DNA from: an uncultured Nitrososphaerota archaeon | GTDB lineage: Archaea > Thermoproteota > Nitrososphaeria > Nitrososphaerales > Gagatemarchaeaceae | DNA length: 39,024 nt | Assembly: GCA_963718895.1 (NCBI GenBank) | Contig: CAVRAG010000010.1 | Span: 1 to 39,024, forward strand | Direction: 5' to 3' | Made by a program: the position numbers and the translations under genes | The notes under the pieces: model-generated | Databases searched by the model: none | Seen by the model: the letters and a program-made list of their open reading frames with translations, nothing else | Told to the model about the DNA's origin: nothing | In this document: piece after piece, positions 1-39,024 of the stretch | Numbering within the stretch: the first letter of the stretch is position 1 | How the letters are laid out: each line of letters starts with the position of its first letter

Positions 1-122
1 GGGATTCTCGCGTTTCCGCATTTCGAGCCCGCGACCTCCGGATTTCGCATCCGAGCTTGGGATTATGAGTTTCGCCCACCTGAGGCTGCCCGGCGCAATG
101 AGCCAAGCTATGCTACCCCGGC
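1..122 (-). tRNA. tRNA-Met(CAT), elongator type, three introns; 3' end runs off the window
   Basis: Reverse complement reads GCCGGGG-TA-D arm-CCGG[intron 71-89]A-CTCATA[intron 44-63]A-TCCGG-AGGTC-GCGGG-CTCGAA[intron 5-21]T-CCC. Anticodon at 65-67. BHB central helices CGCC/GGCG and CTCG/CGAG are perfect. Confidence 0.88.
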
Positions 123-320
123 ACGCATGGAAACAAAATGTGAGGTGATTTAAGTTGCACTGCCCGTTGTTGCTTCCTTAGGGCTGTGCTCACCCGTGCA
201 ATCCCCGCCGAGGTCGGCGAGGCGACCATCAGCCTTGGTGTGATGCAAATTTTGCATTATTGTCCCGTGACCCTTACCAAACACTAAAAAATCTCACTTA
301 TTGGTGCCATGTCTACCTAC

Positions 321-407
321 GCCTCGGTAGCTCAGCCTGGTAGAGCACTGCCTTGGTAAAGAAATCCAGAAAGGCAGGGGTCCCGGGATCAAATCCCGGC
401 CGAGGCT
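321..407 (+). tRNA. tRNA-Thr(GGT) with 13-nt intron at 37/38
   Basis: Acceptor stem GCCTCGG/CCGAGGC, anticodon stem CTGCC/GGCAG, anticodon GGT at 355-357, intron 359-371 (helix TTGG/CCAG), T arm CCGGG-ATCAAAT-CCCGG. Confidence 0.93.
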
Positions 408-471
408 CCTTAGTCTCTGCAGGTCAGCATCCCGAACCCTTTTACCTCTCTGGTGCTCGACCCGTCTTGGG

Positions 472-855
472 ATGAACAAGAAGGAGATCGCTTTTCTCAA
501 CAAGCGAGAGCTTGCCAGGTTGGCGACGGCGTCGAAGGACCTCATGCCGCACGTGATACCCGTGATGTATGCCATGGACGGACAGAAGGTCATCATCGCC
601 ATTGATTACCACACGAAGAAACTGAAGAACCTGAGGGAGAATCCGAAGGTCTCTCTTGTGGTGGATGAATATGATCCGAACGGGGCCGTCTTCATTCAGG
701 GCACGTGCACCATCCTTGAGAAAGGTCCTGAGTATCTCCGTCTCCTCAAGATCCTGTTCAAGAGGTTCGATTTCTACCGAAAGAACCCTTGGGGCGAGGG
801 GGAATCCCCAATCATCAGCATAACACCCGTCAAGGTCGTAAGCTGGGGGGTATAG
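472..855 (+). CDS. Pyridoxamine 5'-phosphate oxidase-like (PPOX/F420-dependent split barrel) protein
   Basis: 127 aa with ARLAT...PHVIPV, K..NLRENPKVSLVVD and V.IQG motifs. Confidence 0.85.
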   Translation: MNKKEIAFLNKRELARLATASKDLMPHVIPVMYAMDGQKVIIAIDYHTKKLKNLRENPKVSLVVDEYDPNGAVFIQGTCTILEKGPEYLRLLKILFKRFDFYRKNPWGEGESPIISITPVKVVSWGV

Positions 856-929
856 CAACCGACTGGTTCGGCCCAGAAACGCTGAATCAGATTACTTTAA
901 AACCAGTTTTCGGGGCGAGGAGGCATCCT

Positions 930-1017
930 GCGGGGGTCGCCCAGCCTGGTCAACGGCGCGAGGCTCAGGACCTCGTCCCTTAGGGGTTCGTGGGTTCGAA
1001 TCCCACCCCCCGCACCA
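930..1017 (+). tRNA. tRNA-Leu(CAG), intronless, CCA encoded
   Basis: Acceptor GCGGGGG/CCCCCGC, anticodon arm CGAGG-CT-CAG-GA-CCTCG, long variable arm, GTGGG-TTCGAAT-CCCAC, ends ACCA. Confidence 0.96.
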
Positions 1018-1051
1018 GTCTTACTATCACTCCTCAAGATTCTTGATTAGT

Positions 1052-1351
1052 TCAGTCCAGTCGAGTTCCAGAAGAGCCGTGACTACCGAGGGGGGTAATC
1101 ATGTATCTACCCGGCTCCCCGAAGGGCTCCACGTTGTACTCCATCAGACCGAGCGCGATCAGCTCTGTCAGTTGCCAGCGGATCGTCCATAGGGAAAATG
1201 CTCGCAGAGCCGAGTCAATCTCCGCATTGGACAGACCCTTTCCCTCGTTCTTGGCCAGGACGCTCAGGATTCTGTCAAGATGGGTCTTTCTTATTTCGTC
1301 AAGCACCGATCGTCTCTTCGAGGGGTCAGACCAGACCCATGGACCCTGCAT
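1052..1351 (-). CDS. Small winged-helix (ArsR/MarR-like) protein
   Basis: RILSVL...GLSNAEI...IRWQLTELIALGLM...GRYMITPLG fits a wHTH pattern. Start taken at the ATG at 1351. Confidence 0.55.
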   Translation of the reverse strand: MQGPWVWSDPSKRRSVLDEIRKTHLDRILSVLAKNEGKGLSNAEIDSALRAFSLWTIRWQLTELIALGLMEYNVEPFGEPGRYMITPLGSHGSSGTRLD

Positions 1352-1473
1352 GACCCTATATGACAGGGTCCTTGATAAGAGTTGCAAACGATTGAAATGG
1401 TTTAACGATTGTATCAATTGTTTTTCGTCTGACTGGTGAAATCAATCCCCGGCGAAGTGAAGTTCGGTCGTAA

Positions 1474-1731
1474 ATGGAAGTAGTCACACAATACGTGGAC
1501 CACAAGACAGAGCTCGAAGGCCACATCGAAGCACTCGAAGCGGAGCAGGCATCGCTCATCGCAGACATCTCAACCCTGAAGGAGAGGTTAACAACGTTGG
1601 AGCTGGAGAGGCACGCTTCTTCACTCGCAAGCGACGTTGAGGCGCTCCGCACAGAGAAGACTGTCCTAGAGGAGAAGATTGCGTCTTACTCCGTCGAGTC
1701 CGCAGCTTCGAGTGAAGGCTATCAGGTTTAG
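1474..1731 (+). CDS. Coiled-coil hypothetical protein
   Basis: 85 aa with heptad-rich L/I..E pattern. Confidence 0.65.
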   Translation: MEVVTQYVDHKTELEGHIEALEAEQASLIADISTLKERLTTLELERHASSLASDVEALRTEKTVLEEKIASYSVESAASSEGYQV

Positions 1732-2153
1732 CGGAACTTCGATACCTTCTCTTCGAGCTCTCCCTTCTCTTTTCTGAGATAGGAGACCTGCCCCTCGAGC
1801 GCGTGCACCTTGACCTCGAGTTGCTTCAGCTGGGATTCCCTGTCCTTCTGCATCATCGTCTCCTGAAGCTCCTCCTGGTCCTTCACGAGTCCGTTGATCT
1901 TCTGCTGAAGCTCCTGGTTGGTCGTCTTCAGGTCCTTCAGGTCGCTTTGGATCTTCCTGAGTTGATCCTCCGCCACGACGAGGTACTTCTGGCGGCTGAC
2001 TATGATTGGAAACTTGGTGTTGCACTTGGAGCACTGATACATCCCGACCTTCCGCTGGGTCAGTCCTCGTTCGCCCTCGTTCGGCTCGACTATGACTGTG
2101 AAGACCTTGGACGGAGTATCGGTGGCGGTTCCACAGCTGGGACATACTGGCAA
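1728..2153 (-). CDS. Zn-ribbon (Cren7-like) N-terminal domain fused to a coiled coil
   Basis: CPSCG...PSKVF...KVGMYQCSKCNTKF followed by ~75 aa of heptad repeats. Confidence 0.65.
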   Translation of the reverse strand: MPVCPSCGTATDTPSKVFTVIVEPNEGERGLTQRKVGMYQCSKCNTKFPIIVSRQKYLVVAEDQLRKIQSDLKDLKTTNQELQQKINGLVKDQEELQETMMQKDRESQLKQLEVKVHALEGQVSYLRKEKGELEEKVSKFR

Positions 2154-2193
2154 GTTCGGGCGTCAGTACACCGCAAGCTGTTGTGTTAAGTCT

Positions 2194-2475
2194 TTACTCG
2201 CGTATCGATTCGAGTTCCGAGACGGCGGACCAGAGCGTCACCCTTGCAAAGGAGGGCATGTTCGGGTCCTGTGCCACCTCATCCAGCATGCTGATTGCAT
2301 TCGCGGCTCTTACGGCCACGCTAAGCTTGGAGTCCTGAAGGACGGTCATGGAATCCTTGACGATCTTCCGGATGTTTCTCGGAGTGATGTTCGAGTCGGC
2401 TATTTGTTGAAGGCTTCCGCTCGCCTTCGTTAGCTTTGCATCGTTCTCTTGTTGTTTCCTGATCTTGGTGCTCAA
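2194..2475 (-). CDS. UPF0147 family protein
   Basis: TPRNIRK...RAANAISMLDEVAQDPNMPSFARVTLWSAVSELES signature. TTG start at 2475 is inferred. Confidence 0.88.
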   Translation of the reverse strand: MSTKIRKQQENDAKLTKASGSLQQIADSNITPRNIRKIVKDSMTVLQDSKLSVAVRAANAISMLDEVAQDPNMPSFARVTLWSAVSELESIRE

Positions 2476-2607
2476 ATTGTGACGCCTTGGGGCCTGTTTC
2501 GTCGCCTCCGTTGGGGAGGATATGTGGCTTTCCCTTGACAGGATTTGTCGCGTTTGGTGAGTCACGCCCGAATGATTAATAGGTCGGGTATGGCAAACGG
2601 CCTGTGA

Positions 2608-2949
2608 ATGAGCAAGTCGCGTGAGAAGATGCAGCTGACGGTCGAGTTGATGAGGCGTGGTGCCGTTATGCTGAAGGAACCATGCCCTCTCGACAACGGG
2701 GTCCAGATGAGGTACAAAGGCAAGGTCTACTGCACGACCCACGACGACCTTGATGCGGCGCTCTCGGCCAAGGAGATAACCTTCGGAGATGTTGCTGCGA
2801 CCATGAGGGACCTGCTGCTGACCAAGCTGAAGGAGAACATGGCTCTTCTCGAGAGCGAGAAAGACCCTCAAAAGCAGGAGCAGATTGTCTCCCTGATGGC
2901 CAAGTCGGTGGACCTGCTGAACAAGCTCGAATCATCACAAAGGACTTAA
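2608..2949 (+). CDS. Autoantigen p27 / UPF0148-like protein
   Basis: ELMRRGAVMLKEPCPLD...GKVYC motif, divergent from the UPF0147 gene. Confidence 0.75.
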   Translation: MSKSREKMQLTVELMRRGAVMLKEPCPLDNGVQMRYKGKVYCTTHDDLDAALSAKEITFGDVAATMRDLLLTKLKENMALLESEKDPQKQEQIVSLMAKSVDLLNKLESSQRT

Positions 2950-2975
2950 GTTTCCGGGGACGGGGCACGTGCATC

Positions 2976-3452
2976 ATGGTCCTCAGAGTGGGTCAGCGGG
3001 TCCCTGACTTCGCCCTGGCTGACCACTTGAAGCAGGAAAGGAAGCTTTCCGAGTTCATCCAGAAGGGGAACGTGGTGATAGCTTTCTTTCCTTTTGCGTT
3101 CTCCGGAACCTGCGACAGGGAGATGTGCACCTTCAGGGACAGTATGTCGAGGTTCAACGCGCTACAAGCTACAGTGGTCGCCATCAGCGTCGACAGTGTA
3201 TATACCCTCAAGGTCTTCGCGCAGACGTACAATCTCGAGTACCCCCTTCTGAGCGACTTCAACAAGAAGGTCAGCAGAGCCTTCGACGTGCTGCAGGACC
3301 CCTGGATACACTTCGGTTACAGGGGAGTCGCGAAGCGCTCTGTATTCGTCCTCGACAAGAAGGGGATACTGCGGTACAGGTGGGTCACTGATGTGCCCAG
3401 CGAGGAGCCTCCGTATGACGAGGTCATCGAGACCCTGAAGAAGCTGAACTAG
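2976..3452 (+). CDS. Peroxiredoxin (AhpC/TSA, AhpE/Bcp-like)
   Basis: FFPFAFSGTCDREMC motif, AISVDS, YPLLSD, KRSVFVLD. Confidence 0.92.
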   Translation: MVLRVGQRVPDFALADHLKQERKLSEFIQKGNVVIAFFPFAFSGTCDREMCTFRDSMSRFNALQATVVAISVDSVYTLKVFAQTYNLEYPLLSDFNKKVSRAFDVLQDPWIHFGYRGVAKRSVFVLDKKGILRYRWVTDVPSEEPPYDEVIETLKKLN

Positions 3453-3487
3453 GGTGTCGTTTTTATAGCACCTAATGTCATGTGAGC

Positions 3488-3853
3488 ATGAAAATGTCCC
3501 TGGAAGTCAAGGAAATCAAGCCGGTCGTCGAGATAACGCCACAGGCAGCGGAAGAGCTCAAAATCTATCTCCTGAAGCAGGGCAAGGCTGAAGGCGGCCT
3601 CCGGGTCTTCGTCTCTGCCGGCGGCTGTTCGGGGCTTTCCTATGGGATGGTTCCGGAAGACAAGAGCACTGACGACGACTACGTAATTACCCAGCACGGA
3701 GCGAAGCTAATTGTCGACAAGTCCAGTATGCCTTTCATAGCGGGTTCGCTGATTGACTTCCAATCTGACAAGCTGATGGGTGGAGGATTCGTGGTGAAGA
3801 ACCCCAATGCTGTCTCCACGTGTGGATGTGGCGAATCGTTCAAGACGGCCTGA
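3488..3853 (+). CDS. A-type Fe-S cluster carrier (IscA/HesB family)
   Basis: GGCSGLSY and NPNA..TCGCGESF motifs. Confidence 0.95.
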   Translation: MKMSLEVKEIKPVVEITPQAAEELKIYLLKQGKAEGGLRVFVSAGGCSGLSYGMVPEDKSTDDDYVITQHGAKLIVDKSSMPFIAGSLIDFQSDKLMGGGFVVKNPNAVSTCGCGESFKTA

Positions 3854-3967
3854 ATCAGGTACTCAGTCATTCACTGACCATCACCCAATAGAAAGACTCG
3901 CTAACTGCATGGTTGTGGGGAATGTCACTCGCAGAACTACTAGGGATGCTGGGGTAGAGATAAGACG

Positions 3968-4144
3968 CGCCGGGAGTGGGACTTTCACCCATGGAAGAGC
4001 CGCCGAACGGCTTTCTTCCCTGGGATTTGAACCCACATGCCCCCGAAGAGGCACGGGCTGACTAGTCATCCGATCTCGAGTTGCGGATTCGCCCCGCCTT
4101 GGGGACGGATTGCCCGCGCGTTAACCAGACTCCGCCATCCCGGC
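3968..4144 (-). tRNA. tRNA-Ser(CGA) with three introns
   Basis: Acceptor GCCGGGA/TCCCGGC, CGGGC[intron 4081-4111]CT-CGA-G[intron 4060-4074]A-GCCCG, long variable arm TGCCTC-TTCG-GGGGCA, GTGGG-TTCAAA[intron 3982-4025]T-CCCAC. Anticodon at 4076-4078. Confidence 0.88.
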
Positions 4145-4206
4145 AAAGCCACCAGCCATTCATGCCCTCTTTATTCTTTGCAAGAAACCGGTTCCTGTCG
4201 GTGTTG

Positions 4207-5001
4207 CTACACCTTTACGTACTTCGGACGCCAGGATCGGGTCTTGTCGGGGAGTTCTGTGTATTCGAAGTCCGCGTAAATCAGCGGGAACTTCTCCTTC
4301 ATGGTCCGTGCGACCTTGTCGAAGACGTACCTTATCTCGACCTCGGCGGCTTCTGCTGTGCGCATCGCGATGACATGTCTCATAGTCCGGTGGTTAGCGG
4401 TCCAGATGATTGACGTAGCCATCCCATCGGGCGCGATCCGCCTCAGGGCGGACGTTATGCGCTTCTTCACGTCGAAGTTCATGTTCTCCCAGTCGAACTC
4501 GCCTTCGAGGTCCTTGTAGCTCCCTTCGATGTTCTCGACTATGGCCTTGACCTTGACTTTCTTGCCGGCGAGCTCTGGCGGAAGCCAGAAGCTCAGTTCG
4601 GATGGACGTACGTACCTGAGGGATTCCTGGCTGATTGCCACTCCCACTCTGTGCCTGACAAGTTCGTGGGTGAAGACCCTGCTGACGTTGATGAAGGCAA
4701 AGGTGCACGTGGCGTGCTCGAAGATGGAACCGTCGCCCTTGGAGAGCGTGTTCTGTATGTAGTCCTCAGAGCTTTGGCGTATCTTGGTGACGTTCGGGTT
4801 CAAACCGACCCCGAAGCTCTTGTAGCAGAGCCGTCCGGCGACCTCGGTGAGGAGTTCACCTTCTGATTTTGATGCCTTCTGTGTCTTTGAGAACCATTCT
4901 AGGGCTGTGGACCCCCCTATTGCGCCGAGCATCTCCTTGACTTGGGTAAGGTCAATCTTGGTCTCGCCTATCAGGAAGACCTGTGGTTCAACAAACTTCA
5001 T
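4207..5001 (-). CDS. thyX: FAD-dependent thymidylate synthase
   Basis: SIFEH, HELVRHR...SQESLRY ThyX motif, EIR. Confidence 0.95.
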   Translation of the reverse strand: MKFVEPQVFLIGETKIDLTQVKEMLGAIGGSTALEWFSKTQKASKSEGELLTEVAGRLCYKSFGVGLNPNVTKIRQSSEDYIQNTLSKGDGSIFEHATCTFAFINVSRVFTHELVRHRVGVAISQESLRYVRPSELSFWLPPELAGKKVKVKAIVENIEGSYKDLEGEFDWENMNFDVKKRITSALRRIAPDGMATSIIWTANHRTMRHVIAMRTAEAAEVEIRYVFDKVARTMKEKFPLIYADFEYTELPDKTRSWRPKYVKV

Positions 5002-5171
5002 TCTTTGTCGGCTTTCATTGGTTGAGTTAATTAATCTGTACTCACTCCTAACTCATTCCGACTATTGGACCTTAACTGCGTGTTCACTTTAATATGGGAA
5101 TGTGCATCGGAGAGGTAGTTGTGTCATGGCACGTACCGTGATTCCTAGGCACGCCGGGGACCCGTGATACG

Positions 5172-6509
5172 TTGCGCGTCTTTGGTACCGCCGGCGTAAG
5201 GGGAGTCTTCAACGTCACCCAGACTCCAGAACAGGTGTACAGGCTTGCCCTGACCTCGGCTTTTGCATTCGGAAGGGGATCGTACGGCGTCGGATGGGAC
5301 GGCCGCAAGAGTTCGGCGTTGCTGGCGCGTGTGGTCGCCGCAGGTCTCGTTTCTGCTGGAGGTCGAGCTGTCCTGTTCGGGTTGGTTCCGACTCCTGTGA
5401 CTGCCTTCGGCGCGAGGGAGGAGAGGTGTAATCTGGGCTTCTCCGTCACAGCATCGCATAATCCTCCCGAATATTCTGGAGTGAAATTCTTCAATGAGGT
5501 CGGCATGGAACTCCCGAAAGAGCAGGAACTGAGGATAGAGAGAGTGATGGTGGTCGAAGCTAACATGAACTCGCCCGAGTTTGGGGAGGTGACTTCCCGG
5601 GATGTCCTGGGTCCCTATTTTGATAAGTTGGTCGCCCGATTTGAGAAGGTGGACAAGGGTCTCAAGATTGTCGTGGATTGCTCCAATGGGCCCGGAGCTC
5701 TAGTCACGCCGCTTGCATTGGACGTATTGGGACACAAGGTCATTCCACTTAACGCCCAAATTTCCTGGCGATTCCCAGCCAGGCTGCCGGAGCCGACACC
5801 TCAGAACCTTGCCGATACGGCCTCGATTGTTTCGTCGGTCGGAGCTGACCTTGGGCTAGCTCATGACGGGGATGCTGATCGGCTGGTGCTAATCAACTCA
5901 GCGGGACGGGTCCTTCCGGACTCCATCGTGTCGATACTTGCTCTCAGGGCGTCGGTAAAGAAGGGTGGGGTCGTCATATTGTCGGAGAACACCTCTTCCG
6001 CTGTGGAAGAGGAGGCCGTGAGGATGGGCTGTCGCGTTGTGAGGAGCAGGATTGGCAAGTCGTTTGCGGAGATAGAGAAGGAGGGAGCTGTCTTTGCGAC
6101 GGAACCCAGCAAAATCGTGAATCCTCGATGGGGAATGTGGGAGGATGGGATGTACGGCGCCTTGCTGATTGCCGACGCTGTCTCCAGAGAGCCAGAGCTG
6201 ATGAAGTTAATCAGCTCGGAACCGAAGTGGAAGTACACGCAAGTCAACATACCCGTCTCCGTAGACCTCTCCAGCGCAACGGAGAGGGTGGAAGCCGAAT
6301 TCGCCAAGTTCAGGATATCTGAGGTGAGGCGTCTGGACGGCTTGAAGATACTGTTCAAGGATGGGTCTTGGATTATGTTTAGGTCTTCAGGTACGGAGCC
6401 TAAGACGAGGATCTATTGCGAGTCGCTGGACCAGATTAGGCTGGAGGAGCTACTCGGCACCGGAGAGAAGGTATTGGAGAACTTGGCTGGACCAGCAAAG
6501 GAACTCTGA
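5172..6509 (+). CDS. Phosphohexomutase (PMM/PGM/GlmM family)
   Basis: FGTAGVRG, TASHNPPEY, DGDADR, RSSGTEPK motifs. Confidence 0.93.
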   Translation: MRVFGTAGVRGVFNVTQTPEQVYRLALTSAFAFGRGSYGVGWDGRKSSALLARVVAAGLVSAGGRAVLFGLVPTPVTAFGAREERCNLGFSVTASHNPPEYSGVKFFNEVGMELPKEQELRIERVMVVEANMNSPEFGEVTSRDVLGPYFDKLVARFEKVDKGLKIVVDCSNGPGALVTPLALDVLGHKVIPLNAQISWRFPARLPEPTPQNLADTASIVSSVGADLGLAHDGDADRLVLINSAGRVLPDSIVSILALRASVKKGGVVILSENTSSAVEEEAVRMGCRVVRSRIGKSFAEIEKEGAVFATEPSKIVNPRWGMWEDGMYGALLIADAVSREPELMKLISSEPKWKYTQVNIPVSVDLSSATERVEAEFAKFRISEVRRLDGLKILFKDGSWIMFRSSGTEPKTRIYCESLDQIRLEELLGTGEKVLENLAGPAKEL

Positions 6510-6518
6510 TAATCCGAT

Positions 6519-7994
6519 ATGTCGTTGGAGCTCGCTAACGCTATCTCAAAGGCCCTCTCGGAAGGGTACCAGATAGATGGGGAGGCGTTTGGGGTAATCT
6601 CAGGTCTCCCTCCAGGTACAGATGTCGAACTGCTCGTCAAGAACGCCATCCGGAGAAAGGTCGGAAACGACGACAAAGTCATACGGAAGATGGACATCGA
6701 GCAGGTGATTCCTGAGGACGTTCTCGCTGTTCAGGAGCCTGTCCTGAAAGTCTCTGGGGAGGCGGGGGAGATCGAGGTGATGAGCGACCCCACCGACCAG
6801 ATTGCTCCGGCTGAGGCAGACATTGGCTTCAAGAAACTCTTCCAGGACAGATATTGGAGGCTGCTCGGGATTGCGAGAAGAAGGCCTGATTCGAGGAACA
6901 TCTCCAACATCGAGTCCATGAAGGGACAGAAGGTCGACAAGATGAAGATAGCAGGCCTCCTTTCTTCGAGGAACAGCAAGCATGGGAACGTGGAACTGAC
7001 GATCGACGACCCGACGGGTACCGCACGCATACAATGCAATGAGGAATTCGCGAGCATAGCGATGAGAATCCCCCTCGATAGCTTCGTCGTGGCCGAGTTA
7101 TCAGGAGGGAAAGGGAGCCAGATCTACGCCACGTCGCTGACCATGCCAGACGTTCCAACCCGAAAGCCCGTAACTTCGACGCGCCGAGGTTATGCGGTCC
7201 TCCTCTCTGACCTGCACATCGGGAGCAAGATGTTCCTGGAGGACGACTTCCAGAGGCTCATCATGTGGCTGAACGGCAAGCTCGGTGACCTCGACATTGT
7301 TAGCAGGGTCAAGTATGTGGTGATCGCTGGCGACCTAATCGACGGGATTGGCGTGTATCCAGGACAGGAGAACCAACTCAGCGAGAGAAACCTGAAGAAG
7401 CAGTATTCCCTTGCGGCGCAGACCATCGCCCAAATCCCGAAACACATCAAAATCCTGGTATCGCCGGGCAACCACGACCCCGTCCGGCAGGCACTACCTC
7501 AGCCGGCGATCGCTGTCGACATCGCAGAGCCGTTATACGCGCTTGAGAACGTCAAGAACGTGGGCAACCCAGCTTCCGTGAAGCTGGACGGCGTCAACTT
7601 CCTTGTGTACCACGGGAGAAGCCTTGATGACATAATCGCGACGGTGCCTAATCTCAGCTATGACAGACCCGCCGCGGCCATGCAGGTTCTCCTCAAGTCG
7701 AGACACCTGGCGCCGATGTATGGGAAGAGGACCGCGCTAGCCCCGGAACTGAGGGACATGCTCGTCATAGACCCCGTTCCTGACGTCTTCCATTCGGGGC
7801 ACGTCCATGCAATCGATGTACTGGACTATCGCGGGACTCTCATAGTGAACTCCGGGACGTTCCAGGCGCAGACGCCGTTCCAGGCGAACATGGGGATGGA
7901 GCCGACGTGTTCGATTGTACCCATAGTGGACCTTTCCACCCTGGCGGTGACGAAGAGGAGCTTCACCAAACAGGTCTTCGGTACAGGGAACTAG
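6519..7994 (+). CDS. DNA polymerase D small (exonuclease) subunit DP1
   Basis: OB fold plus calcineurin-like phosphoesterase motifs SDLHIGS, AGDLIDGIGVYPGQ, PGNHD, YHGRSLDD, HLAP.YG, GHVH, NSGTFQ.QT.FQ. Confidence 0.96.
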   Translation: MSLELANAISKALSEGYQIDGEAFGVISGLPPGTDVELLVKNAIRRKVGNDDKVIRKMDIEQVIPEDVLAVQEPVLKVSGEAGEIEVMSDPTDQIAPAEADIGFKKLFQDRYWRLLGIARRRPDSRNISNIESMKGQKVDKMKIAGLLSSRNSKHGNVELTIDDPTGTARIQCNEEFASIAMRIPLDSFVVAELSGGKGSQIYATSLTMPDVPTRKPVTSTRRGYAVLLSDLHIGSKMFLEDDFQRLIMWLNGKLGDLDIVSRVKYVVIAGDLIDGIGVYPGQENQLSERNLKKQYSLAAQTIAQIPKHIKILVSPGNHDPVRQALPQPAIAVDIAEPLYALENVKNVGNPASVKLDGVNFLVYHGRSLDDIIATVPNLSYDRPAAAMQVLLKSRHLAPMYGKRTALAPELRDMLVIDPVPDVFHSGHVHAIDVLDYRGTLIVNSGTFQAQTPFQANMGMEPTCSIVPIVDLSTLAVTKRSFTKQVFGTGN

Positions 7995-8018
7995 ACCGGG
8001 TAAGGTCGTTCCTTGCGG

Positions 8019-8777
8019 TCATTTCTGGCCGTGCAAGAGACCTATGGCACCTACCATGAATTGAATCTTCAACAACCGCGGTATGAATGGTGAGTCTCGC
8101 GTCGGGACGAACTCCACCTTGCTGATTCCCCAGCTTCGCATAGTGTCGACCAGTTCATTGACGTCCCCGAATGTCCCCTGGAGAAGAAACAGGTCTTGGA
8201 ATGCAAACTCGCCCCCTTTCTGGAGGACGCGCAACGCCTCTCTCAAGACCTGCTTCTTGTCGGCGACGTCTTTCACTTCATGGAAAGTGAGGTTGCTCAC
8301 TACGGCATCAAAATAACCGTCTTCGAAGGGAAGCGAGGACGCGCTCGCCCTCTGGAAGGAGACTCGACTATCGACCCCTTCGATCTCGGCGTTTTTCTCG
8401 CACATTCCTTTGGAATACTCCCAACTCGCACCCCAGTAGTCAACTCCTACTACCTGAGATCCGGGATGGTTGTTAGCGAGCTTGATAGCCAGGGGACCAT
8501 TACCGCACCCTATGTCCAGCGCGCGTCCTTCCCCGTCCCAGTCTAGATGACTGAGGACCAAGTCGCGGATCTTGTTCTGCACATCTCCGCCCCTTGGGTC
8601 AAACCGATACCAAGCGTAGGCGAAGTATGCTGCAATAACAAGGAAAAAGGCAGCGACGACCCCCAGTATTGGGTAGAAGATCCCTATTCCGACGAACACC
8701 GCGCCTAAAATGACTGCTCCATAGATGAGCCTCTTCGGTACCCAGTTTCCATACTCAGGTTTGGCGGAGTTCTTCAT
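8019..8777 (-). CDS. Class I SAM-dependent methyltransferase with N-terminal TM helices
   Basis: LDIGCGNG, LPFEDGYFDAVVSN, LRVLQKGG motifs. Confidence 0.9.
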   Translation of the reverse strand: MKNSAKPEYGNWVPKRLIYGAVILGAVFVGIGIFYPILGVVAAFFLVIAAYFAYAWYRFDPRGGDVQNKIRDLVLSHLDWDGEGRALDIGCGNGPLAIKLANNHPGSQVVGVDYWGASWEYSKGMCEKNAEIEGVDSRVSFQRASASSLPFEDGYFDAVVSNLTFHEVKDVADKKQVLREALRVLQKGGEFAFQDLFLLQGTFGDVNELVDTMRSWGISKVEFVPTRDSPFIPRLLKIQFMVGAIGLLHGQK

Positions 8778-8813
8778 GGATTTGGCCGCCCTTCTGCAGC
8801 CGACTGCGCCGAC

Positions 8814-9506
8814 CTACCCAACAACAAGGTCTACTCCGGTCACGCCGATTCCCTCATCGATGGTCTGGCTGGTTGCGAAGTAGTAGTCTGTGGTGCCGTC
8901 TGCGTACTGCCAGAAGACCTTGACTTGATAGTCCATCATGTTTGGAAGCCTTGTGGAGAAGGTAGCGTTCTGCACTGCTGCCATGAATGATTCGCCGTCG
9001 GATGCCGTGTATACAACCTTAATCGGGTGTGCCGACGGGAGCGACTGTGAAATTGTCCCGTGAGCCGAGAGAATTGTGGGTGGGGTCTCCACCTGGAGAT
9101 TGTACGACATGGCGCCCATCGAACCGGCAGACATGTTGACCGTCAGGTCCCCTCTGTCGATCTCGCCCGTCTGCCACGAGTAGTTCCCCGCCCACCGCGC
9201 CACGACATCGTAGACCGCTCCGTTCGGGAGGTCTATGGAGAACTTCCCGTCCGAGACGGGGGCTGTAAGGTTCGTACCTGTGTTGGCGTTCGTGAAAGAA
9301 AGCGAGACCAAATGAGTTCCCTGACCTACAGTCGACACGAGCCCGAAGACATTGACCGTTGCAGGCGTCGGAAGCGTCGAAATACTCAGGGAGGAGGTCT
9401 GAGTGGTGGTATGGGATCCAGTCTGGCCGGTGACGTCAATGTAAAACCCGACACCAAGTGCTGCTGCGATGAGAAGGATTGTGAGGCCCGCCGTGATATT
9501 CCTCAT
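8814..9506 (-). CDS. Membrane-anchored extracellular beta-sandwich protein
   Basis: N-terminal hydrophobic anchor, Thr/Ser linker and two similar beta-rich halves. Confidence 0.7.
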   Translation of the reverse strand: MRNITAGLTILLIAAALGVGFYIDVTGQTGSHTTTQTSSLSISTLPTPATVNVFGLVSTVGQGTHLVSLSFTNANTGTNLTAPVSDGKFSIDLPNGAVYDVVARWAGNYSWQTGEIDRGDLTVNMSAGSMGAMSYNLQVETPPTILSAHGTISQSLPSAHPIKVVYTASDGESFMAAVQNATFSTRLPNMMDYQVKVFWQYADGTTDYYFATSQTIDEGIGVTGVDLVVG

Positions 9507-9763
9507 TCTTCCTTGACCTCCTGGAGTTTCTGTGAAGGTTTCGCCAAGTCTTCTCTTGCCAGATCTATCCTGAGGGTGCCGGCTGTGCCGATGAGTTCCA
9601 AGACCGAGTCCTCCTCGAACCCGGCGCGTTGAAGGGTTCCTATTGTGCCTTCTATCGTGACTCTGTCGCCTCTCCCGTTGCCAACCAATGCGGTCTTGAC
9701 GGCGGCCCTCGACTTCAATTCAATGGAGAAGAATCGCCCTCCCGCTGCCTTCCTTCCTACCAT
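9503..9763 (-). CDS. Small conserved hypothetical protein
   Basis: 86 aa, 4-nt overlap with the downstream gene start, FSIELKS...IEGTIG...GTLRIDL. Confidence 0.7.
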   Translation of the reverse strand: MVGRKAAGGRFFSIELKSRAAVKTALVGNGRGDRVTIEGTIGTLQRAGFEEDSVLELIGTAGTLRIDLAREDLAKPSQKLQEVKEE

Positions 9764-10066
9764 CTCTGCTCTTCACCTAGCGACAGGCCTGGTCCTACAT
9801 GGCAGATAGCGCTTGGTTGACGAAGATGTGTATGTGTAAACAATACTGTGTAGAGAGTGAGATCGTCAAAGTGACGGCGTCCTAGTGACTCGCGAACTCA
9901 GGAACGGGGTACGATCCCAATCTTGGAGCGTCCGGCGCTACACTTTTCACAGAAACTGTTTGCTCGGATGTTGGCATTCCTTCTGGGCCGAAGACTCGCT
10001 GAGGAATTGTCGTAATGCTTATTTGACGACGATGTCTACGCGTGTGCACGGCTGTGTAGGGTCGCC

Positions 10067-10891
10067 ATGGAGAAACCTGTGCAGGCCGAGGAGAGAGGCA
10101 ACGAGCTGTTCTTCCAGCTCTCGAGTACCGACCGACGGCGCATCCTCAAGGAGTTGCTGCAGGAAGACCTCAAGCTTCACGAGGTCGCCCAACGGCTGGA
10201 GATGACAGCCACCGAGACCCTCAGGCAGCTGCAGCGGCTGACGGAGGCCGGCCTTCTCGAGAAGATGCCCGATGGGAAGTACAGGCTGACGTCCTACGCG
10301 AAGCTCGTCTTGGACACCTCGTCTTCCATGTACTTCATCTCAAGATTCAGGGAGTACTTCCTCGGACACAACGCGTTTCTGCTCCCATGCGAGTTTCGCT
10401 CCCGTCTCGGAGAGCTATCGGGCTGCGAATTGATTCCCACCACGGTTGAGACCATCAACAAAGTGACGGAGCTCATCCAAGGCGCTCAGAAGAGGCTCGA
10501 CACCGTGATACTCGGTACAGAAGCTCTCATCGAGATGATGAGGCAGCGTAGTGTTGAGGGGGTGAAGATTAGGTGGCTGATGCAGGAGAGTTTCATCCCC
10601 AAGGCGCCTTCGGTCCTTCGTTCTTGGAAGGAACTTCCAGAGATTAGGACGACCCCGGCAGTCCTGGGACATATCGTCGTCACGGAGAAGGCTGGGCTGC
10701 TGACGATGCGGAGTAACATGGGAGAAATGACCTACGAGTCGTTCGTCAGTGCCGATTCTTCCTTCCTGAAGTGCGTAGACGGTCTGTTCACGTACGAATG
10801 GCAGAAGGCAAAGCCTTGGTATCCATACGGGAAGGCTGGGGAACGACTCTCCATGGCGGATCCATGGGGGTCAGGAGACGAGATCCAGTAA
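10067..10891 (+). CDS. Archaeal wHTH transcriptional regulator (ArsR-like HTH plus DUF1724/FilR1-type domain)
   Basis: LFFQLSSTDRRRIL...LQRLTEAGLLEK..GKYRLT, YFLGH...LP..F..RLGEL. Confidence 0.8.
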   Translation: MEKPVQAEERGNELFFQLSSTDRRRILKELLQEDLKLHEVAQRLEMTATETLRQLQRLTEAGLLEKMPDGKYRLTSYAKLVLDTSSSMYFISRFREYFLGHNAFLLPCEFRSRLGELSGCELIPTTVETINKVTELIQGAQKRLDTVILGTEALIEMMRQRSVEGVKIRWLMQESFIPKAPSVLRSWKELPEIRTTPAVLGHIVVTEKAGLLTMRSNMGEMTYESFVSADSSFLKCVDGLFTYEWQKAKPWYPYGKAGERLSMADPWGSGDEIQ

Positions 10892-12055
10892 CTGCGCGTC
10901 CTCACCGATTACCCTGGCGAGCGTCTCATTGTCGATCAGTAACTTGATTCTCTTAGTCCTGCCCCTCCGGCCCTTGCTGACGACAGCGGCCTCCACGAGG
11001 CCCAGTATGTCTAGTTCGGCAAGTATGCCGCTTACTCGCCTCTGTGTCAGGACCTCCACGCTGGACTTCCTTGCTAGGTTGGTGTAGGCGAGGTAGACCT
11101 CGCCCGTGCTCGTGCCGGCGGGAAACCTTGAAGCTGCGATGATGATTACCTTCGCTTGCAGTGGGAGCGAGCGGAGAGCGACTTCCACAGTGTCGTGTTC
11201 GAGCTTCTCTGATGCCTTGCGGATGCTCTCCTCGTCGACGCGCTGACGACCCTCACGTTCGGCGACTTCTCCGGCTACTCTCAGCAGGTCAATCGCTCTT
11301 CGCGCGTCGCCGTGTTCCGACGCAGCGAGCGCCGCGCAGAGGTTGATCGTGGTCTCCGGAACCACTCCCGGCCTGAATGCTATTTTGGTCCTCTCAGCCA
11401 AAATCGAGCGTAGCTCTTCCGTGGTATAGGGCGGGAAGACGAGCTCTTCCTCCCCCAAGCTGCTCAGGACCCTGGCGTCTAGCCCCTCTTTGAATCTCAA
11501 ATCGTTGGAGATACCGATGATTGTCAGGAAGCCTGGGGCGGTCTCCTCGCCTGACCTTGTGAACTTGTACAGCGTATCGTCGTTGGCGTTGACCAGGTAG
11601 TCGATTTCATCCAAGACGAGAATCAGATGGATCGCGTGCTCGGAGATGGCCTTGAAGATTCGTTTGACGACTTCGCCCATAGAGAGCCCCGTCGGCGGGA
11701 TCTTGTCCATGGGAAGGCTCTCTGCGATTGTGGCGAGGGTCAGATACTCTGTTCCGGCGGACCTGCAATTCACGTAAGACGTCAGAATCTGTTTCTTGTC
11801 GTCCTTCTTCTCAAGTCTGTCCACGACCCGTTTGGCCACGGCCGTCTTGCCCGTCCCGGTCTTCCCATAGAGCAGAAGATTGGAAGGCTTCGATCCCAAA
11901 AGGGCAGGCGCGAGGACCTGCGCCACGTTCGTCTCCTGACTTTCCCGGAAGGGAAGATGCTCTGGGACGAACTCGGTCGAGAGGGCGCTTCTGTTCTGGA
12001 ACAGGAGCCTCCCCTGCTTCGTCTTGTTGAAGATAGCGTCAATCCCGTCCTCCAT
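10871..12055 (-). CDS. cdc6: Orc1/Cdc6 replication initiator
   Basis: Walker A YGKTGTGKT, Walker B ILVLDEID, GISND, FPPYT, HGDARRAIDLLR, C-terminal wH domain (SKGRRGRTK). Confidence 0.97.
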   Translation of the reverse strand: MEDGIDAIFNKTKQGRLLFQNRSALSTEFVPEHLPFRESQETNVAQVLAPALLGSKPSNLLLYGKTGTGKTAVAKRVVDRLEKKDDKKQILTSYVNCRSAGTEYLTLATIAESLPMDKIPPTGLSMGEVVKRIFKAISEHAIHLILVLDEIDYLVNANDDTLYKFTRSGEETAPGFLTIIGISNDLRFKEGLDARVLSSLGEEELVFPPYTTEELRSILAERTKIAFRPGVVPETTINLCAALAASEHGDARRAIDLLRVAGEVAEREGRQRVDEESIRKASEKLEHDTVEVALRSLPLQAKVIIIAASRFPAGTSTGEVYLAYTNLARKSSVEVLTQRRVSGILAELDILGLVEAAVVSKGRRGRTKRIKLLIDNETLARVIGEDAQLLDLVS

Positions 12056-12063
12056 GTCAACAA

Positions 12064-12073
12064 CACTGGAAAC
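12064..12073. promoter_or_regulatory. Mini-ORB-like site just upstream of cdc6
   Basis: CACTGGAAAC is identical to the core of the ORB at 36771-36790 and lies 9-18 bp upstream of the cdc6 ATG. Confidence 0.5.
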
Positions 12074-12164
12074 ACTGGTTAGATAAGCCCTCCCACGATT
12101 CGAGCGACTTCTGGTGCAGCAATCGCTGGGGAGAATGACGCGGTTCTTCGAATCTCTGCGCTTC

Positions 12165-12905
12165 TCAGGTCGTAAGCTGTTGCTGTATGAACCGCCACAC
12201 CTCCAGTTCAGGGGGAGGATGAGGGAATGAGCTCTTGCGCGAGTCCCAGTCGTACAACCCCCGTATGCTGTCCAGCGCCTCGTCTTCTGTTCCTAGCACT
12301 GTAAACGACTCCTGTTCACCGTATTCCGAGTGAATGAAGTTCTTCCCGTCGAAGTAGATGGTTGTTCCGCCTTCATGATGCGCCGTGCGGAATGACTTGC
12401 CGTTCCGAAGGTCGTCGAGAATCGCATGTTTGAGAGCCGCGACGGGCACAGGATCTTCCTTCTCGCCCGCGAGCTTGGTTTCCTTCTCCAATGCCTCCTG
12501 AACCAATCGGTCGTAGAGTTCTTGGGAGGCATCGCCCAGGAGGCCTAGGGTCGGAGCTGTCTGTAGGTTGCGGGTCCAGTATCCGAAGGACTTGTCTGCG
12601 TAGGCACGGAACTCGGCTTCCGTCTGCCAGATGCGTGGGACCCATGCGGAGACGTGCAATGAGTACCAGTTCCCCTTCGGGAGAGCCGCCTCGAAGCGGA
12701 GTTGAACATCCCGGCCGACGAAGGGTGGATTGTCAGAGCCTGAGTATGTGAGCTTCCCTGTCTGTGCCCCGTCGCGTATCATGAGCAGACCCAGGATTTT
12801 CTCAGCCTCGAACTTCATCTCGAAAGGACCGTTGGAAGACCAGAAGTACGTCGAGTACTCCTGAGTCCAGTTCTCCGTCTTGCTCTTGGTAGGTTGAGCT
12901 TCCAT
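12165..12905 (-). CDS. Hypothetical protein
   Basis: 246-aa ORF with ATG start and protein-like composition. No family recognised. Confidence 0.7.
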   Translation of the reverse strand: MEAQPTKSKTENWTQEYSTYFWSSNGPFEMKFEAEKILGLLMIRDGAQTGKLTYSGSDNPPFVGRDVQLRFEAALPKGNWYSLHVSAWVPRIWQTEAEFRAYADKSFGYWTRNLQTAPTLGLLGDASQELYDRLVQEALEKETKLAGEKEDPVPVAALKHAILDDLRNGKSFRTAHHEGGTTIYFDGKNFIHSEYGEQESFTVLGTEDEALDSIRGLYDWDSRKSSFPHPPPELEVWRFIQQQLTT

Positions 12906-13045
12906 GTGATACGCTTCTCGCGTCTCTTCGACCGCGCGACGATTTCAACGTTCTTGTTTCACAGCTAGCGCTCCCGGGGTGGTCGAAGCGATAGCGGGCT
13001 TTAGTTAGGCGCCCTTATCTTGCGCGCCGTCAGTTCGCTCTCGTC

Positions 13046-13987
13046 TCATGGTGCTAGATGACCCTGGTTTCGGGTTGCTACGATGACGGAGGATGTGGTG
13101 GGGAGCCCGATTTGTGCGGGGAGTGTCGGTGTGACGGGGACCACCGTGAAGTGCAACAATTCGACCTGCCCCCATTCATCCTCCACGACAAGCGTGTAGG
13201 AGCCCGCCACGAAGGGGTGAGTGGCAACCGGACCGGTCTCAGGGTACACGAATCCCGCGCCTGGGCCTCCATTGACGGGTGTGAGAAGGTCCTGGTCCTC
13301 CGAGCTGTTGAAGGGGTAGGACCAGTAGCCTTCCACGGTGAAGTTGGAGGCCAGTTGGTAAGGCCCCCTCGTCGCGTTCAAATCTGACCCTACGGCAGTG
13401 ACGAAGACCCCTGTGAGGACAGCCTGGTCGCTGCTCGGCTGGAAGACGAGGTTGTTGACAATCATGCCATATTTCATGCCATATTCGGCGCATGCGACGG
13501 ATGGGCTCGAGCCGGTGGCGTTAGCGTCAGCCTTCAAAGCATCGAGGCTGTAGTTGCCGCTCAGGACGACGAACGTTACGGGTGGGTAGCCGAAGCAGGT
13601 GGGCCACAGCGCGATGGGGAACCCCTGGAATGACGTAAGGTTCGAGGGGGGAACCGGGCTGATGGTCGGCAGGGTGTTGAAGAGCGACACCGAGATGTTG
13701 AGGCTCTGGGTGACCTTGACCTCGGCGGAGCTTATCGACACAGTCAGTCGCAATCCGTTGGTCGAGAGGATGGATGACGTCCCGATTGTGCTCGTCGATG
13801 GTGGCGATTCTAGCTGGTCTCCCGGCATGCTCGCGACGACGCTCGTGCCAATCTGGGAGGAAGGGGCACCGGCGAAGTAAAGGTTCAGCATTCCCGCCAG
13901 AGAGATGGCTGCGATCACTACAGACACGAGTATCATCAGGAGAATGGTGCGTTGGACGCCCTTCTCGCTGCGGACTATCCGTGTCAT
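13046..13987 (-). CDS. Membrane-anchored surface protein, paralog of 38028-38909
   Basis: Signal anchor, Ser/Thr linker, shared HPF..G.YT.V..DEWG motif. Start taken at the ATG at 13987. Confidence 0.78.
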   Translation of the reverse strand: MTRIVRSEKGVQRTILLMILVSVVIAAISLAGMLNLYFAGAPSSQIGTSVVASMPGDQLESPPSTSTIGTSSILSTNGLRLTVSISSAEVKVTQSLNISVSLFNTLPTISPVPPSNLTSFQGFPIALWPTCFGYPPVTFVVLSGNYSLDALKADANATGSSPSVACAEYGMKYGMIVNNLVFQPSSDQAVLTGVFVTAVGSDLNATRGPYQLASNFTVEGYWSYPFNSSEDQDLLTPVNGGPGAGFVYPETGPVATHPFVAGSYTLVVEDEWGQVELLHFTVVPVTPTLPAQIGLPTTSSVIVATRNQGHLAP

Positions 13988-14004
13988 GTTCCGTCGTTGG
14001 ATGG

Positions 14005-15273
14005 TCATTTTTGATTAATAGTCTTGTCCTCTCGCGGCGGCTTGGTTCCGCTGCGAAGCAAGAAGACCGGCAGTGTAATCACCACGAGCAGGACGGCGAT
14101 GAATGCCCAAGCGAGTGAGTAGCCGGGACCCGCCGCAATCCCAGAGAAGACCAAGGGCGCCCAGACGCCTCCAAGAAATGCGATGCCGTTGATCCAGGAG
14201 AGCTTCAGCGCCCCATACTCCTGCCTGGCGCCGCCGATTGTCCTTGCGATGCTCACCCCGAAGATGTATGCGCCAGAGGTCGTAGCTCCCACGATCAACC
14301 CAGAGAGGAGGGCCGCGTAAGCTGAGGGTACAGCTGCTATAGCTAGGCCGCCTGCCGAAGCGAAGCAGAGGACGATGAACGCTATCTTCGGGTTCGGACT
14401 TCTGTCGAACGCCCTCCCTTCCAGAGGCGCGGCGAGGATGGATACCACCACCGTGACCCCTCCTATCGCCCCAGCGATACCGGCGGCAACCCGCAGGCTG
14501 TCTTCCAAGTAGTAGACCATGAAGTAGAGGTTGGTGCTGAAGCAGATCTGTTCGGTGATCAGGCCTGCGCTCAGTATCAGCAGCCACTTGTTCAGGATGA
14601 CGGTCTTCAGCTCCGAGAACCTCACCGAGAATGTCGCGTCACTTGGGTCCCTTGGGACCAGCAGGACTAGGAGGGCGCACGCTCCCAGAGCGAGGACGCC
14701 TCCCACAATCATGCTCATTCTCCACCCGACCGCGTCACCGAGCACCGCCCAGCCCGAGATGCCGACGACCGCGCCGACGTCGAAGGTCCCGCTGTAGAAG
14801 CCGATTCCCAGGCCCTCGGATCCCTTCTTGAAGTAGCGCGTGACTAGGATTACGCCAGGTCCGAAGATGAAGGCCTCTCCGATGCCCTCGGCGAGCCTCA
14901 GAATCGTCAGAAGGAGGATTTGGTCCGCAAGGCCGATTAGGATGGACGACACGGCGATCAGGAGTATGCCTACGGTGAGGGCCTTCTTGGGACCGTACTT
15001 CGCGGCGACCAGCCCGGCAGGGAGCTGGAAGACTGCCACTCCGAGGACGAAGGTCGTTGTGACCAAGCCGAGTCCCGAGACGTTCTGGTGAAGGTCAGAG
15101 GCGATCAGGAAGAAGACAGAGGAGAACGTGTACCAGTTTATGGCGCAGACGAACTGGATGACGATTATCGTGATGAGGGCGTTCCGGTTCTCCACGCGCT
15201 CAGAGTAGCTACGTTCGGGTATTAGACCTCGATTGTCGCTTAAGTGCGGTCGGCTCTCACTCCGACGAAGCAT
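14005..15273 (-). CDS. MFS transporter
   Basis: About 12 TM segments, motif A-like G.VAAKYGPKK, LRLAEGIG. True start may be a few codons internal. Confidence 0.88.
   Translation of the reverse strand: MLRRSESRPHLSDNRGLIPERSYSERVENRNALITIIVIQFVCAINWYTFSSVFFLIASDLHQNVSGLGLVTTTFVLGVAVFQLPAGLVAAKYGPKKALTVGILLIAVSSILIGLADQILLLTILRLAEGIGEAFIFGPGVILVTRYFKKGSEGLGIGFYSGTFDVGAVVGISGWAVLGDAVGWRMSMIVGGVLALGACALLVLLVPRDPSDATFSVRFSELKTVILNKWLLILSAGLITEQICFSTNLYFMVYYLEDSLRVAAGIAGAIGGVTVVVSILAAPLEGRAFDRSPNPKIAFIVLCFASAGGLAIAAVPSAYAALLSGLIVGATTSGAYIFGVSIARTIGGARQEYGALKLSWINGIAFLGGVWAPLVFSGIAAGPGYSLAWAFIAVLLVVITLPVFLLRSGTKPPREDKTINQK
14013..14030 (-). repeat. Degenerate copy of the 21-bp element (AGGACAAGACTATTAATC)
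   Basis: Lies 25 bp upstream of the ATG at 13987 and overlaps the last codons of the MFS gene. Confidence 0.6.
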
Positions 15274-15311
15274 ACCGCAGACGTATATGCCACAGTTGAG
15301 CTATTTCGCCT

Positions 15312-15782
15312 ATGAGGGTCGAGGAAAGGTACGCGGCCACCTGGCACGGCTTCTTCCCGCGTTTCATCCTCGCCAGCTTGGTCATCGCCTTTGCAGGGGT
15401 GCTCCTCCAGTGGATTGTATCTGTGTTCATCCCCTTCACTGTCCAGAACTCCTCGAGTCTTCCCTTCAAGTTTCAGGTTCAAGAGGCAGTCTCGATCGCC
15501 TACTTCCCCTTTGCCGTCTTCGCCCTGTTCTATCTCTCGTCGAGAATCCGCATCAACCTGGGAAGCGACTACGCGGCGGTGGCAGCATCAATATTCCTGG
15601 GAGTGCTCGTGGTGTCCCTCCTCTTCGGGGTGCCGGATGCGCTTGCGTCGGTTGGAGGCAACGTGGGAAATAGCGCTCTCGATGCGCTCCTGCAGTCGAC
15701 TGCCAATGCCGTCTTTGGCTCGATCAGCTACGCGTTCGTAGGTTTCGCTGCAGTCCTCCTTTCATACAGGAGGAGGATGTGA
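15312..15782 (+). CDS. Hypothetical integral membrane protein (4 TM)
   Basis: Four hydrophobic segments, overlaps the next gene start (GTGATG). Confidence 0.72.
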   Translation: MRVEERYAATWHGFFPRFILASLVIAFAGVLLQWIVSVFIPFTVQNSSSLPFKFQVQEAVSIAYFPFAVFALFYLSSRIRINLGSDYAAVAASIFLGVLVVSLLFGVPDALASVGGNVGNSALDALLQSTANAVFGSISYAFVGFAAVLLSYRRRM

Positions 15783-16483
15783 TGACCGCCATCGCGGATC
15801 CGGCGCCCGAGAGCGGGGAGGACTCTCTGAACGGGGTCAGGGCCGTGGTTCTGATTGGATGCGTGATGGTCGGGGTCTATCTCCTCTCCAGCGTCTTGCA
15901 GGTGTATGAGAGGGACCTCTTGAACACGCTCTTCCCGTATTCCTCTCAGTTTGCCTTTCTGAGAGGGCTCTTCCCGAGTCCGTGGTCGGATGACCTCGTC
16001 GATTGGCAGAACGTAGCCCTGTTTGAAGTGGTCCCGTTCCTTCTCTTCTTCTACTTCGCGGTCAGGATGAGGATAGACCCGATGGGGAGGGTCCTGCCAA
16101 TGGTCACTGCGATGGTTGTGCTCGGCATTGGTCTTTCTTTCTTCAATCTTGTGTTAGGAGTCTATCAAAACAACATATCCAGTCTGCTCCTCAACGGGTC
16201 GTTCACCATCCCCAACATGAGCCAGACCAATCCCCTGGCAGGTATTCTCTCCTTGATTTCGTCGACCTGGGAGCTAGGGTATATCTTTGAGAGCGGTGTG
16301 GTGTTTGCCGCGCTCGGCATGACGGGTATCGCGTTCGGAAGTTTCTCGGGAGAGACGCCGTACTGGATTCTCAAATCCTGGTTCGCATCGCGTGGCCCGC
16401 CGGAGGAAGAGGTCCCAGTCCTTGATGACACGAACTCGCCCCAGCCGGCGGCCGCCGACTCGTCAGAAGAGCGCATCAACTGA
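15779..16483 (+). CDS. Hypothetical integral membrane protein
   Basis: Four hydrophobic segments, acidic tail, similar P.L.F.F...R.RI segment to the upstream gene. Confidence 0.72.
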   Translation: MMTAIADPAPESGEDSLNGVRAVVLIGCVMVGVYLLSSVLQVYERDLLNTLFPYSSQFAFLRGLFPSPWSDDLVDWQNVALFEVVPFLLFFYFAVRMRIDPMGRVLPMVTAMVVLGIGLSFFNLVLGVYQNNISSLLLNGSFTIPNMSQTNPLAGILSLISSTWELGYIFESGVVFAALGMTGIAFGSFSGETPYWILKSWFASRGPPEEEVPVLDDTNSPQPAAADSSEERIN

Positions 16484-16497
16484 GCAGCTTCAGCTAC

Positions 16498-18174
16498 TCA
16501 ATGTGGATTGAAATTCGTGTTCGGTTGCTGATGGTCGGTGCCTTCCGCAGATACCGGGCTGCCTTCGGTCGTCGCTACCACCTGTGGAGCATGTTCTGGG
16601 ACGGCTTCCTTCTGGGACGACGTCTTGGTCAGGCGTCCCCGGAGGAAGAGCGCGAAGACGAAGGCAATCCCGAGGAGCCCCAGCATGACCAGGAAGGTCT
16701 GGTCGTACGAGCTGATCAGCGAGCTCTCGAGGGAACCAAGGTAACCCGCGCACAGAGGCATCGGCGGACTTGCCGAAGAGCACGCGGCGCTGGGCGAGGG
16801 GTCGAGGGACGCAAACCTTGTCGCCTGGAATGAAGCCAGTACAGACAACCCGACGGCACCCCCAAGTGACTGAAGGAATTGTATCAATCCTCCCGCCTCG
16901 CCGACGTCGGCGGTCTTCACCTGGTTCTGGGCGGCAAGGAGGAAGACCGGGAAGGTAAGGCCGATCCCGAAGCCGAGGGGAATCAACGATAGGATGATTC
17001 CGCCGACCGGGATGACGCTGAACATGAACTTCCACAGCGGGGTCGTGGTCGCAAGCTGGGACAGGCTGGCCATGCCGATGCCCCCTATGGTAATGCCGAG
17101 TAGTGTTACGACCCGGTAGGGGAGCCGGGTCAGGAGCTGCCCGCCCAGTGCTGCTCCGAAGACCAATGGTATGACCAGGAAGTAGAGGATGTCCCTGACG
17201 GTCTCCGAGGAGTTCGAGGCGCCGTGCACGAGGACGACCCCGACCACCAGTGAGAGGAACGTCGCGACGGGGAAGAAGACCGTCCCGATGAAGTAGGTCG
17301 CGCCGCCCCCTGCCGCCATGACTCGGTGGCTGAAGAGCCTGAGGGGGACCAATGCGTTGTCGGCGTTCTCGGCCTTGAGCTCCCAAGCGACAAAGCCGAC
17401 CACCAGCGCCGCGCCGAGGCCGAAGAGGCCGAGCGTCCGCGAGTCGGTCCAAGCCCATCCGCTGTCCGCTATCTGGTAGAGTGGGAACATTATGGAGGCC
17501 ACCCAACCGATGAGCAGCGCCGCTCCCACCAGGTCGAACTTCCGGGCGCGCTCAGGGCGGAGGGGCCCAAGCGTCGTTGCGACGAGCGCGAGGCCGGCGA
17601 GACCGACGGGGATATTCACGTAGAACACCCAGCGCCAGGTCGTGTACTGCACGATGGCGCTGCCGATGAGCGGCCCCGCCACCACCGCGATGCCGAAGAC
17701 TCCCGAGAGAGCACCGATGACCCTCGCGCGGGTCTTCGGGGGAAAGACGACCGCTACGATGGCGATGCCTACCGGGAAGAAGCCGCCGCTGCCGAATCCT
17801 TGGATTGAACGGAATATGATGAGCTCGGTAAGGTTCTGGCTGAGGCCCGAGAGGATCGAGCCCACGATGAAGACCACGAGGCCGCCGAGGAAGACGTTGC
17901 GTCGGGACCAGAGGTCCGATAGCTTGGCGAAGATAGGGATGCTCGCTGTGGAAGCGATGACGTACGCGCTTATGACAAATGTTCCGCTGTTCGGCTCGTG
18001 GAACTCAAACAGGATAGTCGGAAGCGCTGTGAGCGCGACGAAGTTATCGAGCGCACCCATAAGGAGGGCGAGAAGAATCCCGACGGTGATTAGCAGCTCA
18101 GACCTTGGGGTGATAGGAGCTGGAGAGGCACTGGTGACAGTGATTTCGGCTGAGGAAATCGTTTTGTTGGCCAT
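16498..18174 (-). CDS. MFS drug:H+ antiporter (DHA2, 14 TM)
   Basis: LD...V.TALPTI, KLSDLWSRR, RSIQGFG, GPLIG, WRWVFYVNIPVG motifs. Confidence 0.92.
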   Translation of the reverse strand: MANKTISSAEITVTSASPAPITPRSELLITVGILLALLMGALDNFVALTALPTILFEFHEPNSGTFVISAYVIASTASIPIFAKLSDLWSRRNVFLGGLVVFIVGSILSGLSQNLTELIIFRSIQGFGSGGFFPVGIAIVAVVFPPKTRARVIGALSGVFGIAVVAGPLIGSAIVQYTTWRWVFYVNIPVGLAGLALVATTLGPLRPERARKFDLVGAALLIGWVASIMFPLYQIADSGWAWTDSRTLGLFGLGAALVVGFVAWELKAENADNALVPLRLFSHRVMAAGGGATYFIGTVFFPVATFLSLVVGVVLVHGASNSSETVRDILYFLVIPLVFGAALGGQLLTRLPYRVVTLLGITIGGIGMASLSQLATTTPLWKFMFSVIPVGGIILSLIPLGFGIGLTFPVFLLAAQNQVKTADVGEAGGLIQFLQSLGGAVGLSVLASFQATRFASLDPSPSAACSSASPPMPLCAGYLGSLESSLISSYDQTFLVMLGLLGIAFVFALFLRGRLTKTSSQKEAVPEHAPQVVATTEGSPVSAEGTDHQQPNTNFNPH

Positions 18175-18370
18175 GGTTTCACGTTATTTGCACGTATTCG
18201 TCCTGTGCGCCTAGAACATCCGCGTCCGTCCTTGATGGCTCCGTTGTAGGATTTGCATCCAGATTGTCCTCTGATGATGGAAGAGACAAGTTCTGATGCT
18301 TTAACGTATTGTGCGTCCGATATAAGGCTATTGGGTGTCCGATACCCTTTCCTCATTTGAGCTGAACGCG

Positions 18371-18841
18371 TCAAACAACAGAAATGTTGACTTCTACTCC
18401 GCACTTGAGGCACTTCACGTTGTCTCCAGCTATCAGGAAATAATGCTTGACGTCCACTGCGTCGGCAGAATACCACTTGTTGTCGCAGTTCTTGCAATAC
18501 ACATGCTTCATTCTTCGCTCCAGTTGCCAGGCGATTTGAAGCTCGACCCTCTCATCGCTTGCCCTGTCCGTTACGTGTCTGACTTCGCTGGCTTCGTAGG
18601 TCCGGTTGTCTATCTTTCTGACGCGATTCTTGACGGTCTTCGGAGTCTTGAGGCCGACCTTTTCCCCAGGTTTGGTAATCATCATCGAGGGTGATATGCT
18701 TGGACCTACGACCGCGTAAGCGTCGGCGTGGTAACCTCCGCATTTGTCGCAGCGATAGTGCACTCCGGTGTCCCCTTGGCTTACAACCTGAAGCTTACCT
18801 TTTCCGCAAATTGGGCATTTCTGCCCGGCTCTAGTTTCCAA
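18371..18841 (-). CDS. Multi-Zn-ribbon hypothetical protein
   Basis: Four CxxC pairs (CPICG, CDKCG, CKNC, CLKCG). Confidence 0.6.
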   Translation of the reverse strand: METRAGQKCPICGKGKLQVVSQGDTGVHYRCDKCGGYHADAYAVVGPSISPSMMITKPGEKVGLKTPKTVKNRVRKIDNRTYEASEVRHVTDRASDERVELQIAWQLERRMKHVYCKNCDNKWYSADAVDVKHYFLIAGDNVKCLKCGVEVNISVV

Positions 18842-18894
18842 GTAAGGCCGAGGCGATTCTTAAGTTGTGAAAAGCTTTTGGATTCTGAAGGCGC

Positions 18895-19254
18895 TTATCC
18901 GGAGGAATGGAGTAGCTCTCTGATTAGCGTCGCGGCCGCCTCCTTGTCGTCCACCTCGAAGACGATTCTCTTGTATGTCTCGTGGTCGAGGTTGACGGTG
19001 ATACACTTGTCATGATGGTGCATCTCGAAGAACAAAGTCCCATCATTGTCTAGGTAGCTGCCGTCCTTTACGACGCCGGGGACATTGGTCCCGAGGACTC
19101 TTATCTGAAATGACGCCCATGGGACGACGTCTGTGGAGACTGAGGTGATGTGAGCGAGCGGAACGAAGATGCTTCGCGTGAATGAGAGTATCTGGTCCAC
19201 ACCATGCAACTCAAAGACGAGGTTCTCGCCCTCTACCTTGATGGTCCCTCCCAC
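18895..19254 (-). CDS. Hypothetical protein (possible bacterial PH-like fold)
   Basis: VPLAHITSV...GTNVPGV...G.Y...F...L....Y..IV.EVDD pattern. Confidence 0.7.
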   Translation of the reverse strand: MGGTIKVEGENLVFELHGVDQILSFTRSIFVPLAHITSVSTDVVPWASFQIRVLGTNVPGVVKDGSYLDNDGTLFFEMHHHDKCITVNLDHETYKRIVFEVDDKEAAATLIRELLHSSG

Positions 19255-19362
19255 ATTCGTCTAGTTGTTCAGGGTTGGTTGATTAGTCTTTGGAACTGTC
19301 CAGCAGAACGTCCCTCTTTGAGAGACGTTGTTTGCCTCCACAGACGGACTTGTCATAAAGGA

Positions 19363-19812
19363 CTACTGACTGATTTTGATCGCACTTGCATCCGAAACGG
19401 CGCGCCATTTCCAGGCGTACCCGACGATAGCCGCCCCGGCACCTATGGATACTATCGAGATGAACAGATACGCCAAAGTCGGCGTTCCAACGAACAGTGT
19501 CACCGCGTTGACAGCGGACAGGGATATGCCTGCGATGATGTTCGTCCAGCGGTTCGCTCGGTACTTCAGGACGCGAGATAGGAGGATCATGATCATTGGG
19601 ATCTCGACCAGTACAGCCGCGCCTAGCAAGAGCGTCTGAGTGTACTGGACCTTCGGTACTGCGTTTATGAATACACTATAGTACAGCGTACCGATGTCGC
19701 CGTAGACTTGATTGAACAGGTAGAGTATCCATAGCATTGAGAGGATTGATTGAGCGGACTGACGAGTTACCTGAACGGCTACCTGTCTAGCTGCCTGTAT
19801 TGTTGTTTGCAT
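19363..19812 (-). CDS. DUF6326-like 4-TM membrane protein
   Basis: LSMLWI...YGDI, EIPMIMILLSRVLKYRANRWTNIIAG, IVGYAWKW. Confidence 0.78.
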   Translation of the reverse strand: MQTTIQAARQVAVQVTRQSAQSILSMLWILYLFNQVYGDIGTLYYSVFINAVPKVQYTQTLLLGAAVLVEIPMIMILLSRVLKYRANRWTNIIAGISLSAVNAVTLFVGTPTLAYLFISIVSIGAGAAIVGYAWKWRAVSDASAIKISQ

Positions 19813-20010
19813 TGGTTGTTCGCTCCGTTGAGTTAACCATGATAGGGGTAATCGTCGAAGGTCCGAACTCGATGAGTGTGATGATGGTTACCATGAAGAA
19901 GACGCCGGCCAGAATACCCCCACCGCAGGAAGCTCTTCTCTTCGTTGGTTGACTCTGCCGGACTAGCTGACAATACCGTCACGTGATGGTTGGCGCGTAT
20001 AACAAGGGGC

Positions 20011-20048
20011 GGTAATTTCTGTGTGGGTCAGGTAATCTTCTGTGTGGG
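20011..20048. promoter_or_regulatory. Tandem direct repeat, putative operator
   Basis: GGTAATTTCTGTGTGGG (20011-20027) and GGTAATCTTCTGTGTGGG (20031-20048), next to a minus-strand TTATAC at 19997-20002. Confidence 0.5.
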
Positions 20049-20077
20049 AAATCGCACGAGTACGTTGTGCCCTCGGT

Positions 20078-20281
20078 CTAGCGGGTTCCTGCGGCTTTCC
20101 TGATCTCAGCGAGCGTAACTTTGTCCGGGTCGTACCTGATCGAGACCGTATCCAGAATATAGTTGATGTCGACATTGACGATTCCCTTGAGTCCGTTGAC
20201 TCGCCTCAGCACCCTGTCAGCCCTCCCGGCGGCGTTAATCCCGGGTGCCTTCAAGATGGCGAGAGCTCCCTGATTTTCCAA
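20078..20281 (-). CDS. HMA-fold small protein lacking CxxC
   Basis: 67 aa, L..L.GI..VD.NY....V.I.YDP.KVTLAEI pattern typical of CopZ/HMA, no Cys. Confidence 0.65.
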   Translation of the reverse strand: MENQGALAILKAPGINAAGRADRVLRRVNGLKGIVNVDINYILDTVSIRYDPDKVTLAEIRKAAGTR

Positions 20282-20385
20282 CGTGGTTCATTTGAGCGTT
20301 CGGACCGGAGCTATTAGGCTGGGCGTATTTTTCGTGGTGTAATGTGTTGGATTACGCGACGGGAGAGCCTGAATCCTCTCACGCC

Positions 20386-20933
20386 TCACTGTAGCTCGAA
20401 CACGACCGCGTTATCGCTGGCCGAGAACTTCGGCGACTTGCCCAACTGGGCGAATATCGCCTTGACGTAGTGTGCTTCAGAAAGAGGTTCCCCTTTGCGC
20501 CAAAATTGTGCGAGAGGGTCACACTGATGTTCCCTCCGTGGACGACCTCGCTGAACTCGTAGAGCTTGGCGTTGTTCGACATTGTCTGAAGATACTCGAG
20601 GCAGTTCTCCACCGTGACTTCGCCCCACCTGGCGAGGATGTACGTCTTGGGCACATCGTTGCCGACGGTGGTACCGGCTGCGATTATAGACTCGTCCTTC
20701 GCCCCCTCCAGGATGTACCGGAAGGTGGACGCGGGCATCTTCACCATCTGGAACCTCTTCATGGGTCGGTCGAAGTTCGCATACGTCAGGACGAGCTGGT
20801 TCAGCAGGGTGTTGACGCTCACATTCTGCTTCTTGGCGTCCTCCTGGAGGGCTTGGAGCGCGGATTCATCCAGCCTCCACGAACCTGTCGCCGTCTTCGG
20901 TTTCAATTTCCGGGTATTTTCTGGTGACGTCAC
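20386..20933 (-). pseudogene. RHH-domain protein with +2 frameshift
   Basis: N-terminal RLD...L..DAKKQNVSVNTLLNQ (RHH). An extra AC near 20470 (CAC-AC-TAC) shifts the frame, and the natural C-terminus HYVKAIF...VVFELQ* continues in another frame. Confidence 0.7.
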
Positions 20934-21101
20934 CAAAATAAGCTTTGGGTGCCTGTTCGTCGTGGAGAGAAGGCTAAATCCCACTAGGAACTCCTTGCCG
21001 ATTTGCCTCGGGAAGAATGATGCGTCCCGTGCTAATCGCTCCGATTGAATGTTGAAGATTGCACCCTATCGCTTATTAGTTTGGGTGGAAAAACCGAACG
21101 T

Positions 21102-21479
21102 GTGTCAGTCGTCAAGGGAGAAGGCACTGAGCACCGCCGATTGGTCAGGACGCTCATCGGGCTGATGGGCAGGGACGGCTGGCAGGTCAGTCACGCCGCG
21201 GCAGAAGGTTATGAGCAACCGAGCGAGATAGACGGGGTAGTGCCCGACGTCGTCGCATGGAGAGACGGAGTCATGTCGTATGGCGGAGCGGAAACCTGCG
21301 AATCGTTTCAGTCAGATCTCTCCATCAATCGGATGAAAGTGCTTTCTGGCAGGACGATGCAGAACAGTGGGAAAAACATCACGCTGTACCTCATCGTACC
21401 CCGGGCATGCTATCGTGACCTTGCTCAGATGATAGACGCGGCATTCAGTCGAAGGGATATACTGGCATATTCTGGGTGA
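21102..21479 (+). CDS. Hypothetical protein (possible PD-(D/E)xK-like fold)
   Basis: H..LV..L...G..V...PDVVA......G.AET...YLIVP. GTG start inferred. Confidence 0.55.
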   Translation: MSVVKGEGTEHRRLVRTLIGLMGRDGWQVSHAAAEGYEQPSEIDGVVPDVVAWRDGVMSYGGAETCESFQSDLSINRMKVLSGRTMQNSGKNITLYLIVPRACYRDLAQMIDAAFSRRDILAYSG

Positions 21480-21569
21480 ACTATATCCTGTTGGCCTGTA
21501 CTTCGTCTTCTCGGCGCTCCTATTATATCCTTGAAATTGAACGCTGTAGTCGGATTCGGTGGGCCCTTA

Positions 21570-21881
21570 TGTACACTTGTGGGGTGTTCGGCTGTGGAAC
21601 CGCCGCACTACAGGGTCTCGAAGAAGGCGCCCGGCATGGTCATCGAGCCGTCCTGCGTGAACTGCCGGTACTCGAGGCAGTTCGGTGAGCTCGGCACGGT
21701 GTGCATGTGCTACTTCGCGCTGGTCCTGCTAGGCCGCATATGCGACAACTGGGACGGGGGCGAGGTCAGGATGGTGGATTCGAGGGACGCTTCCATGACC
21801 ATCGGCTTCTTCCATAACTCGTCGGTAACGCCTGAGGAGCGGGGGATCGTCGCAAGGACAGAGCTCACGGATATGCGCTAA
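21570..21881 (+). CDS. Small Cys-rich hypothetical protein
   Basis: CVNCRY...CMC...ICDNW. Start uncertain. Confidence 0.5.
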   Translation, partial: CTLVGCSAVEPPHYRVSKKAPGMVIEPSCVNCRYSRQFGELGTVCMCYFALVLLGRICDNWDGGEVRMVDSRDASMTIGFFHNSSVTPEERGIVARTELTDMR

Positions 21882-22444
21882 CAGTGAGTTTGGAATGTGG
21901 GGCTGAACGTCGTGCTCGTCGTCCCTGACGGGATGTAGAGGGTGACGCACTGGACGCTCTCCGCGCCTTCGGCGGTGGAGGTGACCTGGTAGCTCCCTCC
22001 CATGTACGTGACGTTGAAGAAGAATGTAGAGCCGGTGCAGCAGACCTGTATGGTCCCGTTGATGTCAGTGCTGAGGATGCCCAGGCTCTTCGTGGTGTTG
22101 GCGCTCGTGGCTGAGCACAGGTCGTCCGGGGTCGAGTCCTTGGCCTGCACGGGTACCGAGTTGATCGGGCTCCCGGTGGAGCTGTTCTTGACGATTAGGA
22201 ACAGCGGCTCTGAGTCCAGCCTGATGCACGTCGTGGTGAACATGGTGATGGTCGTCGATGAGGACGAGGTCGTCTGGGGTCCGGTGGTGGTCGTGGACCC
22301 GACGCCTGAGGTCGTCCCAGGAGGCAGGTTCGTCGAACTCGTTTGCGACTGCAGTGATGTGAGCCCAATCGCTCCGACTAGGACGACTGCGATTGCGACT
22401 ATGGCGATGACGGCCCTCCCAATCGCCGTTCTCCGAACTGTCAT
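21878..22444 (-). CDS. Membrane-anchored Ser/Thr-rich surface protein (RRxAIGR anchor, domain X)
   Basis: Basic plus hydrophobic N-terminus, Thr/Ser linker, Cys-containing domain ending CVTLYIPSG...FQTHC, paralogous to 25220-25843. Confidence 0.8.
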   Translation of the reverse strand: MTVRRTAIGRAVIAIVAIAVVLVGAIGLTSLQSQTSSTNLPPGTTSGVGSTTTTGPQTTSSSSTTITMFTTTCIRLDSEPLFLIVKNSSTGSPINSVPVQAKDSTPDDLCSATSANTTKSLGILSTDINGTIQVCCTGSTFFFNVTYMGGSYQVTSTAEGAESVQCVTLYIPSGTTSTTFSPTFQTHC

Positions 22445-22475
22445 GGCGAATCTCTGTTTGAGAAGAGTGATTTGC

Positions 22476-22496
22476 GATTAATAGTTATGTCCGAAC
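22476..22496 (-). repeat. 21-bp element GTTCGGACATAACTATTAATC (exact)
   Basis: Plus strand reads GATTAATAGTTATGTCCGAAC, 31 bp upstream of the ATG at 22444. Confidence 0.95.
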
Positions 22497-22565
22497 AGAA
22501 TCAGCCCGCTATCTCCTCAACGTTCGCGACTTCGATGGAATCTTGCACTCTCCACCGAACAGAGC

Positions 22566-24260
22566 CTAGCGAGACAACGCGACCGGAGACCACGCAGGGC
22601 TGACGGGCAGGACTGGAGGTGCGAGCTTTGAGAACTCGCCGGCTGCGTGCGCTACCCTTCCTCCCACGAGGGTCAGTACCGACTCGATTCCCGAGATCTC
22701 CTCCTCGGCAACTTCGAAGAAGTCGCGAGATAGCACTGCCAAGTCGGCGAACTTCCCGGCCTCAATGGAGCCCTTGACATCTTCGTCCCCCGAGAACCAC
22801 GCGTTGTTCGCGGTCACAAGCCTCAGGGCCTCCATCCGCGGGAGCAGGTCGTCCGGACCGTAGAGCTGTGTCCTGCCGACGGTCTTCCCAGTGACCAGCC
22901 ATTGAATGACGCTCCATGGGTTGTAGGTTGAGACTCGCGTGGCATCGCTTCCCGCGCCCACGTGGAGCCCAGCCGCGATCATCCGGGAGATGGGAGGCGA
23001 CCTCCTGGTCAACTCCTCACCATACCGCTCGAGGAAGTGCTCGCCCTGGAAGGCCATGCGGTCCTGGACACTGATACCCCCGCCCAACGCGCCGACCCTC
23101 TCGATGTTCCGGTCGGAGATTGTCTCCGCGTGGACGAGGAACCACCTCAGCCGTGAGAATGGGGTCTTCTCGTTCACGGCTTCGAAGACGTTCAAGAACC
23201 GCTCGATGGATTCGTTGTACGTCGCGTGCAGCTGGAACGGCCACCGTTTCTCGACCAGGAAGCTCACCACCTCCGCCAAGTGGCTCTCCATGGCGGGAGG
23301 CAGGTTGGGACGAGGTTCCATAAAATTCTCGAAGTCGGCTGCCGATGCGACGAGTGACTCACCGGCTCCATTCATCCTGTAGAAAGCGTCCCCGTCGCCC
23401 GGTCGGACGATCTCGCTCCAAGCGCGGAAGTCTTCCAGTTCCCGGCCTGCTGTCTGGGGGTAGAGGTTGTACGCTGTCCTTATGGTGAGTTGGCCGCTGC
23501 GTGCCAGCTCTTCGACGACCGAGTAGTCCTCTGGGTAGTTCTGGCCGCCGCCTCCTCCGTCGATGACGCTGGTGAGGCCGAGTCTGTTGAGCTCGCGCAT
23601 ATACTGGACTGTCGAGTTGACTTGGTCAGGATACTGGAGCTTCGGGCCCTTGGTGATGTTCGAGTAGATTATTGCTCCGGCCGGCTTCGCGACCAGCTCT
23701 CCTGTCGGGTCGCCCTTCGCGTCCCGCTCAATCTCGCCTCCGGGCGGATTAACCGAGTCCCTGTTGATTCCCACCGCCTCGAGCGCCGCGCGATTGAGGA
23801 TTGCATTATGATAGAAATGTGTGATGAAGACGGGGGTCGAAGGGACCGCCCGGGTCAGCTCTTCTGGCGTGGGAACCCTCCGTTCCTCGAACTGGAACTC
23901 TGACCATCCCCCTATTACACGGACCCACTGCGGGGCAGGGGTTCGGTCCGCCTGCGTCCGGAGCATCCTCATGGCTTCGGCTAGGGACCGGACGGCGTCC
24001 CACCTTAGCTCCATGTTGAAGTTGAGCCCTTCTCGTATGAAGTGAGTGTGCGAGTCGCTCAGACCTGGGACTGCCGTCCTGCCATTCAAATCGAGCACTT
24101 TCGTGTCCGGTCCTCTCCAGTCGATGACTTCGCCGTCGCTGCCGACAGCGACAAACCGGTCCCGTCTAATCGCAACCGCGCTCACAAAGGAACGCCGAGA
24201 GTCCTGCGTTGCTATCCTTCCGTTCAGGAGAATGATGTCTGCCGCCCTGTCGGAGTTCAA
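22566..24260 (-). CDS. Amidohydrolase 3 (YtcJ/NfdA-like)
   Basis: DLNGRTAVPGLSDSHTH, LHATY, VHAE, GSDA, KGSIEAGKFADLAVL. Confidence 0.92.
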   Translation of the reverse strand: MNSDRAADIILLNGRIATQDSRRSFVSAVAIRRDRFVAVGSDGEVIDWRGPDTKVLDLNGRTAVPGLSDSHTHFIREGLNFNMELRWDAVRSLAEAMRMLRTQADRTPAPQWVRVIGGWSEFQFEERRVPTPEELTRAVPSTPVFITHFYHNAILNRAALEAVGINRDSVNPPGGEIERDAKGDPTGELVAKPAGAIIYSNITKGPKLQYPDQVNSTVQYMRELNRLGLTSVIDGGGGGQNYPEDYSVVEELARSGQLTIRTAYNLYPQTAGRELEDFRAWSEIVRPGDGDAFYRMNGAGESLVASAADFENFMEPRPNLPPAMESHLAEVVSFLVEKRWPFQLHATYNESIERFLNVFEAVNEKTPFSRLRWFLVHAETISDRNIERVGALGGGISVQDRMAFQGEHFLERYGEELTRRSPPISRMIAAGLHVGAGSDATRVSTYNPWSVIQWLVTGKTVGRTQLYGPDDLLPRMEALRLVTANNAWFSGDEDVKGSIEAGKFADLAVLSRDFFEVAEEEISGIESVLTLVGGRVAHAAGEFSKLAPPVLPVSPAWSPVALSR

Positions 24261-24398
24261 TCTGTCATCCTCGGAGGCTCGGGCATGACCGAGAGAGGCG
24301 GCGCTGGTCTATAAGCGCTTCAGGATCGGCTGCGGGGTCCCCGTGCTCAGGTGGGACTCAGTTGAGCTTAACTATCATGAGCTCTCTGACAAGGGTGG

Positions 24399-25133
24399 TT
24401 GGCTGGCTTCTTCGATGAAGTGCGGGGTACACTCTTCCCGACTCCAGGGTCCAAGGATGGTCCGCTACCCCCGATGCTCGTCGCGCTGACGGTCCTGGTG
24501 GGCTTGGTGGACTCCTTCAGCTTCCTAGTGCTCGGTCACGTCTTCGTCGCCAACATGACGGGAAACGTCGTGTTCGTCGCTTTTGCTCTGGCCGGGGCGA
24601 GTGGCTTCTCCATCCCCGCATCGATTACGGCCGTGCTGGCGTTCCTCATCGGAGGACTCGCAGCTGGTAGCGCCGCGTCGCGCTTCGGCAAGAACAGGGG
24701 AAGATTCATGGGAATATGCATCGGCCTGCAGGCCGTCCTGCTCTCCGGTTCGACCGCTCTGGCGGCGTTCTCCCGTTCTCCCGTGTCAGGCGTTTGGTTG
24801 TACTCGCTGATAGTGGTGCTTGGCGTCTCGATGGGGCTGCAGAATGGGGTAGCGCGGCGGCTTGCCGTGCCGGACCTCACGACTACGGTGCTCACCTTGA
24901 CCTTGGTCGGGATTGGGGAGGACAGTCGCCTCGTGGGAGGTAGCGGGTCGAGGGCGGGCCGACGTCTAACGTCCGTTGCGTCGATGTTCTTGGGCGCTGT
25001 TGTGGGAGCAATCCTCAGCCTGCGTGTCGCGATATTCTACCCCGTTTTCCTTGCGTTTGCAATCAGCGCTGTGGTGGGAGGAGCGTCCCTCGCGCTCTCC
25101 CGGCAGAACCCTGCATGGACCGCCGCTAGCTGA
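24399..25133 (+). CDS. YoaK/DUF1275 membrane protein
   Basis: G.VD.FSFL.LG.VFVANMTGN, MGLQN, TTTVLT motifs. Confidence 0.9.
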   Translation: MAGFFDEVRGTLFPTPGSKDGPLPPMLVALTVLVGLVDSFSFLVLGHVFVANMTGNVVFVAFALAGASGFSIPASITAVLAFLIGGLAAGSAASRFGKNRGRFMGICIGLQAVLLSGSTALAAFSRSPVSGVWLYSLIVVLGVSMGLQNGVARRLAVPDLTTTVLTLTLVGIGEDSRLVGGSGSRAGRRLTSVASMFLGAVVGAILSLRVAIFYPVFLAFAISAVVGGASLALSRQNPAWTAAS

Positions 25134-25219
25134 GACCGTGAATCCGTGCGTGGGACCTCCAAGATGAGGCGATGATCCCTGCCACAATTATCTAACACCC
25201 CGCCAGGGGCGATCGTCTG

Positions 25220-25843
25220 TCAGCAGGACCCCTGGAACTCGGTGATGGTCGTGTTCGTCCTGCCCGAGGGGACGTACAGCGTGGCGCAGGTGACGGAGAC
25301 GGGCCTAAGGCTGGCATGGAATGTATAGGTCTGGCCCGAGTATGCGACGAGGAAGGAATAGCCAAAGTTGTCGTTTGAGTTGAGCGGGTACCATTGGGTG
25401 TCGGCCGAGGTCGTGAAGTTTATGGTCCTCTGCCCTGTCGCCTGAGAGGTGCCACAGCCGGCTGGGTCATTAGTGGCGATTACGAGAGCGCCCGCGACGG
25501 AGGTCTGGCTGGAGTCGGACAGAATCCTGATGAAGAGTCCTGCAGGCTCGCCGGTGATGCTGCATTCGGAGGAGGTTGATGTTTCTGTGAAGGTCGATGT
25601 GCTCGTGACGGTCAGTGTAGTCTGAGAGGTTACCGTCTGCGTCTGAACAGTGGTCGCGATGGAAAGCTCGGTTGTGGTCTGCGTTGCCGTCGTGGTCGAG
25701 GTCGCGGTGGAGGTCGATGTGCTCGTCTCAGTCTTCGCGTTCCCGAGATAAGATGAGGTGATGACAGCTGCCCCTACTACCAACGCCGCTATGACAATCG
25801 CCGCAGCGATGACGAGATAGCTTCGGGATGATCGCTCGCTCAA
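25220..25843 (-). CDS. Membrane-anchored Thr-rich surface protein (SRSYLV anchor, domain X)
   Basis: SRSYLVIAAAIVIA anchor, long Thr linker, C-terminus CATLYVPSG...FQGSC. Confidence 0.8.
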   Translation of the reverse strand: MSERSSRSYLVIAAAIVIAALVVGAAVITSSYLGNAKTETSTSTSTATSTTTATQTTTELSIATTVQTQTVTSQTTLTVTSTSTFTETSTSSECSITGEPAGLFIRILSDSSQTSVAGALVIATNDPAGCGTSQATGQRTINFTTSADTQWYPLNSNDNFGYSFLVAYSGQTYTFHASLRPVSVTCATLYVPSGRTNTTITEFQGSC

Positions 25844-25874
25844 CGTGAAGACCTCTTTGAGAAGCCCGATTCGT

Positions 25875-25895
25875 GATTAATAGTTATGTCCGAAC
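25875..25895 (-). repeat. 21-bp element (exact)
   Basis: 31 bp upstream of the TTG at 25843. Confidence 0.95.
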
Positions 25896-25918
25896 CCAGC
25901 TCTGAAAGACTGCGGTAA

Positions 25919-27244
25919 TCAGCCGGACGCGCATCCCGGACCGCTTTCGGTGAGGCTCATGAAGAACAGGACGGTGCTGTTGTCCTGGTTGGAGACTACG
26001 GCGGCGTAGCGGTCGTCAGCCGAGAGCGCGACGCTGGAGACCGTGCGGTTCAGGGAGTAGTCCAAGAGCCGGACCCCTTGACCGTTGAGAAAGAGTACGT
26101 TCGTCGACCCAAGGTTGCTCTCCCAGAACGCAGGAGTCGTGCATGGGGACCCGCTGGATGAAGTAGTAGGTGGTAGCTGCTGGCCGGTGTAGTTCGCCAC
26201 TAGCTGCCCTCGTTCGTCGACCACCAAGGTGGACCAATTCGTCAGCAGGACGACGTCGCTGCTCTGATTCGCGGTCTGGATTGCAAGCGCCGGGCTGTAC
26301 ATCTGGAAGGACCAGAGAAGGTTGCCGCTGTGGTCGAAGAGGTAGAGCGTCCCGTTCTCCCCGGATACGTCTGAGCTGGCCAAGGTAGAGCCGTCCGAAG
26401 CGACCCGCACTCCAGCCACGGACGTCGATCCTCCCGGTGACAGGGAGGTGTAGTTCCAAAGAAGCTTACCGGCGCTGCTGAACGACAGGAATGACCAGCT
26501 CCAGTTCTCCGTGTTCGGCCTGTACATGACCGAGGCGACAAGGTTGCTGCCGTCGGGTGACATGTCGATGCTGTTGACGTTTCCATTGCTGCCCCCGCTG
26601 AAGCTCCAGAGGGTCTGTCCATGGTCGTTCATGTAGAGAATCCCGCTCTCGGTTGCGACGGCCATTCTTGAGCCATCGGAGGAGAGTTTGACCGTTGGTC
26701 CTGGTCCGCCGAGGCTCTTGTTCCAGAGCATCTTGCCCTGTCCGTTGAAGAGATAGAGCGCGCCGTTTTCATAGAATCCGGAAGGACCCCGCGCGTTTTC
26801 ATATCCGCCTACGGCGACCAGGGAGCCGTTTGCTGAAACGCTGATCGAAGAGACAGAATGGTTCAGAGCGTAGCTCCAAAGGCTCTCGCCCTTGTCGTTG
26901 AACGCGTAGACGCTGCCGTTGCCTATTGCCTGCCCGGTACCTACGACCACCTCAGAGCCGTCTTGGGTCAAGGCGACCGGTCCGATTCCGTCGTCGTCCT
27001 GAGAGTAGATTGTGACACCCGAGGCGAAGTTCATTGTTTTGGTCCACAGGATGCCGGGTTGTGTGGAGGTAGTCTGTGACTGAGTAGCAGATGGGTCAGA
27101 AGTGGTGGATATGATGGTCGTGCAGCAGTAGATTGGGTGTGGACCGGTAGAGAAGTATGATCCGAGGCCTATCGTAGCGGCCAAGACCACAATGACGATG
27201 GCAGCAATGATTGTTCTTCCGATTGCCTTTCGCCTGTGCTCCAC
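25919..27244 (-). CDS. Membrane-anchored PQQ/WD40-like beta-propeller protein
   Basis: RRKAIGR anchor, repeated S.DGS..V and G.LY.F...G..LW blades. Confidence 0.85.
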   Translation of the reverse strand: MEHRRKAIGRTIIAAIVIVVLAATIGLGSYFSTGPHPIYCCTTIISTTSDPSATQSQTTSTQPGILWTKTMNFASGVTIYSQDDDGIGPVALTQDGSEVVVGTGQAIGNGSVYAFNDKGESLWSYALNHSVSSISVSANGSLVAVGGYENARGPSGFYENGALYLFNGQGKMLWNKSLGGPGPTVKLSSDGSRMAVATESGILYMNDHGQTLWSFSGGSNGNVNSIDMSPDGSNLVASVMYRPNTENWSWSFLSFSSAGKLLWNYTSLSPGGSTSVAGVRVASDGSTLASSDVSGENGTLYLFDHSGNLLWSFQMYSPALAIQTANQSSDVVLLTNWSTLVVDERGQLVANYTGQQLPPTTSSSGSPCTTPAFWESNLGSTNVLFLNGQGVRLLDYSLNRTVSSVALSADDRYAAVVSNQDNSTVLFFMSLTESGPGCASG

Positions 27245-27275
27245 GTCAAGTCGAGTACCTGAGACGATAATATCT

Positions 27276-27296
27276 GATTAATAGTTATGTCCGAAC
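27276..27296 (-). repeat. 21-bp element (exact)
   Basis: 31 bp upstream of the GTG at 27244. Confidence 0.95.
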
Positions 27297-27322
27297 GACC
27301 GGGGGGTTAAGCGATTAGATTC

Positions 27323-28147
27323 TTGAGCGAATGGTACGACCTCTATGTGAAGAATGCCAGCGTCTATCAGCCCGTGCTCGAAGCCGGCCTTCCTTCGGCC
27401 CCTTCGGAGGCGAAGGGATTGGCGAAGATATTCAAGACCAACGGACTCCGGCCAAGAGACAGGAGCAAGCCGAGGATTCTGGATGTGTCGTGCGGGATCG
27501 GGCGTCACTCGATACAACTTGCGAAACTCGGCTATGAGGTCGTCGGCTTCGACTTCTCCCCTTACTTCCTGAGGACCGCCTGGAGGCTCGCGAAGGCTGA
27601 GGGCCTAGGGGAGGGGAACGTCAGGTTCGTCGAGGGAGACACGAAGGAGATTCGGAGGATATTGGAAGGGCGCGGAGAGGTTGACTTCGACGCGATGATA
27701 TGCATGGACACCTCGATCGTCCGCAAGACCCTCAAAGAAGAAGTCGATCTCCTGCAATCGCTGCACGAGTTGGCGCGCAGGGGAGCTTTGTTGGTCATCG
27801 AGACCGCGAACAGGGATAACTTCCTGAAACATCAACCCTACCTCCGTCTCCCCGTAATCCAGTCGTTCCCTGAAGCGAAACTCCAGAGGCACCTCCGGGC
27901 GAGTTATGATGCGGAACGAGGGTTAATCGTGGGCGAGTGGAGCTTCTACCGGGAGCTTCCGAACAGGGACCTGAAGCACCTGTATTCCATCAACATCGAA
28001 TCTAACATTCACTCGCGAAAGGACTTGAGAGAAGCTCTGGAGAGTGCCGGATGGAAGTACGTCAGGAGTTATGGGAGCGTCCAAAGGCTCGATAGGCTGA
28101 CCTCAGACTCGTATCATATAGTGGAGGTCGGGAAGAGAATCGATTAG
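27323..28147 (+). CDS. Class I SAM-dependent methyltransferase
   Basis: ILDVSCGIGRHS...GYEVVGFDFS, FVEGD, FDAMIC. Confidence 0.9.
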   Translation: MSEWYDLYVKNASVYQPVLEAGLPSAPSEAKGLAKIFKTNGLRPRDRSKPRILDVSCGIGRHSIQLAKLGYEVVGFDFSPYFLRTAWRLAKAEGLGEGNVRFVEGDTKEIRRILEGRGEVDFDAMICMDTSIVRKTLKEEVDLLQSLHELARRGALLVIETANRDNFLKHQPYLRLPVIQSFPEAKLQRHLRASYDAERGLIVGEWSFYRELPNRDLKHLYSINIESNIHSRKDLREALESAGWKYVRSYGSVQRLDRLTSDSYHIVEVGKRID

Positions 28148-28473
28148 GGAGCTGTGGTGGTCGTGCAGGACACCACCGGGCCATAGACCGGGACCGACAC
28201 ATGAGCTCCGTTCACCGTGATGGTGCCCGAAAGGATGGTGAACGGCCCTGATGGAGCAATCTAGTGGTGGATTTCGTCAGGGATGCCTGAGAAGATGATT
28301 GTGTAGAGGCCGGGTGGCTCTGGTCCCGAAGTGTAGGAGCCGTTTGTGATGGGGAGTGGTGTGTTTGGCGGTTCGGGTTCGGTCCTACCCGCAAATGTCA
28401 TGGACTAGGGTATCATGTAGACGGGGGGCGAACAGGCGCCGGTCTGCTGGAAGGTCACGTTGTACAGTCCCAA
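28144..28473 (-). pseudogene. Decayed, anchor-less paralog of 31718-32221
   Basis: One frame reads GLYNVTFQQTGAC...MIP*SMT...IHH*IAPSG...SGTITVNG...CTTTTAP*, with in-frame TAG at 28405-28407 and 28261-28263. Not in the ORF track. Confidence 0.75.
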
Positions 28474-28499
28474 TCACTCAGGAAGAATGGGACAGGGAA

Positions 28500-28841
28500 T
28501 CAAGAAGAACCTGAAGGGCTAGAATCCGTTCCAATCACAGTTGACTGGACGTAGTGTCCACAGATTTCGCCGGGAGGCTTGCCCACGGCGAAACAGTACC
28601 AGTCGTTGATGAATTGAGTCGGCTTACTGGAAACACCTACAATGAACGCGGCGGGGAAGTGAACTAGTCCCGCGCCAAGATAGAAGTAGGTCAGAGACAC
28701 CTGGATGTGTTCAATAAAATCGACATTACTCTGATTGGACGAACTGACTATCACCGACATTGACTCTACTGGAAGGAGAAGGGTAACAAGGAGAACCGAC
28801 AAAATCACAACGAGGACGGCCGCCTTGAACACTCGATTCAC
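28500..28841 (-). CDS. Small membrane-anchored hypothetical protein
   Basis: N-terminal TM, VSLTYFYLGAG segment, Cys pair. Confidence 0.62.
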   Translation of the reverse strand: MNRVFKAAVLVVILSVLLVTLLLPVESMSVIVSSSNQSNVDFIEHIQVSLTYFYLGAGLVHFPAAFIVGVSSKPTQFINDWYCFAVGKPPGEICGHYVQSTVIGTDSSPSGSS

Positions 28842-28913
28842 CGCCGATCACTAAGGTCTTGCCTCAAAGCTCTCATTTGGGCGTGATGGCGTGCAAAGGA
28901 CTTTACAGAATCT

Positions 28914-28934
28914 GTTCGGACAAAGGCGTATATC
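28914..28934 (+). repeat. Degenerate copy of the 21-bp element (GTTCGGACAAAGGCGTATATC)
   Basis: First 9 nt identical, TATA-like 3' part, upstream of the small membrane gene at 28949. Confidence 0.4.
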
Positions 28935-28948
28935 AAAGCAAGCCGGGC

Positions 28949-29194
28949 ATGACTTCAGGCGTCATGAGGAAAGCGACCAAGGTGCTTGCGCTCATGTTGG
29001 CCGTCGCAGAGGCGATGCTCGTCATCTTTGGTGCCAGCCAGCAAGGGATATGTTCTCCTGCGGGCACTGGGTGCACTTCACCCAACTATGCGCCGGGCTA
29101 CGCAGGAATGGTCGTACTCGCCGCCGCAATCGCAGTGACGTTCGCATCGAGCAGGTCCGAGCCAGGTGCTGCACCCACGAAATCAGGCCGCTGA
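28949..29194 (+). CDS. Small 2-TM membrane protein
   Basis: Two hydrophobic helices around a C..AGTGC loop. Confidence 0.6.
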   Translation: MTSGVMRKATKVLALMLAVAEAMLVIFGASQQGICSPAGTGCTSPNYAPGYAGMVVLAAAIAVTFASSRSEPGAAPTKSGR

Positions 29195-29199
29195 TCGAG

Positions 29200-30023
29200 A
29201 TGGCCGCGCGGACCGATGTTCGCAACCTTGAGTACACGCTCTCTGCCGTGGCTCTCTTCAGCGCCTATGTAGTATAGAGCTCCGACCCGTCCGGGTTCGG
29301 TCCGCCCTTGGTGGGCGGGGTCGCGTACCTTTGGGCCGTCGTCCTGTTGATTGATGGGGTAGGGTTCGCAAAGAGGGGGCGATTGTCCTATCTTCTCGTG
29401 GTCGTCTCCGGTATTGTGACTGTCGTGCTCTTGGCCTACCTGACCACCGGCGGAAACGGCTCGCCAGTTCAGGGAAGCCAGGTCAGCTACTCCTGCACCG
29501 CCATCCAAGTCCCGAACGCGACGTCGCCGACGGGCTTCACGGGAGGAACCAAGTGCACTGGCAGTCCGTACTACAATGGTTCGAGCGTGTTGTACAACGT
29601 CGCCTTCTGGACTCCCATCGTGGGGTCCATCGTCTACGCGACGCCCAGCTGGATCGAGCCGGGAGAGTGGAACGTCGTGACGTCCTGCTCGCGCATCCTG
29701 AGGGGATCAGTTCCGGCAGGAACCCTGCTCCTCCTCACGTTCGGGTTGGACAACCTCTCTGCCGGCTACCCTGAGCTGTTCAACGGCCATTCGCCGCTTA
29801 ACCCGTTCGTTGCCTACAACCCCAACTGCGACAGTACCACGTTTGGCATCGTTAATTGCGTCCAGGTGAACGCGGCGTCCTACTTCATCGACTATATGTT
29901 TTGGATAGCCGTTGTCGCCCTTCTCGTGATCGCTCTGAGCGCATTGTCTGTGTCAGTGGAGAGGGGCTCCCCACCTTCCCCGGGTCAGAACTCTGTCCGA
30001 GTCGTCTCTGCTCAAGCCAGTGA
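29200..30023 (+). pseudogene. Multi-TM membrane protein with in-frame TAG; 3' end uncertain
   Basis: ATG at 29200, TAG at 29275-29277, same frame continues as ORF 29308. The run-on to 30315 is antisense to another gene. Confidence 0.5.
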
Positions 30024-30036
30024 CGCGGCACGAAGT

Positions 30037-30278
30037 CTAGCGATTTCGCTTGCTGAACCTTCCCCGCTTCGTCCCCAGACGGATCAGGATGATTCCGACA
30101 AGGATTGGGAGAACGCTGCCGAGGGTGGCTCCAAAGACGCCGCTGCTAATGATCAGTCCGGAAGGGAAGTCCCTTGTGATGCTGACTATGGCAGCGAGCA
30201 AGCCGATCGACAGGAAGAAGACCCCGCCGACGAGCAGAAGATTCAGTCTCGATTCCCTTCACCTCGGTTGCGGGTCAT
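30037..30278 (-). pseudogene. Small 2-TM protein with -1 frameshift
   Basis: MTRNRGEGNR then a shifted frame LNLLLVGGVFFLSIGLLAAIV...LPILVGIILIRLG...KRNR*. Span is 242 nt (3n-1). Confidence 0.5.
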
Positions 30279-30295
30279 GTGTCGCTCCGAATGTA

Positions 30296-31547
30296 TCACG
30301 TGCCCACCTCGATGACCAGCCAGACGGTCTGCTCGATGTGGAACTGGCAGCCCTGCGAGCCGAGGAGTGCCGGGATGTTCTGGCCGCCCGGGAACTCGGT
30401 TATCGGGCACGGCTGAGACACGATGATCGTGGGACCGTACCCTATGTAGTAGCCGAACTGCGAATAGGCGGGGTTCGTGAGAACCGACCAGTGGCCCGGG
30501 AGCGGACTCCTGCAGGAAGCCGGCGTACTCGAACGGCAGGTCGGTGCCGGGCCACAAGGTTGTCTCCCCGATCTGGAGAGCTGAGCCGGGGAAGGACTTG
30601 CTGAAGTCCTGCTGGAACCCGTAGTTGGAGACGTTGTAGTTGGCGACCTGCGTCTGGAACCTGGCCTGTGCGAAGGCGTCGAGGGTCTTGTTCTCGACCA
30701 GCCCGGTCCCGGTCCTGTTCGCGTTCACGTCCTGGATGAAGTAGCTCACCCAGTCGGCGGTCACGTCCTTGGTCGGCCACACCCCCTGGAACCATTGCTG
30801 GCGAACGACGCCTTGGAGGCCCAGGCCGGCGGTCACCTGGACAGTGTACCCGAAGACCTTGCCCGGGGTGACGGTCTCGTTGAGCGCCTGGTACGAAGAC
30901 CTGCACTCCGCCCCGGGCGCAAGGGTGAGAGCGCACAACCCGTCGGTGTCGGCTGCATAGGTGACCCAGTTCAGGCCGCTCTTGGTCGAGTTCTCCGCGG
31001 CCCCCAGGAGACCGGGAGGCGTGCTCGAGTTCTGCCCGTTCCCGGGAACGTCGAATCCCACGCGCACGCCGGCGAGAGGACTGGAGCCAACGTTCTCGAC
31101 GGAAGCGGTGAAGTTCACGATGCCCAGTGGTCCGCGGGCGATGGACACGTTCTGGATTTCAAGCACTCCTTGGGGGTTCAGCTCGATGGAGGGAAAGCCC
31201 ACCAACTCGGCCGCCACGACGGAGGTTCCCTTGACGAAGAAGAGCTCCGTGCTGTTCGCCTCTCGGACCGTGTAGTAGTCGCTGAATGGCTTCGCTCCGA
31301 CGCTGAGGAGAGCATATGAGATGGGAGCGTGGCCTACGACGATTGTCGGGGCAGGGGAGTCCGGAACCAATGTGAAACATTTCTGGCCCGGCGGGACCGA
31401 CGATCCAGGGCACGGTATCAACTCAAGCCGGGAGGAGACAGGCTGGAGCGACAGGCTGTATGGGACGATGGGGACGAAGAAGAGGAAAAGTACGATGAGC
31501 ACAGCGGCAATTGTAACGAGGCCGGACGTCCTTCTATGGAGCTTCAT
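30296..31547 (-). pseudogene. Membrane-anchored CAP/SCP-domain protein with +1 frameshift
   Basis: VNANR...L..FAQ.R...GE, then after one extra base near 30495 APG-HWSVLTNPAYSQFGYYIG...WLVIEVGT*, a CAP-type motif. Span is 1252 nt (3n+1). Confidence 0.72.
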
Positions 31548-31717
31548 CTCGATACCAGCAGGCTATGGTAAGTCGACAGATTGCGGAGGATCTGTCAGGG
31601 CCATGGATCGTGACAAGCCCGATTGTTATTTACGAGTTTACCTGCGTTTGTTTCTCGGCTTCTTGCGAGGCTGGTACGGTTCATTGCGCCTCCGCCTCAT
31701 GGAATGGTTCAGCGATT

Positions 31718-32221
31718 TCAGGGGCCAGTCGACGTCGACGTACATGTGAAGCTGAGGAACACCTGCAGGTTGACCACGACGTCTGACCCGCTGACCTGGA
31801 AGGTCCCGCTCCCCGGATAAAGTTCGACGAACCCTCCGCCGCCGCTCACGGTGTAATTGTAGATGCCCGGTCCAAGGGAGAAGGTCATCCGCGTCAGGTT
31901 TTGGTCCGGTACGACCGTCTGGGAGTAGCCGGTCGGCAGGGGAAGCGTCTGGTTCGACGGCTGTACCTGGGTCAGGCCTCCAATCGTCACCGCCCACGGC
32001 ATGATGTTGTACTGGCCGCAGTAGCGGACCTGCTGGAACGTCACCGCATAGAGCCGCGCTCCGGTGCTGGTAACGGTGGTTATACTGGTGAATGTGGTGG
32101 TCGCGGTCTTCGCTCCCCCTACCGCGACGAAGACACTTGCGGAGATCAGAACGCCTGCTATGACAATCGCAGCGGCGATGACGAGATAGCTCCGGCTGCC
32201 TGGGATGGTTGACGCAATCAA
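31718..32221 (-). CDS. Membrane-anchored surface protein (SRSYLV anchor, YxVTFQQ Ig-like domain Y)
   Basis: SRSYLVIAAAIVIAG anchor, LYAVTFQQ...PWAVT...GIYNYTV...SGTFQVSG. Confidence 0.8.
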   Translation of the reverse strand: MIASTIPGSRSYLVIAAAIVIAGVLISASVFVAVGGAKTATTTFTSITTVTSTGARLYAVTFQQVRYCGQYNIMPWAVTIGGLTQVQPSNQTLPLPTGYSQTVVPDQNLTRMTFSLGPGIYNYTVSGGGGFVELYPGSGTFQVSGSDVVVNLQVFLSFTCTSTSTGP

Positions 32222-32228
32222 CGCCTTC

Positions 32229-33029
32229 CTATGGTACCAGGTCCTCTCCGGAACCGATCATGAGTTGGTAAGCGCCGCCTTGGATGGGAGCCGGCAGCTC
32301 GATGGTAATCGACGTGGCGCTGGATGCCATGCAGTCGCCCTCTACGCCGTATTCGCCGTAGCAGGGCGGATTCGAGTACCACGCGGTGACCTGCTGCGAG
32401 TTCAGGTAGACTTGGGTGGCGAGCCCTGGGAAGAGGTCGCTCATCCCGCTCCCCGCGGTTATCGTGATATTGTATCCACCGTTGTTGGTCGGTGAGCTCA
32501 GGGAGAAGTTCAGCTTCCAGACGTCCCAGACGGCGTAGGTGTACCCAATCCCGCCGCCGCACATGACGCCGCAGGCGGTCGGCGTGGTCGTGTTGGTGTA
32601 TGTGTGCGAACAGGCGGCCGCAATGAGCGTGAGGGCCGGAGTGACGCTCACATTCACTCCAACATTGTTGGTCTTGCTCGTGTTCACGAGGACCAGCGCA
32701 GAAGCCTTCGTCGAGGATGCCGCCGAGATTCCACAACCGTAGTGGATGATGGTCGTCATGGGTGGAGGGACGTAGAGGCTGGAAGAAGAGGTGACCGTCG
32801 TGCTGGAGCTTGAGGTGGTCGTCGATGCCGTCCGCGATTGGGTGGAGTTCAGGCTGGTTGTGGTAGTGATGGAAGCCGTCGGTGGTACACTTGAGGTAGT
32901 TGCAATACAATCATGACATGTGTTCTTCTGCGACTCAAGCGCGACGAGCCCTACGACTCCAACAACGAGGATTAGAACCGCGACCATCGCAATGAGGGAG
33001 TTCGCGATTCCCCTTCTTCGAGCCCTCAT
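32229..33029 (-). CDS. Membrane-anchored Ser/Thr-rich surface protein, class III signal-like N-terminus
   Basis: RRRGIA followed by a hydrophobic stretch, long S/T linker, Cys-rich C-terminal domain. Confidence 0.8.
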   Translation of the reverse strand: MRARRRGIANSLIAMVAVLILVVGVVGLVALESQKNTCHDCIATTSSVPPTASITTTTSLNSTQSRTASTTTSSSSTTVTSSSSLYVPPPMTTIIHYGCGISAASSTKASALVLVNTSKTNNVGVNVSVTPALTLIAAACSHTYTNTTTPTACGVMCGGGIGYTYAVWDVWKLNFSLSSPTNNGGYNITITAGSGMSDLFPGLATQVYLNSQQVTAWYSNPPCYGEYGVEGDCMASSATSITIELPAPIQGGAYQLMIGSGEDLVP

Positions 33030-33061
33030 GTCAAGTCGATCGTTTGAAAGGTCGTTTTTGT

Positions 33062-33082
33062 GATTAATAGTTATGTCCGAAC
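33062..33082 (-). repeat. 21-bp element (exact)
   Basis: 32 bp upstream of the ATG at 33029 and only 13 bp from the stop of the upstream gene. Confidence 0.95.
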
Positions 33083-33095
33083 CAGTTCCGCCGCG

Positions 33096-33548
33096 CTACC
33101 GGGTCGGGCAGGTTGGCGCCGTATCTAGGTGTGGGGTGACGCAGTAGAGGGTGGAGTTTGTGAACCATGCAGTGTAAATCACCGTTGATTGGCTCCCGTT
33201 GATGGTGGTGATGCTCAGCCCGCCCGTCGCGTCGGTGTGGGTCTGCGTGATTGTTCCACCGCCGATGACGGTGTCGTTGTGGACGTAATAGTAGGCGCCG
33301 TTGTAGCTAATTAGTTCGACGCTGAGCGACGCGTTGACCTCCGATGATGGACAAGGCGCGGCCATCGCTTCGCACAGTCCGATGAACGCAGGCTCTCCGT
33401 GGACGGTGACGTTGCTGTTGATGACTCTCAGTCCGTTTCCTGAAAACTCGCGGCTATACGCCCAGTAGCCCGTCCCGACGGCTATGACCACCAGGATGAC
33501 GGCAACTACCATGACCGTCTTGGCGAACGCCGATCTCTGATGCTCCAC
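33096..33548 (-). CDS. Membrane-anchored surface protein
   Basis: GTG start EHQRSAFAK plus TM helix, Cys pairs, YTAWFTNSTLYC...CP. Confidence 0.75.
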   Translation of the reverse strand: MEHQRSAFAKTVMVVAVILVVIAVGTGYWAYSREFSGNGLRVINSNVTVHGEPAFIGLCEAMAAPCPSSEVNASLSVELISYNGAYYYVHNDTVIGGGTITQTHTDATGGLSITTINGSQSTVIYTAWFTNSTLYCVTPHLDTAPTCPTR

Positions 33549-33576
33549 CAAGTCGTTCCCTGAAGACGTGATGCTC

Positions 33577-33597
33577 AATTAATAGTTATGTTCGGAC
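33577..33597 (-). repeat. 21-bp element variant GTCCGAACATAACTATTAATT
   Basis: 18/21 identical to the consensus, 28 bp upstream of the GTG at 33548. Confidence 0.88.
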
Positions 33598-33735
33598 GTC
33601 TTGGGCGAGCAGTCATACCGGGACGCGATTAGGCATCTAACTCATGGTGATGTTCTGGCTCGGCTGCACGTGCGAGCCTATGTTGTTTGTACGTGAGGCA
33701 GCCGGCACTCCTGCACCGCACCGCCGGACCGCTGC

Positions 33736-34140
33736 TCAGTCGCCGATGTAGATCACGCGGTCCATGCCCTTGAAGTGTGGGTCCCCCGTGATTATCTTTC
33801 CTCCCTTCACCATCGCTACGGCCAGCACGAATGAGTCCAGCATCCCCCAGTCCTTTGTCTTCTTCTTTTGCTTGAAGTTCATGTCGCCGGCGACCTCCGC
33901 GACCTCGGCGTCAATCTCGGTCACGACGGTCCTGCTCCTCACGAACGTCACAACGCGCGCCATCAGCTGTCGTGGAAGGCCGTGCCTGAGCATCGATTCC
34001 TTCAGCTCGGCCAGCACCGACGCGGGCGTTAAAGCCTCGGAGACAGTCTCCAGAGCTCGCGCCACCCTCTCTGCCTTGGGAGAGTCCAGGGCGTACTCGA
34101 CCCAGGCGTATGCGTCGAATACGACCGCTCCCTCTTTCAA
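33736..34140 (-). CDS. vapC: PIN-domain toxin
   Basis: VFDAYAWVEY, LAEL, GMLDSFVLA, ITGDPHF acidic PIN residues. Confidence 0.9.
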   Translation of the reverse strand: MKEGAVVFDAYAWVEYALDSPKAERVARALETVSEALTPASVLAELKESMLRHGLPRQLMARVVTFVRSRTVVTEIDAEVAEVAGDMNFKQKKKTKDWGMLDSFVLAVAMVKGGKIITGDPHFKGMDRVIYIGD

Positions 34141-34146
34141 CCGGGC

Positions 34147-34347
34147 TCAGACCTCCCTGTCTTCGGAGCCGCGCCGGAAAGTGAAACCCGAGCCCTTCAG
34201 GATGCCCCGGATGTCCCCTGCGGGCTTCTCGATCCTCTTCACTAGGATAACGTCTCCCTCCTTCGCCCCAATCTCCTCGAGCTTCCTTTTTGGGATGAGG
34301 ATTCCGTATCCCGTGCCTATCCTTCTGACCTTCGCCTCCAATACCAT
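34147..34347 (-). CDS. vapB: AbrB/MazE/SpoVT-type antitoxin
   Basis: KVRRIGTGYGILIPK...G.KEGD, directly upstream of vapC. Confidence 0.88.
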   Translation of the reverse strand: MVLEAKVRRIGTGYGILIPKRKLEEIGAKEGDVILVKRIEKPAGDIRGILKGSGFTFRRGSEDREV

Positions 34348-34364
34348 GCTCGTACTGATGCGGC

Positions 34365-34382
34365 ATTATAATGGATTATAAT
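34365..34382. promoter_or_regulatory. Putative vapBC operator/TATA
   Basis: ATTATAAT-GG-ATTATAAT, two palindromic 8-mers 18-35 bp upstream of vapB. Confidence 0.55.
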
Positions 34383-34806
34383 ATAAGCGCATCGGAGCCG
34401 GAGCGACAGGCTGCTCTTATGGCAACGGCCTTGGTCGATTACCGCCCGGTCAGCGTACTCAGCTTCGTCTTGGCGGCAGTTCGTACACCGAAAGTCTTGT
34501 TTGTACTCATTCCGCGTGACCGACATGACGTGTGGGACCTCGACGACTATGGATGCCACTTCGCGACTACCTTCGTTCGCTTGCAGGTAACAGCTTTGAT
34601 TTCTGATTGATAGTAATGTCAAATCTCGGCGTCTTGCTACCTCGCTCGGACCGGCTGGAAGGTGACCGGCCGTACGTCTACGAAGTAACACAGGCGTGCC
34701 GGCGGTACCTGGGGATGGTACATTTGGCTTGCGCGTGGATGACCTGCCGGCAAGGAGAAATTATTGGTGAGGCTTTTATTCGGCAAAGAAGAATTCGGGC
34801 GATATC

Positions 34807-35397
34807 ATGAGAAAAATATTCCTATACATGGCTATCACTCTTGATGGGTTTGTTGCAGGGGCAAGGAACGATCTGGATTGGTTTACGCCTCCGATGAACG
34901 ACGAGGAGCTAAACAAGGACATTGTCGATATAGTCGAGAGTGCAGATACGGCAATCATTGGATTTCCGACAGGCCCCGGCCTTGTCGCCTACTGGCAGAA
35001 CGTGGAGAAGAATGAAAAGACCCGGGGGTGGGAGATGGCGATTGCAAAGGCCGTAAACAAACTTCACCCAATCGTAATCTCAAACAGACAGGAGACGGTC
35101 GAACCAGGCATCGAGTTGGTAGTTGCAAGGGACGACGGCGAATTTACAAGAGTGATAGATGCGATAAGGCAGAGAAAGGGCGGGGCCATATATGTACCCG
35201 GCGGAGCACGTACCGCGCAGACGCTTGTCAGGCTGGGATTGGTGGACGAATATGTTCTCATGGTACACCCGGTGGCAATCGGTGAGGGCAAGCGCCTGTA
35301 CACCAGTACGGTCAAGCTTGAGTTGGTGAGCTCGAAGGCCTACAAATCCGGAGTCGTCCAGATGCGCTATCGCCCACTCGAGGCCATGAATCCCTAA
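34807..35397 (+). CDS. Dihydrofolate reductase-like (RibD C-terminal domain) protein
   Basis: MAITLDGFVA, GGA..AQTL...GLVDEY.L.VHPV.IG.GKRL, SGVV..RY. Confidence 0.9.
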   Translation: MRKIFLYMAITLDGFVAGARNDLDWFTPPMNDEELNKDIVDIVESADTAIIGFPTGPGLVAYWQNVEKNEKTRGWEMAIAKAVNKLHPIVISNRQETVEPGIELVVARDDGEFTRVIDAIRQRKGGAIYVPGGARTAQTLVRLGLVDEYVLMVHPVAIGEGKRLYTSTVKLELVSSKAYKSGVVQMRYRPLEAMNP

Positions 35398-35577
35398 CGA
35401 GTTCGGAACACAGCCCCACTTTGCGGTGCTTAGCTGTACTCTGTGGCTGATTCGCTAGACTAGTCGTTGGTAGTGCAATCGTCGCTACGATGGAGCGAGG
35501 AGCGGCTCCTCTCAAGCTATAAGCGGCCTTTAGCCGATGAACAACGACTGATTTTGGAGGCTAGTCCACGGAGCCTC

Positions 35578-36546
35578 ATGAAGGCGGTAGTCTGCACGCG
35601 CTACGGGCCGCCCGAGGTCCTCGAGATTGAAGAGGTGCAGAAGCCCATACCCAAGGACGATGAGGTCCTTGTGAGGGTCTATGCTACGACGGCGGCGCGA
35701 GGTGACTGCGAGCTGCGGAGCCTCAAGCTCCCTCTGTTGCTGCAGATTCCGGTACGGATTGGGTTTGGCATGAGGGGGCCGAGGAGGAGAATCCTGGGTC
35801 AGGAACTCGCTGGGCAGGTAGAGTTGGTGGGGAAGGACGTGATGCGCTTCAAGGAGGGCGACAAGGTCTTCGCCTTCACGGGCTTCCGCCTTGGCGCGTA
35901 TGCCGAGTACGACTGCCTAGGTGAACGGGCGCTCATGACGACGATGCCGTCGAACATGACCTACGAGGAGGCGGCAGCTGTACCGGTGGGCGGGCTCCAT
36001 GCGGTGCACCTTCTGCAGAGGTCGCGCATCCAGCCCGGACAGAAGGTCCTGATCGTCGGCGCAGGTGGGTCAATAGGCACGTTCGCGGTGCAAATCGCCA
36101 AGGCCTCAGGGGCCGAGGTGACCGGGGTGGACATCGGGAGGAAGCTGGATGTGGTGCGCTCAATTGGTGGGGACCATGTGATTGACTACATGAAGGAGGA
36201 CTTCACCGAGGACGGGCAGAAATATGACGTCATCCTCGATGTGATTGGCAAGAGCTCGTTCACGAAATCGATTAGGTCGCTGAGTGAGAAGGGGTTCTAC
36301 CTCTTGGGGAACCCTGGGCTCGGGGAGCAGCTCCAATCGGCAATCACAAGGAAGGGCGGCAAGAGGGTGATAGGCGGCACGGTCGCCTACGGTACCCAGG
36401 ACTTGATTCTGCTCAGAAAGTTGATTGAGGATGGGAAGTTGAAGTCGGTGATTGACAGGCGCTACACGCTGGACCAGATTGTTCAAGCGCATAGGTACGT
36501 GGATGAAGGGCGGAAGATAGGAAATGTTTCGGTATCCGTAGCCTAA
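35578..36546 (+). CDS. NAD(P)-dependent MDR-family oxidoreductase (quinone reductase-like)
   Basis: MKAVV...YGPPEVL, GAYAEY, EEAAAVP, GAGGSIGTFAVQIAK, IDRRYTL...AHRY. Confidence 0.92.
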   Translation: MKAVVCTRYGPPEVLEIEEVQKPIPKDDEVLVRVYATTAARGDCELRSLKLPLLLQIPVRIGFGMRGPRRRILGQELAGQVELVGKDVMRFKEGDKVFAFTGFRLGAYAEYDCLGERALMTTMPSNMTYEEAAAVPVGGLHAVHLLQRSRIQPGQKVLIVGAGGSIGTFAVQIAKASGAEVTGVDIGRKLDVVRSIGGDHVIDYMKEDFTEDGQKYDVILDVIGKSSFTKSIRSLSEKGFYLLGNPGLGEQLQSAITRKGGKRVIGGTVAYGTQDLILLRKLIEDGKLKSVIDRRYTLDQIVQAHRYVDEGRKIGNVSVSVA

Positions 36547-36598
36547 AAGTTACAAGAATTATAGGGAGGTTTAACTCGATGACGAGTATACCCACGCT

Positions 36599-36925
36599 CC
36601 CCTTGACTTCCACTGGAACCTAAAGATGAACCTCAAAATATTTCATATTTTGATATGGTAAAGATGCTCGCTCTTGGATGGAATTATACAGACATAATAC
36701 TAATCATCCATTTCTTGTGAGTTATGCCTAGTTAGTGGTCACCCGACCAGGAAAGGAGCTCCAAACAACCTCCACTGGAAACGTAGGGGTGTGGGTGATC
36801 CAGTGAACTCAAGTGAACCATACAGTAAACTAAGTGTGGAAACGACCTCATATGATGAAAAGAGTATGTTTCCAGGCTCAATCCCCCTTTGGCCGGACGA
36901 CCCACCCCTCCATTTCCACTGGAAC
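36599..36925. other. Replication origin (oriC): three ORBs and an AT-rich DUE
   Basis: ORBs at 36599-36619 (-, GTTCCAGTGGAAGTCAAGGGG), 36771-36790 (+, TCCACTGGAAACGTAGGGGT) and 36904-36925 (-, GTTCCAGTGGAAATGGAGGGGT). AT-rich tract at about 36620-36730 between the first inverted pair, within a ~525-bp non-coding gap. Confidence 0.88.
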
Positions 36926-37072
36926 CTGTCCAGCCTAGCACGCTCATCGTCCATCTGTGAAGAAGTGTGAACCCCCCAAATCGTATCGCCAGGTAGTCAA
37001 GACTAGTTTGCAACCTGTTCACAAGTTCACACCATCGGGCCATTTATCGGGACCTGTAGCGGCTGCACTCCC

Positions 37073-37474
37073 TTGCGGAAACGGGTGAAGGTCGAGTTCC
37101 AGGACGGTACCGGTACCAAGTACAGCCTTGCCGTAGAGGGACGCATATCCCGCGAGAAGGTCCTCAAGATCATGGACCTCATGGAACTAGTGGAGGGCAA
37201 CGACGGCATAGAGCAGCCCCCTATGGACGAGTCGACCACATTCGGCCAGGTTTTCAAGATAATCGAGACGTCCTACATCGGCAAGGAGTTCTCCTCGGCA
37301 GACATTGCCCGGGACTACGAAGACCAACACGGCCAACCCATAGCGCTAAGCACGGTCTCCACATACCTCTCACGGTTCGCCGAGAGGGGGACCCTCAAGA
37401 GGCAAAAATTCGGCAACTCGTGGGTGTACCGGAGGGTGCACCTAGCACCTGACCAAGTACAGACGCTCAAGTAA
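37073..37474 (+). CDS. Conserved archaeal protein with C-terminal winged helix, origin-adjacent
   Basis: RVKVEF.D..G.KY...EG..SREKVLK N-domain, FSS.DI..DYE...LSTVSTYLSR...G.L.R wHTH. Confidence 0.8.
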   Translation: MRKRVKVEFQDGTGTKYSLAVEGRISREKVLKIMDLMELVEGNDGIEQPPMDESTTFGQVFKIIETSYIGKEFSSADIARDYEDQHGQPIALSTVSTYLSRFAERGTLKRQKFGNSWVYRRVHLAPDQVQTLK

Positions 37475-37768
37475 CCACAGCAACCCATCTTAGGTACCTA
37501 ATTAACCGGCTAGGTCAATTCGCAGACGCAGCTACTAGACAAGTCTCGAGAAACCATCACAAACGTTCTTCCCGTGACCGATGTACAGGACCACCCACCC
37601 CTGCGTCTTCGACTATCTCGAAAGACCTGTAGTCGCCGACCCTCAGCCTCCAGAACCGCCAAGGTTTGAGCCGGTCCCCCTTGTCGGGAGACGACTGAAG
37701 CTCCAGCATCGACTGCACGACCAGGGAAGAGAAGGTTTTTGTTGTTCTTCAATATCAAAATGACTCTA

Positions 37769-37996
37769 ATGGCAGAGGACACGACCTGCGATTATGCGAA
37801 GGGACAACCACGGTGCGGAAAACGAGGTTTCAGGGAAGTATGGAAGAAACGAGGCGACGGAAAGTGGCATGTCCTCTGCTACAAGCATTTCATCAATGAG
37901 AAGAAGATGGACCCGCCTCGCAGCGTGGGGCAGCATTCAGCAGTGAACCTCGGCCGGTTTCGACTTGTCAGAACGAACTGTGGCGTTCGGACATAA
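37769..37996 (+). CDS. Small Cys/His (Zn-finger-like) hypothetical protein
   Basis: C...C...LCYKH pattern. Its stop codon is the TAA inside the 21-bp element. Confidence 0.45.
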   Translation: MAEDTTCDYAKGQPRCGKRGFREVWKKRGDGKWHVLCYKHFINEKKMDPPRSVGQHSAVNLGRFRLVRTNCGVRT

Positions 37997-38005
37997 CTAT
38001 TAATC
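37985..38005 (+). repeat. 21-bp element (exact)
   Basis: GTTCGGACATAACTATTAATC, 22 bp upstream of the GTG at 38028. Confidence 0.95.
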
Positions 38006-38027
38006 ACGAATCGAGGTTTCTTTCTTC

Positions 38028-38909
38028 GTGAAGAGCAGGCTCGTGCTTATTGTGGTGGTCGTCGCCGCGGTCGCAGTAGCCTCGATAGCCCTCTTCTTCA
38101 CTTACTTTGCCTTCAACAATCAAGGCGCCCTCGGATTCGGCGCCTCGGTGAACGCGACGGGCATCTCCCAGAACCAGACCCTCAGGGTCGACGTCTCGGT
38201 CAAGAACGGCATCGACTTCAGCAACAGGGTCCCCCTATCTGGAGATTGGAAGGTCCAGAACCTCTCGATGGGGCCCTGCGCGTCCTACTACGCCTACCCC
38301 TACGGCATAGCCGTCTACCAGGGCAGGTACGCCCTCGACAACCTCTCTTCGGCGACGCAGGTCGACATCTACTACCCCGGTGTCATCTTTTGCCCGACCA
38401 ATGTGCTCACCGGCACGGACACCTTCGCTTTCAACCCTCAGCAGAACATGAGCAGCTACGTCGACCTGCGCGGCTACTGGACGACAGGCGAGACGCCACA
38501 GCCCGGAGGCGGGTCAACGCAGGGCGTGCTCCACCCATTCCTTCCAGGGGTGTACACCGTGGTGGCTGGCGACGAGTGGGGCCACGTCAAGGTCCTGTAC
38601 TTCCAGGTCGGCGGCATCTCGCTCGAGGCCTTCTCTCTGTGCGCGTCGAACTGCGGCTACCCCAGCCCGTACCTCACAGGCGAGGTCTACATCGGCGGCC
38701 CTGCAGCGTTCAAGTCCCTGCAGCTGACAGTCAACGGCACCGACGAAGGGGTAGTGCCCTACGGGCCTATCTCGGATGTCATCATGGTGTACAAGGGAGG
38801 CTTCCAGAACCCTCCGGTCGTCAGCGGCGAAGCCTACTCGCTCCGGTTCGTGGCGGCCTTCGAGGACGGCTCAACTTCGACAGCGACGACGGTCGTGGTG
38901 GCATCATGA
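38028..38909 (+). CDS. Membrane-anchored two-domain surface protein, paralog of 13046-13987
   Basis: Signal anchor, GYW...HPFLPGVYTVVAGDEWG domain plus an extra C-terminal beta domain. Confidence 0.82.
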   Translation: MKSRLVLIVVVVAAVAVASIALFFTYFAFNNQGALGFGASVNATGISQNQTLRVDVSVKNGIDFSNRVPLSGDWKVQNLSMGPCASYYAYPYGIAVYQGRYALDNLSSATQVDIYYPGVIFCPTNVLTGTDTFAFNPQQNMSSYVDLRGYWTTGETPQPGGGSTQGVLHPFLPGVYTVVAGDEWGHVKVLYFQVGGISLEAFSLCASNCGYPSPYLTGEVYIGGPAAFKSLQLTVNGTDEGVVPYGPISDVIMVYKGGFQNPPVVSGEAYSLRFVAAFEDGSTSTATTVVVAS

Positions 38910-38931
38910 CCAGAACAGGATTTGGTGTTGG

Positions 38932-39024
38932 ATGAGCGGTCAACCCTCTCGGAGTTATCTCGTCATGACTGTGGCGATTGTAATAGCGGGGGTGCTGATA
39001 TCGGCCAGCCTCTTCGTCGCAGTC
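38932..39024 (+). CDS. Partial gene with SRSYLV anchor (runs off the window)
   Basis: MSGQPSRSYLVMTVAIVIAGVLISASLFVAV, close to the N-terminus of 31718-32221. Confidence 0.7.
   Translation, partial: MSGQPSRSYLVMTVAIVIAGVLISASLFVAV

Follow-up and report, generated by a model that had tools for sequence, protein, structure and literature searches.

The 21-bp element GTTCGGACATAACTATTAATC, which is dispersed among surface-protein genes of an uncultured acid-soil archaeon (a Ca. Gagatemarchaeum-type Thaumarchaeote), appears to be both the on-switch and the seam of a gene-swapping system. It is best read as the invariant core of a putative specialised archaeal promoter module of approximately 27 bp, and we consider it probable that the element is a regulon promoter that, being invariant, also offers a handle for short-homology recombination.

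Motif copies and the genes behind them

In the window, i.e., the whole analysed stretch of 39,024 nt, exact copies of the motif without any mismatch occur at 22476, 25875, 27276, and 33062 (all minus strand) and at 37985 (plus strand), as given in the preliminary description. The 18/21 variant at 33577 (minus strand) was likewise recovered, with three mismatches to the 21-mer. At a threshold of three mismatches, the window contains six matches compared to none in 100 dinucleotide shuffles, and the whole genome contains 48 copies. In case of the two degenerate copies proposed earlier, the one at 14013 (GAGAGGACAAGACTATTAATC; four mismatches when position 10 is taken as A or T) is retained as a weak copy with an intact TATA half, whereas the one at 28914 matches at 11 of 21 positions and was not counted. 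The motif copies of the window and the genes associated to them are as follows.

22476..22496, minus strand: exact copy of the putative 21-bp promoter module, 0 mismatches; GTTCGG box, BRE-like ACATAAC, and TATA-like TATTAATC
21878..22444, minus strand: motif-led gene, 188 aa, N-terminal anchor and S/T-rich linker; ATG 31 nt past the motif
25875..25895, minus strand: exact copy of the putative module, 0 mismatches
25220..25843, minus strand: motif-led gene, 207 aa; TTG 31 nt past the motif
27276..27296, minus strand: exact copy of the putative module, 0 mismatches
25919..27244, minus strand: motif-led gene, 441 aa, N-terminal anchor and PQQ-like beta-propeller (PF13360, E 5e-12); GTG 31 nt past the motif
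33062..33082, minus strand: exact copy of the putative module, 0 mismatches; its 5' edge doubles as a homology junction
32229..33029, minus strand: motif-led gene, 266 aa, N-terminal anchor and S/T-rich linker; ATG 32 nt past the motif
31718..32221, minus strand: second gene of the 33062-motif unit, 167 aa, RSYLVIAAAIVIAG-type anchor, without a motif of its own
33577..33597, minus strand: copy with 3 mismatches, GTCCGAACATAACTATTAATT, leading 8 nt in the opposite orientation to the canonical box
33096..33551, minus strand: motif-led gene, 151 aa, N-terminal anchor; TTG 25 nt past the motif
37985..38005, plus strand: exact copy of the putative module, 0 mismatches
38028..38909, plus strand: motif-led gene, 293 aa, N-terminal anchor; GTG 22 nt past the motif (leaderless geometry)
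14013..14033, minus strand: degenerate copy that retains the TATA/BRE half and has lost the GTTCGG box
13046..14008, minus strand: ORF following the degenerate copy, 320 aa when read from the first ATG

All six copies within three mismatches are followed by a co-oriented gene for an anchored protein at the previously noted distance of 22-32 bp, with start codons 31, 31, 31, 32, 25, and 22 nt past the motif. No Pfam family was found for the 188-aa gene, which has a relative with 88% nucleotide identity, also motif-led, in genome G011. For the 207-aa protein, a transmembrane helix (residues 9-27), a disordered S/T linker, and a C-terminal beta-sandwich are predicted (domain pLDDT >90); all of its 37 relatives are unnamed or annotated as hypothetical, and transthyretin/adhesin-like matches are weak. 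The 167-aa gene begins 8 nt past the stop of the 266-aa gene. Behind the copy at 33577, whose leading 8 nt read GTCCGAAC, i.e., canonical GTTCGGAC in reverse complement, the 151-aa gene is a paralog of the unit led by the motif at C4:297815 (67% amino acid identity). In case of the degenerate copy at 14013, one ATG is situated 5 nt and a second (13987) 25 nt downstream, and the ORF encodes a basic N-terminus, a transmembrane segment, and an S/T-rich stretch.

Of 220 distinct motif instances, which were collected from this genome, further genomes, and peat metagenomes, 193 precede an ORF whose product has a membrane anchor at the N-terminus. According to a crude hydropathy test, a single N-terminal anchor is encoded by 34/48 motif-led ORFs of the genome compared to 244/5749 background ORFs, with a start-codon choice that favoured anchored candidates; 14/48 copies lack a clean anchored ORF. 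Conversely, 27 of the 112 ORFs of the genome that combine an anchor with an S/T linker are motif-led. Pfam matches of motif-led genes are few and of the envelope type (PBP_like_2, beta-propellers, PMT_2, and TatC), and most of the products are predicted to be fixed in the membrane by an N-terminal anchor, which is followed by a Ser/Thr-rich stalk and a domain outside the cell. The earlier statement that no copy precedes a housekeeping gene is true in the window and, given the 34 single-anchor ORFs, mostly so genome-wide, with exceptions such as a TatC-like fragment, a PMT-type glycosyltransferase gene 128 nt downstream, and copies without a convincing ORF. The downstream genes had also been described as largely unrelated, which is valid in part only, since 18/48 are joined in one similarity cluster, often linked via a common N-terminal anchor module.

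Among the 21 further genomes of the genus that were searched, which have 0-26 copies each, 19 contain the motif. Beyond the genus, it occurs in two of nine genera in the family, with 6 copies in one and a single copy in the second, and no copy was found in the 20 genomes of genus g25. A reversed-pattern control gave a single match in 61 genomes. As far as sequence can tell, the motif-led gene set is lineage-specific.

Anatomy of the putative promoter module

Both the reading of TATTAAT as a TATA box and that of the motif as a regulon promoter, put forward in the preliminary description, are in good agreement with motif anatomy and spacing. Positions 14-21 (TATTAATC) correspond to a TATA box and positions 7-13 (ACAWAAC) to an A-rich BRE, preceded by an additional box at positions 1-6 (GTTCGG). 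The motif is identical at 21/21 positions across copies and species. Its 5' edge is as sharp as claimed, with information content at background level upstream of G1, and conservation extends approximately 6 nt beyond C21 as A-N-R-A-A, giving a module of about 27 bp outside of which the information content of the aligned copies reveals no conserved positions.

Positions 7-21 conform to the A-rich BRE and TATA pattern of the genome's own promoters. Upstream of 1956 ORFs chosen for little start-codon ambiguity, AT-only 5-mers have their maximum at -30/-31 relative to the start codon, and the genome therefore fits largely leaderless transcription. The 329 generic promoters of the genome, which are degenerate unlike the 21-mer, are enriched in A at -7 to -4 ahead of the AT run (0.32-0.45), and A occupies -7, -5, -3, and -2 of the motif, with A or T at -4. 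Upstream of the A-rich stretch, i.e., where GTTCGG sits, nothing informative was observed in these 329 promoters. Similar boxes also occur in tRNA upstream regions, e.g., TTTTAATC ahead of tRNA-Glu.

In the set of 220 instances, the start codon is always co-oriented and lies at a median of 33 nt past the motif (IQR 29-36), with 84% of the starts 19-46 nt past it; the AT run of the motif begins 8+d nt ahead of the start codon, where d has a median of 33 and a minimum of 22-23. Hence three sequence features expected of a BRE/TATA core promoter, namely, an AT-rich box at about 30 nt, an A-rich BRE, and co-orientation with a fixed gene distance, are present. Downstream of the motif, purines peak at 81-84% at +23 to +25 nt, and aligning the sequences at the motif sharpens this peak compared to aligning them at the start codon. 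The peak does not change across spacing classes. Transcription probably starts at the purine approximately 24 nt past the motif, and motif-led mRNAs would be leaderless or carry leaders of about 8-15 nt. With this presumed start, the GTTCGG box would be placed at about -43 to -38.

An identity of 21/21 is far beyond the need of known BRE/TATA elements and suggests a further constraint, e.g., a long-footprint protein or a recombinase. The motif probably defines a regulon of the cell envelope that is governed by a single dedicated factor. This factor, be it a regulator or a paralog of TFB, would read the GTTCGG box. Neither of two candidates follows the motif: an adjacent wHTH gene occurs in all 10 genera including the motif-less ones, and a core-only TFB subfamily is lacking in G013 and G007, both of which are rich in the motif.

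Homology breakpoints and the probable route of exchange

The earlier proposal that gene units are shuffled at the motif holds with respect to the breakpoints, which in comparisons of paralogs, strains, and species sit exactly on the motif, and fails with respect to the proposed Xer/tyrosine-recombinase mechanism. Breakpoints unrelated to the motif, named beforehand as the outcome of strain alignments that would speak against the proposal, were thus not what the alignments revealed. At base level, alignments are 100% identical as far as C21 or from G1 onwards and unrelated outside. For pairs sharing only the downstream side (n=329), the alignment begins at position 1 in 116 and at position 0 in 48 cases. 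In the window, the match to the paralogous unit C4:297243-297609 ends at 33081, the 5' edge of the motif at 33062.

A plain regulon promoter or operator, with junctions that result from flank decay or from rearrangements scored at the first common sequence, agrees with the anatomy and fixed spacing but appears quite improbable. One-sided pairs are indeed mostly of low identity, where purifying selection on the anchor-coding 5' end can mimic recency and confounds the counts (for flank pairs of 93-97% identity, 14 change partner and 4 retain both flanks; for 85-93%, 83/85 change partner and 2 retain both flanks), and other island indels break elsewhere than at the motif. Flanks with at least 97% identity, however, are too recent for decay, yet 9/34 of these pairs change partner at the motif (slack 0-3 nt in eight switches and 12 nt in one), whereas 25 retain both flanks. 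Furthermore, duplications with random ends would bring unit-specific DNA along upstream; instead, both homologies meet at G1. Breaks fall across the motif in 20/71 cases versus 6/71 at control points of equal distance (Fisher p=0.004), and among the 1456 HSP endpoints of a self-BLAST, 20 are no more than 30 nt away from a motif compared to approximately 1.8 expected, 14 of them at motif positions 0-2 or 21-23. Due to the fact that all sequences are MAGs or metagenome contigs, of which the short-read contigs may contain chimeras at repeats, and that contamination of G000 and G010 is estimated at about 5% each, the mosaic junctions might also be regarded as chimeric joins at the repeated 21-28 bp. 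We judge this highly improbable: a repeat of that length is short compared to the larger k-mers of assemblers and to long reads, the junction pattern is equally present inside single long G000 contigs, and it spans records of apparently different assembly methods, as judged from contig names. Moreover, the differing flanks are each intact in other records, resulting in three-way mosaics in which L135 equals L106 on the upstream and L139 on the downstream side, and L221 has its upstream side from L143 and its downstream side from L123. Next to no credence can be given to the idea that the motif is a dif site, or half of one, at which XerA resolves chromosome dimers; its sole support is the likeness of TTCGGACATAA to Thermococcales dif arms suggested in the preliminary description. 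The 48 copies per genome, gene-proximal and co-oriented with genes, compare to one dif site per replicon, inverted 11-bp arms are lacking, and the two-armed site suggested as a search target gave no match genome-wide (4-10 nt spacer, either order, up to 2 mismatches per arm). The idea of an Xer-arm half-site used by a tyrosine recombinase was not borne out, as a second arm, a hairpin at the six window copies, and an association with tyrosine recombinases (PF00589) are all missing.

A true site-specific cassette system, in which the motif is the site of a dedicated recombinase that would cut out and insert promoter-led units, with the promoter embedded or overlapping, is conceivable though unlikely. 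It would account for motif-edge junctions that are razor-sharp even at 97-100% identity, for a 21/21 conservation exceeding what a promoter requires, and for the three genome copies that have the identical double variant ATTCGGACATAACTATCAATC in unrelated flanks. At two junctions the partner lacks the motif, yet homology ends at G1 +/-2, and these are therefore not explicable by crossover inside a shared motif. Units are also transferred between species: G000 and G010 are 75-84% identical in housekeeping DNA and 93-99.8% in island segments, one of which starts in either genome at position 1 of the motif. A six-motif array of G002 has an integrase gene directly upstream of it and in the same orientation. 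Against such a system, an inverted partner arm and a hairpin are both absent; when the six window copies were folded together with 110 nt of their upstream flank, as a test for an attC-like structure, none did better than shuffled sequence (z +0.08 to +0.76). The recombinase search, which covered tyrosine recombinases (PF00589), gave counts out of step with the motif: none in G010 (24 copies), one in the single-contig genome G007 (17 copies), approximately 22 kb from the closest array motif, and three in G015 (no copies). Those near the C8 array of G000 flank an intron-containing tRNA gene, as is typical of ordinary integrative elements. Motif position 10 (A or T) has no reliable linkage to either flank, which counts against a single fixed crossover point, a second break zone exists where the anchor-coding module ends and the linker begins, and some island indels break away from the motif.

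For the regulon promoter as a recombination handle, the likely route would be homologous or short-homology recombination, and the conserved anchor-coding 5' end may serve as a secondary handle. Due to the second break zone, the unlinked position 10, and the lack of an association with tyrosine recombinases, we do not think that a dedicated site-specific recombinase is needed.

Relation to known systems

According to the available text of the respective studies, the UV-inducible promoters (ups, tfb3) of Sulfolobus acidocaldarius contain an A(N)TTTC hexamer that spans -44 to -39 relative to the start site (PMC5817253), and fla promoters contain EarA sites upstream of the BRE (PMC5512572). As in these promoters, a short non-palindromic box is located directly 5' of BRE/TATA (PMC5817253, PMC5512572), and with a start about 24 nt past the motif GTTCGG would occupy about -43 to -38, similar to the Sulfolobus hexamer (PMC5817253). 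Unlike the degenerate hexamer with its ordinary core, the 21 bp are nearly invariant at up to 48 promoters and across species, and unlike the Sulfolobus promoters the module is known from sequence alone; the available text does not mention the hexamer as a recombination junction (PMC5817253). As far as described there, these boxes, like GTTCGG, mark a functional gene set including surface structures, and TFB recruitment by a bound factor is the presumed action in both cases.

Integron cassettes are mostly promoterless and carry attC at the 3' end. Cassette boundaries at a repeated site are observed here as well, and integrons, including the archaeal ones as far as the available text describes them, share with the motif-led genes the one-orientation arrays of mostly single-gene units and the occurrence of units in several species (PMC9668308). 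The motif differs in being 5'-located and promoter-bearing, and its arrays are mixed with ordinary genes. An integron was rejected, as neither a folded attC-type site nor a consistent inverted partner nor, in the PF00589 searches, an IntI beside the array was found. In the vsp, vsa, and vpma systems of Mycoplasma, a locus-encoded Xer-like recombinase acts on inverted sites with a single promoter. Exchange of DNA at the conserved 5' region of variable surface-protein genes is common to both, except that the sites described here are mostly direct repeats with their own TATA box and that no locus-encoded recombinase was found.

Homology handles at the 5' boundary of variant surface-protein genes are the 70-bp repeats located upstream of the VSG genes in Trypanosoma brucei and, for the vsp/vlp genes in Borrelia hermsii, the upstream homology sequences; in these systems, silent genes are copied into one expression site. 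Similar to these handles, the motif forms a short conserved 5' edge of divergent surface-protein genes at which recombination tracts start, and genes are exchanged as units. A silent archive feeding a single expression site is not indicated, since each copy has a full BRE/TATA-like module and all copies could be expressed together; the handle is the promoter itself. In this free-living soil archaeon, exchange is observed between genomes and not in the form of a programmed switching.

One dedicated promoter would drive 48 units in the genome, mostly encoding anchored outer-surface proteins. Since all units open with the identical 21-28 bases amid islands that are otherwise little alike, DNA exchange would resolve at the module. 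Due to the fact that paralogs, co-existing strains, and different species have one side of the motif in common, either upstream or downstream, and switch exactly on the motif, the genes would move, duplicate, and be replaced as promoter-led units.

Occurrence and promoter-like anatomy of the 21-bp element

The 21-mer GTTCGGACATAACTATTAATC is present in the window in five exact copies and one copy with three mismatches, as stated in the preliminary description and confirmed here, and without a match in dinucleotide shuffles of the window (0/100):

22476, minus strand, exact copy
25875, minus strand, exact copy
27276, minus strand, exact copy
33062, minus strand, exact copy
37985, plus strand, exact copy
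33577, minus strand, copy with three mismatches

The window corresponds to the entire 39-kb contig C10, which carries an archaeal 16S gene, of a 3.13-Mb assembly (11 contigs, estimated 80.5% complete). This source genome (G000) contains 45 copies with at most three mismatches, a count that rises to 48 when either A or T is accepted at position 10, and no match to a reversed-pattern control. The copies are clustered on C4 (264-386 kb), C7 (463-468 kb), C8 (1158-1224 and 1488-1537 kb), and C10. An exact-match scan of species-representative genomes yielded 71 loci, all from MAGs labelled Nitrososphaerota, Nitrososphaerales, Thaumarchaeota, Nitrosopumilales, uncultured archaeon, or 'Candidatus Gagatemarchaeum stordalenia', which places the source organism within Group I.1c of the Thaumarchaeota. 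The motif is carried by 19 of the 21 other genomes of the genus and by two further genera of the family (6 copies in one and 1 in the other); in the 20 incomplete genomes sampled from the genus g25 it was not found (0/20), which is not to be read as absent.

Alignment of the copies revealed information from the base preceding G1 (C in about half of the copies) to approximately 6 nt past C21 (A-N-R-A-A) and background elsewhere. Thus, the element is a site of about 27 bp and not the tip of a longer repeat. Position 10 is dimorphic: of 122 instances, 67 carry A and 55 carry T. A double variant, ATTCGGACATAACTATCAATC, is common to three copies of the source genome (C4:274441, C4:370074, and C8:1488021) with unrelated flanks; none of these heads a typical single-anchor ORF, and one precedes a TatC-like fragment. 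Seven of the 48 copies, which head genes of different families, are immediately preceded by a conserved element of the spacer, about 75 nt long, GGCGGAGGCGCAATGAACCCTATACATGGCA...TTTACGGCATC...GGCTAGAGG (C8:1189483-1189570 and six other motif upstream regions). A further copy of this element, at C8:1567914-1567975, is not followed by a motif.

Upstream of 1956 long ORFs of the source genome, chosen for a first start codon at most 60 nt from the preceding in-frame stop, the frequency of AT-only 5-mers has a sharp maximum at -30/-31 relative to the start codon, as is characteristic of leaderless mRNAs transcribed from a TATA box. In 329 promoters of this set, the AT run is preceded by an excess of A at -7 to -4, with no conservation further upstream. 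Motif positions 7-21 (ACAWAAC-TATTAATC) match this native BRE/TATA pattern, and GTTCGG (positions 1-6) falls where ordinary promoters of this genome carry no information. Boxes like those of the motif were also seen upstream of several tRNA genes (21 found by ARAGORN). Rfam detected only two tRNAs in the window, one of which, at 321-407 (+) with 55 bits, is absent from the ARAGORN calls; probably several further tRNAs were missed genome-wide, introns being the likely cause.

Of 220 distinct motif instances, taken from the source genome, other genomes, and contigs of peat metagenomes, 193 precede an ORF that spans 55 codons or more and encodes a hydrophobic segment at its N-terminus. The distance from motif to start codon has a median of 33 nt (IQR 29-36) and is 19-46 nt in 84% of cases. 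A spacing of 22-23 nt is, judged from sequence, the exact leaderless geometry, and the commoner spacing of 30-37 nt would imply leaders approximately 8-15 nt long. Purines peak (81-84% A or G) at 23-25 nt past the motif, and this peak is sharper with motif anchoring than with start-codon anchoring; it keeps its place at +23 to +25 for the three shorter classes of spacing and lies at about +24 to +27 when the start codon is at 36-40 nt. This fits a predicted initiator at a fixed distance from the motif. If transcription starts at the purine peak, GTTCGG occupies about -43 to -38, near the position of the Sulfolobus UV-regulon hexamer, which sits at -44 to -39 (PMC5817253). The promoter reading of the preliminary description is hence supported, at the level of sequence, by the match of positions 7-21 to the native pattern and by the set spacing of the start codons. 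Usage of predicted start codons in the 193 motif-led ORFs is unusual (TTG 80, ATG 77, GTG 36). Oligo-T terminators upstream of the motif are small in number (9/220 vs 1/220 and 4/220 in controls). In the variant at 33577-33597 (-), the canonical GTTCGGAC is replaced by its exact reverse complement, GTCCGAAC, which makes up the first 8 nt. The near-palindrome GTYCGRAC of the box would suit a dimeric DNA-binding protein.

Motif-led proteins and candidate regulators

A single N-terminal membrane anchor was predicted for 34 of 48 motif-led ORFs vs 244 of 5749 background ORFs of the source genome, a crude comparison in which start-codon choice favoured anchored candidates and the background includes spurious ORFs. 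Of the 112 ORFs of this genome combining an anchor with a Ser/Thr-rich linker, 27 are motif-led. Most of the encoded proteins lack a Pfam family (35 of 40 outside the window); within the window, one of six motif-led genes, a PQQ-like propeller, exceeds the curated cut-off. Other matches are PBP_like_2, a PF09826 propeller, PMT_2, and a TatC-like fragment. For the 207-aa protein of the window, 37 relatives were retrieved from a large protein collection, all unnamed or annotated as hypothetical; its predicted structure comprises a transmembrane helix followed by a disordered Ser/Thr stalk and a confident beta-sandwich, with weak PDB matches to adhesin-like and transthyretin-like folds. The motif-led proteins form one linked cluster of 18 members, five small families, and 19 singletons, and an anchor module of 30-40 residues is 75-90% identical across proteins with unrelated ectodomains.

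Among the winged-helix and TFB candidates, no regulator of the motif was identified. A 133-aa winged-helix protein encoded at 37073-37474 (+) of the window, with a weak Penicillinase_R/BlaI-like match (E 2.8e-4), is 85-95% identical in four other genomes (G011, G001, G010, and G007), and in G000, G010, and G007 its gene immediately precedes one that is led by the motif. It has matches in 38 of 60 other genomes and is single-copy nearly wherever found, except for two matches each in G041 and G066. Because these matches cover all 10 genera of the family, motif-free genera included, the protein carries no phyletic signal and was rejected as the motif regulator.

Across 22 genomes of the genus, the TFIIB-domain count follows the motif count (rho 0.84, or 0.57 per Mb, uncorrected for phylogeny and genome size). 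A "core-only" TFB subfamily was found only in the related genomes G000, G001, G002, G010, and G011. Its paralogs comprise 147-242 aa with cyclin folds, without Zn-ribbon or B-reader, and share a C-terminal ...RIEVPA tail; several of their genes come immediately after large ORFs for surface proteins that are anchored to the membrane at the C-terminus. The expanded subfamily was rejected as the motif factor on account of its absence from the motif-rich genomes G013 and G007, and no motif was found near any TFB gene.

Core-only TFB paralogs of the source genome
C8:989749-990327, paralog L243
C8:869975-870484, paralog L246
C8:851592-852101, paralog L247
C8:458010-458525, paralog L249
C4:216305-216778, paralog L250

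Homology junctions at the motif and proposed exchange between species

Pairwise comparison around the 48 copies of the source genome gave homology on the downstream side only in 44 pairs, upstream only in 21, and on both sides in 4. Young paralogs (88-93% identity over 421 nt) match from exactly G1 onwards, and homology of upstream-only pairs ends at motif positions 21-26. In a whole-genome self-BLAST, 20 of 1456 HSP endpoints lie at most 30 nt from a motif vs about 1.8 expected; 14 of these 20 fall at positions 0-2 or 21-23, one of them from a 2.8-kb duplication. Across several species, 122 instances gave 329 pairs with homology downstream only, 68 with homology upstream only, and 4 with homology on both sides; alignments of the first class start at position 1 in 116 pairs and at position 0 in 48. 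In base-level alignments, sequences are 100% identical up to C21 or from G1 and unrelated beyond, and three-way mosaics around the motif are present.

Since the island interior is not collinear between the window and the species representatives G010, G011, G007, and G002, the strain-level test was taken from near-identical contigs, with 80 metagenome loci added. With one flank identical to 97% or more, both flanks are retained in 25 pairs and a switch occurs in 9; the corresponding numbers are 4 and 14 at 93-97% and 2 and 83 at 85-93% identity. Selection on the 5' end that encodes the anchor, itself a second break zone, confounds the lower bands. In a matched control, which compared persistence of homology across the motif with that across a motif-free point at equal distance, breaks in pairs of at least 93% identity amounted to 20/71 across the motif vs 6/71 at control points (p=0.004). 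The shuffling at this site proposed in the preliminary description is thereby supported. In its breakpoint check, strain pairs do switch at the motif. A 950-bp indel between 98% identical segments of G000 and G010, which deletes a motif and the 5' end of its gene, has one end 8 nt before the motif and the other within a repeat-rich propeller gene. Thus, not every island breakpoint lies at the motif.

Position 10 is identical in 25 of 25 same-context pairs at 97% identity or more, so that the A/T dimorphism is not noise. As a marker for placing the crossover point, at 93% identity or more it is the same in 6 and different in 9 downstream-only pairs and the same in 6 and different in 2 upstream-only pairs, although few pairs are available.

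Housekeeping DNA of G000 and G010 is 75-84% identical (three contigs), vs 93-99.8% over 0.2-4.9 kb for island segments, one of which begins at motif position 1 in both genomes.

Multi-kb segments of 95-99.8% identity
G000 C7:463384-478759 and G010 C3:969611-979831
G000 C8:1219439-1223461 and G010 C2:98886-101251

These segments point to either recent inter-species transfer in surface islands or cross-contamination of bins. The island adjoins cdc6/orc1 and PolD-small-subunit genes (window 6519-12055), a neighbourhood shared with G010 and G007, and may lie near a replication origin.

Mechanism and biological meaning

Short-homology recombination at an invariant promoter is favoured as the mechanism of unit exchange, after the evidence against a dedicated system was weighed with hints of more than passive homology. 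These hints, namely the strictness of the 21 bp, two junctions in which the partner lacks the motif, and the three identical double-variant copies with unrelated flanks, would suit a true site-specific recombination system acting at the motif, which we nevertheless regard as improbable. Neither a second inverted arm, searched for in G000, nor an attC-like fold at the window copies was found, by which both a dif-like two-arm site and an attC-like one were ruled out, and position 10 shows no reliable linkage to either flank beyond the most recent events (few pairs). Integrases are present but unrelated to motif occurrence: their presence does not track the motif across genomes, and the two near the C8 array, divergent tyrosine-recombinase genes at G000 C8:1190965-1193700 (locus L086, 6963-9693), flank a 141-nt intron-containing tRNA gene. 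They are adjoined by ParB-like and PLD-like genes, and the region probably represents one or two integrated mobile elements; in G010, a motif-led gene and not the recombinases is located beside the same tRNA gene. From the preliminary interpretation, the promoter and the shuffling at the site are therefore retained, but not the Xer/dif reading.

The motif system is akin to known kinds, i.e., regulon promoter boxes and homology-handle or cassette systems. It is tempting, if rather speculative, to see in it an integron-free cassette system of Gagatemarchaeum, in which the 21-bp promoter would be at once the boundary of the unit, an envelope-gene switch operated by one dedicated factor, and a specific seam for capture, duplication, deletion, and interspecies passage. 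Exchange would then proceed by an undescribed enzyme or by an unusually efficient short-homology pathway, and the cell surface would vary at the population level. Literature searches retrieved no earlier description of such a system. Group I.1c Thaumarchaeota (Gagatemarchaeaceae) are described in their genome paper as abundant in acidic soils and peat, not ammonia oxidisers, and represented by genomes from metagenomes (PMC10640624); the words "promoter" and "motif" do not occur in the main text of that paper.

The motif gives direct access to an entire regulon of surface proteins, most of them unannotated, can be searched for as a marker in any metagenome, and supplies a concrete candidate promoter for in vitro transcription or for genetic tools yet to be built. 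Should the junctions stem from a genuine mechanism of exchange, archaea would possess an equivalent of integron cassettes or antigenic-variation handles whose module boundary is also the promoter. Such a mechanism would also account for the assembly of hypervariable surface islands and for their sharing between species with only about 80% identity elsewhere.
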